Shown: piece by piece, positions 1 to 64,000 of the stretch
Position numbering within the stretch: position 1 is the first letter of the stretch
How the letters are laid out: the number at the start of each line of letters is the position of its first letter
NCBI GenBank assembly: GCA_964019335.1
Contig: OZ025704.1
Coordinates: 372,001-436,000 of the forward strand
DNA from: Diplonema japonicum
Lineage: Eukaryota > Protista > Euglenozoa: Diplonemea
Direction: 5' to 3'
DNA length: 64,000 bases
Notes under the pieces: model-generated
Database searches by the model: none
What the model saw: only the letters and a program-made list of their open reading frames with translations
What the model was told of the DNA's origin: nothing
Position numbers and translations under genes: made by a program

Positions 1-527
1 TGAGCTGACAGGCAGGCTCACAGGGATACGAGGCGTGGCACTATCTCACAACTGCATGTCGCAGCGTACATGGGACTCACTGCAACACACGTCCAGCACC
101 ACAGCCAAGGTGACGTTCACACAAACAATAAACGAAGCGGAGTTCAAGATCTGCGCGCTGCGCAGTGACAACATAACCATTACCGTTGCCACAGCTATTT
201 CCATAGTGTGTGTCAATGGCTACCCTTCCAACGAAAGGTGCGTTTGCTACTCTGATGTAGTCCGGGGACATTGGGCAGGCTCTGCCTGCAACTACTGTAA
301 AGCAGGCTACAGAGGTATACAACAATTAAAAAGAAAAGGAAACGAAAATCACAGGAAATATGTGCCAGCAGAGATATAGCTGTGTGGAAGCACAGTACTT
401 CACACCTTACGACCTGAGATGCTGGGACTACGACGAGGTACGCGAGGCCTACAAAGGCAGCCGGTGTGTATGGTCCGGAGTGGTTGTGTCACAGCACGGC
501 CGGAAGCATCACTGTGTTCCTCCTTGA
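1..527 (+). CDS. 3' part of a Cys-rich laminin/EGF-like domain protein (5'-truncated by the window edge); intron 315-354
   Basis: Frame open from nt 2. Removing GTATAC...CACAG (315-354) gives CVCYSDVVRGHWAGSACNYCKAGYRGNMC (laminin-EGF Cys spacing) and continues to TGA at 525-527. Confidence 0.7.
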
Positions 528-631
528 TCGAAAATAATTTCAGTTCATCCGGTTGCCAGTGCTTCTTTTCTTATTCGTTTCTTCTTCTATATACTTTGTT
601 ACGACCTGCTTCCTACTACCCCCTGTAGACT

Positions 632-2428
632 ATGAGTGGACTTCATGAAGAGATCGAGCGGCATGGTTATGGGTTGGTCTTGCAGGCTTTGGAAGCCATT
701 GATTTCGGTGTGAGAAGCGATGAAGATGAGATAGCGTTCGCGGCAGAGCTGGTGCAGAGTGTCGTCGGGCGGGACGATCAAGAAGTCCTGCAAAGGCTGA
801 AAGAGTTGTTGGAGAAAAGGAACGAGTGCTTCGTGGGCGGGGTGTGCCTCACAAGCGCAGATTTTGTCATGTATCACTGGCTGCGCAGCTCTTCCTTGTA
901 TCCACGGTTCCTCCCTCACGTCAGGGGGACAGAAAACCTAAGAATCAGGACGTGGCTCAAACTCCTCGGTACCACGATCCTTTCGAAGCTCCCAAGTGGA
1001 AAGTACTCCATGCACGTACAAGACGATGGTAAGGCCGAGCGATCACCACTCTCAGTTGTTGGCGTCAGTGAAACTTGCGAGCCGGAAATGCTGTTCAGAG
1101 GTGACAGAAAAAGCGACTTACGGGTGTTGTCCTTCAACATCTTATCAGAAGAGGCGCTCACAAGGTACAAGAATGAGTACGAATGGCTAGTAACCACCGA
1201 AGCTGACGAACGCCGCCGGTCGTTACAGTACATTGTAAGATCCTACAATGCAGACGTCATCTCGTTGGTGGAGGTAGACGCTGACGCTGTGGACTCCTGG
1301 AAGGCGGTGCTCAAGGGGTACCGCATGAAATTCTTCCCCCGCCCGAAACTGCACACGAAAAGGAAGGGGTCGCAAAAACCTGACGGGATCCTCGTCGCGT
1401 ACAAGATCGACACGCTGAAGCCCACCTGTGAAGAGACGAGATACCTTCTTGATGACTATCTTCCATTAGCTTCCGAATTCCGTGCTCCTTACCCCGAGCC
1501 GGGCACACGCAACATTGCAATCATCTTCACTTTTGAGCATCTGAAGACGGGGAAGGAGATTATCTTCGCAACGACTCACTTGTATTGGAACCCGAAGTAC
1601 GAGCGGTACAAACAGCTGCAGGGCTCGCTTGTGAAAGGACTCTGCAAGAAAGCCGCCGCAACACGGGACTCTCCGGTCATTGTGACGGGGGACTTCAATG
1701 CTGCAGCGGGGACGCCGAGTTATTTAAACTTTGTCAGCGATGTGGGGCTGGCATGGGAGAACATGCCCACGCACAACAAAGCGACTGTTTTACCTCAGAA
1801 GATGTCGGATGGGACGTACATGGTGGAATGTACCACATCCTTCCATGAGAAGTTCACAGCACTGCTGTGTGACATGCGGTTTGTGCTTGATGGCATCAGA
1901 GTCATGGGTGGATCAGCGTCACCGTTGGTTGTCCTGACCATCAATGATATTCCCAGAGAGTGCGAACAAGAGGCTGTTGAAAATGGTGTGAAACTGGTAC
2001 TCACTCAGCCCTTCACGCCACACACGGAACAGCTGACTGTGAAGATAGTCGGGGTCGTGACACCGCCGAGCGAGATTTTCTTTATCTACAGTTTGAAAGG
2101 AAAGAAGCTTGCTTCTGCTTTCGCTGACTACTCGAGCTACAGAATGCAGTTCGGCATCGAAGCTGAAAAGGAGCTCAAAGAGAAGGAACGCAACATTGAG
2201 ATCTGTGTGAATAGGTCCGTCTTGGAACCGCAATTCACGATCTACCAACCGAGGAAGTTCATCGGAACTCTTGACTACATCTTCTACACGCTGAACGACT
2301 TCTCTGTCTCAAACCTCTCCAGGCTGGCTACTTTCGCAGAGGTACAGCCCGGCATGCCTAATGATGTCTCCATCCACTCCGACCACCTCCCCATTTGTGC
2401 TGATTTTTGCTTCAACACCCAGGCGTAG
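632..2428 (+). CDS. CCR4/Angel/nocturnin-family EEP nuclease/phosphatase with an N-terminal GST-C-like region
   Basis: EEP motifs LRVLSFNIL, DVISLVEVD, ATTHLYWNP, VIVTGDFNA, GTLDYIFY, HSDHLPICADF. N-terminal LQRLKELLE...FVGGVCLTSADFVMY resembles a GST C-terminal helix motif. Confidence 0.85.
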   Translation: MSGLHEEIERHGYGLVLQALEAIDFGVRSDEDEIAFAAELVQSVVGRDDQEVLQRLKELLEKRNECFVGGVCLTSADFVMYHWLRSSSLYPRFLPHVRGTENLRIRTWLKLLGTTILSKLPSGKYSMHVQDDGKAERSPLSVVGVSETCEPEMLFRGDRKSDLRVLSFNILSEEALTRYKNEYEWLVTTEADERRRSLQYIVRSYNADVISLVEVDADAVDSWKAVLKGYRMKFFPRPKLHTKRKGSQKPDGILVAYKIDTLKPTCEETRYLLDDYLPLASEFRAPYPEPGTRNIAIIFTFEHLKTGKEIIFATTHLYWNPKYERYKQLQGSLVKGLCKKAAATRDSPVIVTGDFNAAAGTPSYLNFVSDVGLAWENMPTHNKATVLPQKMSDGTYMVECTTSFHEKFTALLCDMRFVLDGIRVMGGSASPLVVLTINDIPRECEQEAVENGVKLVLTQPFTPHTEQLTVKIVGVVTPPSEIFFIYSLKGKKLASAFADYSSYRMQFGIEAEKELKEKERNIEICVNRSVLEPQFTIYQPRKFIGTLDYIFYTLNDFSVSNLSRLATFAEVQPGMPNDVSIHSDHLPICADFCFNTQA

Positions 2429-2451
2429 CGTCTGACAAAGACCTGCGTTTT

Positions 2452-2511
<60 letters not shown>

Positions 2512-2736
2512 TCAGCACTTGTTTCAGGAGTGTTACATTAGACGGCGGACTCGCAAAAGGAAATCCTAAATCGTCTATGGGCCCTTGCGAGTTTTTTCCT
2601 TTTTTTTTTTCACCCCCTCAATTTTTTTTCAGGCGTCCTGCCACATACCGCAGGTACCCTTAAATGTCTCTTTTTTCCTTTTTTTTTTTTTTCTTGTTAC
2701 CCAAGAACACCACAGTTCCATTGTACACTGACACTG

Positions 2737-4206
2737 ATGCCTGCTATGAATGTTGAGGTGAGTGAAGTGCCGATCAAGTTCGAGCTTGTGCGCAACGGGG
2801 AGGTGGTAGAAACACGCAGGGTGCGCCTTGTGAACCCGTCATTTTCTGCTGTGCTAGGCGCTAGCGAGAGGTGGTCGACAGGGGTGACCGTGCTGCAGTA
2901 CGCGGACGACGATGGCGACATGATAATGATGGACACTGAGGAAGAATGGGGGGAGTGCATGAGGCTGTGGAATGAGAGCGTTAACCGGTACTCGCTCCGA
3001 CTACGCCTCGTGCTACCGCATTTGGAAGATCTGGACCATGTCCCTCGCTGGTGGGCAAGAGGCAGAAGTAACAGGGACCATTCCCCCGACCACGCACGGA
3101 AGGCAGTGTGGAAGCAGAGCAGCGTCATGAAAAGAACACGTGAAGCCAAGGAGGGCGAGGTGTCAGTGCCGCAAGCTGCCGTGGTTGAGAAAGCTTTAAA
3201 GCTCCTCCATGGCGAAGATGCCATGGTTGCACTGGCCAGCGGTGAGCAGACCCCTGAATCCCTGGGATGCAATGGATGGCTCAGCGCAAAGACCACCGAC
3301 ATCGGAGAAGTGGACCTCGACGTGAAGGTCAAGAAGCTGTACAACCTGCTGTGCGAAAAGGGCAACGTGTGCCTGGCCGACGGCGACGCAGCAGGCACTG
3401 TGTGGTTCCGGCTGTGCAGGGATCTTGAACCTACCATTCCTGTTGGGTGGTACAACCTTGCATGCGCGATGCTGGCACTGGAACATCCTCAAAAAGAATC
3501 TGAAGAACAGAAAGAAGACGTGATTGAAGCAGCTCTGAACGCTCTGCAAGGCGCGGTGGGCTGCGGCCACAAGGACTGGCAGCACATGGCAACGGACACT
3601 CATCTGGAGCTTGTTCGGGATCATCCAGGCTTCCTGAGCCTGTACCCTAAGAAGCTGCGTGGGAGGTTTGGGAACGGCCAAGGTCAATCACGCTCTTACT
3701 CCCCCGTGGGCATGCTGAGGAGGCTCATCATGGGAAAGCACAGAAGAGAAACTATGACAAAGTGCAAATCGTGTGACTTCATTACAACAGGTGTTGTGCC
3801 AGAACACTGCTGCTGGGAGTGCTTGAATGGCCTAGGACACGGTCCCCTGTGCAGGGGACAGGCGTTCCAAGATTTGCAGGCAGAACCCCAAAACTGCACG
3901 GGGTGCGGCTCCCAGCTTCCACAGGGGTTGACAGGAGTGTGTTGCAAAATGTGCTCGAAGCACAACGGGGGTTGCCATGGGAAACACTGTGTGCTGTACC
4001 CGAAGGCTCGCAGGGAGAATAAAACCGCCAGAACCGTTGTACCCGCAGCCGAACCTGAACCCGAGCCCCTGTCCTTGGAGGTTGTATACGCTGACCAGAT
4101 TAAATCCCTGCAAAGCATGGGCTTTACTGTTGACACCCTCCTTCTTACGTCCCTGCAACAGCATGATGGCGATCTATTTAAGGTAGTGAACTCCGTACTG
4201 TTGTAA
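2737..4206 (+). CDS. PB1 + TPR-like + Cys/His zinc-finger repeats + C-terminal UBA protein (p62/NBR1-like architecture)
   Basis: PB1 acidic motif LQYADDDGDMIMMDTEEEW; TPR-like WYNLACA...ALNALQGAV..G; two CxxC...CCxxC...HGxxC units; UBA-like YADQIKSLQSMGF...LQQHDGDLFKVVNSVL. Confidence 0.7.
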   Translation: MPAMNVEVSEVPIKFELVRNGEVVETRRVRLVNPSFSAVLGASERWSTGVTVLQYADDDGDMIMMDTEEEWGECMRLWNESVNRYSLRLRLVLPHLEDLDHVPRWWARGRSNRDHSPDHARKAVWKQSSVMKRTREAKEGEVSVPQAAVVEKALKLLHGEDAMVALASGEQTPESLGCNGWLSAKTTDIGEVDLDVKVKKLYNLLCEKGNVCLADGDAAGTVWFRLCRDLEPTIPVGWYNLACAMLALEHPQKESEEQKEDVIEAALNALQGAVGCGHKDWQHMATDTHLELVRDHPGFLSLYPKKLRGRFGNGQGQSRSYSPVGMLRRLIMGKHRRETMTKCKSCDFITTGVVPEHCCWECLNGLGHGPLCRGQAFQDLQAEPQNCTGCGSQLPQGLTGVCCKMCSKHNGGCHGKHCVLYPKARRENKTARTVVPAAEPEPEPLSLEVVYADQIKSLQSMGFTVDTLLLTSLQQHDGDLFKVVNSVLL

Positions 4207-4655
4207 GTTAAGCTCTCTGTAAGCTCATCTGGAACCAGCGAAGTCTCTACTTCTTTTATGAAGTGAACACCCTCCACCCCGCCTTCACTCGAAACGTTGC
4301 ACTCGAGTTTATTGTTGTTTTCCTGCGAGAACGCCGGTAGGATGTCAGGGACGATTCATCGAGTTGAGTTAAAAGTAAGGTTTTTTCTCTCCTTTTTTCT
4401 TCTTCTTTTCCTTTTCCCATCTTGTTTCATTCCTTGTTTTTCTCATATATATTCGTCTTCTGTACACAATGATTTATTTTTTCTTTCCCTTCTCCCTCCT
4501 GCATCTTTTTTCTTACCCTTTTTTCTTCCGTCCACCAGTAAGCAAGACCTTAGTACTTGCTCTCTTCCCTCTGTCTGCCTAGCCACTGTTTTTTTTTTTT
4601 TATCGCTTTTTTCCGCCACCTATAGACCACACAGGAAGGGGGAAAGCTTGTGCTT

Positions 4656-7215
4656 ATGGAGATTGAAGCGGAGCTCAGAACCCCTAGCTTTAGTGCGAGC
4701 TTCAATGCACCATTTAGCTCCCAAGCAGCGTTGGAGGTGTCGTCGGACTTGAAGAATCTCAGTTTTGGGAGTCAGTCGAACTTGATGCTGGGAAATGAGT
4801 GGCAGTTCTGGCTGGACGAGGACGAAGGCCGCCCACTCTCGCTTGGTGTGATCAGCACCATCAAGTTGTTCCGCTGGTTTTATAACAGGCTGGCACCGGA
4901 AGGGTTGCCTTCTAAAGCCGCAGTTCTCCTTTTCAAGAACGGCATCGAGCCCACGTGGGGGCACCCGAAGAACAGACGCGGTGGGCATTTCAAAATGACA
5001 TGCAAGACAACAGGCCACCTGTTCCGCTTGTGGCACGACGTGGCAATGGTGCTCATTGGTGAGCAGTTCTCATTCGCGAAGCAAATTAGCGGTGCGGGGT
5101 GCAGCCTGAAGAAGGGAACAGTCACCTTTTGGCTCAGCGACGCTGACGACGAGGAAGCGATACAGCAAACAAGAGCGCAGCTGGTCAACCTGCTCCCTGC
5201 AGGCGCGACGATCTCTTTTCGAGACCACACGTCACTGCTGGGCAAGGAGTCCGCCATGATCGTGGGCGCAGGCATCATTGACGCTGACGTTCCCTCCCTC
5301 TCCCAAGCAACAGATGGCAGCAAGCTCGTCGGCATCGCGGCTGAGCTCGTTCCTCACACAGCACGCCATCAGAAGAGCCGGAGCTGCCCCGAAGAACTTG
5401 CCGAGTTCGACCCCGACACCGCCCTCACGCCTCCGATCAAGCGGCCCCGAGCCTTCTCCGAGGCGGCGAAAAACCACCAAACAAAACCCGACCCACCCCG
5501 CAACAGGGGCAGATCCTGCAGCAAGGTGCTCGCAAAGAAGAGAACCGAAAGCCCAGTAAATGTCGGTATGAGGAAGGTCCTCAGTGCCGATGCACTTGAC
5601 GAGTACATCCCCCATGAGCCCATCCAAAGCTCGATCCCCACCCTGAAGCATGTGCGTTCGTGGGCAGACGAATGTGACTCTCAGGTGAGCTCCAGGTGCA
5701 TCTCACCAACTGGGGGCGATCTGTCAGAGGGGGTTGAGCGCCAGCCCCTCTCCTTCATGCCTTGCAGGCAGTCGCCGCGGGCGTCCCCGCAGAGGAACGC
5801 TGCCTTCTACGACATGAACGCGCCCATGAGCGACTACATGAGCGGCAACGAGACGTGGGACCAATCAGGACCTCCCTCTTTGGCCCAGTCAGGGCCCACT
5901 AGCCCCTCGGGTCCGGCGGCGCAGTCTGGCACCGGCCTGTTCCATGGTGGCTCCCCGACGCACACTCCGTACTCCACGTCACCCTTCTCCGGTTCGCCAC
6001 CATCGGGCTCTCCTGTTCACTCACCCTATGCGTCTCCCCAGTCCGCACCGTTCTCTCTAGGAGGTTCTGTGATCCCTGCGCATGAGCCTGCCAAAGCACC
6101 AGCGCAAGTGCAGCAGGGTGTCATGACCGGGCACTCTCCCGTGATCATACAGCACAACCAAACACACACGGTCCACCCCCACCACAACACAGTAGCATCT
6201 CCCGAGCAGCTGAAGGTCCAGCTAGACCAACTCATGCAGCGGCAACTGCTGCAGCAAGTGCCTGTGCAGCAGGCTCATCCCCAGAGCGCTGTTCTGCAGC
6301 AGCAAGGCCTTCGAGGCCCAGGCATGATGCCCTGGGCAGTGCCGCTTGCTGTTCCCATGCAGCAGCAGCTCGCCGCACAGCACCTCCACCCGCAGATGCA
6401 GCTCCAGCAACAGCAGATTCAACATCAACAGCGATACGTGCAATACCAGGTCCCCCAACTGGCCCCTGCGATGAGTGGCTCGCTCCCGAACCTACACAAC
6501 GGGAACCTCAACGCGAAGGGGAGGAAGCCGGTGCAGCAGCCGCAACAACAGCAACCGCAGCAGCAGCAGCAGCAGCAGCAGCAGGTAAGTGCGTGGGACA
6601 CGAAGAAGCTGCTCGACTATCTGACGGAGGCGTCAGGGCTGGATGTGATCCAAGGTGAAGATGCAGAGGAGAAGACGATCAGCAAGTCACGCTCGCCGAG
6701 GAACAGGAGGAAGATACGAGAAAGGAAAATAAAGGAAGCAGCGGAGGCGGCAAAGCGAGAGATGATGTTGTGGGGAAGGGTATGCCACCTATAAAAAAAA
6801 AAAAAAGAATTTAAAAAAAAAAAAAAAAAAAAGGTCTTCGGCACTCCTGAAAACACATGGGTAACGCCTGAAGACAATATGTACCTCCCTATGCCACCTT
6901 CTTTTAATGAGACGGATTGGTTTAGATTCGTGCAGGCCTGCAAGAAGGAGCAGGTCGGCATGACACAGCTGAGCCAGTTGCAACAGGAGATGTTTGAAAA
7001 GCTTGGTGTTGAGGATCAGGAGCAGGTTAAAGATGTTCTCCAGGCAACGCCTATGATGGGACCGCAGCCACACCCCCTTATTGCCCTGACCGAAAAGATC
7101 CTCCTCCAAGAAAAGGTATGAGGAAATTGCTATTTTTAAGATATTCTTACAGGCTGGCCAAGTGCCTCTCTCTCAGGCTAACAACTTTTTAACGGCCCCT
7201 CAGATGCAGATGTGA
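4656..7215 (+). CDS. Divergent eIF4E-family protein with a long S/P/Q-rich C-terminal extension; introns 6780-6833 and 7116-7152
   Basis: eIF4E motifs LGNEWQFWLD, LLFKNGIEPTWGHPKNRRGGHF, LWHDVAMVLIGEQF, VTFWL. Two GT-AG introns join ORF 4650-6794, ORF 6879-7121 and a last exon ending TGA 7213-7215 in frame. Confidence 0.8.
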
Positions 7216-8353
7216 CATAGTACTGAAGAAAATGAGAAATAGTGAATGGAAAAAAAAAAAAAAAAAAAAAAAAAAAAGAATAAAGTGTGACAGCAAAAGA
7301 TGAGAAAAGAAAAGAAAGAAAAGGGGGAGAGAAAAAAAAGAATAAGAAAAAAAAGGGGGTATGCCCCCCCCCCCCCCCCCCCCCCCCCCCTTCTGTGTTC
7401 CCCTTCCTCCCCCCCGAGCCTATTATATATTTTTCTTTTCTCCCTCCAAAAAAAAGGGTAACAAAGAGGGAGAAAGACCTGAACAAAAAGAGAAAAAAAA
7501 AAAAGTGCGAGAAAATTTTGTTTTTCATTTTCCTTTTGGGAAGGCGTCAAAGGCTTCTCATCGGAAGGTTCCCGACGGGGGGGGGGGGGGGGGGGGGGGG
7601 GGGGCGACCTGCTTTAAAAAGGAATGGTCGATTTGCTTCCCGTGCCTGGTGGGAAAAGATTCTGACGCCTTCCCTTTTTTTTTTTTTTTTTTTTTTCTTT
7701 TCCCCAAATCCACCTCCCATTGCTCCTTCTTGAGGGTCGGTCAGCCCACAACGCAGGTGTCGTTGGCCAGCAACGGCCAGAACGTAACACCTTTTTTACC
7801 GACTTCCTTACTTCGTGGTGGGTGGTTCTGTCGCGTCCTCCTTCTTAATCCAATGAACGAGGCGCCCCCGTACTGTCAAGTACGTTACGTTGTCAATTTT
7901 CTACTTTTTTTTTTTGGGCATGGCCTCAGGGAGGCTCTACCAGGATGAGGGCATTGGGAATTGTGAGGGCACGAAGCATGATGAAGAGCGAACACTTACT
8001 GGATGAAGTGCTGTGCGCGCAAGCTCTCCTAGAGGAGCCTGATAAGGAAGGAGGCGCGCTTTTCCGGCGCAGTCCTGCAAGAACGTGAGATCACTACGAT
8101 CCACGTTGTTGGCTTAGATAGAAGGCTCTGTTTGCATCGGGGCTGACGGCGACCAAGCTGAAAGGAGTGAGAGAAGATTACTGAAAAGAAAGGATTGGAA
8201 GGTACTACGGTGGGTAGCAGGGAACGACCCAAAAGGGGTGGTAGGCACGCCACCGCGGTGGGCCGTTGCTATCCAGTTTTTTATTGTTTAACTGTGTGGT
8301 GTGGCCTAGCACCCCCTTTCTCCCGTTTTCTCTTTTCCCCCTCTCACCCTTTT

Positions 8354-8392
<39 letters not shown>

Positions 8393-9773
8393 TGATACAT
8401 GTTCTACACAAGACAAGAGGGGGAAAAGGGGGGTGTAGGGGTGGTGACTCTTATTTTTTTTTTATTTCCTTTTTTCGCGGGGCATTTTTTTTTTCCTTTC
8501 CTTTTTTTCCCCCCCCCTCATTCTCTCTCTCTTTTTTTTTCTTCCCCCTTCAGCTTCCCACGGTCATTATGTTATTTTTGGTAGCACCACTTTTTTTTCT
8601 CTTAACATAAGTTCGATTTCATTGTGTATTTGATGCAACACGGAAGAAAGACGAGAGGGAAAAAAAAAAAGAAAAAGCAGGAGACAACAAAAAAGAAAAC
8701 GAGGAAGGTGGGTGGGGGTAAGAAAAAAAGCACTTCAAAAAAAAAAAAAAGAATATGGCATTTCTAGGAGGGTTTGTCCTTTTATGTAAACGAGGTGAAA
8801 TGTCAAAAGAGAAGGTTGACTCATTTTTCACAAGCGTCTGGCAACCAAGCGAAAGAATGACAAAATATTAAAAAGAGAGGGGGGAAAAAAAAAGAAAAAA
8901 AAGAAAGCTGAACAAAAAAGAAACAAAAAAAAAATGACAAAAAAGACCTAAGATCACTCCGGTTTTTTTTTTTTTTTTTTTTTTTTTTTTCTTTTTTTTT
9001 TTTTTTTTGAAAACAACGTACACGGTAACCAACTTTTTTCCACTCAAAGAAATGGTTTTTTTTTTTAAGGTTTTTCACCTTTTCCCTTCACAATGGAGTC
9101 TTTGTGCACTTCAAAGAAGCTATCGGTGCCAGGTGGCAAAGGCCTCGGAAAAGTCATCCAGAAGGAGTTCCCAGAGTTCCTTTCACTCTTAAGGCGACGG
9201 TGGAAAGAAAGTTATTTGGATACCGTGTACGTTGTTGTTCCCTTTTTTTTTTTCGGGGGCTGGATATTGGAATGCAGAAGAAGCTACAGCTCAGCCGAGG
9301 TGCGCCCTGCAATCAGGCGGACTGTGCTTGAGGGTGTCACCAACACTGGCCTCTTTTATCTCCAATATCTTTTATTTTTATATTTTACAAAACCCCGCCT
9401 CCCCCTTTCGACACACCATATTTTTGCTCTCCCACTATATTTTTTTTTATTTTATTCCCCCCCTCCCAGCTTTTTCATCTTTGTTATATTTGTTAACGCC
9501 CCCCCCCCCCCCCCCCCATGGTTATTTTTTCTCTCTTTTTTTATTTCATTTTTTTATCTGCTCCATAATTCTCCCCTATGCAAGTCCAATCTTTTTCCGA
9601 TAAGACCATTCGTGATTCCATTTCCTGTCCATATCAGAGTTCTTGCCGACAGCCAGTTTCTCGGATACCAAGTCTTTGATCTTTTTTTTTTTTTTTTATT
9701 CTTTGCTGAACCAAAGTAAACAAACTTTTGAAAAGAATTGTTATCAACTGCAGGTGAAATCGGCTTTTGCAGC

Positions 9774-9804
<31 letters not shown>

Positions 9805-9839
9805 AAAAAAAAAAAAAAAAACAGGCCGAGGCTGCTAAA

Positions 9840-11960
9840 ATGGACCCCTTTGAAGAACAGTCTCCAAAGGCACGTGAAAAGCAAGCGCTCTCTCCCCCTG
9901 ACAACGAAGAGGAGCAGTATGCTGGTGCAGTTATTGACGATGAGCTACGCAAAGGGGCGAAGATGAGGAGGGAACAGAGCATAAGATCAATATCAATGAT
10001 GAGAAGGGCAAGGGAGCTAGGGTTCACACACCCACCGCCTGGGCAGGGGCTGCGTGGACCACCGCCGTCAAAGGTTCTTGCTGCACTGATCATCCAGCGA
10101 ACGTGGAGGGGCTACACTGTCAGGCGCGACATTGAGAAAGTATTTTCACGGGGGGGCACCTACTCAGCTTACATCGCATTCGTACTCCTGAAGTCCATCA
10201 AACAGATCCCCGCCACACCTTGCCAAGACCGTCAGATAAGGCAGCTCCCCGCCACCCCCTATGGCAGCTTCAAGCTCACCACGACGGACACCACCACGTC
10301 AAAGGTCTCATTCTACCGCAGTATACGTTACTGGTCCCCTTCACGCGGTTATATTGTTTCCCTCGGTTTTTTTCTTACCGCTTCTATTGTGTGTCTTTAC
10401 TTCATACCCGGCTGGTGTGCTCTCACGCTCAATGTCATCTTCGAACACTGGCACACATCACTCACTGTTGAAAAGATGGTCAGCTGGGTCTTCTCGTATG
10501 GTCTTATCACCGCCGTCAGTGTGTCCATCTTCCGTTCTGTGCTGGTCGCCACGCAGTGCAAGTTCAACGAACGGTTGGAATTCGTCATCGCTATGATCGG
10601 CCTGAAGCATGGATGCAGTATACCCAGGGAGGACCTCACTGAGCTTAGGGTTACCGACCTCAGTCTTACGGGCATGTGCTTGTTCTCTGATGTGCCGTGG
10701 GGTGTTATCCACGCTGCGCATGTTATTTGCGGCCTTATAACAGTCGCCACCTTTGATTATGTATTGGCCCTCACCAACCTGGGCACCGTGCTGCTGTTCG
10801 TGCTGTTCACGATGCTGTATGACCGATTGGTCCTCACGCAGCTGGAAGTCGAGACAATGGTGCACCACTACGAGTCACGCCTCAGCAGTATCTGTGCACC
10901 GTCGATGTTCAGGCCAGTGCGACTTGCGCTTTCGAAATCCTTGATGCGCATGCGGCGCACCTTCTCACGAGTGCACGGGACCACTTTCATCACAGTGTTC
11001 ATGTTATCGATGTCGCTTCCGGTGCTCTTCTTCTACGCGGGAAGCAAGCGTGTGAAGGCGCACAGCCTCAGCACGGACAACTTCGTTTTTTGCGTCGCGT
11101 ACTTTCTGTTCACACAGGCGTCGTTGTACCTTGCGAACCAACGGCTGGCGAGTGCTATGCTCTGCCGCAATGCGATAACCCGTCTGTTCAAGGTGACGTG
11201 GCACTTCAGGGAATTCAGCGACAGGCTGACATTTCACGAAAAAGAGTGCCACATGGTGATGAAAGTGGAGGGGACCACAACGCATAGGACACAGCCATTT
11301 TCGGTGGGTCTGGGGGTGGTGGTGTTGGCATGCTGGGCAATGCTGCTGACGTGGGTGATATTCTTCACAATGCGCATCGAGCTGGAGTGCACTGATGTGT
11401 CGGCAGCGTGTTACTCCTTTGCAGACAACACAACCGTCGCGGAGAAAGAAGTGGTACTGAAGTTTGACTTCACCTTCTTTGACGGGTGCAAGATGCGGCG
11501 CCCTGTGGCGAGAACACTGAGAGAATGCGCGAGGAACGCAGCAAAAGCACACGGATGGATGGACAAAGAGTATGTGAGCACAGTGTCCTACCCCGGGTGG
11601 AGGGGGAGGAGGAAGGGCTTCTCAAAACTGATGCGGATTAAGACATTCAACAAAACAAGACATGTCTGTCCTGCTCTGACCTTCGACAGAGGCCCCTTCC
11701 TTGATATTGTAGAAATCGATGACGACGAGAGATCCTCCCTCTCAAGAGGGCAGGTCGGCGACATTTACTTTAATAATGCTAAAAGCGTTTTCTATGAGGA
11801 CAATAATTTTCAGGGCTGTAGCTCCGAGTGGATCGTCCTCAAAGGGTCCTGTAATGAGTATCGTTATGCTCTCCATGAGTGCTGGTGTCGTGAGGGCTAC
11901 CCTGTCAATATATCTGCTGTGGATTGCTCTTCTTACGAAGCAAAATGGGCACAAGAGTAG
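9840..11960 (+). CDS. Polytopic membrane protein with an N-terminal IQ motif and a Cys-rich C-terminal domain
   Basis: ATG at 9840 follows a poly(A) tract and ACAG. IQ motif AALIIQRTWRGYTVRR; about 7 hydrophobic segments; Cys-rich tail. Confidence 0.7.
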   Translation: MDPFEEQSPKAREKQALSPPDNEEEQYAGAVIDDELRKGAKMRREQSIRSISMMRRARELGFTHPPPGQGLRGPPPSKVLAALIIQRTWRGYTVRRDIEKVFSRGGTYSAYIAFVLLKSIKQIPATPCQDRQIRQLPATPYGSFKLTTTDTTTSKVSFYRSIRYWSPSRGYIVSLGFFLTASIVCLYFIPGWCALTLNVIFEHWHTSLTVEKMVSWVFSYGLITAVSVSIFRSVLVATQCKFNERLEFVIAMIGLKHGCSIPREDLTELRVTDLSLTGMCLFSDVPWGVIHAAHVICGLITVATFDYVLALTNLGTVLLFVLFTMLYDRLVLTQLEVETMVHHYESRLSSICAPSMFRPVRLALSKSLMRMRRTFSRVHGTTFITVFMLSMSLPVLFFYAGSKRVKAHSLSTDNFVFCVAYFLFTQASLYLANQRLASAMLCRNAITRLFKVTWHFREFSDRLTFHEKECHMVMKVEGTTTHRTQPFSVGLGVVVLACWAMLLTWVIFFTMRIELECTDVSAACYSFADNTTVAEKEVVLKFDFTFFDGCKMRRPVARTLRECARNAAKAHGWMDKEYVSTVSYPGWRGRRKGFSKLMRIKTFNKTRHVCPALTFDRGPFLDIVEIDDDERSSLSRGQVGDIYFNNAKSVFYEDNNFQGCSSEWIVLKGSCNEYRYALHECWCREGYPVNISAVDCSSYEAKWAQE

Positions 11961-12366
11961 ATGACCAATCTTTTTTAAAAGATAAGGCCTTTTTTATATC
12001 TCTGTTAGTCTCCTTTAACATTTAAGCCCCCTCCGCCCCTCTCGCTTCACTAATTGCCCCCCCTTTTTCTTTATTTTTGTAAGGAGTAACCGGAACATTG
12101 ATTGGGCGATGATGGTGGTTTTTATTTTGCCTGGCCCTTTTTATTTTGTATAGGTTCTTTTTTTTTTTTAAAGTCCCCTCCCCGCCCTACTGATTCTCCC
12201 GCATTTACACGGCTAATGAAAAATTATTTTCATTTTTTTTTTCCATTATTAAAAAGATCTGTTTTCTTCGTTTTATTTTTTTTTTCCCATAAGACTTCAT
12301 TATAGTGAATTTGATATTATGTTATCCTCGCCCTCCTTTATCACTAAAACAAGAAACAACAACAAC

Positions 12367-12397
<31 letters not shown>

Positions 12398-12463
12398 CCA
12401 GCATCCACCGCTCATCCAGAATACACAAGGAGAAAAAAAAAAGAAAAAAAAGGGAGGAAAGAA

Positions 12464-15125
12464 ATGGCGACCCGCGCAGGGCAAGGTGTGTTTGTATACT
12501 GCAACACAGTAAAGCACGATGCTGATGTAAGATGTGTGGCTCCGCACCCGAATCTGGATGGGGGGCTGATAACAGCGTCGTACGACAAGACAGCGAAGGT
12601 GTGGATGGTGGGAAAGGCTGGGGAGGAAAGCGAGACCGTGTCAACCTTCGTAGGGCACACCGGGTGGGTGGGATGTGTGACATACCTTCAAGGGTCCGCC
12701 GGGAGCAAGTCCTTCATGGCGACTTCCGGTTGGGACAAAAACCTCGTTCTGTGGGACTTAGAATCCTGCCAACCAGAATGGCTCCTCGAGGCCCACACCG
12801 ACAAGGTCACCTGCATAGCCGCCCTCAGAGGCGGTGAGATCATTACCGGTGGCTACGACAAAACAGCAATCCTCTGGAAAGACGGGTACCTTGTAAAGAA
12901 ACTGACGAACCACACAGCACCTGTGGCCTGTGCCTGCGGGTTGGAAAACGGCGATGCTGTAACAGGCGGTGCCCATGGCGACAACTCTCTCATGAGATGG
13001 TCGTCCAAAGGCGAGCTTCTCAAAGTATTCAAGTCGCACACATCCGGCGTCAGGGGTGTTGCATCTGTCTCGGCGACAGAGTTTGTCTCCTGCAGCAACG
13101 ACATGACTCTCATCTTGTGGTCCATCAACGGTGCCGTCTTGCAGACCTTCGCGGGGCACAAGAACCAAGTCTACTCCGTCGCAGTCCTTCCCAGCGGGGA
13201 GTTCGTCTCCGGTTCGGAAGACAAAACTGTGAAGGTGTGGAACATCGAAGGGGGTTGCATTCAGACAATCCCCATGCAGTCCTTCGTCTTCTCCGTCTGT
13301 GCGCTTGCGAACGGCGACATCGCCGCAGGCTGCACCGACGGCACAGCAAGAATCTTCACCCGCTCCCCTGAGCGTGTCGCACCCGAAGACAAGGTCAAAG
13401 CCTTCAACGACGAGGTGGCCAACCAGAAGATCTCGAAGGGCGGTCTTAGCGGACTTGACATGGCCACGCTCCCAGGAAGGGAAGCCCTACAGACCGCTGG
13501 TGTATCCGAGGGACAGCAAAAAATCATCAAGTCAGAAAAAGGTGCGGAAGTATACTGCTGGACCATGGCCAAGCAGGCGTGGGAGAAGGTCGGCGACGTG
13601 GTTGACGGTGACGGTGAGGATTACACGGGCCCCACCAAGGTGGTGTACAAAGGGAAGGAGTGGGACTACGTGTTCGATGTGGACCTGACGGGCGACGGGA
13701 ACGGGATGTTCAGACTCCCCTACAACAAGGGAGAGAACCCCTACGAGGCGGCGCAGAGGTTCATCCACGACCACACCGAGTCGGGCATCACGAACAACCA
13801 CTTGGACCAGATAGCTAAGTTCATCTTCGACAACGCAGAGGGGACTGGCATCGCTGCTATTTCCGCCGACGCCTGTGTCTCTGACTACGCGAGGGAGGCA
13901 GCAGCTGCGGCAGCGTCGGGCACCAGCAGCATGTCCAACATTGAAGCTCTCCGCAAGATGGAGAAAGAAGGGACTAGCACCGCCTTCTCCGAGTACGCGA
14001 AAGAGGCAGCCGCTGCGGGTATCGAGTCCACGTCGATAAAGGACAACATGAAGAAGCTCGGTGATGGTGATGGACTTGCTTACTCAGCCTTTGCCCAAGA
14101 AGCGGCTCAGCTGAGCGCTGGGCAGTCCGTGGGCGCGGGAGGGTTGAAGCCCGTTCCCGAAGGGGTGTTGGGGGACTTCACGACATTCACGAAAATCAAC
14201 CCGGAAGGGATGGCGAAGAAGCTGTTGCAGCAGAACACGGAACAGCCTGCAATAGGTTTGGACACGCTGCTAGCGGGGGTGGACGCGATGGGCAGCGGGG
14301 CCCTTGCAACAATACCTGTGCAAGTGGCGAGCATTTTCACGAAGTGGTCTGCAGGGCAACGGTTCGCCGCCATCGACTTCCTGCGGCAGGCGGTGCTGAG
14401 CCCGACGATCGCATCCGCCGCAGGCAGTGACCCTATCCTGTCGGAAGCCTTCACCTTGTTCATGAGCTCGGATATCCCTGCTGCTGTAGGGCCGGAGATG
14501 GGGCTCTGTTTGAAGGCGTACTGCAACCTGTTTGCGACGCCAGCTGGGCGGGGGGTGGCCGAAGGCCTGGCTGTGAAGACCTTCGACTCCCTGCAAAAGG
14601 TATGGGTCTATAACACCAAAACAAACAAAAAAAAAGTTATGGAGAAGTGCAGAGCCCCCTGTTCGAGTGCTGTACGCAACCCTCCTACTCAGCTTCGCCA
14701 GGCACTACAGAGAGCAAGTATGCTTGACCACACCTAACCACATTGTACACAACCTACAGGATAAGGCGGGTAGTGTTGCTGCCGACATGGTACCGACTCT
14801 GTGCACTGGGCTCCTTTACGACAAGGAACCTGCTGTCATCGGGCTGTTGCTCAATGCGCTTGGTATATATTTTGTTTTCTTTCCTTTTTTTTTTAAAACA
14901 CGTGAACAGGATGCCTGATGCTCCCAGGAAGCGGAAAACCCACATTCTCCATGGAATGCGCAAGTCGTGCCAAAAGATGTTTCCTACAGGATTCCCTGCG
15001 GGCAATTATCCCGCCCACTGTCCCCGCTACTGAAACCGTGGTATGAACGGGGGAGGCGGACAAAAAAGAAGATATACACAATTACACAGTCTCAAATACA
15101 AGTCTTGCTGAGCATGATCGAATAG
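12464..15125 (+). CDS. PLAA: Phospholipase A2-activating protein / Doa1 (WD40-PFU-PUL); introns 14600-14636, 14718-14759, 14863-14909, 15041-15089
   Basis: WD40 repeats (TASYDKTAKVW, SGSEDKTVKVW); PFU motif GKEWDYVFDVD...LPYNKGENPYEAAQRFI; PUL-like RFAAIDFLR, ATLLLS, NALGCL restored after splicing; TAG at 15123-15125. Confidence 0.92.
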
Positions 15126-15284
15126 GCAATTTATTAAAAAAAAAGAAGAGGGGGGAAAAAAAAGAGAAGGTCGAGGTGGGGTATTTCTGTTTTTTTTTTG
15201 TTGCTCTTCTCTTATTTTCCATAGGACTTTTCTTTCCACCCCCCCTTTTTAGTCTAGACGTGACTTTCTTCCCCCAAACCTTAG

Positions 15285-15315
<31 letters not shown>

Positions 15316-15478
15316 CGAGAAAACAAAAAAAAAGTGTGGGTTTCTTTTTTTAAAAATTCCTAGCCCCCCCCAGAAAAAAAAAGTTCCAAGAATTCTTTAA
15401 GAGAAAAAAAAAAAGAACCCAGCTTCTACTATTTAAAAGAAAAAAAGGAAGGACCAAACAAAAAAAAATAAAATAAAA

Positions 15479-17401
15479 ATGGGACGAGATGAAGGCGGCG
15501 GGGGGAAGGGAAGGGGCACGACTGTGGGAAAGCCGATGAACAAAAGTGCTGCGAACGTGCAAATTACTGCAGAGCAGCTGTTGATTGAGGCAAGGGACAG
15601 GACGGAGCAGGAACCGCATAGGCAGAGGTCGAAGCTTCACGACAAGGAGGAACTGATGGAGTACCGATCAACGAAGAGAGGGGAATTCGAAAAGCTCATC
15701 CAAAGAAACAAGGTGTTGATGAGCAACTGGACGAAGTACGCCAGATGGGAGGAAAACCAAGCAGAGTTCGTCAGAGCAAGATCAATCTTCGAGAGGGCCT
15801 TGGATGCCATTCCGGCAAACCACTCCCTCTACCAAAAGTACGCCGAAATGGAGATGAAAGCGGAAAACATAAACAGCGCCAGAAACATATGGCGACGCGC
15901 AGTCACAATCCTCCCCCGCGTGGACGGCCTGTGGATGAAATGGGCTTTAATGGAGGAGACCATTGGTGATGTCGCAATGTGCAGAAAGGTCTTCCAAGAC
16001 TGGATGGGTTGGAAGCCCAAATCACACGGCTGGCATCTATTCGCGAAATTTGAAATCCGGTTCAAGGAAATCGAGAAGGCAAGAGACGTCATTCGGCAAA
16101 TGGTTACTTATTTCAACGACGAACCAAGCTGGCTGTACTTCGCACGGTTCGAGGAGAAGTACGGAAAACCCGCATTGGCACGCCGTATCTATGAAGAAGG
16201 ATTGGACGCACTGGGCACGGAATGCACCGACAAGATCTTCATCGCGTTCGCAAAGTTCGAGGAACGCCAGAAGGAGTTCGAAAGATCCCGCGGCATCTAC
16301 AAGATCGCGCTTGACAGGATCAGCAAGGACAAGGCACCGGACTTATACGCGACTTACGTAGAGTTCGAAAAGATGTACGGCGAAAGGCAAGGGATCGAGG
16401 ACGCGCTCATCTCACGTCGGAGATTTGAATACGAAGAGTCCATCAAAGCAATGCCTTACAACTACGATGTTTGGTTCAATTACGTCCGCATGGAGGAATC
16501 CCAGAACAATCCCGAACTCGTCCGCGATCTCTACGAACGCGCCATCGCCGTGAAGCCGATGAACGAGAAACAATACTGGTCAAGGTACGTGTACCTGTGG
16601 CTTATGTACGCTCAGTACGAAGAGCTAGACATGGAGGATAAGGGAAAGGCCGACAAGGTGTTCCAAGCCATGCTTCGCGCCATCCCGCACAAGATGTTTT
16701 CCTTCTCGAAGGCGTGGATCGCTTACGCTGAGTTCCTTCTTCGCTGCAACCGTCTCGACGACATGCGAAAGGTAATGGGAAACGGGTTGGGCGCAAACCC
16801 CCGGCCGAAAATGTACAGATGGTACGTTGAACTGGAAGTAACACTGGGCAACATCGAAAGAGTTCGAGGGTTGTACACGTCATGGTTGAAGGCCGTCCCG
16901 TCTGACGGTAGGGTATGGGCGAGGTTTGCTGAGTTCGAACTTACGCTAAATGAGACAAAACGCGCCCGCGAACTATTCGAGCTCGGGGTTTCTCAAGAGG
17001 TCCTCGACCAACCAGAGCTTCTTTGGAAGAAATACATCAACACCGAGATCAAATTGAAGAACTACACCCGTGCTTCAGAGCTGTACAAAACCCTTGCCGG
17101 GAAGACAAAGCACGTTAAGGTATACCTAGCATGGGCCAACATGGAACGCGAGACTGTTAAATCCATCGATGCCGCGCGTGCTGTTTATGAGGAGGCTGAT
17201 ATTACTTTGTCGGCGGATGCTGAGTCTTCTGAGGAGCACAACTTTCTGCTTGAGCAGTGGAAGGCCTTCGAGGAAGCCCACGGGACCCCCGCAATGGCGG
17301 ACAATGTCGATGTTAAACTCCACCCAGAGAAGGCCAAGAAGAAGTCGTCGAAGCTCATGGAACGCGCACAGGCTTGGAAAAAGCGTAAGACACAAGAGTA
17401 A
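15479..17401 (+). CDS. CRNKL1: Crooked-neck / Clf1 / Syf3 HAT-repeat pre-mRNA splicing factor
   Basis: NKSAANVQITAEQLL, WTKYARWEE, RARSIFERALD, RAVTILPRVD, NYDVWFNYVRMEE, C-terminal KLMERAQAWKK. Confidence 0.95.
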   Translation: MGRDEGGGGKGRGTTVGKPMNKSAANVQITAEQLLIEARDRTEQEPHRQRSKLHDKEELMEYRSTKRGEFEKLIQRNKVLMSNWTKYARWEENQAEFVRARSIFERALDAIPANHSLYQKYAEMEMKAENINSARNIWRRAVTILPRVDGLWMKWALMEETIGDVAMCRKVFQDWMGWKPKSHGWHLFAKFEIRFKEIEKARDVIRQMVTYFNDEPSWLYFARFEEKYGKPALARRIYEEGLDALGTECTDKIFIAFAKFEERQKEFERSRGIYKIALDRISKDKAPDLYATYVEFEKMYGERQGIEDALISRRRFEYEESIKAMPYNYDVWFNYVRMEESQNNPELVRDLYERAIAVKPMNEKQYWSRYVYLWLMYAQYEELDMEDKGKADKVFQAMLRAIPHKMFSFSKAWIAYAEFLLRCNRLDDMRKVMGNGLGANPRPKMYRWYVELEVTLGNIERVRGLYTSWLKAVPSDGRVWARFAEFELTLNETKRARELFELGVSQEVLDQPELLWKKYINTEIKLKNYTRASELYKTLAGKTKHVKVYLAWANMERETVKSIDAARAVYEEADITLSADAESSEEHNFLLEQWKAFEEAHGTPAMADNVDVKLHPEKAKKKSSKLMERAQAWKKRKTQE

Positions 17402-17461
17402 ATCGGAAAAAAAAAAAAAAAAAAAAAAGAGAGAGAAAAGAAGAAAAAAATGGTATTTTTT

Positions 17462-17501
<40 letters not shown>

Positions 17502-17706
17502 AGGATCGCTTCATCCAGGTTTTTTTTTTATAGTGTTTTTTAAGTTCAGTGTGTGTGGGGGGGGGGGGGGGGGTGGTGGTACCTTTAATCAAAAAAAAAA
17601 AAACTGGAAAAAAGAAACCTTTGGAATTTTTTATTTTTTTGTATTTGGTTCCCCCCAACCCGAAAAAAAGAAGAGAGGGGGGAGGGAGGAAAGAAAAAAA
17701 AAGAAG

Positions 17707-18106
17707 ATGGGAGACCACGAATTCGAGGAGGAGGACCAGGAGATCACTTTGAACTCCGATAAAATTACAGAGATTTTGGAAGAAGCAATAAAACAAACAC
17801 TACAAGGCCAGTCGTGGCAGCCTAAGAAGGTCGAGGGGTGGACTTCAAACATCATTGAACATTGCCTGAAGCGATTAGCAGAAATGAAAAAGCCATTTAA
17901 GTACATAGTTACCTGTATAATAATGCAGAAAACAGGGGCAGGACTGCACTCCTCCTTCAGCGCGTTCTGGGACAACTCGGCAGATGGTATGGGGAAAAAA
18001 AAAAGATTTTTCTTTTTAACAATTTGCAGGAATTTGCTGCTACCCTCTTATGGACAACGACACCATCCACTGTGTGGTGACTGTTTACGGTTTAAAATTG
18101 GATTAG
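17707..18106 (+). CDS. DYNLT: Dynein light chain Tctex-type; intron 17987-18029
   Basis: KPFKYIVTCIIMQKTGAGLHS...FWDNSADG. After the intron: ICCYPLMDNDTIHCVVTVYG, TAG 18104-18106. Confidence 0.93.
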
Positions 18107-18278
18107 AGGCTGTAGAGGGGGGGGGGGGGGGGGGGGGGGGCTTTCCCCGAAATGGGGAAGAATAAAGTGTGTGTTTTATTGTTTCTACACATAGTTTTTT
18201 TTTTTTTTTCTTCTTAACCCCCTTTTTTTTTATTGTGTGAATGTAATACGAAAAAACAAAAAAGAAAATGTTGCTTTA

Positions 18279-18553
18279 CTGTAAAACAAAAAATATTGAC
18301 TCGTTCGGGGATTTTGTCTCGTTCGCCATTATTATTCTGCCCCGCCTTTTCGGTCATCGGGTTTTGCAGGATCCTGTGGGAGAAATACACACAGTGACGC
18401 TCTGGCCAACTTGCAGTCCGACCTGCTTGTTTTGTCCTAAGAAAAGGGGAGCGGGTGAGGCCTTGGCGCTGCCCGTGATATAAAAGGGATTTTAAAAATA
18501 CCGACGAGGATTTCGTGCTTTTTCCCGCCGTCCATCAATTTTTTGTTTTACAG
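18279..18553. mobile_element. 275-bp MITE-like element with 16-bp terminal inverted repeats and TA flanks (Tc1/mariner-like)
   Basis: TA|CTGTAAAACAAAAAAT (18279-18294) ... ATTTTTTGTTTTACAG|TA (18538-18553). No convincing coding capacity inside. Confidence 0.65.
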
Positions 18554-18644
18554 TATTCTTTTTTTTTCTTTTTTATAAACCTTGCATTTTTCAGGCATTT
18601 TTTTTTTCCCGGAAGAAGGGAAAAAAAAGAAGGGAAAAAAAAAA

Positions 18645-19709
18645 ATGGAAGACACCGAAGAAAATGCCTCACCACCACCACCACCACCTCCTCCTCCTCC
18701 TCCTCCTCCACCGCGGAGACCATCTGAAGCAACAGCAAAAGAAGAAGAAGAAGAAGACGAGGACTCTGCCTGTCGGAACACAGTCCACATCGTGCCGTTA
18801 CGCAAGAAGATGGGGAAGTATAAAATGGAGATAGAGACGGAGCGCGTGACGGGGATCGGGACAAGCAAGGAAGGGGACCCCTTGAGGAACGGCGGCTACG
18901 GCATGTTCACAAGAATGTCTGCATTCCTGGAGTGGTTCGTGGCCCGGAGAATAGGGGTGAAACACAGCAAAAAGTCCCCCTCTTCCGCACAGCTCCTGAC
19001 GCTTTACAGAGCGGTGTTCATAGCTAGTGAGCTTATCATCCTCGTCTGCTACTCGCTTTTATTTATTTACGCAGAGGACAAAGGCGAAGCTTGTTGTGCC
19101 GATTCAGGGCCGTCCCAACTGTCACAAGGTTATGTGAACACATTTGTAACCCCAGATAGTTGTTCCTCAGCTGCTCTCCCACCAAACTGCACCTCTCCTT
19201 CTTCTTCCTTCACACCGTTCTGCAATGAAACCGTAACAGACAAAGTCTTTTCGAGCCAGGCAAGCGGTGTGTCTATCGGGCTTTTTATTGGTGTTGTTGT
19301 AACAGCGCTTGATGGTGTGTGCTGGGGGTTGGATTTATTCCTTCCCGCAGCATTGGACAGGCCGCCTATCCTTCTTCTTACGGTGTTGAAGGTGTCGTCT
19401 GTGGCTGTGGCCATCAGCCTGTTGTTCGATAAGTCACCCACTGCCTTCACAAACTGTGAGTATTGGAAAGGGGTCGATGCTGCCTCGAATCAAGCCTCTC
19501 CTTCTACGTACTATGCAGCGTGCTTGGCGCTCTCTACGAGTTGTAGTAATCGGTTGACCTGGCTTAATGTCAACGACAATGCAGGGATGTATGATATTTT
19601 GTCTGCAATCGTGCTTGCGGTGCTGACCGTGCAGACACCTTTCTTGGCCTACTCTGTGGGTGTACGCATGCCGTTTGCTATGCGGGCGGCTGAGCTACGG
19701 AGAATTTGA
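18645..19709 (+). CDS. Four-TM membrane protein with Cys-rich loops and an N-terminal poly-Pro tract (unknown family)
   Basis: ATG after poly(A). Four hydrophobic segments separated by Cys-containing loops with N-glycosylation sequons (NCT, NET). Confidence 0.65.
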   Translation: MEDTEENASPPPPPPPPPPPPPPRRPSEATAKEEEEEDEDSACRNTVHIVPLRKKMGKYKMEIETERVTGIGTSKEGDPLRNGGYGMFTRMSAFLEWFVARRIGVKHSKKSPSSAQLLTLYRAVFIASELIILVCYSLLFIYAEDKGEACCADSGPSQLSQGYVNTFVTPDSCSSAALPPNCTSPSSSFTPFCNETVTDKVFSSQASGVSIGLFIGVVVTALDGVCWGLDLFLPAALDRPPILLLTVLKVSSVAVAISLLFDKSPTAFTNCEYWKGVDAASNQASPSTYYAACLALSTSCSNRLTWLNVNDNAGMYDILSAIVLAVLTVQTPFLAYSVGVRMPFAMRAAELRRI

Positions 19710-20402
19710 AAAAAAAAAAAAAAGAAAAGGGGGAAACAATGATGTGTCATAAGTATGAATTCTTTTCTGTTAGTTTTTTTTTTTTTTTTTTTTTTTTGTA
19801 AATTATCAAAAGAAAAAAGTAACGGGGGTGGGGGGGTGGGGCGGGCAGCTTCTTTTGTGTTGTGGCGGAATAAAGAAATATATAAATCTCTTTTTTATAT
19901 TACACACCTTCGTCATTTTGTTTTTCGCTCACATATTCTTTAAGCAGAAAGCCAGTTTTGAAATGCCTTTGTTGCAGATAAATGGTAATTCTGGTCAAGA
20001 TGAGTTGACTCGAATGACGGGGGAAAGAAAAGTGTAAAGAAGCCGTAAAGAAGAGAAAGAAAAAGAGAGAAAACGAAAGAATATTCTTTTTTTTTTTCTT
20101 CTCCCACCCCTTGTTGCCGCACAAACGAAAAAGAACAAACTTCTCTATTCCCCCTTTTTTAGGGCCTTCCCTGCTGAACCACGCAAGAGAGCACATATGC
20201 TGCGATCAGTCAGAGGGACGAAGGCGGTGATCGGGTAGGGTAGAAGAGCAATCTTTGCATACGAAGAGGACCGCTGCTGAAAGGGGTGTACTCCGTTTAT
20301 GAGAAGAAAAGAAGAAAAAAAAAAGAAATAGATGATAGAGAACTTTTTATTTTTATCCCTTCAATTCCAGTTTTTTTTTTTTTCCCTTTTTTTTTTTTTC
20401 TT

Positions 20403-21605
20403 GAGATCATTGGTCTATACCAGGACCGTGATGACGATGAGGTGATGGGTCCGATTGGAGTCCTGCGGAACAGATGGCTCCCCTTTCTGGGGAAGGGATG
20501 GTCCTTTGTGGCCGACCTGCACGGAGATACAGCGGTGGCTCACAAAGTGAGACAAGCCATCAGACCGGCAGTTGCGAAGAGGCTGATCGAGAAGAGATCA
20601 ACCTTCGTGGGGATGGAGGCAGGGGCGTGCCCGTCCACGAACTATTGGTGGAAAAAGCTCCAGGCCCGGAGACCGTTGGTGTCCTTTAGGTTGCGGCGCA
20701 TCATTAGTGGCGCAGTGTTCACGACTCACCCGAGGGTGTGGGGGAGAAAATTGGATGGCCCTGGTGTGGAAAACCCAGCATTAGCGTGTGACGTTTGCGA
20801 CCACCGGTCCCAGACAACGACCAGCATGACGGAGCATGCACTGTGGGAGTGCGAGCCGGCAAGGAGTGTGTTGGAAAGCGAGCAATACGCAGAGGTGAAG
20901 CGAGAAGGCCTCCCAGCTGCCACAGCCCTTCACGGGATAGTCCCAAGAGGAGCCGACAAAGCAGGGAAAGAACGTGCCAGGATGGTGCAACAATACCTCC
21001 TGAAAGTAGTGACGGTCCGTGACGCCAGAGCAGCGGAAAAAAGCAAGAGAGTGCTCACCTCCAACCCTTGGGATGAGGTAACGACAGGGAGGCAACATGA
21101 TGTTCCGACGGAAGCGTTGCTGAAGGCGAACGGGGCGTCAGGCGCGGTCCTGACCTTTCATTTGAAGAACGTCCTCAAGTGGCTAAGAGGCCTACGATGG
21201 TACGATGGTAAGAAGAAAACTTCCGTCACTACAATGGAACTCGCCATAGACTATGAGCAGACCACCCACCGGTCACTCATAGGTCCCCTCGACGATCAAG
21301 ACCTGCTCACGGAGAAGGCCGCAAGGATGCGATACATCTTGGGTCGCATCCAGAAATGCTCAGCACGCTGTGGAAGGTCAGCCTTCCCCGCCAACGCCAA
21401 ACCAAGGGTGCATACCCTTCGACATCTTGGGGGCCCGACGGCACACGGCTACGACAGGAGACCATTCTTCTCCTCGAGCCAAACCCCCCCCTACCTAGCA
21501 CGACTTCAAGCAATGTTTCTCGCCCAGATGCCGTCCATCTCATCGCGACAAACAGCCACCGCAGGCACCAGACAGCAACCGCAGAACGGTGACCGATTAG
21601 TGTGA
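20403..21605 (+). mobile_element. 3' fragment of a non-LTR retrotransposon ORF (zf-RVT-like and C-terminal region)
   Basis: CDVCDHRSQTTTSMTEHALWEC zinc-binding motif. Collinear protein similarity to the RT-bearing copy at 57.7-58.8 kb (NYWWKKL..RLRRIISGAVF; ATALHGIVPRG; VQQYLLKVVTVRDA; TTMELAIDYE). Confidence 0.75.
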
Positions 21606-21815
21606 ATTTCTACCTGAACAGTGAGCACCCCCATGCACACTGAAATTTTATCGAGTTTTTCCATCTTCTTTTTCCATTGCAAAGAGAGGAAAAAAAAAAA
21701 AATAATAATAAATACATCTCATATTTTTTTTTTTTGTTTTCTCCATGAATCAATCCCGACCAACAAACACACAACAATAAAAAATAAAAATAAAAAAAAG
21801 AAGGGGGAAGGACGG

Positions 21816-21846
<31 letters not shown>

Positions 21847-21848
21847 CC

Positions 21849-23303
21849 ATGAAGCTCCTTCAAATCACGGTGCTGGCACAAGGCGAGACAGAAAAAATCG
21901 ACTTCAGAAAGCTTCCAGGAGAGGTGTTGATAACGGTACCAGACAGGAGCACCCCTACAAGCACCATTGGGTCGTGGAAACAGGAATGGACCAACAATAC
22001 AAAAGCAATATACACGCGACGGGGATACACATGCGAAGCTAGCGGACCATCTGTGGCCATCAACCTTGGTGACGCTCAAGTACGTGTTGATCTAGCTTCC
22101 ACTTGCTACGACGTAGTGGTGCAAGCGTACGATGCCGCACAGGACACACCAACCTACCCGTTACTCACCCACGATCCCTCCACTGTTTCGATAGGCATCA
22201 GGTCCCTTCAAAACACCCCTCATGGCGTGACACAGTGCAGAGGTTCACCCCCTGCAACCCACCCTTCTTGGACGTCATTCAAATGCTTAATCGGAACATC
22301 ATTGCAAACACCTGTACCTTTATTTTGTGAAGAAGGCCTACCTACTCTCCAACCTTGGGACTATGAAGCCAACGGGATAGACCTTAGAAACGAGGAGAAC
22401 GGCACAGCGGAGGAAGCTAAAAAACAATGGGCGAGCCGCAAAGAGAAGGTAACCATCACAGCGTCGGAGTTTGGCAGAGCGGTAGGCATGACGGGAAGGG
22501 TGAAGGACTACCTGGAAGGGAAGTGCTGTGTGGGGCTTGATCGTTCGCTGGCCTTTACCGGCAACGTTGCGACGCATCACGGCGTCAAGTCTGAAAGCAG
22601 GGCACGGCAGGTTTATGCAGAAAACCTTGGCGTTACTGTCCTAGACGGTGGGTTCTGGGTCAACCCTCAAAAAGGGTACGAATCCTTCGGAGCCTCGCCT
22701 GACGGCATCGCTGGCGACAGACTGCTCGAGATAAAATGCCCTTTATACGGATACCCCAACCACACAAAATGGGACCCTCGGTTCAAAGGTATCGACCCCA
22801 ACTACTACTGCCAAATGCAAGGCCAGCTCAACATCGTGAACAGCGAGACGTGCGATTTCTTCGTTTGGGACGTCTGCACCTCATCCTGGTGCCTTTGGAG
22901 GGTTTCGCGTGACAAGGCGTTCTGGGAGTCGCTTCTCGGCCTCCTTTCCGAAACCCATTCGTATGCGTCCGGTATGGCGTGGCTTCCGCCTCTCCCACCT
23001 GCTTCACCTGCTCTCTTCCCTTCGCGTGGAGCGATCTTACCCTTGATACCGCCACCTATAGACTCTCACCTTTACCCTGTCTTCCATCACACACATACTG
23101 CCGTCGCCGCGAGTCTCGCCGCCGTTCTATCTGTCGTGGTTTTATCAGACGAAATGGTGAAAGAAGCTCAAATTGGTGTGTTCTCATGGGTGCCACGTTG
23201 GGTTGCAATGTTGATGGGTTATTTACTCCCGGCTAAGCGGAAGCGGAAGGGGTCCCAAGATGAACCATCTGAAGAAGGGGAGTCTAAGCGTCGGAGGGTG
23301 TAA
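21849..23303 (+). CDS. YqaJ/lambda-exonuclease-like PD-(D/E)XK nuclease with an N-terminal extension
   Basis: W..R...ITASEF, HGVKSESRA, FGASPDG, LLEIKCP, YYCQMQGQL, CDFFVW. Confidence 0.88.
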   Translation: MKLLQITVLAQGETEKIDFRKLPGEVLITVPDRSTPTSTIGSWKQEWTNNTKAIYTRRGYTCEASGPSVAINLGDAQVRVDLASTCYDVVVQAYDAAQDTPTYPLLTHDPSTVSIGIRSLQNTPHGVTQCRGSPPATHPSWTSFKCLIGTSLQTPVPLFCEEGLPTLQPWDYEANGIDLRNEENGTAEEAKKQWASRKEKVTITASEFGRAVGMTGRVKDYLEGKCCVGLDRSLAFTGNVATHHGVKSESRARQVYAENLGVTVLDGGFWVNPQKGYESFGASPDGIAGDRLLEIKCPLYGYPNHTKWDPRFKGIDPNYYCQMQGQLNIVNSETCDFFVWDVCTSSWCLWRVSRDKAFWESLLGLLSETHSYASGMAWLPPLPPASPALFPSRGAILPLIPPPIDSHLYPVFHHTHTAVAASLAAVLSVVVLSDEMVKEAQIGVFSWVPRWVAMLMGYLLPAKRKRKGSQDEPSEEGESKRRRV

Positions 23304-23589
23304 GGGAGGAGAAATAGAAAAGGCGGAGGGGACAGAGATGATCTATTTTGCGTTTTCTTTCTTTTATTCTCTTTTTTTTATTTTTATTTTTGTCCCATTT
23401 TAGAGAAAATAAAAAGGAGGATAAAAAGAAAAAGAAAATGTTTTGGTAGATAGTCTTCTCCCCCCCCCCCCCCCCCCTAGTTACAAGCTTTTACTTGTTA
23501 GTTCCCCTTATTTCTTCCCCCAGCTTTGCAATCAACCGATTTTTTGAAGAAAAGGAGGGAGAGGGGAGGGGGAGGGAAAGCGCGTGAAA

Positions 23590-24078
23590 ATGATTAACAC
23601 GGAAGCAGAGGGGAGGGAAACGGAATACGACTTGGCAAAGGATGAAATAGGAAAGGTGGGCCTGGACGCCAAACTAGCTAGATGGGAGGGACACATCCAC
23701 GAAGTCCTGATGCCGAAGTTGGAAAGAACGGTGCGGGAGAGGGACTCCCTGTATGAGGAGATCGCAGAAGGGACACGGCTGTTAAATTTTATCGAGCAAG
23801 AGCTGAGCGAAAAGGAAGAGGGAACCACTATGGAGACGCTAGTGGACATGGGACACCACTTCTATGCTACTGCGGAAATGAACACAACTGGAAGAATATT
23901 TGTAAACATCGGCCTGGGGATATATGTGCATTACACATACCCCGAAGCCATAGCCTTTCTAAAAACCCGCGAAAAACAATTTGAGATCAAAGCTGACAAG
24001 CTCACAAAGTCTGCCTCACGCGTGAAGGTCGAAATGAAGATCATCTATGAGGCAATAGCCGAGTACACTTCTTCTTAA
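23590..24078 (+). CDS. UXT: UXT-like prefoldin alpha-class subunit
   Basis: METLVDMGHHFYATAEM..TGRIFVNIGLGIYVHYTYPEA beta-hairpins flanked by coiled coils. Confidence 0.85.
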   Translation: MINTEAEGRETEYDLAKDEIGKVGLDAKLARWEGHIHEVLMPKLERTVRERDSLYEEIAEGTRLLNFIEQELSEKEEGTTMETLVDMGHHFYATAEMNTTGRIFVNIGLGIYVHYTYPEAIAFLKTREKQFEIKADKLTKSASRVKVEMKIIYEAIAEYTSS

Positions 24079-24165
24079 GAGGGTTTTTTTTCTTCTTTTA
24101 TCATTTTTGGCCGTTTGTTCCCTTATGTTTTTTTTTTTTCTCTAAAACGCTACTTTATAGGAATT

Positions 24166-25518
24166 ATGGAGTTCACCCCTGCAGACACTGCAGTGCTGTG
24201 CTTCTCCCTCGGCGCCTTCATCTTCTTCATGCTATGCGTCGTCAGGACACGGTGGAAGGCAAACAAAGGGCATAATCATGCGAGGCTTCAAGAGGTCCAG
24301 GAAGGAAGCCCGCGGCAGAAAATAATATCATTACAAGCTGACTCGCCGAGGAACGTGGCCCGTACACCGGGGGGCAGGGAGATGATCGAGGCGGTGGGGG
24401 GCGGGACAACAGAGGCCGACCTTGTGCAGACGGTACCTGTCGCACTTGAAATTTCAGCCCCACCCACTAGCGCACAACCTGTTGTGCCACCGCTGCACAT
24501 CCCTGACCCCGTCGGACACGAGGACGACGAGAGCATCACGTTCGCCTTGGAAGAGTCGGCCAGCATCAACCGGCCCGCTTCGATGAACGCGTTGCGGTAC
24601 TCGCACGTCGCCGAGGATTCCATCGTGATCTTGATGGAGGAGTCCAGCTACAGCACGCTGGCTAAAGACCTGCCCCCTTCCCTAGAAGCTCTTGTTGAAC
24701 AAGAGCAGAAGATAAGACAGCTGATACTCGAAGACTGCAACCAGGTTGTGCGCAAGGTATCCCTTGCAGCACGACGCGTAGCAGTCCCATATGGCGTCAT
24801 TGGAAGTCTGGGTGTCAGCTACACAGATGCTTCGTGTGCAGAGGTGCACGAAGTACCGCACGGAGAGGTTCCAGAGGGTGTTGAGGTGCTGCGCAAGGGG
24901 GACGTCATCATAGCTGCTGTGACGCCAATGGGTTTACAGAATGTAGTCACACGGAAACAGCTGTACGAGGCGCTGGGGCCTTTGGGGGGCACATTCCGTG
25001 GGTCTGAAGTTACTTTGAGGGTGATCCGCGACGAAGAGAGCATCGCGAAGTGGAAAAGCGCAGCAGATGTGATGATGACAAGCGAACTGCGGGTTGGAGG
25101 GGAGCTCCCCCCCGGTGTGTTCATCTCTGAGGCGTGCATCGTGACGGTAAAGGTTGTGATGTCCGAGGTAAAGGCTGCTGACGCTGACGGCGAGTACATC
25201 ATTGCGCAGTCGGAGGAAGCGAAGTGTGCGCATGTGGTGAAGACGCTATTCCATGAATTTAAGGATGAAGTCACACAGAAGGTCACAAGGTTGGGTTTCC
25301 ACCGTCTTTACGAGACCCTCGCATCTGCCATGGGCCTCCCTAACAAGCTCACTACAGAGCTCAACGCTTGCTTCGCCGAGGCAGACCTCACCGGCGACGG
25401 GTCCCTCTCCGCTTTCGAACTGCATCCTTTAATCCGTTCCCTCATCCTAGACGCCCTGAGCCAGGTCATCCACACACCCCACAAGTTAGGTCCCATTGAG
25501 TACATACGGAGCCCGTAA
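24166..25518 (+). CDS. N-terminal TM protein with PDZ-like and EF-hand-like domains
   Basis: TM AVLCFSLGAFIFFMLCVV; PDZ-like GSLGVS...LRKGDVIIA...GSEVTLRVIR; EF-hand DLTGDGSLSAFE. Preceded by a T-tract and TAG (likely trans-splice acceptor). Confidence 0.65.
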   Translation: MEFTPADTAVLCFSLGAFIFFMLCVVRTRWKANKGHNHARLQEVQEGSPRQKIISLQADSPRNVARTPGGREMIEAVGGGTTEADLVQTVPVALEISAPPTSAQPVVPPLHIPDPVGHEDDESITFALEESASINRPASMNALRYSHVAEDSIVILMEESSYSTLAKDLPPSLEALVEQEQKIRQLILEDCNQVVRKVSLAARRVAVPYGVIGSLGVSYTDASCAEVHEVPHGEVPEGVEVLRKGDVIIAAVTPMGLQNVVTRKQLYEALGPLGGTFRGSEVTLRVIRDEESIAKWKSAADVMMTSELRVGGELPPGVFISEACIVTVKVVMSEVKAADADGEYIIAQSEEAKCAHVVKTLFHEFKDEVTQKVTRLGFHRLYETLASAMGLPNKLTTELNACFAEADLTGDGSLSAFELHPLIRSLILDALSQVIHTPHKLGPIEYIRSP

Positions 25519-25869
25519 CCTTTTCAAATCCTAGATCGCAGGTTTTTCCACGATCCTCATTAAGGGGTTTTTGATAGATTTTCTCTCTTCCGTCTTTTTT
25601 TTTTTCTTTCTGTTCCGTTCCTCCATCTGTCTTGTCTCTCGTCCACATTGTATTGGAAAAGAAAAAGAACAAAAAAAAAAGAGAGAAACCACCTAAACTT
25701 CTGTCGGCTCATCACGATGCCGCCCCCCCCCCCCTTTTTTTGTTTTTATCTTAAGGATGGTCCTCAAGTGGGATTTGCCTTTTATCTGTTTCCGACAACT
25801 AGTTTAGTCGAAAGAGTTTTTTTTCCAATGTTTTGTCCCCATTTTCTCGTCACAGGGGGTTAGGAAAGA

Positions 25870-27375
25870 ATGCTGACCCGATATGTGGCCAGGAGGATAG
25901 CATCAACGTTGGGAAGTGCGAGGAGATGGAATCGAGAGGAAGAGTACCAGTCGTACTTGAGCGCAGTAGACACTTCGTTGGGAAGCTTGAAAGATGAGCA
26001 AGAGGTAGTGACGGAGAGGGAGAAACAGATGAAGGAACTGGTGCAGCAGATCAAGGCAATGATAACGGGAATCGACGAGGTGAACGTGAAGATAGCAAGG
26101 GTGGCACAATTCTTCTGGATGGCAGAGGACTCCAACATACAACTTCCTCCCGCAGTGGTAGAGGACATGATGGTCTACATGATGTCGTTCTCGCCCTTCC
26201 CAGCGAAAGAGGTGCAGTTCCGCCGGCCAGAGATTATGCTGAGAATGTACAGGTATCTCAAAGACCACTGTCACACTGTTGCTGCTGAGACTTCACGTTT
26301 AGCACTGACTACACTTGCGCGGGATAACCAAAGTTCCGCGTTCGCAGAGGCAGTTGCGATCCTTGATGACTGTCTCGCCGCGAATGTTACTGTCACAGCA
26401 CGTGTCCTCACACCCTTCTTCATCATCGCAAAACGGGCGAACAGTATAGAGTGCATGAAGTCCGCCCTCCACCGGCATGACGACCTCATTCAAACCGACA
26501 CCTTCACACACAACGTCTCGTACTACATCCACCTCCTCAACGGCCTTGCAGGGCACGGCATGATCAGAGAGGCTCTTGAGATCATCAACAGTTTCCGGAA
26601 TGTGGGTTTCAATTCAATCCTTGCAACGGTCTGCATCGATGTCTGTGCCCGGTCTGAAGATCCCTCCTCTGCCTTTGCAATGTACAAGGTCCTCTTCAGC
26701 GACGAGTCCGAACTAGAACCTGTGGTGGAGGTGTACTCTGTCCTGCTTTACGCAGTGGCGCGCTTGGAGGGCGGCATGGTGCAGCGGTACGTGAACTTCA
26801 TCTGCACAGACATGTCGGAGCGCAACGTCAGGACGGATGACCCCTCGTTCCTGAACAGGCTAGCGATATCGCTGTTCGCAGTGAAGAGCAACGACATAGG
26901 TTACGACTTGTACAGGAACATGAAAGAGCGTGACATAGACATATGGTCTGTGACCGAAGAAGCGCTGCCGCACCACCTGAAAGAGAGAGAAGATGTATGC
27001 ACATACTAAAAGACCTTTTAAATAATTTTACAACAGGCGCCCTCTGTGCTCGGCTATAATATCATGGACAGGCCCCCTCAGCCCGTCAGGGTCGAGACCA
27101 ACACCACGGTGTCCCCTGTCAGCGATCTGCCTAAAGACGCTCCTGTGTTCAGGCAGAAGCAGCCTCGAGTAGTCAAACTGAAGAAAAAGGTAACACGGCA
27201 GAGGAAGCAGCCGAAGGAACAAAACGAACAAGTGGTGGCGATGGTCAAGGAAGCACCGAAGATAGACGTATGCCACAAACCTTGAAACCTTATATACCAG
27301 GCTACCGACATGGAAGAGAAAGCGAGCGCCAAACCAGACCGGGGTTATGACATTGGGAAGTTGCTTGGCCTTTAG
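25870..27375 (+). CDS. Mitochondrially targeted PPR-like helical-repeat protein; introns 26995-27036 and 27268-27300
   Basis: Transit-peptide-like MLTRYVARRIASTL; PPR-like units (YYIHLLNGLAGHGMIREALEIIN; IDVCARSEDPSSAFAMYK; PVVEVYSVLLYAVAR). Spliced frame ends TAG 27373-27375. Confidence 0.7.
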
Positions 27376-27456
27376 GCAAGCGATAGGACGGTTATCATAC
27401 ACTGTTGGGTTTTTCATGCAAGCACATCAGACAGGACAGGGAAGAGGGAGGGAAAA

Positions 27457-30083
27457 ATGTCAGGGGAAGGGATGAAAATCACCCTCTCGTCTGCGACCCC
27501 GGAGGAGTTGAAGGTCGCATGCAAGAGACAGGCAGGGCAGATTAAGGTCTTGAAGGAGACCTTGCAGAAAAGCAAAGCTGAGATAGAGAAGAAAGAGTCG
27601 AAGGAGGAAGAAAGTGCGATGAAAATAAAAGCCCTGAACCAATGTGTCGAAGATTTGAGCAAGCAGCTAGACAGCGAGAAGGAGAGGCTTGCGAGAGAGA
27701 GCGAGAAGAAGCTGGAAATATGGAAAACACGCGCCAAAGATAAGATTACACAACTCGAAGAAGCGCTGAGAGAAGCACGTGAGGGACAAGGACAAGGTGG
27801 CAACACAGACGAACTGAAGGCGGAGATGGATGCATGGAAGGTCCGTGCGAAGGAAAAGATTCAACAACTGGAAAAAGCACTGAAGGAGACACGGGAGGCA
27901 AATGCAGAAGGTAATGCCGAGGACACCGACAAACTGAAGGAAGAGATGGAATCTTGGAAAACTCGCGCAAAAGAAAGTATGGACCAGCTGAAGGCAGAGA
28001 TAGAAACTTGTAAAGCACAAGAGAAAGAGAAGACGGCAAACTTGGAAGAAGCACTGAAGTCAGCAAAGGCCCAAGCTGCAACTGCGGCGCCTGTTGAGGA
28101 CAGCCAGAAGGTAGACAAGCTTAATGCTGACGTGGAGGCACTGAAGAAGAAGACAGCAGACCAAGCTACAGCACTGGGGGCAACCGAGGCCAAGGTTGCG
28201 TCGCTCACTTCTGAGCTGGCTGCTGCGGCTGAAGAGATCAAGCAGACGCAAGCCGATGCTGGCAGCAAAGCTAAAACACACCAGCAGACTGTTGCCTCCC
28301 TTGAAGCTCAGCTCATGGAGAAGATCAGTGCCGCAACAAGTCTTGAGGCGGCAGTTAAGGAGGCCGCAGCATCACGTGACGCAGCAAGCAGTACCGTCGT
28401 GGAGATGAAGAGCACTGAAGACGCACACAAGCAGCACATCGCGACACTTGAGAACCAGCTGAGCCAGTGCAAGTTGAAGATCGAATCCCTTGAGGCAGCA
28501 TCACTCGGTGAGTCCGAAGGCGCCAGCACCTTTGCCAAGCTGGAGACATCCTATAAAGCCGAAATCACCAGCCTCACTGAGCAGCTGCAAACGGAAAAAG
28601 TGAAGGTACAGGACCTCGAAACATCTGTGAGGACGGAGCAGACAGCGACACAGGAATTGAAAGCAACGATTCAGACAGAGAAGGACAAGGTACAGGCACT
28701 GGAGGCAAAAGTTGAGGACCTGTCATTTTTCGAAGAGATGCAAGGAAAGGACAACAGTGGCGAGATCGAGAATCTCGAAAACGAACTACGCAAGGCAACC
28801 ACAACGCTGGCACTGGCGCAGAACGAATGCAACCAGCTGAAAGAAAAGAACCGGAAGTTAGAACAAGATTTCAAGCAGCACGAGAAGCTCAACGACACTC
28901 TAAAGGAAGAGGTCGAAGTTGCGAAGAAGGAAGCCGGCGACGTTGTGAAAAGGTTTGAGATATTTAAGACAAAGGCCAAGGAGCAGTCTGTCGCAGGAGG
29001 GCTGGAGACGGAAGAGAAAATCAAGGTTATGACAGAAGAGCTGGAGAGATACAAAAAGAGGAGCAACGAGGCCCTGAACAAGAGGGGCTCGGAAGTGGTC
29101 GCGCTTAAAGAGCAAATGCAAACAGCAGAAGGCAGTGCCAAGGAATACAAAGGTAACTGTGAGCGTCTCACGATTCTGCTCACAGATAGAGAAGACCTGC
29201 TGCAGGGCTTGCAGAACGAGGTTGAGACTCTTCGTAATGCAGTGGAGAGCAGCAGGGAAGAGTCGAGGATGTTGGAGTCCAGATTTGAGGCACAGTTCGA
29301 AGAAGAAAGGCGGACAGTCATGGCGCAGCACCAAGTGGAAGGGGACACGATGCGCGAGGTGCACGAGGCACGTGTCAATGACATGCAGGTGTCACACGAG
29401 AGGGAACTCGCCGAGCGATGCCAACAGAACCAGGAAGCTCTCCAAAGGACGGAACAGGATTTAAAGGTTTCGAAGGAGATGGTGACGAGGGTCTCTGAAG
29501 AGAAAGAGCGCGAGATGATGAAGGCCACCGTCCTTGCAAAGGAGCTCAGGAAGCGCATCGAAGAACTTGAGAACAGTGCAACAACGGCGTCCGTGTACAC
29601 CCCTGCACGGACAGCCGAGGCATCGAGTCCTGTGTATGTTGGGCCTTATGTTTTCTTTTATTCATTCCCACAGGAATCTTGGGTCTCTCGAACTGGGCCG
29701 TGATATGATGCTGCTCGCACAGCAACAGGCGAACAGGGACTGGGAGCTGCAGAAGTACCAGGACGAGATCGAGAAACTCAGCAAGGAAAACAAACAGCTC
29801 GCCCAACAGCGTGACGGCCAGCTCGTGAGGCTCAACAGCCTATCGTCGGAGTCCATGGCGCGAGAGTCGTCTGAGAACCGTACAAAGGTCAACATGGACT
29901 ACCTGAAAAACATTTTTGTGAAATTTATGTGCGAGAAGAACAAAACAGTGCAGGCAGGTCTCGTACCTGTTGTGGTCACCATGCTGGAACTCAGCCAGCA
30001 GGAACGAGCGCTTATAAAGAAGGTATGCATCACTTTAAGAAACAACGCACCTCTTGCAGGAATTCCCGGGTGCGAAGGTGTAG
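27457..30083 (+). CDS. GRIP-domain golgin; introns 29634-29673 and 30023-30059
   Basis: Long heptad coiled coil; C-terminal GRIP motif NMDYLKNIFVKFM...LVPVVVTMLELSQQE; TAG 30081-30083 after splicing. Confidence 0.85.
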
Positions 30084-30157
30084 AAAGTGTTGTGTTTCGA
30101 TCTTTCTTTACTTTTGTCTTGTTCAACATTTCACCCCACCAGGAATAGGGAGGGAGT

Positions 30158-33100
30158 ATGAGCTCCGCAAAACGGTCGGAACGAAGACCGTCCTTCCTCA
30201 CCTCGTCCAGCTTGCTAGGGTCGCCGAATCCCAACAGCATTATTAGTATTGCTAGTGCCCCGCAATCTAGCACCAAAGGTGGCAGGACGTCGGGCCTTAG
30301 CATGAGCATGAATGCAAGCATGGGGCCGCCTTCAACAACTCTTAGGTCACGCGCAACGTCGTTCACGAACGTGCAGCACACTCCCCACACCCCCAGGATG
30401 CAGCTCGAGAGGTCGTTCGATAGTATCCAAGACAAGCCCTATACACCGCTTAGCAGCAGAAGGGTGGTGACAGGATCCCCTTCCTCTTCCTCTGTCGGCA
30501 GGGTACACGAAGACGACGACAGGAAGCTGTCCCACAAAAGGGAGCTAGAGCTTGAGATGGACAGGGTGCGGGTCCTGCAGGCAGAGCTGTGCTTGGAGAG
30601 AGAGAAGAGAAGAGAGTTCGAAGACAGGGCACTGCGTGCAGAGCAGTCATTCCAGCGATCGAGGTCGCTCGAGACACGCACGGCAGACCTGGAGAAGATG
30701 CTAGAGGAGAAAGCTGTAGAGGTGTCAAACCTGAACAAGAGACGAGCGCAACTGGAAGAGAACATACTGCAACTGCAAACCTCTGGGTCGGGCAAGGTGC
30801 TGGAAGGGCGGCTGGCGGGTGCACAATCATTGCTAGCGGAGAAAAACTCAGCACTCGAAGACGAAAGGGCAGCTCACATGAGGGCAACAATGCAGATCGA
30901 AGAAATCACCAGTGAACTGTCGGCAAAGTCTGTCCTCCTTAGTCAGCTTGAAAGGCAGATTGGGCAGAAGGGTGCGATTCTCGAGACAAGCCAGTCAACT
31001 ATCAGCAGGATGCAGAGCAGCGTAGACACGATGGGGCAGGAGCTGGCATCGCAGATCGAAAAGTGCAACCAGATGGAACAGGGGCAGCTGATGACCGAAG
31101 CCCAGAAGACACGTGTCGAAAGCGAGCTGCGCGAGGAGCTTCGCGTCAGGAACAGGCACGCCCACACCTTGGAGAGCAAGATCAAGGAGTTGACAGAGGA
31201 AAACGAACGTCAAGTGGCGCGCACCGAAATCCTGCAGCAGAAGATATCCCAACAAGAAGAGATCATGACAGCGAACTCTGGAAGGCGCGAGCACCTCAAC
31301 AAAGAGCGTGAGAGTCTTGAAGCCGATAATTCGCAGAAGAGTGTCCTCCTCGAAGGCGTCAGGATGGAGCTAGAACGTGAGATACAACGCTCGAAGAAGA
31401 TCGCAGATGACCTGAGGGCCAGCGACGCTCAGGTGGACGAGCTTGAGAGCAAGCTACGCGAGGCGCAGACCTCTCTTGCTAGGAAGTCGGCACTTGAATC
31501 GAAGCTCGAAGTGCTGGAAGGCGCTCTAGCGAGGAACGAGCAAGACTTTGACGCAGAGTTGCTGAGGCACAAGCAGACAAAGCAGCGCGTGCAGGAACTG
31601 GAGGAAAAGAGCTCGCAAATACCATGGCTCCAGAAGAATGTGAAGGAGCTTGAGGCAGACAACGCAGTTAAGCAGGACGCTATAAACCAGCTGAAGAAGT
31701 CGGACACAAAAAAGCTTACACAGCAAGATGACGCTAAAGTAGCCCTGTCCCTGCAGGAGGCAAGGGTCCGGGAGTACGAAGAGGAAGTAAAGCACCTGGT
31801 TGCAGAACGAGACGAGTTACAGTGCAGGATTTCGGATCTGGAGGTGGAAGCCATGAGGAAGTCGGGGATTGAAGGGAAGGCAAAGGGCCTGCAGAGCGTA
31901 GTAGAGCAGCGTGCCTCCGAAGTGGATGACTTGACCAACAGAAACAACGCCCTCATGAACAGGCTGAGGGATGCCGAAATGGAGATGGAGAGCTATGCAA
32001 GGCTGCGGGCAGACATATCGCAAGCCCAGGCAGGGAAGCAGGAATTGGAACTAGAGATCGAGCGGTTGCAGAACGCAGTTCACGTCTCGGAGCGCGATGC
32101 GGAGAGGCAGAAGCAGGCACTGCGTGACAGCGAAGAGATCGTCCACGACTACAGTGAGCGGATAAGGCACCATGAGCACACGATCTTAGACCTGAAGCAA
32201 GAAGTTGCACACAAGGCAGTGTTGCACGACCAGTTCGAAGACTCACGTGTTGCGCTTCACAGGTCCACATCTGATCTACAAGCGACTAGCTCGCAGCTTG
32301 AGGTGGTCGAAGCGAAAGCAGCTTTGCTGCAGCAAGAGAAGGCGAGGCACGAGGCACGCATCGAGTCTCTGGAGGCGAAGATGGAACAAGAGGTCGAACA
32401 TATCCAAGAGCTTCAAGTTGAAATGGGTGCCAAGAGCATGGAAGTGGAGAACTTCGAGAGTGAGATGGCAAAACTAGGTAAGGAGTTGGAGTGGAAAACA
32501 CAGCAGTATGAGCTGCTGTCTGACCAGCACAAGCGTTTGAAAGAAGAGACAACCGTGAAGACAGAGGCCGTGACAAGGTTAGAAGATCGTGAGAAGCGGA
32601 GGTCCGATTTGGTGGAAAATCTGCGCAGGGAGATAAACGAGCAGCAGGTGTCCATCGACACACAGGAGACGGCACTGCGACAGGAGAAGGAGAAAAGAAC
32701 CGCAGCGGAGAGGAAGATCGTCTCACTTGAGGAGTCAGCAGCAACCGTGTCCCTGCTAGAGGGCAAGATTGAAGCACTAGAAGAGATGCATCTCACGCAG
32801 TCGCAAGAGTACGCCGCTTCACAGAAGCAAGTGTCCGATCTGAAGAATAAGTTGAAAACAACAGAGGTAGACTCAGCTTCTGCTCATAAGCTGCAGGAGC
32901 ACTTCGAGTCCCTCCGTGAGCAGGCTATGTCGCAAGCAAGCGTAATCGAGGCACTCGAGGTGAGCGATATCAAGAAGACGAACATCATTAGTGACCTGCA
33001 CAAAGACGCCGAGAAGCTGCAAGAGGCCGAAGCTACTCTGCAGAAGGTACTGGAGGAGGAAAAGGCCAACTCGGCGGTCCGTGAGGAAAAGCTGGCGATG

Positions 33101-34531
33101 CTCGAAGTGGAGCACGGCAAGAGGTCGCAGCTAGAGGGCAGGATTGCCGGCCTCGAGACAGTACTCGGGAACAAGGAAGCAGACCTTACAAACGCTGTGG
33201 AGCAGAACAATGCCTTGCTGACCAAGATAAAACTGATTGAAAAAAGCAGCAACGACAAGAGCATCTTGGAGGACAAGATCAACCTACTGGAGCACGAGGT
33301 CCTCACGCAGAAAGACGTCATCAGCAGGCTTGAGAGTCAGGACGCACGCAGAAGGGAAGTAGAGCAGAGCCTGCGTGTAGAAGTTGAGGCAGAGGAAGGA
33401 AAGCTTCGCTTGCTTGAGAACGAGCTACACAATCAGACACAGTCGAGATTCGACCTGGAGCACAGGCTGAAGATGGTGGAGGAAGAAGCAGAGGAATTGC
33501 TGAAAGAAAGCAACAGCGAGAAGAACGAGCTCAAGGAGCAGATATGCACACTGCAACTGGGGAAGAGGACGCTTGAAGAAGCCGTCCAACAAGACACAGC
33601 CTCGAATAGACGGGCACAGGAAAAGCTGCTGACTCTAGCACAGGAGAACAAGAGCTTGATGGAGAGCGTGGCGGCGATTGAAGAGGAGAAAGGGAAGATG
33701 GACGTCGAGTTCAGAGAAGCAGTGCGCACACTGGACATCGAGAAGGCGGAGAAGGCCGCGCTGCAGGAGATGGCAATAGAGTACAAAGACAAGGTGCTTA
33801 CGATGGAAAAGAAGGTTAAAATGAGTACCAGCAGTGCAGTCACCACGGAAAACAGGCTCACCACAGATCTGAGACTGAAAGAACAGCAAGTGGAGAACTT
33901 AGAAAGTGCCGTGAATGAGCTGCGAAGGGAGCTGACCGAAAAGACGAGAAGGCTGCAGGACAAGACGGAATGCTTGAGCAAGGAGCAGGATAGGGTGCTG
34001 GATGCTGAGAGGAAGGCCCGTGACATTCACGAGCAAGCGATTCTGCAGCAGAGGTCGATGCAGGACACCGAAACGAGGCTGGGGGAGATGCAGAAACAGC
34101 AGGCGACGGTGATGCAACTGAAGGAAGAAATTGCTGTTGCTCTCCAACACAAAGAGCACGCCCTGCAGGACGTGATGAAGCAGGTCCACGTGTACAAGAA
34201 GAGAGCTGAACAGGAGCAGACGGCTGCTGCGTCTTTGAAACGAAGCCTTGCAGAGTCGGAGGCCGACCTGCACGCCTACGAAGAGCGTGTCAGGGAGATG
34301 GAGAGGAGGCTGACGAACTTCGACAGCGAATCGGCTGCGAAGGTGGCTGGTCTTGAGGCAGAGAGGTATGCGTGTGCAAAAAAGAAAAAAGAGATTCATC
34401 ATACTCAAAGGGGCGAGAACGAGGCAACTGCTGCATTGCTGAAGCGTGAACTGCACGAACAGCTGGAAGCCTCACGCGAAAAGGAACGGAACTATAAAAA
34501 GACTATTACAGCGCTTACTCAAAAATGGTGT

Positions 34532-34584
<53 letters not shown>

Positions 34585-34833
34585 CCTGGCCACCGCCCCA
34601 CAGCACGTTAGCAGACGAGACTCTCAGTAAGTTTGAAGATTTCAGTACCTACAACGGCCAGCTACGGGAGAGCAATACCCGCCTTCGCGAGGAGCTTGAG
34701 GGATCGCGTCAAGAGCTCGAGGTCACTCGTGATCAGGTTTGTCGTCATGTTAGTTTGTTTTTTTTTACATTCTTTTCTCCAGGTACTGGACTTGCAAGCA
34801 CAGTTGTCCCGTTCAATTCATAAGTTTGGATAA
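30158..34833 (+). CDS. Large coiled-coil protein (about 1,500 aa) with an S/T/P-rich head; introns 34366-34410, 34528-34603, 34737-34782
   Basis: Continuous 1490-codon ORF of E/K/Q/L heptads. GT-AG introns restore the frame to TAA at 34831-34833. Confidence 0.8.
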
Positions 34834-35290
34834 GCAAAGCGGGTAAAAAGGAAAAGAACAAGATATAACATATTCCTCTCGCCCATTATTTTTATTTTTT
34901 TTTACTTTTTAGAGTTTTTTTAATGTCAGAAAAAAAATGAAAAAAGAGAAAAAAAAGGAATTGAATAATAAAAAAGATATTTCGCCCTAATTTTCTTCCC
35001 CCTTCCCCCCCCCCCCCCCCTTTGTCCAGAGTTCTTATAAAAGAACAATTGTTTGTTTCTATAGCCCCCCCACTAAAAAGAATTGCTTTTTCTTTTCTTT
35101 TATAGTTTCACCCACCCCATTGTACAATCCTTAGAAGAAAAAAAAAGTACCGTTCCCCCCCCCTCCATTTTTTTCTAGAGCAAGATTTTTTTGTTGTTGT
35201 TTTTTTTTTTTTTTTTTTTTTTACCTTTTTTTTTCTGAAATATCCCAACCGCGCAAACTTCCAAAAAAAAGAAAAAGAAAAAAAAGAAAA

Positions 35291-37000
35291 ATGGGTTATG
35301 GGTTAAAATGGGAACCATGGGTGGTAGTTGTGGGGTGTGTGTTTATGCAGCTGGCAGGGGGGCACATCTACCTCTTTGGGACATATTCGAATGAACTGAA
35401 ATACGTGTTATTCAGAGACGCCTCAGACGCTCAAACAAGGATCCAAGCCATGGCCCTCGCGGGGAACATAGGGTGCTACCTGCCGTTGTCAGGGCTATGG
35501 CACGACACACGCTTTGGAGGCGCGACAACTACTGCAATCCTAGGCTCACTACTGACCTTCCCGGGATATTTTCTTCTGTACAAAGCGATCAACGGTACTG
35601 ATATACCGTACGCTGCACTTCTGTTCATATGCGGGTTATGGGGCAGCGGGGCATCCTTCTTCAACACCTCTGCCATTGCGACCAGCATACGAAACTTCCC
35701 CCATCATCGAGGAATGATAATCGGCTTGATGGCCTCCTTCTTCGGTCTATCAGCGAGCGTCTTGGTTCAAAGCTATGTCACATGGTTCAAACCCAAACCA
35801 TTGGAGGATATGAACGGGATGGTCCCGCCTCCCGCGGAGCAGATTGAAAACGATGTTTCCGGCGCGTCGAATTTCTTATTATTCCTGTCGATAGGGCCGC
35901 CTATCCTAGCGGTGTTAACGGTGACGTTTGTATCCCGGACAGACCCTGTCCCTGTTTCAAAAAGAGCTGCTACAAGATTTAAAGCCTGTTACACGATTAT
36001 CTTCACAACCGCAATCGTTCTCCTCACCTCCGGTATATACACGACGGCATCGGGGATCAAAAAGGGAAGCGGGCACTGGACGGAAGACGCTACCATGTGG
36101 ACGGTTGTCCTGCTACTGTCGTTGTTTCTTCTCGTCCCGTACAAGGCGTATAAAAAAGTTCCTTACAAGGATTTGGAAGAGCCTGCTGAGACGTCAAAAG
36201 AACCTGGCAACGAGGTGAAACTGTCGAAGGAAGAGGAAGGACCGATGGACGCCTTGCGGTCTGTACGGTTTTACTTGATGTTCGGAAGTCTCTTCCCTGT
36301 CATGGGCGGCGGGCTGATGGTTTTGAACAACATCGCGCAAATATTGAAGGCGAAGGATAAGTCAGATGCGAACGATGTCATGGTGCAGCTTATGAGCGTA
36401 TTTAACTGTTTTGCCAGGCTTCTCATTGGTGTTGTGGGGGATTATTTCGTTCATAAGTTTAACCGTCCTGTGCTGCTTAGTTTCATACTCGTAGTGATGG
36501 GGGTGTCGCACGCTATGCTTGCTCTACCGGTAGATTTTTTAGTCATACCGGGAGCTTGTCTTGCAGCGTTTGGATACGGCTGCGCGTGGTCGACCTTCCC
36601 ACCGCTCATTGCGGAGATCTTCGGGTTTGGATCGTTTGCTACCTTGTATTCGATGTTCGCTATGGCGGCTTGCTTGGGATCTTTGGTTTTTTCAACGCTT
36701 CTTGCGTCAAAAGTGTACGAGCATCATACAGAGTCCGGCGAGACAGATTGCTACGGCAATTCGTGCTACCAGCTGACACATGCAATCATATGCTGTGCAT
36801 GCGGTATCGGGTTTGTTTGTTCTCTTATCTTGAACAGGCTTGTGTCGCACATCTACCGCCCTCGTGTCGGAACGGAGGTCATTGAGCTGCACGATGGTGC
36901 TGTTTCCGAAGCATCTGTTAGCTCTGCTAAACGGGTCAGCGTCCCTTCCGTCATCACCCCTATTCTTGACGAGGAGAATATAATCGAGCATGTAGAATAG
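35291..37000 (+). CDS. MFS transporter, nodulin-like/NFD4/Mch1 family
   Basis: GHIYLFGTYSNELK, RNFPHHRGMIIGL..FFGLSAS, VLNNIAQI, SVFNCFARL, EIFG, CYGNSCY; about 12-14 TM segments. Confidence 0.88.
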   Translation: MGYGLKWEPWVVVVGCVFMQLAGGHIYLFGTYSNELKYVLFRDASDAQTRIQAMALAGNIGCYLPLSGLWHDTRFGGATTTAILGSLLTFPGYFLLYKAINGTDIPYAALLFICGLWGSGASFFNTSAIATSIRNFPHHRGMIIGLMASFFGLSASVLVQSYVTWFKPKPLEDMNGMVPPPAEQIENDVSGASNFLLFLSIGPPILAVLTVTFVSRTDPVPVSKRAATRFKACYTIIFTTAIVLLTSGIYTTASGIKKGSGHWTEDATMWTVVLLLSLFLLVPYKAYKKVPYKDLEEPAETSKEPGNEVKLSKEEEGPMDALRSVRFYLMFGSLFPVMGGGLMVLNNIAQILKAKDKSDANDVMVQLMSVFNCFARLLIGVVGDYFVHKFNRPVLLSFILVVMGVSHAMLALPVDFLVIPGACLAAFGYGCAWSTFPPLIAEIFGFGSFATLYSMFAMAACLGSLVFSTLLASKVYEHHTESGETDCYGNSCYQLTHAIICCACGIGFVCSLILNRLVSHIYRPRVGTEVIELHDGAVSEASVSSAKRVSVPSVITPILDEENIIEHVE

Positions 37001-37758
37001 AATGAAGAACAGCTTTAATTATGTTTTTCTTTTTTAGACCCCCCCCTCCCATAGGGCGGCCCTCTAGCGGGGGGCTTGTCCTGTACTTTGAGTTTTTTTT
37101 TGTTTGTTAACGTTGCAATTGGTACCATTTTTTTTTTTCTTCTTTGTTTTGGTGGGGGGAAAAAAAAAGAAAATGCGGTTCAGTGTGTTGTTTTTATTAG
37201 AAATAAAAAGAAAAAAAGAAGAAGAAACCGACAAGAAAAGAATTTAAAATTAAAAAAAAAAAAGGACGTTTCAACAATGAGTAGTACCCTTTTGCACACT
37301 GAAATTTGAAGTTTTATACCGATTTTTTTTTCCTCTGCATCACGTTAGAGGTTTGGGGCCTCTAGCAAAAAGAAAAGTAGAATTACGAAACAAAAAGAAA
37401 GATGGAGGGGAGGAAGGAGGAGGGGGGTGTTTAAAAATTAAATATCTTCTTCCTTTTTCTTTTTTAAAAAATGTCTTTCGCCTCCTCCCTTCCTTCCTTC
37501 CTTCCCCACGCCCCCTTTACACCCAAATGGCAAAGGAATGTTCAAATTTTATCTTTTTTTTTGAGATAAGTAGAGACAAGGGGGACGTTCCAAAACAGTA
37601 TTCTCCTTTATCTCATCTCTTTTTTTTTCTTTTCTTCTTTTTTTTTTTTTTTGTATTCTTCCACACCAGAGCGGCATTTTCTTCTTTTTTTATTTGAAAA
37701 AAAGAACCCCCCCCATCTACTCCTAAAAAGCGAAGGGGGGGAAAAAAACAAAGAAGAA

Positions 37759-38749
37759 ATGAACGCGGTGACGGCAAACCGGCTGCTGTACCTAGGGGGA
37801 AACCTGCGAGGGGTGCTGACTGGGCTCCTGCAGAGCTGCTACAATGATGCCACTGCAGATATAACAAAAATCAAACAGAAATCAGACTTGGCTGACCGAT
37901 ACCAGACCGAGATCAACGACCTTGGCACCAAGCTGGGCATGAAAGGCAAGATGGTCACAATCAAGGACCCTGTCGTCCTCAAAGAAGTTTACTATGCAAA
38001 ACGAAGGCAGCTAGTGCAGTTAACCCAGGACGACACCGTCTACAATGGGATGAAGAAAACACTTAAGGCGGGGTTACGGTTCAAGCCAAACAGCGTCGGA
38101 ACGTTCCTACACAGAGAGGTACCCTACCTGCCACCCAACTTCGACTGGAAATCCTCGGGCAAGGCATTGCTGATACAAGAAGGCTTCGATTTGAAAAGAT
38201 TCTCCCAACTCATACCAACGTGTGTACAGTCGAAAAGAAAAAAGAAGAAAAAGAAAGAGGAAAAAAAAAAAGAAAATACAGCTGCCTTGCTTCAGACGTC
38301 CGAACCATATTTGTTGACACAAATAAAATGGACTTTCTGCCGGACGGGACACTGACTGGTCTCAACACCCTGCTAGCCACGCGAGGGCAGGTCGAGCGCA
38401 TTGCACTGTACAAGGTACACTCCGCGGTTCATACAGTCAAAGCAGCGAAGCTCAATGGAGTGAACATTTATGGCATGTCCCAGCAGACCTCGGCAGCAAG
38501 CCGATCGGTGGAGCTGAACAAGGTATGAAAGAAAGACAAAACCACCCCCGCACACAGATAACCCCAATCTCGCATAACAGTTCTGTCCCAGTCTTGTTTG
38601 TTATCGGAAAAGAAGGCGAGCCTCTGCAGCCGCGAGTTCAGAAGTATTGCAAGGTTGTGGTCAGCCCATCGGCCGCCCAACGGCTGCCATTACAGGAAAC
38701 AGCATTTCTGGGTGCGGTGCTCGGGAGGTTTGTGGACCCGAGTTTCTGA
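37759..38749 (+). CDS. Degenerate SpoU/TrmH (SPOUT) RNA-methyltransferase-like protein; introns 38220-38281 and 38523-38557
   Basis: Three ORF pieces joined by GT-AG introns. C-terminal VLFVIGKEGEPL...VQKYCKVVVSP resembles SpoU motif 2 (lvlGxEgxG). Gene model is firm, family call is tentative. Confidence 0.55.
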
Positions 38750-38848
38750 GAGTTTTTCACATGTTATTAGTATCCCCCCCTCCACCCCCTCCTCCCCCCC
38801 AAGTACCTAACCGTTTTCGTCCATTAAGAAGCGACAAAGAAAGAAGAA

Positions 38849-39478
38849 ATGGCGGTGTTGGCTACAGTGAGCATGGTTGTGTTAGGGGGGATGGCGCCAC
38901 TTCCGCCCAACTGGGGCCCGCAGTTTTCTGTTCCCATCAACCAGACCATCAGGGTGGGTGGCGAGACGCACAACAGCATGTTTATGTACTACTACGATGC
39001 TGTGAACAACGTCTCGCGCACGGACCATGGGAAGGGGCAGTACGACGAGATGTGTAGGAGCATCATTGGGAAGGAGTTCAGCGATGAGGCTTGCTCCTTC
39101 TTCGTGGCTCTCGACGGGTGGAGGTACCTCTACTTCCCTGCCGACAAGGAAGCATCTTGCTGCAAGTATTGCAACAAAACCGAAGGCTGTGGGATCATCA
39201 AGAAAAACTGGCTTGACGGGGCGACCTACCAAGGCCAGCTCACCATCGAGGGCCACGTCTGCAACGGCTGGCTCAAGATGGGCGGAGAGCAGAACTTCTA
39301 CTACGCCACTGCCGACGCTGCCCAACAGCCCTGCCTTTACTATGAAGGTTACCCCACCCTCCAGAGGGGCATCAACATGTGGAACTATTCCTTCACGGAG
39401 TACATTGTTGGCAAACAGGACCCTTCCCTCTTCCAGCCCTGGCCTTCTTGTGACAAGCCATGTCATGTGAAGATGTAG
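38849..39478 (+). CDS. Secreted/lysosomal ependymin-related (EPDR-like) protein
   Basis: Signal peptide; PPNWGPQFS, YYYDAVNNVSRTDH, CC..C....GCG, WLDGATYQGQLTIEGHVCNGW, C-terminal DPSLF..P..C. Confidence 0.6.
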   Translation: MAVLATVSMVVLGGMAPLPPNWGPQFSVPINQTIRVGGETHNSMFMYYYDAVNNVSRTDHGKGQYDEMCRSIIGKEFSDEACSFFVALDGWRYLYFPADKEASCCKYCNKTEGCGIIKKNWLDGATYQGQLTIEGHVCNGWLKMGGEQNFYYATADAAQQPCLYYEGYPTLQRGINMWNYSFTEYIVGKQDPSLFQPWPSCDKPCHVKM

Positions 39479-39724
39479 AGAAATACCCATTGCGGGACGG
39501 CCTTTTTCGTCCTTTTTGAGAAAGGTCGTGTGAAGTGTTTTCTTGATCATCGGTAACGTCACTATCACCTCACCTCATTAATCGGGCTGTTGGGCTGCGT
39601 AAAGACGTCCACAGCACGATACGCACATTACTAGCGTGGGGCAACAGGTCTCCATTTTGTATTGCTATTATCTTTAGTTTTTGTGTCACAGTACATCAGC
39701 ACAAAGGAATAAAAAAAAAAAGAA

Positions 39725-42022
39725 ATGTCTGACGGCAACTGGGATGGGCAGCAGTACGGCCAGCAGTATGGCCAGTACCCTCAGCAACAGTATGGGCAGC
39801 AGCAGCAAGGTGCTAAGGGTGGTAAGGGCGGTTACCAACAGCCCTGGCAGCAACAGCAACAACAGCCGCAACAGTGGCAGCAGCAACAGCAACAGCAGCC
39901 GCAGCAGTACGGGCAGCCCCAACAGTGGCAACAGCCCCAGCAGGGTTACCAACAGCAGTACGGCCAGTATCCCCAGCAGCAGGCTCAGCAGTGGCAGCAG
40001 CCTCAGCAGGTACAGGGACAGGCCCAGGGGTACCAGGCCCAGACCCAGGCGTACAACCCCCAGTCGCAGCCCTACGTGCCCCAGGGGCGCGCAGCATCTC
40101 AGCCCATGATGATGCAGCCGCAGGCCCAGGCAAAGCCCACGCAGCCTGTGCCTAAGCCCAGCGGCAAGTCAGCCGTCCCGGGTAAGCTCCAGCCCCGTCA
40201 GGTCGGCGGCGGTGGCAACACCGGCGTCCCCGGCAAGCTCCAGCCCCGTCAGGTCGGTGCCACCGATGGTTTCATGAAGGGCGGAAAGAAGGGCGACTCC
40301 AAGAACGTGGTCCTCCCCATGCCCACTCAGCCCCAGCAGCAGCCCGCCGCCGCCACCACTTCTGAGGCACCGAAGCCTAAGCCTAAGGCCAAGTCCATCT
40401 CTTTGTCCGCAACCAAGAAGCCTGAGAAGCCTGAGGAGAAGAAGGAAGAAAAGAAGGTCGAGGAGAAGGAGAAGGAGAAGGAGAAGGAGGAGAAAAAGCC
40501 CGAGAAGCCCAAAGAGGAACCCGTTGCACCAGCTGTTGCGTCGCCCAAAGAGGCTGAGGAGGCGGAGAAGCTTCCGCCCAAGGAGAAGAAACAATACAAG
40601 AGAGACCCTAGGCCCCACTTGAACTGCGTCTTCATAGGGCACGTCGACGCTGGTAAGAGTACCATCAGCGGGAACATGATGGTGCTGAGCGGCTGCGTTG
40701 ACGACAGGACAATGGAGAAGTACGAAAGGGAGGCGAAGCAAAAGAACCGTGAGGGGTGGCACCTGGCGTACATCCTGGATGTTGATGAACAGGAGCGAGA
40801 AAAGGGAAAGACACACGAGACGGGTTCTGCGTACTTCGAGACCCCGGACAGGAGGTTCACAATCCTGGATGCCCCTGGGCATAAGGCCTTCGTCCCGTCC
40901 ATGATCGGTGGTGCATGCCAGGCCGATGTTGCCGTCCTTGTGATCTCTGCAAGGAAGGGAGAATTCGAGACCGGGTTCGAGAGGGGTGGCCAGACCCGTG
41001 AGCACGCGCTGCTTGTGAAGACATGCGGTGTGAGGTACCTCATCGTCGCCATCAACAAGATGGACGAGCCCAGCGTGGCCTTCTCCGAGGAGAGGTACAA
41101 TGAGATCGTGGAAAAGCTGACGCCGTACCTCAGGCAGATCGGGTTCGCTAAGAGCCAGTTCGAGTTCCTCCCCGTCTCCGGTCTGACAGGTGTCGGGCTC
41201 AAGACACCCATCCCTCAGGAAAAGTGCCCGTGGTGGGATGGCAGGTCTCTCCAGGAATGCCTGAACAACCTTCAGGTCCCGGGTAGGAAGGAAGACGACC
41301 CTGTGAGGTTCCCTGTGCACGGGAAGTACAAGGATGAGGGCAAGGTTCACGTCCACGGCAAGATCGAGTCCGGGCAGTTCGGGGTCGGCGACAAGGTATT
41401 ACCGATGCCTAACTATCCCCCCCCCCCCCCCCCCTCTAACCCTTACCACCACAGCTTCTCGTCCAGCCGACCAGAAATATTGCGGTCATCGAAGGCATCA
41501 CTCTTGAAGACCATGCTCAGGAGGCGGGTTTCGCTGGCGACCACTTGATATTGAAGCTCAAGGGCGTGGAGGAGGAGGACATGAGGGCAGGATACGTGCT
41601 GACTGACCCGAGAGAGCCGCTGAAGAACACCATCTACTTCCACGCACAGGTATGCCGCGTCCCTCAAAAAAAGAACAATAATAAAGGTGATGATTTTGGA
41701 TGTGAAGAGTATCATCTCATCTGGCTACTCGTGCGTGATGCACATCCACTCGGCTGCTGAGGAGGTTGTTTTCCATGAGCTTCTTGCAACGATTAACAAA
41801 AAGACGAACAAGGTAATTGAGAAGTACCCCAAGTTCGTTAAGGGTAACGAGTGTGTCATGGTCAGGATGGAGGTCAGCCAGTCCATTTGCATTGAGGAGT
41901 ACAAGACCTTTGACAGGATGGGTAGGTTCATGCTTCGTGATGAGGGAAAGACCATCGCCGTCGGTGTCGTTACCAAGCTCCTGGAAAAGTGCCCTGACAA
42001 GGTAGGCCCCAATGTTGCCTAA
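39725..42022 (+). CDS. GSPT1: Eukaryotic peptide chain release factor 3 (eRF3/Sup35); introns 41396-41454 and 41650-41686
   Basis: HLNCVFIGHVDAGKST, DAPGHKAFVPSMIGGA, SARKGEFETGFERGGQTREH, INKMD, GRFMLRDEGKTIAVG; Q/Y/G-rich N and K/E-rich M regions. Confidence 0.95.
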
Positions 42023-42133
42023 GCAGTAGGTGTCAGCAGAGTGAAAGGAAGAAAAAACTCAGAGAGAATATAAGTGTATCATTTTTATCCCCCCTCCCTG
42101 ATACTTTTTTGTACCTATCATATGATTTTATAC

Positions 42134-42164
<31 letters not shown>

Positions 42165-42972
42165 AATTGCAGATTTTTTCTTGTTTTGAATATAAAAAAA
42201 AAAGAAAGGGGGAAAAAAAAAAAAAAAAAAAAAAACCGAGTGAAAAGAAAATTGCTGGACTGAAGAAAGGAATATTTTAAAAAAAGAAAAAAAAAAAGAA
42301 AAAGGAGGAAATATTCCATAACTAACCTGGAAAGATTTTTCGCCCCTCCTTTTTTTTTTTTAAAGCTTTTTAGTTTCACAAGGGTGGCCGCTGTGTCACA
42401 TATCGCATGGCGCCACTATACGCGACTACCATTTTTTCTCTCTTTTTTTTTGTTCTACCCCCGAAAAGAAGAGAGAAAAAAAGAAAAATGTAGTTGAGTG
42501 AGGAAGGGGGGGTGGTTTTTTTTATATAGTCGTTCCTTTTTGTTTCCGCTTTTTCTTTTCCTGTTTTTTTGTTCTTTTTATATTCAGCCCTACTGTGTTT
42601 TTTTTTTTTTTTTTTTTTTTTTTACCTTTTTCCTGACCTTTTTTTTAAATAGCACACACACACACCCACACGCCCAGCCCATATTTTTCTTTTACTCTTT
42701 CTTTTTTTTCTCTCTTTTTCTTTTTAAGAACAAGGAAACAAAACTTCAACCCCCCCCCCCCCCCCGTCCCAATTCTCACTTTTTTTTTAGCCCTCCGTTG
42801 CTAGTTCCCCTATTCCCTCTACCCCTCCCGTCCTCCATGTTTTTTTTTTAAAAAAAAGAGAAGTTATTTCGCGTCGTTCAGAAAGTTTTTAAAACCATTC
42901 CACAAGATATAAAAAAAAAGAAAGGTGGGTTGCAAAAAAAGAAGGAAAAAAAAGCGAAAAAAAAAAAAACAA

Positions 42973-43252
42973 ATGAGCATGAGCGAAATAAAACAGAAGG
43001 ACACCCCTAAGGTGAGCCCTATTGAGGAGCTCTTCACGGGGGTAGAAGAAGTAGTTGAAAATGAAGTGATGATGAACACCGAGGACTTGAAAGTGCTGGA
43101 AGCTATCAACATGGGGCTGAAGAGCAAGTACACAGGGATGACACAGAGGTGCGACAATATCCAAGGGGCACTGCTAGAAATGTTGAAAGACTACCAAGAC
43201 TTGCAACCGTACTTTGCGCAAATTGATTCTTTGGAGATGTATGCTTTTACTC

Positions 43253-43283
<31 letters not shown>

Positions 43284-43378
43284 ACAGATCTCTTTCCCGA
43301 TTGGAAGATGTGGCCAACCAGCTGGAAACCTACTCGATCAACCTAGAACAAAGGGTTATTAGCCAGGTTACTTCTTGA
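42973..43378 (+). CDS. BLOC1S2: BLOC-1 subunit 2-like; intron 43239-43287
   Basis: EDLKVLEAINMGLKSKY..M; LQPYFAQIDSLE; after the intron SRLEDVANQLETYSINLE; TGA 43376-43378. Confidence 0.85.
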
Positions 43379-43555
43379 TGGTGGGGAGAGAAACACAACA
43401 AAGAAATATCGTCCCCCCCCCCCCCGCTTTTTTATCTTATATGTCCCACCCCCCCCGTGTGAGTTTTTTTTAAAAAAGATTTTTAAGACCAAAAAAGAAA
43501 AAACAGCCCAAACACCCAAAACTCGCATCCCCCAGCAAAAAAAAAAAAAAAAGAA

Positions 43556-44239
43556 ATGTCAGATGAGACCTCCCTCTACGCAGTACTGGGTGTGAGCAAG
43601 TATGCAACTCACGAGGAGATTAAGAAGGCGTACCGGAGGCTGGCTGTTGCGTATCATCCTGACAAGAACCCGGAAGGGGGGAAGGTGTTCAAGGAGGTGT
43701 CGTACGCCTACAAGGTTCTCAGCGACACGGAGCAGCGGGCCATCTACGACACAGGGAAGACGGCAGGAGGGAGGAGGAGAAGGGACCCCGAGATGGACCC
43801 CAACGTAGAGCTTGAAGGCGACGCACTTAAACAATTCATCGACAGTCTAGCGAGAGAGGAGGAAGAGGCTGCTGCAAGGCGGCGTGCCTTCTCTGAACGG
43901 AGAAAAGAAGAATTCGCACGGAGATTAAAATTCGAAGGCATGAACCCCGGCTTCAAGATGCCCGTTCTTCCGGAGATTCAACGGTTCAAAGCGCAAGCCA
44001 ACTCCAAGCCCCCCAAGCCCGCCCCTGTAAGAAAGCCTTCTGCGGCACCTACCTACTTTTATCGCCGCCCGTCGACTCCCCCTTATGACCCTGATGTGGC
44101 CGCGCTCCACCAGAGAGCCCACTCCTTCAACTACCGACGTTTTGTTCAAGAGAGCACCCATCCTGATCTTTTACAAGATGCGATTTTATCAGATGCTCTC
44201 GAAGGTTACAAAGCGTCGTGCCTTTCGAAGGAGGGGTAA
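43556..44239 (+). CDS. DnaJ (J-domain) protein
   Basis: SLYAVLGVS...[19 protein letters not shown]...[13 protein letters not shown]...RAIYD. Confidence 0.93.
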
Positions 44240-44406
44240 GAAGATTTAAAGAAAGAGGTGGATCCCTAATAAATATTGTCTCTCCCCGCACACACACACA
44301 CAAACACCTTTATTCTTCTTCTTATGTTTCCCCCTCTTCCCAAAAGAAAAAAGATGAGAATTAATATAAAGTGTTTTCTTTTCTTTTATTAAAAGATTGA
44401 AATAAC

Positions 44407-45751
44407 ATGTCGCTTGTTGAAGGAACAGCCTCGCCGCCCATGGAGGAGACACCTACACTTATCCTGACAGAGGAGCCAACGGAGGAAGAAAACCCGGAGA
44501 AGGAGAAAAAAGAGAAGTACGAGCAGCTCGTAAAGAGGGTGGCAGTGCTGGAAGACGAGATCAAAAAAGCCGGCGAGGAGCTGGAGGCAAGGGAGAAGCA
44601 GCACGTGCAAGAGGTCGCAAAGCACGACAAGATAAAGGCGAACATCATCGAGACGTCGAAAGGGAAGGTTGAGCAACAGCAGCAGGAGATCAAATGCCTA
44701 GAGGAGTCCATCGACGAGGTGGCGAGCGAACTCCTTCTATATGAGGAGAGGCTCTCGTACGACGCAAGCAAAGTCCATGTCGCACGGGCAGAAGCAGAAG
44801 CTGAGAAGGAGAAAATCGCCTCGCAAAACCTCAAAGCCGAATCAGAATCCCGCAACACAAGGAGCACCCTAGCCGACAAGACACACACACTCCTCAAGGC
44901 CCACGCGAAGACCATGACACAGCTCTACAACGACGTCTTCAAAGCGAGCTCACGGGTCGCAGCAAATAGGAACGATGCTGCTGCCGAACAAGAGGAACGC
45001 AGCAAGCAGCATATCGCAAGCATCGAAGAGTACAAGGAACAGATAAACAGCCTTGAAAAAGACATCACGGAGTGCCATGCTGAAAAGAAAACGCTCGCAA
45101 GGGCTAGAAACGAAATGGCAAAGGAAAAACACATAGCCGAGACACAGGTAGCAAACGCCAGGACAGCCCTGTGCACAATGGAAGAGGCAATGCATAGTGA
45201 GCTCCTCAAGCTGCATAGAGAGAACACTGCTCTTGTCGCGGAGCTGCGCACCCTGCAGAGCGCCAACGAAGCCAAGTCCAGGCAGAGGGGCCTCGACACA
45301 AAGCAAGAAAAGGAGAATAATCTCAAACTGGAGATGAAGCAGCAGGAGGCCGTCCTATACGCCAAGAGGTCCGAGGTGGTCGCATCACGGGAGAGCCGCG
45401 TGGCTAAGGCAGTGGCCCTGACGCTCAAGGCAAGAGAGGAGATCGTAGATCTTGCTGATAAAACACTGGAGCTAGAGAGAGTCATGTACAATAAAATCGC
45501 GAAGGCGATGCAGAGCAGGAACGATGGGTATGGCAAACGATAAAAAAAAAAAGAGGGGGAAAAAAAAGGAAAAAAAACAGGCTCCAGAAGCTGCAGCAGT
45601 CTAAACAAATTGAGAGTGAGAAAGCGGGCCAGCTGGAGATCCTCAAGGCCAAGCGCATTCTCGAAGCCGACAGCTCTCAGGTATGTCAAGTAATGCCACC
45701 CAAAAAAAAAAGAAAAAAAAAAAATAGGAAAAGAAGAAAGCGAGAAGGTAA
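44407..45751 (+). CDS. Coiled-coil protein; introns 45528-45580 and 45681-45727
   Basis: 378-codon coiled-coil ORF. Two purine-rich GT-AG introns extend the frame to TAA 45749-45751. Confidence 0.7.
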
Positions 45752-45982
45752 GAAAAAAAAGAAAAGGTTACATGAAAAAAGAAGGAAAAAACCACCTTTT
45801 TTGTTTAGATTTTTCCTCTTCTTTTCCCCTTCCGGTTTTTTTGGTTGGGGGAGGGGGGTCTTTTTTTATCTTAGATTTATTTTCTTTTCCTTTTTTTTTT
45901 CCCCTTTTTTTTTAAATTCTTGAAAGATAAATTTCCCTTTTTTTACGACTCGTTCTCAACCTAACGTGACAGGACAAACACG

Positions 45983-47903
45983 ATGAGCGAGCAGAAGGAG
46001 TCAATGTCACCCGAGATGGACAGCGAACAACTTGAGGACGAGCTGGTGGCCGTTACAAAAAGAGTGGCAGAGCTGGAGAAGGAGAAGGCGGAGAAACTAG
46101 AAAAGGTAAAAACAAGACTGGCAGAGCTCGCAGAGGAAGAAGCAATGACGAACAACGTAATCTCACACCTAGTGACAGAGTACAAAGACAACTTCGCGGA
46201 TCTAGTACACAAACGAAAGGACCTCTGGGACCAGGTTGAAAAGGTGAAAAAGAATGTAGAGACGAAGAAGAACGAAGTCGAGAGCATCACCAAGACGCTT
46301 GAGAAGGTGAAGGCCGACTCCGACAAGGCTATCATCAGCATGGAAGCGAACGCAGATGACTCACAGCGACGCTTCGAGAACCTCGAAGAATCCTACGCCA
46401 CCTGCCTCGAGCAGGCAAAGGCAGACACCAAGGCAACAGAGTCTGCCATGAGGTCCCTTGCCTCCGACTACAAAAGCTCCCTTTCAACTGGAAGCCCTTC
46501 AAAAACCAGCCCGGAGTCAAAGAAAGCAGAGGCCAACCCAGAACAGAAGGCGTACAAAACTGTCGTCACAGAGCTTACAAACCTGCTGAAGGGGAGCAGA
46601 GAGGATGTGAAGTCGATGAAGGCGAAGGACGACGACGAAAGAACGCTTGCAAGGTTGAAGAAGGAGCTGGAGAACATCAAGCAGACGACCACCATCCTCG
46701 AAGACTTCCTGAGGGAGAAGCGGGAGGCAACGAAGCAGAGCAACGGAGAGCTGCAGTACGCGATCGCAAAGGCCAACAGCACGAGCGGCAGCCAGGCACT
46801 GGACACGACAGAGATTGAACTGGACGCTAGTATCGCACTGATGGAAACGAAGCTGGCAAATATGCGGTCGGCAATTGAAGAAGTATGCCTTGCACCAGAT
46901 GGGGTTGCTTCCATCGGAACAGAGGTTGCAAAGCAGCAACGTATGTCACCATTCACAAGCAACGCAGCACAGAGGCGGAAGAAGAGGCTGCCAAGCACCG
47001 TGCCTTGTACAACGCGAAGTCCGACTCTTTTGAGAAGGAGCTCACCGACCTGAAGAATGAAACATCTGAAGCGTATGTTAGCATCTGAACGTCAGCCTTT
47101 TGCAGGAAGACAGCTTTGACCGCATCGCGTGCGGCGATCAAGCAGATGGAAGCCTGTTTGAATGGTATGCGTTATCCTTTTGGTATCACCGCATTGTAGA
47201 TGACGGATCTGACTCCGACACAGACAGCAGTAGCAGCAGCAACAGTAGCGAGGCCAAGCCCAAGAAGGCTGCGAAGAAATCAGCTAAAAAGGCAGCTAAG
47301 AAGCCAGGGAATAAGGTTGCGAAGAGAAAGCGTGACGAAAGCACCGATGACGACGACGAGGCTACGGTGGAGAAACCCAAACTCAAGCCAAAGCCAAAAC
47401 CAAAAGCCAAAGGAAAGGGAAAGGATCGCGCCGCAACCGACAGCAGTGACGACAGTGACGACTCACAGGACGACAGCGAACCTCCCGCAAAGAAACCTAA
47501 AGGCAGGCAAACCAAGGCAAAGAAGCCCGAGAAAAAAACACTGGCCAAAACTAAACAACACGACGAGGAGGACGAAGAAGACTCGAAGAAGGGACGGGCA
47601 AGTACCAAGTCCACCAAGAAAGAAACCGATACGAAAAAAGGAAGAAAGTCCACCAAAGCCGAAGACGCCGAAGAAACCCCGAAGAAGGGAAGGCCAAGCA
47701 CTAGGTCAACCAAATCAAAGAAAGAGGAAGAGGAAGATGAAAAGCCTAAAAAGGGCAAACAGTCCAAGAAAAAAGAGGAAGAGAAGAAAAAAACAGCCAA
47801 GAAACCTGCAACGAAGGTGAGCAAGAAGCGTCAAATCTCCGAATCTGAGTCCGAAAGCGAAGTGTCTGAAACACCGAAAAAGGTGAAAAAGGGAAAGAAG
47901 TAG
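45983..47903 (+). CDS. Coiled-coil protein with a K/D/S-rich histone-H1-like tail; introns about 46941-46972 (boundaries ambiguous), 47073-47105, 47165-47199
   Basis: Consecutive ORF pieces joined by GTATG...AG introns. Tail contains PKKAAKKSAKKAAKK and KKGR(A/K/P)ST repeats; TAG at 47903. Confidence 0.65.
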
Positions 47904-48018
47904 AAACTTTAGATTTTTTTTTTTTTTTTTCCGTTAGAGCCTTACCCCAGTTTAGACTCCCCCTTTATTGAAAACCGAATAAAAAACAAACAATGCAATT
48001 CCATAAGATACACATAAC

Positions 48019-48768
48019 ATGCTGCATGCGAGGCGCTTCCGAGGAAGGAAATGGTACACCAGACGTAAGATATATGAACTATGTGTGGAGGATGTGAAAC
48101 CAGAGATGTTTGGGATGTTTATGGAGCAGACCGCCAACTTCATGCACATGCGCGTGAAGCACTGTGACCTCATGGGGTACTGGACTGTGGACATAGGAGA
48201 CAACAACCAAGTTGTGCACCTATGGGAGTACAACAACCTACTGCACAGGGAGCAGGTCAAGGAGGAGCTCGACAACGACAAAGCATGGCAGCAAAGCTAC
48301 ATCGCCATCACCAGACCAATGGTGCTGCGACAACGAAGCAGCTTGCTTCTGTGGGGACCCGACGTAGAGGGAATCAACACGAATATGTTGCCTCTAACAA
48401 AGCTCGAACCGCAGAAATGCGTGGGGTCGACTCCTAAAGGCTACTACAGGTTGGTAGAGGCCTCGCTTCCCCGCCTCCGTTCGGTGCGCAACGACTACGT
48501 GAAGAACGTAGTGCACAATGCGGTCGACATCTGTGCCCAAGAGGGCAAGACAGTCGAGCTTTACGGCATTTGGTTCTCCGCCTTCGCCGGGCGCTACAAC
48601 AACTGCTTCAGTCTTTGGAAGGCCGACTCCCCAGACGACCTCCTCTTCGGCGGCGTGCCTTCCCTCAGCAACAAGTGGGTCCTCGATGAAGACCCCCATT
48701 CGCTGCCATCACACGGCAAGCTCCTGCATCCCTGCTCATTCTCAAGGTTCTACGCTGCTTGGTCATGA
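48019..48768 (+). CDS. NIPSNAP-family mitochondrial protein
   Basis: Arg-rich presequence; KIYEL...VKPE; LMGYWTVDIGDNNQVVHLWEY....REQVKEEL..DKAW; second degenerate repeat LYGIWFS...SLWK. Confidence 0.88.
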   Translation: MLHARRFRGRKWYTRRKIYELCVEDVKPEMFGMFMEQTANFMHMRVKHCDLMGYWTVDIGDNNQVVHLWEYNNLLHREQVKEELDNDKAWQQSYIAITRPMVLRQRSSLLLWGPDVEGINTNMLPLTKLEPQKCVGSTPKGYYRLVEASLPRLRSVRNDYVKNVVHNAVDICAQEGKTVELYGIWFSAFAGRYNNCFSLWKADSPDDLLFGGVPSLSNKWVLDEDPHSLPSHGKLLHPCSFSRFYAAWS

Positions 48769-48853
48769 TGTTGAAAAAGCACCTCTTTTTGTTTCTCTTT
48801 TGATCTGTCTTTCCTCCAAAGAAAAAACCACTCACAGGGCAGGGCAGGGTGCC

Positions 48854-50215
48854 ATGCTCCGCTCATCGACGAGCGCTTCGTATTTAAGCGACGAGCATGA
48901 GTTCACAACTATCGAGAAGGTGTGCCAGATCCTGCGGACGTCGCATCTGCAAAGGGGCAACATCACGTGCCGGACGCTGCGGGACAGGAGCAGCCTTGCG
49001 AGCGTGACAGGCAACATGCACGTGATGGTGCGGGTGCTGTCCTTCTTGGAAGGGTACGACATCATGAAGACATTTAGGGTGTCGAAGAAGTGGCTGGTGT
49101 ACCAGTACTGCAACGTGTTGTGGAAGCTGGTGTACGTGTGCCAGTCGCCTTTGAAGTACTCGACACGGATGCAGGAGGTGGGCCATCTGCTGGTGTCGCC
49201 TCTTGACGGGAGCGGCTTCGACGTGCATGAGCTGGAGGAGCGTGAGAGGTACTTTGATCTGTTTGTGGTGTTGAGCGTGTGTGGGTTTTACCGCGTCTTG
49301 CGGAACAGCGAGCGGGCGACAGTGTGGCCTGCCACAGTAGCAGACGCAACGGCAAGCTTCGCGTGCTGCGTTGGGCATGAAATCGCCACATCGTTGAAAG
49401 GCATCTATGGCTCCTTTTCGGAGGCGTTGCCCGCGGTGTGGTCACGTCTCTTCTACTCCCCCGTCCCACGGGAAAGTGTGAACCAGCACAGCGTCACTGG
49501 CCCGCTGTGCAGCGAAAAGTCCTGCTGCACTGTGCACTACAGGGGCCCTTTGCTCGCTGCGCTCTTCACCGGGGTCTCGGACTATCTTGGGTTCAAAAAC
49601 AGATTCACCGTATCGGTGAACGGGTGCTGCATGACCCTTGCATGGGAGGAGGTCATCCCTGAACCAATGCGGGAAAGGGAACAGCAGAAGTTCGTCATGA
49701 GACCTAATGTCATGTTCTTTACAAAAAGTGTGAACTTGTTGAGCATACTGGTGGAGCAGAACGGGGCGGGAACGGTGGATCTGGGGGTGTTCGTGAAGGG
49801 TATGCTGAGCGGGGGGGACTGCGGGCTGCGGAGGACACCAGCAGAGATGAAGAGGGTATCATGTAGACACTGCAAAGAGGAGGTGTCTTCTTACGATTAT
49901 GCTTCTCAACACAGTAACGGTAGGTGCTTGAGGGCACACACAGAGTCCTCGTCCTTGCCCCGCACTTCGTCATTCGACTCGATGAGTTTCCTGACCAGCA
50001 ACAACTCCACCCCCATCACGCCTGCTGTGCCCACTCCGCGTGCCATGATGTCTGTAGAACAAGCTTCCATGTCTATATCTTCAGCCGCCCCGCCCCTCCC
50101 CCTCCCCCTGGCTGCTTCGTCGGCTTACATTAACCACACACAACAAGAGCTCGAAACGCAGCTTCGAGAGCGCCGCCTTCGTTTCTTTGCATCGCTCCTG
50201 CCGTCGGTTTCATAG
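48854..50215 (+). CDS. F-box-like protein with a C-terminal CxxC...H...C zinc motif
   Basis: VMVRVLSFLEGYDIMKTFRVSKKW....CNVLWK is an F-box signature; CRHC...QHSNGRC. First suitable ATG is at 48854. Confidence 0.7.
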   Translation: MLRSSTSASYLSDEHEFTTIEKVCQILRTSHLQRGNITCRTLRDRSSLASVTGNMHVMVRVLSFLEGYDIMKTFRVSKKWLVYQYCNVLWKLVYVCQSPLKYSTRMQEVGHLLVSPLDGSGFDVHELEERERYFDLFVVLSVCGFYRVLRNSERATVWPATVADATASFACCVGHEIATSLKGIYGSFSEALPAVWSRLFYSPVPRESVNQHSVTGPLCSEKSCCTVHYRGPLLAALFTGVSDYLGFKNRFTVSVNGCCMTLAWEEVIPEPMREREQQKFVMRPNVMFFTKSVNLLSILVEQNGAGTVDLGVFVKGMLSGGDCGLRRTPAEMKRVSCRHCKEEVSSYDYASQHSNGRCLRAHTESSSLPRTSSFDSMSFLTSNNSTPITPAVPTPRAMMSVEQASMSISSAAPPLPLPLAASSAYINHTQQELETQLRERRLRFFASLLPSVS

Positions 50216-50400
50216 AAGTCTTTTTTTGTTTTGTTTTTGTTTTGCAATGCGAAGGTTTTTTTCTTTTTTTTTGTTTAATTAAAACGCTGCATTTATTGTT
50301 TTTCCCATCAAGTTCCCCTTTTTCCTCTCTGTTGGGATGCTGTTATTTATCTATATTTGGGGATGAACTCTAAATTGCTCCGGTCTTTTTTTCATCATGG

Positions 50401-50445
<45 letters not shown>

Positions 50446-51085
50446 GAGTAAGAATCCCCTAAAGCAGCATCCGGACTTTTGCTTGACCGGGTTTCAGAGA
50501 AGGTTGCGGTGACCTTTTTTTTTTTTTTTTTTAAATTTCTCGGGTAGGATTTTTAGCTACAACGGCACAGTTAAAGAAATTAAAAAAAGGAAGAAAAAAT
50601 AAAAAAAAGCGAGAAAAAGGAGGACCCAGTCTTCTTTCTCCTCTCTATCCCTTCCCCCCCCCCTTTTTTTTCCCCAATAAAGTATGAGATACATAAGAAT
50701 TTTTAAAAAAGAAAAAGAATTTGTGGAAGTTAGAAAGAACGACATTTTTTTTTTTTTTTTAGAAACTTTACCTCCTTTCAAAAAGAGAAAAACAGAAAAA
50801 GGTTTAATGTACCCACTGACAAGGCTAGTGTCATGTGTGGTGGGTAGCTCCCCATCGGAAGATTCACTGTTCTCTGTTTAGTGAGATAATAATTGACAAA
50901 TCCAGTCCGTGGTGTAATGCCTTAGAATAAAGAGTTTTTTTTTCCCCTCCTAACCCCTGCTGCTCCGCAACTCTTCTTCAACGGACCCCTGTTTTTTTTT
51001 TTTTCTTTCTTTTTTTTTTTTTTCTCCTTTTTTTTCCCTAATTTCTTTTAAGTTTCTTTTTCCACCATTCCGTGATCTAGTTATT

Positions 51086-51116
<31 letters not shown>

Positions 51117-51183
51117 GTATCATATCATGTGACAAAATAGTAATACCGTACACATTCTTCCCTATGTTTTTTTTTTAGGTGGT

Positions 51184-51450
51184 GGGGATAACATAAAAAT
51201 ATAACAAGTACATCAGATGTGTTGTTCGCTGTTGACCTCCTCGTCGGTCATCACCGGTAGCGCCCGAGTGGAAGAACGTAACGCAGATGCTCAGGGTGAC
51301 GAACAGGCAGCAAACTGCACGAGCGCAGAATCTTGGTTACCCGGGACGCCCCGGCTAGGGTTGAGCACACCGCACGCATTAAGGACACGACGCGGAACGC
51401 AGAAGAAGCTACTGCTCGGCCGAGGAGCGCCCCCTGTAATCAAGTAGGTA
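51184..51450 (+). repeat. Dispersed repeat family A, longest copy (others at about 9268-9370, 61530-61700, 61838-61880, 62787-62820)
   Basis: Shared blocks GGGGATAACAT, AAGTACATCAGATGTG, CTGTTGACCTC, AACTGCACGAGCGCAGAATC, GCTCRGCCGAGG, CACCAACACTGG. Confidence 0.75.
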
Positions 51451-52390
51451 GTTCGTGCTTCATTGCACGCTTAACGCCACCTAGTGTTGCAATCAAAGCC
51501 CCATTTTTTTTTTTTTTTTTTTTTTTTTTTGCAACAACGAGTCTTTGACTTGTCTAAACAAAAGGGGAACGTTGGCAACGTTTTTCGGGGTCGACAAACT
51601 TCTCCAGGTTTTACCAGGCACGTGCAAACAACCAGTTCCTCTTTTTCGGGTTTTTTAATGTCATAGGTAGAGCGATCTAGGGGGGGTGGAAGTCGTTGAT
51701 GCACCCCCCTATTCTCTCCTATTTTTTTCTTTTTAAAAGAACAGCGAAGAAAAAAGAAGAAAAAAAAAAAAGAAAAGAAAGAAGAATAAGAATTTTTTTT
51801 TTTTTGCTGTCTGTTTTCCTTTCATCATTTTTTTTATCTCTTTCCTTCTTTTTTTTTACAATTACAATAACCCCCCCCCCCCCTATTTTTGCTACCTAAC
51901 ATTTGACGTCTAGGTAAATTCTTATTTATATGACGGGTAAGCAGTTTTTTATCTACCCCCCCCCCCCACCCCTTTCGATTCTTCTGTTTAGTTATCTTTT
52001 CGTTGGGCATCGTGTATGGACATATTCTTTGTCAAAATTTCCTTTTTTTTTTCTTTTTGTTCCTGATTTTTTTCTAAATACGCAATAAACACCCTCTGAG
52101 GCCTTGCCTCTTGAACATCTGCTTGGGGGCTGGGTATTATTATTTTTTTTTTTCGCGCAAAAGAAATAAAGAAAGGCTTTTTTTCGGTACAAATTAGCTG
52201 AAGTATGAAGAAAAAAAAAAAGAGAGAAAAAAAAAAGAAAAAAAAAAGAGTCCTTTTTTTTTAATTCCCCCCTTTCAATTTTCTTTTTTTTTTCTTCTGC
52301 AAGCTAATGGGAAAAAAAAAAAAAAAAAAAAAAAAGAATAGAAAGAACGCACCACCTTTTTCTATCAGTGTTACGTCCGTAAGCTGATGA

Positions 52391-52403
52391 AACAAAACAA
52401 AAA

Positions 52404-52436
<33 letters not shown>

Positions 52437-52457
52437 ACAAAACAAAACAAAACAAAA
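52391..52457. repeat. (AAAAC)n microsatellite
   Basis: About 9-11 tandem AAAAC units. Confidence 0.85.
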
Positions 52458-52562
52458 AAGCAAAAAAAGAGAATGACCCCCGGGTACTTTTGTTAAACCA
52501 CCCAATTCTTTTTTGTAGTACCAGATGAACACACCAACACAGGTATTAAAAAAAAAAAAAAA

Positions 52563-54803
52563 ATGACGGAGTTTACATCAATGCTGGTGTCCCCTGAGAA
52601 AGTGCTGAACGAGGGTGTGAACGCAGCTACGGTGGCGCAGGAATGGGTGAGCGAACACATGCTGAAAAAACAAGGCGACAAAGAGGCCGAGGCGAAGATG
52701 AACAGGCAGGTCGCTGAACGGTTGGCTCTGGAGCTACGGACTAAATGTGAGACTGTTGAAGGGTTGAAGGGCAGAATACGGGTTTTAGAAAAGCAACTGC
52801 AGAGCGAAGCTACTGTCGCTGCCGAAGTCCATCCTTTGAAGAACAAGGTGCTAGGTTTCGAGCATGCCAACGTAGAGCTCCACAGCAGCATGATGGAGAA
52901 GGACGCTGCCATCAATGAGCGCGACGCACGCATCTCTGAAAACCAGGACCGCCTCCTTGATGCCGAGGCTGAGAACACCACCCTCCGTAAAGCAATCTCT
53001 GTCCAAGAGCAGCAGCTCGAGGAACGTGAAGCCACCATCTCAAAGCAAAAGGAATCCTACCAGCACCTCCTCGGCATCTCCCGGAAGGTCGCCACCCAGA
53101 ACCAAGTCCTCAACACGGAAGCAGAACGGCTTGGGAGCATCGTCCCAACCCTCCAAAGAGAATGTGAACACCTCAAAGAGCAGGCGAAGGTTAACGACAG
53201 CCTTCGGCAAGAAGCTGACAGGCTGACCAGCCTTGCACAGATGGTACCGCGTCTCACAGAGGAGCTCGGCACTGCGCGAGAGTCAGCACAACAAGTGCAA
53301 ACACTTGAAGAAGAGCGGCAGCTTCTGATCCAAGCATGCCAGCAGATGTCTGACGAGATACCGAAGCTCAACAAGCAGATCGAAGAGCTGCACAAGGAAA
53401 ACGCCTCGCTGCCCCTTCTTCGGGAGGAAACCACACGGCTCGAGAACATCATTCAGAGCCTCGAGAGCGAGCTCGTGAAGAACAAAATGCTTGAGCAGGA
53501 GGTCGACAGGCTGCACGCTGCATTGCAGGACGCCGCACTCATCAAAAAGGAGTTCGAGAAAGTAAGCAAAGACCTACAGAGGATCCCTGCGCTCGAGGCC
53601 GAGCTGCGCTCTGCGATGAGCCTAGCAGAGGAGGTACCAGGACTTGTGTCCCTCAGGGATCACCTCAGCAGAGCTGTTGATGAGAAGGAAGCGGAACTGA
53701 AGCAGTACAGAACTGCAACGGGTACAGAGCTAGAAACGATGAAGAAGGAGATTGACTCTATGAGGAAGGAGAACGTGCAGACGAAGATGAAGATGAGGGA
53801 GCTGGAGGGTGAGAACGAGCAGAAGGACATGCTTGCTGGACATCAACTGAAGACCATTGCAGAACCGCTTGCTGCTGAGGCGAAGTCGCTGAAGCAGCTG
53901 GTGACGAATCTGGAACAACAGCTGCAACAGCAAGGACACAGTCACAAAGAGGAGATGAGCAGGTTGCTGGCTACACTTGAAATCGAGAAGGCGTCTGTCA
54001 GAAAACAGGTGGACGACAGAGAGAAGCATGCGCTGACGGAAATAAAGGAGAAGGACGCCATCATCACACAGCTGCGAATGGAGTTGAGCGAGCCCACCGT
54101 GGCGGTGACGGAACAGGACACAAGCGATGTTGAGATGCTCAGGCACGAGCTGGAAGAAGAGAAAAAGACGGTTGAAACACAGAAAACGGCAGCGAGCACG
54201 CACAAGCAGGCTGCTGAGGAGAAGGATGATGAGATAGCAAAGCTCCAAACGGAACTGAAAGAGAAGCAGCAGGAAAATGAAGACTTGTGCACGAAGTTGA
54301 AGCTGACGATGAAGGGGATGGATAGCCTGCAGAGCAACGAGCGGGAAAAGGAGCTGGAAAAGGAGGTCAAGCGGCAAGAAGCGCTCATCAAGAGTCTGAG
54401 TGCTGTGAAGGAGGTACCCACGGTGCCGCACTCCTCGCCCAGCAGGAACGTGTCGCCTTGCTATCCTGTGAAGGTGAGGAGTGTTTCTCAGCAGCCTGTG
54501 CAACCACCCAAGCCGCCACAGGTAGTGCCCAATTCAAGGAGCATCTCCCCTACAAGGATCCGGTCCATGTCACCCCCTGCTACCGAGTCGCCCAAGGTAG
54601 CCCCGCCTAGGTACTCCCCCTCCGCCATCGCCCCCCACCCGGCAGAGATCCAGGTCCTCCGCACTCACCTCAACTCCGCCAACCCCGACGTCCCCCTCGC
54701 CGCTGCCGAGGCAGACGCCCTGGGGTACCACGGCACCTCATACTGGTCCGAAAACAACTGCAGACGAGCTAAGGTCTGGATGGCAATGCCCCCTACGCTG
54801 TGA
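52563..54803 (+). CDS. Coiled-coil protein with a Pro/Ser-rich C-terminus
   Basis: 746-codon ORF of heptads, followed by RSISP/RSMSP-type motifs and a short globular tail. Confidence 0.8.
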   Translation: MTEFTSMLVSPEKVLNEGVNAATVAQEWVSEHMLKKQGDKEAEAKMNRQVAERLALELRTKCETVEGLKGRIRVLEKQLQSEATVAAEVHPLKNKVLGFEHANVELHSSMMEKDAAINERDARISENQDRLLDAEAENTTLRKAISVQEQQLEEREATISKQKESYQHLLGISRKVATQNQVLNTEAERLGSIVPTLQRECEHLKEQAKVNDSLRQEADRLTSLAQMVPRLTEELGTARESAQQVQTLEEERQLLIQACQQMSDEIPKLNKQIEELHKENASLPLLREETTRLENIIQSLESELVKNKMLEQEVDRLHAALQDAALIKKEFEKVSKDLQRIPALEAELRSAMSLAEEVPGLVSLRDHLSRAVDEKEAELKQYRTATGTELETMKKEIDSMRKENVQTKMKMRELEGENEQKDMLAGHQLKTIAEPLAAEAKSLKQLVTNLEQQLQQQGHSHKEEMSRLLATLEIEKASVRKQVDDREKHALTEIKEKDAIITQLRMELSEPTVAVTEQDTSDVEMLRHELEEEKKTVETQKTAASTHKQAAEEKDDEIAKLQTELKEKQQENEDLCTKLKLTMKGMDSLQSNEREKELEKEVKRQEALIKSLSAVKEVPTVPHSSPSRNVSPCYPVKVRSVSQQPVQPPKPPQVVPNSRSISPTRIRSMSPPATESPKVAPPRYSPSAIAPHPAEIQVLRTHLNSANPDVPLAAAEADALGYHGTSYWSENNCRRAKVWMAMPPTL

Positions 54804-55233
54804 ACGGTTTTGTGTTGCTCGGTCGGGGTGCGTAAAGACGCCGAATACTATTAAAGAATTGTTTTTTTTTTTTTTTTTGTTCCCTAAGGGGTGGTCCTCA
54901 AGTGGGATTTGCCCTTCAACATCGCCCTTGTTTTGTACTTATAAAAAGTGCGCCTCAAAAACGGGGCCACTTTTTTCCTTTTTTTTTTTGTTGTATCTTT
55001 TCTTCTTCGTTTTTCTATTTTCTTTTATATTTTTTTTCCTCGTCCGTCTCCCCACTAAAACAACACAACAGGTAGATGGCAACTATACTTCTCGTACGCC
55101 GACAAGGGGGGGGAAACGTGGACTGCGCCTGAAACAATTTGCTAGTGGGTTGTTAACACTCCCCTCCCTCCCTATCCCCACAGTCTTTTTTTTTCTTATA
55201 CTGCACTTTAACCCGTACAGGCTTCCAAGGGGG

Positions 55234-56121
55234 ATGAATCTGAATGTGCACCCTCTTGTGAGCAGCGGTGGGTTCGTTCCACCTAACATGTTGGTGGTGA
55301 ACGTGATGAACGGGGGTGTCCAGCAACACATTGCTGCGCCGCATATGGTCGCACACCCCCCGCAGCCCCAACGGCAGGTGGCAGCAGTTATACCATCGGT
55401 TGCCGCCGCTCCTGCCCCCGCCCCAGCCCCTGTTCCTGTTCCTTCTCATCCCCTTCTGCAGACTCACTCTGATCTTCCAGCTACTACTTCTTCTTCCTCC
55501 TCTTCTTCTTATATCGGAGATGGTCCGAGGTGCACCCATAACAACTGGGATAATGTCAGAGTGAAGAAGGGGATCATCATGCTGCGGTGTCGTACCTGCA
55601 AGGATCAGTGGAAAACAGGGAATAAGAAACTCTCGAAGTGCATGGCCTTCTACTCCGGGTGGTGTAAGTATGGGGAAAGCTGCAGCTTTATCCACATCCA
55701 CCGATACAAGAACGCGGTCAAGGAAATGGAGCACCTGGCTAAGGTGAATCATGCTAGGGAGAACTATCCAAAGAGGAAGGCCAAAGCACATGCTCAAGTA
55801 CAGCAACAACTACAACAACAACAACAACAACAACACAATAACTCTAGAAACGGTGTGACTGTGGAACCGGTGATATCCCATGTTTGGGTTAAACCGGGCG
55901 CAGTTCCCTACTTTCAGCCGCCATCTCCTCAGCTTTATCTTGTGTCTTCCTCTCAGCCCCAGTTGCCGGTGGCTTTGGCTGCACCTATTTCTACAGAGAC
56001 AGAAGGCCCCCCGCCTTTGCTCCAAGAGCACGAAGGTCTAGATGAATGTCTCTCGCCATCAGACATCTGTTCTCTTACGAAAACGCTCAAGAAAGTTGCA
56101 TCCATAACTGAAAGGGATTAA
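55234..56121 (+). CDS. Zinc-ribbon + CCCH zinc-finger protein (CxHNxWDNVR...LRCRxC family)
   Basis: CTHNNWDNVRVKKGIIMLRCRTC followed by CMAFYSGWCKYGESCSFIH (C-x7-C-x5-C-x3-H). Pyrimidine tract and CAG at 55220 precede the ATG. Confidence 0.8.
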   Translation: MNLNVHPLVSSGGFVPPNMLVVNVMNGGVQQHIAAPHMVAHPPQPQRQVAAVIPSVAAAPAPAPAPVPVPSHPLLQTHSDLPATTSSSSSSSYIGDGPRCTHNNWDNVRVKKGIIMLRCRTCKDQWKTGNKKLSKCMAFYSGWCKYGESCSFIHIHRYKNAVKEMEHLAKVNHARENYPKRKAKAHAQVQQQLQQQQQQQHNNSRNGVTVEPVISHVWVKPGAVPYFQPPSPQLYLVSSSQPQLPVALAAPISTETEGPPPLLQEHEGLDECLSPSDICSLTKTLKKVASITERD

Positions 56122-56222
56122 AAGGAAGAATGGGGGGGGGAGCAGGGAAAAAAAAAGAAGAAAAAAAGAAAAAGAAAGAAAATCGCTTTAGAAAGACCTG
56201 TTTTTTTTTTTTTTGTTTGTTT

Positions 56223-56260
<38 letters not shown>

Positions 56261-57658
56261 CCCCACCACCCACTCACTCACCGCAATAGCCCTCCATTTT
56301 ATATTTTATATACCTCTCACTCCCATCAGACACACAGTCAACAGGAAGGTAAGGACTTTCCCTGTAAGGTGCGCTCTTCGGTTTCGAATGTAAATTGCAC
56401 TCTTCAATGCACGTTGAAGGTTTAATCTTTTTGAGGGGGAATGGACGCAGGGTTTTCTCTTTTTTTTTTTCTCATTTTTTTTTTTTTTGCGTTGACAATA
56501 AAATCTCTTTAATAGGCAAAAAGATTTTTATACCCGACGCAGAAAATAAAAGAATAACTTGCCTGTTCTTCCCCCCCTTTTTTTTCCCCCTCATTTTTTT
56601 CTGCTACAATCACTTTGAACCCAAAGACGGGAAAAAGAAAACTAAAATTATAGGAGGGGATGTGTTGAGTGAGGAATAGACTTTTTTTTGAGGTCACCAA
56701 CTGCTCATCACTGGAAAAAAGAAAAAAAAACAAAAAAAAAGAGAGAGAAAAAGAAAGTGACTAAAAAGAAATCCCGGGAATTATCTTTCGCAGGTGACGG
56801 CTTGAAGCAAAAAGAAAAGCGTAAAGGTTTTTTTTTTTTTATATGTATTTAATTTTTTTTTTCTTCTATATTTTCTTTTTTGGTTTTGTTTTATACTTTT
56901 ATTTTATGTTTAACCACAGCATCATTTATACTACCCCCTCCCCCATCTCCCTTTTATACCTTTTGGACTGAAATTTATATGGACAAAAAAGACAGGTTTG
57001 TCATATTAGTCTCCAACGGAGGTTGGGAAACGGGCTTTTTTTTTTCGACTTTTAAAAATGCTTGCATCGGACAGGCAAAAAGTAATGCCCAAAGAAAGAA
57101 GAAGAAAATTTTCACAATCTTGCTGCTCTTTGAGGTGGGACACACAAGTGACCACCATTGGCTACCCCTTACAACGCCGGTCCCTTTCCCGCCTTTTTTG
57201 TTTTAACAATATTATTGTCGAGACTAAAAACTAGTTGATGGCAGCGTAATGAGAGCTATTTTATTAGGTAAAATCCCGCGCTCGTGCGCACAAACAACTG
57301 GAGCGCCAAGCTAGTTTTTTTTTTTTTTTTTTTTTCCGCTTTTATATTTTCCGACTTGGAATTGGGACCCCTCCCCCTTCGAAGAATGAGAAAGGTTACC
57401 TTACCCCTTCCGTCCCTCATGGAAGAAAAAAAAGAAAAATGAAAATAATAAACAAACAACCAATGAGAGAGTATCCTAGCAGTTGCCAATCTAGTTTCCT
57501 TGAGGTACTGCCAGGCTGTACCCTCCGCACACCTTCAAAAAAAAAAAAAAAAAAGAGGGGAAAAACGAGAACGAAATCTTTAAAAAGAAAAAGAAAAAAA
57601 AAGCAAGAAGAAGGGAGAAAAAAAAAAAAGAAGAAGAAAAGGACCACAGAGAGAATGT

Positions 57659-57699
<41 letters not shown>

Positions 57700-57754
57700 G
57701 ACACATATTTTTTTCTGCCGTCCTTTTCTTCTTCTTCTTTTTTTTTTTTTTTTC

Positions 57755-58850
57755 TGGAGACGATGTACGAATCCCTCAGACGGAGGTTCAAGTACCCGAC
57801 AGGGGTGGGTGACGAGTTTGCTACGTCGAACGGCATCCTGCAGGGGTGCCCGATCTCGGTGGTGATGGTGAACGCGCTGGTAGGGGTGATGGTGAAGGCC
57901 ATCATGGCGGAGGTGCCCGGCGCTGATTCCCTGTCATACGCGGACGACGTCTACTTGATAGCAGCTCTGCTCAGCGCGCTGGAGAAGGCGGCAGCGGGGG
58001 TGTGCGAGTTCTCTCTGCTGACAGGGATGAACCTCAACCTGAAGAAGACGGACATGTTTACAACGGCAGAGCACGGAACGGTGAAGTGCGGACGTGAGGT
58101 GCTCACAGCCAAAAAGGAGATCAGGTCCTGGGAGTCCGGGTATGTATGGACGGCGAGCACAGGGCGAAGCCCCTTGAGGCGATGGGACGCGGAGACTGGC
58201 CGCCATGCCGCTGGGGTTCACACAGAAGGCGAGGATCCATTCTCCATCGCGAACGTGTGGTGGAGGTCACTCTCGGGCAACCCAGTGGCGGCGTACCGAT
58301 TGAGGAGGCTGATTGCAGGAGCGGTGTTTGCGGTCTACCCGGGAGCGCGGGGCGTGGCGCAGGAACCGAACAACCCGCTGCAGCACCTCTGCGACGTGTG
58401 TGAGGAACGGTTCGGCAGCTACACGGAGGTGCTGGAACACGCCCTCTGGCGATGCGAGCCGGGTGACGCGGTGCGGAGCAAGATGGAGTACGCGAACCTG
58501 GACCCGGCAGCTATGCCGAAGGCGACGAGGCTCCATGGGGTGGTGCCCAGAGGCTGCCAAGACAAGCCAAGGGCCTTACTGGTGCAGAAGTACCTGCTGG
58601 AGGTAGTCACGCGGAGGGATGCAGCGGTGGATGCGAACCGCGCACTGCAGACAAGCTTACCCGTGGCGGGCGGTCGTGACGGGGAGGGCGCACCCGACGC
58701 CGACGGTGTCTGAGCTACGAAGGCTGGGAGCGTCAGGAACAGTGATGGACAAGCTGACGACGTTAGAGCTGGCCCTCGACTTCGAGAGGGAGATGGAGCT
58801 GACAGTAGGAACCCGCCAGAGCCCCCAGAACGGGGACAACGGGGACTAAG
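57755..58850 (+). mobile_element. Internally deleted non-LTR retrotransposon (RT core + zf-RVT-like fragment)
   Basis: RT motifs NGILQGCPIS, SYADD, GMNLNLKKT, followed closely by CDVC...EHALWRC and, in another frame, TTLELALDFE. Confidence 0.85.
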
Positions 58851-58894
58851 CGCAGCTCGGCCGGTGAGCGCAAAAACGCATACCTTAAAAGAAT

Positions 58895-58928
<34 letters not shown>

Positions 58929-61529
58929 ATTTCCCACCTTGCCTCTTCCCCCCTCCCCCTGCTATTCCCCCCCTCCCCCCTTCCCCCTCTACAAATATAG
59001 TATTTAAAAAAATAATAAACAGAATAAAAAAATGAAATAATCCTAGAAACTTGATAAAGAAGATTGAGGAAGAAAGAAAAAAGCAAATGAAAAAAAAAAA
59101 AGAAAATCATTGGACATGTTTTCAAAGAAAAAGAAAAAGAAAAGAAGAAATGGAGTCTGAGCCACAGCCGTCTATTGATGCCCACAATGTCAGAATCAAA
59201 ATCGTGGCCTAATAAGATATTTACCATACCGTAGTCATAAGTTGGTCTTCTTTTTTGTCTAAACAAAAGAGGATAAACTTCTTTCTACAGAACGTGACGA
59301 CACTTTCCTTGGACATGTTTGATAGATCGCATTCGTACAGTCGGCGAAAGAAAAAAAAGATGCTTATGGTTCACTTCCCCCTTTTTTTTTGTGGAATGGA
59401 TAGTGTGCCCCACCCCCACCCCCAAAAATAATTTTAATTTACATAGGCAATCAAAATGATTCCTTGTCCCTCCCCTTATATATATCTTTTTTTTTTTTTT
59501 TTTTTTTTTGCTGGAACAAGTAAACAAATTTTTGAAAAGAATTGTTATTGCAAAAAAGAGTAGAGGCAGCTTGTCCGTTTATCCCTACTGTAGGTGAAAA
59601 CGGCTTGCACAAACAACCAGCCGACTCTATTTTTGGGGAGGACTTGATAATAAAACATTATTGGTTTCAAGTTTTCTTTTAACTTTTTTGCGGGTCGTTG
59701 CTAACCACTTCGTTCCTACCATAGTGATTTTTTTTTCTATTTATCTACTTCTTTTTTTTTTTTTTTTTTTTTTGTGACCAGACAAGAGAGAAAGAAGTTG
59801 ACGGAGAGGTTAGCGCCGAATTACCTTGAGCAAGAGGGGAGCGGCATCAAGGAAGTGAAAGGGAGGAAGGTATGGGAGTCGCCTGCGAAGGAAGAGCTTT
59901 CACAGAACGTTAATAACACTGAACGTCGGTTCGTCCTCCATGGCCTCCAACGGATTCGCACACCTGCGAACGAAAACGAGGCCCCAGAAAAGGGAGTTTG
60001 ATAATTTTTTTTTTTTATGTCAGACAACAAAAAAAAGGGGGGGGGGAAAGAGAAAAAAAAGGGAGATAACATTATTGATTTATGAAAAATAAAGTGGCTG
60101 CTGATAATCTGGTGATTTTCCCTCGCTTCGCTCGTGGAAAAAAGAAATCAAATTCTGAGGGACAGATTATCAGCCAGGGAAAAAGAGTAAAGTCTACTTA
60201 ATTCATGAATACGTATTTTTATTTATTTTCTGGTTCCCGATGGTACTCCCAAACTCCCCCAAAGCCAGGATTTGACATAACACACTGCTCGTCCACGCCT
60301 TCAATCTGGGCCAGTCTTGCAATTTTGTGCTTCATGGTTGCACCAGCGTGGCTTTCTGGTGCAGATGCGGCTGAACTCGATGAACTCTCTGAGGAACTGG
60401 GTGCACCAGCGACTCATGGCGCGACAAGAGACCCTACTTAGGGGGGCTGAGAGCGATGCTCTTACCGCAGATGCCATCTATGACTGAAAGGCAAACCCCG
60501 ACAGCCGGAGCCCCACAGAAGGATGACAGGCACGTGTAGAATCCCCTGTCCACGGTGGGCGCAAAAATAGATCGAGTTTTTTGTTGATTTTCTGGCCTCT
60601 TTTCTCTGACGCCCCATTTTCACAATTCTGCAGAAGCACATGAGGGGGGAAAAAAAAAGTACTTTATTTTCGGCTCTTAGCCAAAATCCCCTTAGAGGGA
60701 ATCCAGAAAATAAAATTATTAAAAAAAAAAAATGAAGGGGGAGGGGGAAAGAAGAACAAAAAGTCTTTTAGCTACACTCACATCTGGAAGGGAAGCAAAA
60801 ACAAATAAAAGGGGAAACTTTGGTCGAAGGGGGGGGGTAAGAATTTCATTTTTTGGCGGTGGGCCGTTGCTAACCACTTCGTTCTTATCATAGTCAAGTT
60901 TTTTTGAAAGGGGGGGTTTGCTTAAACACTTTGTCTCCCCCATCAGAAAGCTTTTTTATTATTTTTATACAAAAAGGGTTTCAATTTTCTTTTTTTTTCC
61001 TACATCCCGGGTGGTGCACTATGCAAACACAACAACACACAAACACACATTTTTCGCATCCCCCCCACCCCCCCTTGAAACGTAATCTATTAGAGCCTTA
61101 TGCTATTGGGACTCTTACTGATCCCGGTAAGAACCCTTCAGTAGCACTGCAATTCTTTTTTTTTCTTAGCTCATCAAAAAATGGGGCGGAAGGGAAAGAG
61201 AGGGGTCCCCCGCTCCATGGTGCCTCATTTCTTTTAAGGAGGTGTTTGTGTCCCTTCTTCCCCCCCCCCCCCCCCTCTTTCTTTTTAATAATTTTTTTAC
61301 AATGAACGCTTGGCCTTGGCGTTATATCCCATCAAAGGGATTTCGATTTGCAGTAACCCCCCCCCCCCCACCCACCACCACCACCACCACCACCTTATTT
61401 GTTAATCCGGCAAATAAAAGGGATGAGAAATATACCAGCCAGCCCTTCTCCACACACTGTTTCGATTGCTGCTAGGAAAAGGGAAACTTTTAAAAAAAGC
61501 TAAGTTGCTGTGGGGGGGGGGGGGGGGGG

Positions 61530-61700
61530 GGGGATAACATGGAGAAAACAAAAAGTACATCAGATGTGCACTGTTGACCTCTTCGTCGGAGATACTCAGG
61601 CTGACGAAAACTGCACGAGCGCAGAATCCTGGCTGAGCTGCACACCGTACAGCTCGGCCGAGGTGCGCCCCTGTCAGGTAGACAGTGCTGGCCTCTTTTG
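61530..61700 (+). repeat. Dispersed repeat family A, deleted copy
   Basis: Collinear with 51184-51450 but lacks at least three internal segments. Confidence 0.75.
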
Positions 61701-62259
61701 TCCCCAGTATAGCCGTGTTGTTTTCCAGACCCCCCCCCCCCCCCCGTTTGCTTTTTTTTTTCCTTAGCCACCAGTAATAGAAACTCACTCACTCTGTTCA
61801 CGCAAAGTTGCACCTACCCATAATTTTTATTTTTTTTGCAGGGCGCCACCAACACTGGTTTCCTTTATCTTATATTTTCTTCCCCCCCCCCCATTTTTTC
61901 ACCGACTACACAAAAAAAAAGAAACCTTTTCACAAAAATTAAAAAAGGCAGGGGGGTCGAAATTTTGATACGTTCACACAACCAGTCCAAGGTGACAAAA
62001 GGCGTTTTTTTTTTAACCCCTGATGTGTTGAAGGGGGGGAGCGCAGAACACCCGTAGGCGGTAGGCGTGCTTTCTGCAGCATGCTGGCTTTCGTGGTACT
62101 CCTGCACCCAGAAACTAAAAAAACCATGCCAAAAAGTCCAAGGAAAAAAAAAGCCCCCCCCCCCCCCGCATTTTTATTTTTGCAAAGGTTTTAAAAAAGA
62201 AACGAAAAAGGAGACAGAAGAAAAAAAGATGATTTATTATCTTGTGGGCGGTGGTTGCA

Positions 62260-62408
62260 TGTAAAAACGATAAAATTCGTACATTGTAAGTGTTGAGGCG
62301 CTGGGATATGGCTTGTGACAAAACGGCTAGTGCTGCCACTACTTAAGCGCTTTCGCCCTATTACAAGTCTAAAGCTGAACTTGAACGCGAATTTTATCGG
62401 TTTTTACA
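62260..62408. mobile_element. 149-bp MITE-like element with about 21-bp terminal inverted repeats
   Basis: TGTAAAAACGATAAAATTCG (62260-62279) ... CGAATTTTATCGGTTTTTACA (62388-62408). Confidence 0.6.
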
Positions 62409-63022
62409 GAGCGGGAAATATGAAGAGCGGTTTTTCTTTTCTTTTTCTTTTTTTTTCTAGTGATTTCTGCAGCGTGGAAGGCCGGGCTGATATTTTTTTT
62501 TTTTTTTAAATTTTTATTTTTCTTTCTTCCTCTTAACCCCCTTGCTTGCACCATCCCCACCTTTCTTACCCCGTTGCTGAAGAACAGAAAGAAGAGAGAA
62601 AGACAGAAAAAAAAGAGGAAAAGAAGTAAATGAAAATAAGTTGTCAAAAAAAAAAACCATCTATAAACTGCTGGGGGGGGGGGGGGGGGGGGGTGTAGCA
62701 ATTATTGCCACCAGTTTTTAATTCAAAGAGAGTTAAATTGTGGTCTTTTTCTTCTTCTTTTATTTTTCTTCCAAGAGCGCCATGAATACTGGCCTCTTTG
62801 ATCTCTTATATATTTTTTTTCTTACTCCCCTCCCCCCTTTTTTTTTCTAGTCACTCCTTTCTTCTTCATTGCTGCATACCATTTGGCTACCAATATTACC
62901 ATTTTGTGGGTTGTGTAAAAAAAGAAAAAAAAACCTATTTATCTTAAAAAACCAGATGCTCTCATTTCGCCCGAGGGTCGTAGCTTAACGAGTGAAATAA
63001 CTTAAACAAGATGAGCCATTGG

Positions 63023-63879
63023 CCCACAAGTGAAATCTGGCACTGTTTTTTATTTGTGGATAAACTATATTTTTTATTAGGTAAGGATATCGTTCAAAAA
63101 GAAAAAAGGTAAAAGAAGAAATGCATCGGTGAAGATAAAGTACTTTTATTTTTTCACTGGTGGATGCGAACAAGGATCTTCCTTTCATCTCATTTTTTTT
63201 TTTAAATTTAATTCTGAGCAGCTCTCTTAAATAATTTAGGCTAGAAGATATAAATCAGGTTTCACTTTATTTCACGCCCAGACCTGGGCGTGAAATAAAG
63301 TATTTGATTTTTTTTTTTTCCCTCATGTTTTTAAGCCGAACGTTGCTGGGCGTGAAAATCAGGTACTTTATTTCGCACCCACAGTCATTTTCTAGCAAAA
63401 TGGGAAGGCGACCGGGAAGCGAGCCAAGGGCATCAGCCTCGAGAAAGAGGCAAAAACTGTGATGGAAGACACACTTCCAACGGCAAGCAAAATGGCCTAC
63501 AGGAAGGAGTGGGAGAGGTTTTGCACCTACCACTCGATCAAACCCAATAGAAAAGCACGGTCAACTGTTGAACAAACACAGCAGTCCCCTGCAACGCCCC
63601 CTTCAGCCCTGCCCCTTCGACACAGCCCACTTCTTCAACAGTGCACAGAATCACGTTTGACATGAACGTCAACATCGATTCGCACCAATTCATACCAAAC
63701 CCAGTACCGTGTTTAGTAAAGAGTCGCATTGTGCGAGAGCAGCTCATCATTAAATAAAATGTAGTATTGAATAAAATCAGAGCATGATTTCACTTGTGGG
63801 TCCCCTTTTTTGACTCGTTTTTTTTACTTCACGAAGAATAAAATCACTTGTCAAAAAGAGGACCCCACGCGTGAAATCA
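63023..63879. mobile_element. Palindrome-rich degenerate DNA element, possibly a tyrosine-recombinase (Crypton-like) remnant
   Basis: Inverted 15-mer at 63023-63037 / 63786-63800; perfect 18-bp hairpin 63264-63301; about 30-bp imperfect IR 63785-63879; short peptide LEKEAKTVMEDTLPTASKMAYRKEWERFCTYH. Confidence 0.4.
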
Positions 63880-64000
63880 GGCCATCTGGTTTTCATTTAA
63901 TAAATAGCCTATTTTTACTTTACCTGCACCTAAATAAAAAAGAATAGAGAGAAAAAAAGAAAACAAAAAAAAAAAGAGGTTTCGTGTGTGGCATTTTTTT

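Follow-up and report, generated by a model that had tools for sequence, protein, structure and literature searches.

Introns at the locus

The window, a stretch of 64,000 nucleotides of the Diplonema japonicum genome, carries a gene array on one strand with spliced-leader trans-splicing. Our gene models place 25 GT-AG mini-introns of 32-76 nt in 12 genes, between positions 315 and 47223 (Table 1), and none of the 25 is located before 51% of its coding sequence. Two genes have mid-gene introns, at relative positions of 0.51-0.62, leaving 440-840 nt of CDS up to the stop. A sequence-only reading had reported about 25 GT-AG introns of the same size range with a GTATG donor; they are present where it placed them, in 12 genes according to our models and not in 13. 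The distances that it gave between first intron and stop were reproduced for the eIF4E-like (435 nt), PLAA (525 nt), GRIP (450 nt), coiled-coil (470 nt) and eRF3 (626 nt) genes, and for the genes starting at 37759 (530 nt), 44407 (225 nt) and 45983 (962 nt).

The intron consensus is AG/GTATG...A-rich...ACAG/G, with a median length of 42 nt. The D. japonicum set of Thakur et al. 2025 (PMC12621601) comprises the same introns; in the parts of that paper covered, they are described as having a (G)/GTATG donor, a median length of 41 nt, an A-rich tract and a CAG acceptor, 98% being GT-AG and eight validated by RT-PCR, and their position along genes is not analysed. The introns of the window are thus ordinary U2-type GT-AG mini-introns known from this species, and what is unusual is their placement. 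We found no published report of a 3' intron bias.

Table 1. Genes, introns and trans-splice acceptor of the window (positions within the window; relative position along the CDS)
Feature	Position	Strand	Length	Relative position	Remarks and evidence
Partial Cys-rich gene (end ~527), intron	315..354	+	40 nt		~170 nt CDS remain before stop; splicing restores ORF; score +3.2
eIF4E-like gene	4656..7215	+	CDS 2469 nt		Gene model; Pfam IF4E in exon 1
eIF4E-like intron 1	6780..6833	+	54 nt	0.86	Poly-A rich; gene model
eIF4E-like intron 2	7116..7152	+	37 nt	0.97	63 nt before stop; gene model
PLAA/Doa1-type gene (WD40-PFU-PUL)	12464..15125	+	828 aa		5 exons; identical to transcriptome protein P0001; Pfam
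PLAA intron 1	14600..14636	+	37 nt	0.86	Transcript joint; P0001
PLAA intron 2	14718..14759	+	42 nt		Transcript joint; P0001; same site in P0003
PLAA intron 3	14863..14909	+	47 nt		GTATAT donor, T-rich; skipped by contig; P0001
PLAA intron 4	15041..15089	+	49 nt		36 nt before stop; transcript joint; P0001
HAT-repeat (Syf1/Clf1/PRP39-like) gene	15479/15536-17401	+			Intronless; Pfam HAT repeats; stop 17399-17401
AG acceptor of spliced-leader trans-splicing	17668..17669	+			mRNA body begins 17670
Tctex-type dynein light chain gene	17707..18106	+	118 aa		Named by reading translation; separate from HAT gene
Tctex intron	17987..18029	+	43 nt	0.78	77 nt before stop; joints, three runs
Gene 25870-27375, intron 1	26995..27036	+	42 nt	0.79	Gene model
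Gene 25870-27375, intron 2	27268..27300	+	33 nt	0.95	Gene model
GRIP-domain golgin gene (27472-30083), intron 1	29634..29673	+	40 nt	0.85	Gene model
GRIP gene intron 2	30023..30059	+	37 nt		24 nt before stop; gene model
Coiled-coil gene (30158-34833, CDS 4509 nt), intron 1	34366..34410	+	45 nt	0.93	
Coiled-coil intron 2	34528..34603	+	76 nt		GTGTGT donor, ~50-T run; frame continuity only; score -1.5 (weak)
Coiled-coil intron 3	34737..34782	+	46 nt		GTTTGT donor; 51 nt before stop; score -2.4 (weak)
Gene 37759-38749, intron 1	38220..38272	+	53 nt	0.51	Gene model
Gene 37759-38749, intron 2	38523..38557	+	35 nt	0.79	Gene model
eRF3 gene	39725..42022	+	733 aa		3 exons; identical to transcriptome protein P0241; Pfam
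eRF3 intron 1	41396..41454	+	59 nt	0.76	GTATTA donor, C-run; P0241
eRF3 intron 2	41650..41686	+	37 nt	0.85	P0241
Small gene 42979-43378, intron	43239..43287	+	49 nt	0.74	Gene model
Gene 44407-45751, intron 1	45528..45580	+	53 nt	0.90	Poly-A rich; gene model
Gene 44407-45751, intron 2	45681..45727	+	47 nt		24 nt before stop; gene model
Gene 45983-47903, intron 1	46941..46972	+	32 nt	0.53	839 nt CDS before stop
Gene 45983-47903, intron 2	47073..47105	+	33 nt	0.59	Gene model
Gene 45983-47903, intron 3	47165..47223	+	35 or 59 nt		Acceptor 47199 (35 nt, earlier reading; score -2.5) or 47223 (59 nt; +0.6); frame kept with either

The GRIP domain is encoded in the exon downstream of the first intron of its gene (Pfam). 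Exon 3 of eRF3 contains an eEF1A-like C-terminal domain (Pfam), with domain 2 weakly detected also in the predicted 3' exons. The gene at 37759-38749, previously read as 'SpoU-like', has no Pfam match. Genes are very tightly packed; at 30083-30158, the next ATG follows a stop by 75 nt.

Transcript support

The spliced PLAA and eRF3 models match the transcriptome proteins P0001 (828 aa) and P0241 (733 aa) at every residue. This identity fixes the start, the stop and all six introns of the two genes, and it leaves no hidden intron in their first exons, of 2.1 kb for PLAA and 1.7 kb for eRF3. The kilobases of intronless 5' CDS claimed in the sequence-only reading are therefore real in these two genes, and the four introns that it packed into the last 525 nt of PLAA are all supported by P0001 and by transcript contigs. 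Three single-exon models are likewise exact matches of transcriptome proteins. Five window introns, four in PLAA and one in the Tctex gene, are confirmed by transcript contigs, which come from a close relative (95-99% identical). The second PLAA intron is in frame and stop-free, and thus invisible to ORF reading; a first gene model missed it. An in-frame intron called by a second model at 13500-13541 in PLAA is false.

What had been described as a 'PPR-like' gene with an intron 380 nt from its stop turned out to be two merged genes, an intronless HAT-repeat gene and a Tctex-type gene. Transcript contigs are colinear with the genome over 15485-17397 in the former. In contigs from two runs, a tail of 16-17 nt ending in ...AGTTTCTGTACTTTATT precedes position 17670; followed by NGT, the AGTTTCTGTACTTTATT tail has 161 genomic copies, versus 0 in the control. 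This spliced-leader tail joined at 17670 makes 17707-18106 a separate gene and the owner of the intron. Spliced-leader sequences are many and dispersed in the genome.

Distribution of introns beyond the window

The skew was measured in 264 kb, namely the window and 200 kb from two other chromosomes; the total sampled was ~320 kb of the 62.5-Mb genome. Outside the window the gene models are ab initio, and the introns modelled are those of up to 100 nt (the mini-intron class). At ~0.7 short introns per kb of CDS, the genome is intron-sparse. In the 264 kb, the 114 predicted short introns, from 98 genes, fall into relative-position quintiles of 5/16/16/23/54. The quintiles are 5/15/13/17/37 for the two non-window blocks alone, and 1/9/11/17/40 for the high-score subset, whose false discovery is ~3% as estimated from decoy runs. 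Averaged per gene, intron position is above 0.5 for 30 of the 42 genes in the two other blocks (Wilcoxon p = 4e-5).

In CDS of at least 1.2 kb, the first 400 nt hold 0-0.19 introns per kb, the middle 0.32-0.49 and the last 400 nt 1.25-1.73 (chi-square p ~1e-10); the corresponding values for genes of at least 1.2 kb in the two other blocks are ~0-0.3, 0.4-0.6 and 0.9-1.4 (p ~0.001). A motif-only scan gave 0.11, 0.35 and 0.97 per kb; on the antisense strand, its hits in CDS did not exceed 0.03 per kb. Short introns are sparsest over the first 300-400 nt of CDS and of intermediate density along the gene body. Over the last 200-400 nt their density is higher by a factor of 3-6, and past the stop it falls to background. 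The skew remains if the last 100 nt are ignored. A bias reversed relative to that of intron-poor eukaryotes, the descriptive core of the sequence-only reading, thus holds in the window and in two other blocks.

The 3' skew is genome-wide within the sample, but it is not absolute. The claim that all introns are confined to the 3' end stands for the window in that all 25 are in the 3' half, and it fails elsewhere in the genome, where predicted GTATG...CAG introns with ORF continuity are separated from the stop by 1.6-3.9 kb of CDS. In the block labelled C10, two introns (53616-53674 and 53958-53993) are 3.3 and 3.0 kb from the stop; Diplonema papillatum and other diplonemid homologues are colinear across the former, which changes the frame, and the latter has an in-frame stop. 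A 3.3-kb CDS harbours five consecutive introns at 0.33-0.49, followed by a terminal exon of 1.65 kb. In the model of CCT-beta (chaperonin), introns are predicted 42 and 105 nt downstream of the ATG, and HSP70 genes have an intron at Pfam position ~77. Homology-mapped junctions of HSP70, proteasome, actin and CCT genes are weakly skewed (~0.13-0.86), short terminal exons being invisible to this method. A kb-sized intron near the 5' end occurs in at least one family, and total intron content may therefore be less skewed than the mini-introns. Judging from the predicted introns far from the stop, which would be removed like the others, the spliceosome has no positional limit. Since supported introns are found kilobases from the stop codon, the skew appears to be evolutionary rather than a rule of the splicing machinery.

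Origin of the skew

We infer that the distribution stems from intron turnover in the diplonemid lineage, and asymmetric loss combined with retention is our preferred mechanism, with a probability of about 0.6. Genes would have lost introns in blocks from their 5' and central portions, and the clusters that remain would be mostly at the 3' ends. In polycistronic spliced-leader genes, without gene-specific promoter or cap-proximal context, the benefit that may preserve 5' introns elsewhere would be absent, and a last intron near the poly(A) site or the next trans-splice site might be neutral or aid terminal-exon definition in tight arrays. An evolutionary bias, with introns lost on the 5' side or purged from it, was among the alternatives initially proposed, and it survives.

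ORF calls of other diplonemids end at the sites of PLAA introns 1 and 2 and of eRF3 intron 1, with read-through of GTATG ('VC'), and upstream of the shared sites the same ORFs are uninterrupted. The PLAA intron 1 site is common to two other diplonemids, with the 'VC' read-through in P0002 and P0005; that of eRF3 intron 1 is also common to two, P0242 and P0244 diverging past ...GDK with 'VC' or 'VS'. Such sharing of 3' sites, shown for PLAA and eRF3 only, indicates that the pattern is old. The introns are clustered, internal exons having a median of 139 nt versus 326 nt expected. Genome-wide motif matches, among those listed, are often paired 100-500 nt apart. The covered parts of PMC12621601 give 60,346 RNA-supported introns for S. 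specki, 98,221 for A. motanka and 10,131 for D. japonicum. A selectionist account of the usual 5' bias based on the function of 5' introns exists (PMC3488318).

Several observations count against the loss model. Its polarity is opposite to that of classical cDNA-mediated loss, which takes 3' introns first (PMC3488318), and a conversion including the 5' end is conjectural. Introns whose retention would do no harm (3n, stop-free) show no 5' enrichment, contrary to the idea of a retention cost, and the skew in homology-mapped conserved families is weak. Near-terminal CCT introns could equally mean repeated 3' gain.

Gain biased to the 3' end, in the diplonemid ancestor and later, is an unlikely alternative source of the standing bias. 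It might proceed by reverse splicing into mRNA with 3'-anchored reverse transcription and recombination, or by insertion of short polyadenylated retroposon stubs. The uniform intron contexts (AG/G in 33 of 114 introns, 62% phase 0) are in its favour, as are the A-runs of at least 8 just upstream of the 3' splice site in 26 of 114. An intron lies 27-80 nt upstream of the stop in five of the nine CCT paralogues, its place being similar from one to the next without being the same; these paralogues diverged very early. However, poly-A-rich and complex introns have equal positional distributions, no multi-copy intron family was found in 264 kb, where matches were of low complexity only, and the 3' sites of PLAA and eRF3 are common to diplonemids at 52-67% protein identity and hence not recent. 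RT-mediated gain in 3' portions of genes has been proposed, but a later analysis holds RT to be active only in loss (both per PMC3488318).

Acceptors of 5' introns might also compete with the trans-splice acceptor, be captured by the spliced leader, truncate mRNAs and be purged. Trans-splicing is active here, and this scenario could explain the near-absence of short introns from the first 300-400 nt of CDS; A-rich 3' regions might conjecturally set introns apart from trans-splice acceptors. It nevertheless explains neither the peak in the last 200-400 nt nor the scarcity of introns at 0.8-1.5 kb from the stop, and the predicted early introns of CCT-beta and the early intron of HSP70 count against it. 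No spliced-leader junction was seen at an intron acceptor in the one stretch with transcript data. Capture is therefore improbable as the cause of the whole pattern.

That ORF reading detects only frame breaks, so that model errors and stop-skipping 'introns' would feign a 3' excess, is more doubtful still. Decoy-motif runs yielded ~15 false introns each, of which ~40% were no more than 50 nt from the stop, and the missed and false in-frame PLAA introns and the merged HAT and Tctex genes are errors of this kind. Nevertheless, implanted introns were recovered at 0.81-0.96 in each decile, independently of position, ORF extensions upstream score as non-coding, and the skew is kept at ~3% false discovery, in the motif-only scan and without the last 100 nt. 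Together, the controls with implants, with decoy motifs and with the motif alone largely rule out an artefact of detection; moreover, eleven confirmations of window introns (five by contigs, six by proteins) come from genes in which 5' introns are absent.

Lastly, cis-splicing tolerated or recognized only within a few hundred nt of the poly(A) site or of the trans-splice site that follows, as first proposed, fits the window, where no intron is more than ~840 nt of CDS away from the stop and most are no further than 400 nt, but it is barely credible given the predicted full-consensus introns 1.6-3.9 kb away, the C10 introns, the 1.65-kb terminal exon after five introns, and a splice-signal score and intron length that are constant along genes.

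Comparison with known systems

In animals, splicing of the last intron is coupled to polyadenylation (terminal-exon definition), and in trypanosomatids polyadenylation is coupled to downstream trans-splicing. D. japonicum shows a likeness to terminal-exon definition in that numerous genes carry an intron 24-100 nt upstream of the stop, terminal exons are similar in size to internal ones and genes are very tightly packed. In contrast with such coupling, many of its genes are intronless, and a link between last intron and 3' end would be conjectural in diplonemids.

Joint loss of adjacent introns is a recognized footprint of RT-mediated loss (PMC11613528). The tight surviving clusters fit adjacent introns having been lost together, but RT-mediated loss is expected at the 3' end, where the D. 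japonicum introns survive. In intron-poor unicellular eukaryotes, introns are 5'-biased (reviewed in Rogozin et al. 2012, PMC3488318). D. japonicum resembles these systems in its few introns, strongly constrained GTATG-type donor and marked positional bias, but 3'-anchored cDNA-mediated loss, to which a 5' bias is usually ascribed, would produce the opposite of its pattern: the polarity is reversed, with most introns in the last 200-400 nt and fewest in the first 300-400.

Genes and mini-introns of the window

The window corresponds to positions 372001-436000 of contig 57, in an assembly of 62.5 Mb and 132 contigs (the published size of the Diplonema japonicum YPF1604 assembly is 62.30 Mb; PMC13598402), and the D. 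japonicum genome note comes without annotation. All its long ORFs are on the + strand, with homopolymer-rich spacers between them. Genes were modelled using our own hidden-Markov gene finder, which joins a three-periodic coding model, donor and acceptor matrices and an intron length distribution in a Viterbi parse, and which covers introns of up to 100 nt only. Raising this limit to 3 kb had the sole effect of fusing neighbouring genes. An unsupervised retraining in which the interior model was A-rich strayed into intergenic poly-A DNA and also fused genes; in its place, the signal matrices were fixed or refitted once, without a composition reward. The sample consisted of the window and of positions 100001-200000 of both contig 1 and contig 10 (264 kb; ~320 kb were read in all). 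The output for the window was curated by hand, and the models outside it are ab initio. Over the 264 kb, the gene finder identified 98 genes and 114 short introns.

The curated window contains 25 introns of 32-76 nt between positions 315 and 47223. The sequence-only reading had counted about 25 introns of this size in 13 genes; their number and sizes were recovered, in 12 genes. Its distances from the first intron to the stop codon were reproduced by the gene models in the eight genes that open the table below. All 25 introns are found at a relative position (fraction along the CDS) of at least 0.51, most of them beyond 0.75.

Among 103 first-pass introns, the donor is GTATG in 60, with G at -1 in 77 and C at -3 in 81, in agreement with the published logo. 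Their median length is 42 nt, and A is the commonest base from -20 to -4. Thakur et al. (2025; PMC12621601) describe 10,131 RNA-supported introns in D. japonicum, 98% of them GT-AG, with a (G)/GTATG donor, a median length of 41 nt and an unusual A-rich tract before the CAG. By consensus and length, these introns are ordinary spliceosomal (canonical U2-type) mini-introns of this species. The 114 predicted introns are in phase 0 (62%), phase 1 (13%) or phase 2 (25%), most commonly in an AG|G exon context. Genome-wide, the strict motif AGGTATG-N22-45-ACAGG has 915 matches vs 103 for a reversed control, and the matches are often paired, 100-500 nt apart. In the motif list, a few intron-like sequences also recur in identical form, on different chromosomes or among tandem paralogues, e.g. 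C1:736655-736708 and C2:642164-642217.

Independent support came from transcripts and proteins. Transcript contigs from public runs X1-X3, whose source is a relative with 95-99% identity, were compared with positions 12200-18199 (6 kb). Over 12737-14594 and 15485-17397 the contigs and the DNA are colinear; elsewhere, the contigs show GT..AG joints at 14600-14636, 14718-14759, 15041-15089 and 17987-18029, and in one case skip ~14863-14909. Transcript coverage is interrupted for 42 nt at 16966-17007; this gap lacks GT-AG ends and was rejected as an intron. Two transcriptome-derived EukProt entries, P0001 with 828 aa and P0241 with 733 aa, are identical at every residue to the spliced models of PLAA and eRF3, respectively, which establishes the start and stop codons of these two genes as well as all six of their introns. 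It also excludes hidden introns in their first exons of 2.1 kb (PLAA) and 1.7 kb (eRF3), so that the in-frame introns that might have escaped notice in the 5' parts of the ORFs are absent from both genes. With five joints or skips in the contigs and six introns missing from the two exact proteins, the mini-introns are removed from mature RNA. Three of the ten single-exon models looked up are exact EukProt members (2737-4206, 21849-23303 and 35291-37000); the other seven are uninformative, as the choice of start or allelic differences would also cause a miss.

Pfam searches with single exons located the GRIP domain in the penultimate exon of the GRIP gene and an eEF1A-like C-terminal domain in exon 3 of eRF3, whose exon 2 weakly matches the end of EF-Tu domain 2. 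The rest of the PUL domain must fall in the small exons of PLAA. The second intron of this gene (14718-14759), which the transcripts prove, has 42 nt, is in frame and stop-free, and would add 14 residues if retained. It was missed by the first gene model, and its features mean that introns can escape ORF reading.

The 76-nt intron at 34528-34603, whose donor is GTGTGT, is mostly made of a run of ~50 T. Other introns also contain long stretches of A, T or C, like the intergenic spacers. In the gene-poor right part of the window, an ORF with reverse-transcriptase-like sequence (57763-58713) is probably a retroelement fragment.

Spliced leader and gene spacing

What was first described as a 'PPR-like gene', its intron placed at 380 nt from the stop, turned out to be two merged genes. 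The first is an intronless HAT-repeat gene ending at 17401. In transcript contigs of two runs, a 16-17-nt tail ending in ...AGTTTCTGTACTTTATT is joined at 17670. The sequence AGTTTCTGTACTTTATT followed by NGT has 161 copies in the genome and none for the reversed control, and we read it accordingly as the spliced leader's 3' end. It is the second gene (17707-18106, 118 aa) that contains the intron at 17987; its product was named Tctex-type from our own reading of the translation. The same-strand array and the spliced leader on an mRNA 5' end are what is expected of the trans-spliced polycistronic arrays of Euglenozoa. The 161 copies are dispersed, many of them less than 10 kb from contig ends. 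The stop of the GRIP gene is separated from the next ATG by 75 nt (30083-30158). This spacer has a pyrimidine-rich tract and a CAG right before the ATG, in contrast with the A-rich 3' regions of the introns.

Location of introns and genes with first-intron distances or relative CDS positions. Contig 10 (C10) coordinates are in the reverse complement.
Feature	Location	Position
eIF4E-like gene		first intron to stop 435 nt
PLAA	window 12464-15125	first intron to stop 525 nt
GRIP golgin		first intron to stop 450 nt
4.5-kb coiled-coil gene		first intron to stop 470 nt
Gene 37759		first intron to stop 530 nt
eRF3	window 39725-42022	first intron to stop 626 nt
Gene 44407		first intron to stop 225 nt
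Gene 45983		first intron to stop 962 nt
Five consecutive introns	C10 71003-71656	0.33-0.49 of a 3.3-kb CDS, then a 1.65-kb exon
Three introns	C10 47207-47461	0.31-0.37
Two introns	C10 96786, 96918	0.20-0.25
Guanylate-kinase gene, two introns	C10 53616-53674, 53958-53993	0.15, 0.22; 3.3 and 3.0 kb from stop
HSP70 paralogues	contig 19: 278284-284618, 339683-344779, 367194-372287, 423519-428818

Size of the 3' skew

[quoted passage not shown] Over relative-position quintiles, they are distributed as 5/16/16/23/54 in all three blocks, as 5/15/13/17/37 on the two other chromosomes only and as 1/9/11/17/40 in a high-score subset with ~3% false discovery. The 5' excess expected of intron-poor eukaryotes is therefore not seen, and the reversed bias first noticed in the window extends to two other chromosomes. 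Of the 42 genes with introns in the latter, 30 have their mean intron position beyond 0.5 (Wilcoxon p = 4e-5). Within the final 200 nt of the CDS, intron density is ~2 per kb; it is ~0.9 at 200-800 nt from the stop, 0.1-0.5 beyond and 0.1-0.3 over the initial 300 nt. When only genes with 1.2 kb or more are counted, densities per kb are 0-0.19 in the first 400 nt, 0.32-0.49 in the middle and 1.25-1.73 in the last 400 nt (p ~1e-10 overall; ~0.001 for the two other blocks alone).

Several controls addressed the gene finder itself. Real introns implanted at random CDS positions were recovered at 0.81-0.96 in every decile. Upstream ORF extensions of the predicted starts score as non-coding, so that nothing points to adjoining 5' exons having been missed. 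Runs with three equally informative decoy motifs yielded 36-39 'introns', of which 20-24 approximate real ones and ~15 are spurious. Some 40% of the latter are at most 50 nt from the stop, a real bias of the gene finder; nevertheless, the skew is unchanged at the score threshold where decoys nearly disappear. A scan for motifs only, ignoring reading frames, found 0.11 sites per kb in the first 400 nt, 0.35 in the middle and 0.97 in the last 400 nt, with at most 0.03 per kb on the antisense strand of the CDS and a density at background just past the stop. The introns are also clustered, with a median internal exon of 139 nt vs 326 nt expected from pooled positions (P < 0.001, all introns), although clustering is weaker in the high-score subset (P ~0.08-0.1).

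Introns far from the stop codon

That all introns lie near the 3' end holds within the window but not elsewhere. The two other blocks contain full-consensus introns with ORF continuity at 1.6-3.9 kb of CDS from the stop, including several consecutive series (see the table). The pair tested further belongs to a guanylate-kinase gene of contig 10, whose exon 1 ends inside the domain, at profile position 106 of 182. In tblastn searches, the D. papillatum 'Guanylate kinase' P0123 and the transcript-derived diplonemid homologue P0121 align colinearly on both sides of the first intron, but in different frames. The second contains an in-frame stop, and each of the five homologue alignments has a gap there. 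Exon 2 of this gene has no BLASTP match to the second kinase domain of the same protein and no Pfam match on its own; it was settled by the tblastn searches with homologues.

Conserved families gave a similar picture. In models of the Cpn60_TCP1 (chaperonin) family, introns are found from 0.28 to 0.98. In a contig 63 gene, presumed to be CCT-beta, two GTATG introns are predicted close to the start, 42 and 105 nt downstream of the ATG (199026 and 198915, - strand; loci L027/L028), the first of which interrupts a motif that is presumably conserved at CCT N-termini. Thus, 5'-proximal mini-introns seem to be tolerated in an essential gene, as judged from this model. Five of nine Cpn60_TCP1 paralogues are modelled with an intron 27-80 nt before the stop (L022-L047; contigs 9, 14, 19, 70 and 104), at profile positions that are close together but not the same (472-487 of 490), and in four of these five the Pfam alignment ends within a few bases of the predicted donor. 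For HSP70, proteasome, actin and chaperonin genes, the junctions are spread over 0.13-0.86, based on Pfam coordinates only, which are blind to short terminal exons. In tandem HSP70 paralogues of contig 19, the intron at profile position ~77 has 43 nt in one copy and 1.9-3.4 kb in four. Kilobase-sized, 5'-proximal introns therefore exist that are invisible to scans for short introns or ORFs, both ours and the previous one.

Splice-signal score and length of the predicted introns do not change with position, nor does poly-A content, as judged from poly-A-rich vs complex introns. None of these comparisons, nor that of harmless-if-retained introns with position, gave a hint of the mechanism.

Age of the 3' sites in other diplonemids

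Intron sites in other diplonemids were deduced from the ends of ORF-only protein calls, which are 52-67% identical to the D. japonicum proteins. These calls are unbroken in the 5' 85-90% of PLAA, and likewise over the GTPase domain of eRF3. Those for PLAA (P0002, P0003 and P0005) and eRF3 (P0242 and P0244) end a few residues past 'VC' or 'VS', the translation of a GTATG-type donor. The break-offs correspond to the site of PLAA intron 1 in two species, of PLAA intron 2 in a third and of eRF3 intron 1 in two species. These ORF ends show the 3' pattern to be old, with intron sites of the two genes common to several diplonemids. Such break-offs offer a cheap way of mapping conserved introns. The same five calls show that such proteins are truncated at their C-termini in public sets, and annotation pipelines that expect 5' introns or end at the first stop will truncate many diplonemid proteins in this manner.

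Possible origins of the skew

The introns themselves are already published, and their 3'-biased placement is new within the literature searched. We found no analysis of intron position along genes in the available results and discussion of Thakur et al. (2025; PMC12621601), no intron-position terms in the D. papillatum paper and its supplements, and no report of a 3' intron bias in diplonemids or other trans-splicing protists in the literature searched, most subscription journals being outside that search.

We infer that the skew comes from intron turnover. Differential loss and retention is our main reading, with a probability of slightly less than one half. Introns would have been lost in blocks, sparing the 3' ends. 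In polycistronic, trans-spliced genes, the promoter-proximal benefit of 5' introns would be absent, and given the very tight gene spacing, the last intron might play a positive role by the poly(A)/trans-splice region.

Gain of introns biased towards the 3' end is a less likely cause. Our search for an intron sequence family of the introner type, in which the 114 introns were compared with each other and with the 264 kb by short-word BLAST, detected low-complexity matches only, in a sample small enough for such families to be missed. Capture by the spliced leader may have contributed, to the 5' depletion only. Lastly, a positional limit on cis-splicing, as proposed in the sequence-only reading, is ruled out: distant introns are removed like the others, those of the guanylate-kinase gene are supported by homologue alignments and an in-frame stop, many more are predicted at 1.6-3.9 kb, and signals, length and poly-A content do not vary with position.

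Positional bias is one of the few genome-wide footprints of how introns vanish and why some stay, and a moderately intron-poor eukaryote with reversed polarity represents a natural test case. Since this eukaryote has no gene-specific promoters and its mRNAs are capped by trans-splicing, explanations based on loss and on function predict different outcomes here. The question is directly testable with existing data, namely the chromosome-level assembly, poly(A) RNA-seq, five other diplonemid drafts and the annotated D. papillatum genome.

Beyond differential loss and retention, a broader and doubtful proposal is that diplonemids would be the first eukaryotes with documented genome-wide 3'-biased spliceosomal introns, as a consequence of their mode of expression. 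With polycistronic transcription and spliced-leader capping, 5' introns would lose their selective value, and the last intron near the stop would be kept or repeatedly gained because, in tight arrays, it helps to mark out the terminal exon together with the site of coupled polyadenylation and trans-splicing. In that case, the classical 5' bias would owe as much to the function of promoter-proximal introns as to cDNA-mediated loss anchored at the 3' end.

Intron-poor unicellular eukaryotes are reported to have an excess of 5' introns, which has been explained by cDNA-mediated 3' loss or by 5' introns being functional (PMC3488318). Under the classical cDNA model, the polarity should be opposite to that of D. 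japonicum (PMC3488318; PMC11613528). Loss mediated by reverse transcriptase would clear the 3' end first, take out neighbouring introns jointly and excise them precisely; here, the surviving introns are clustered, but their polarity is the opposite of this classical footprint.
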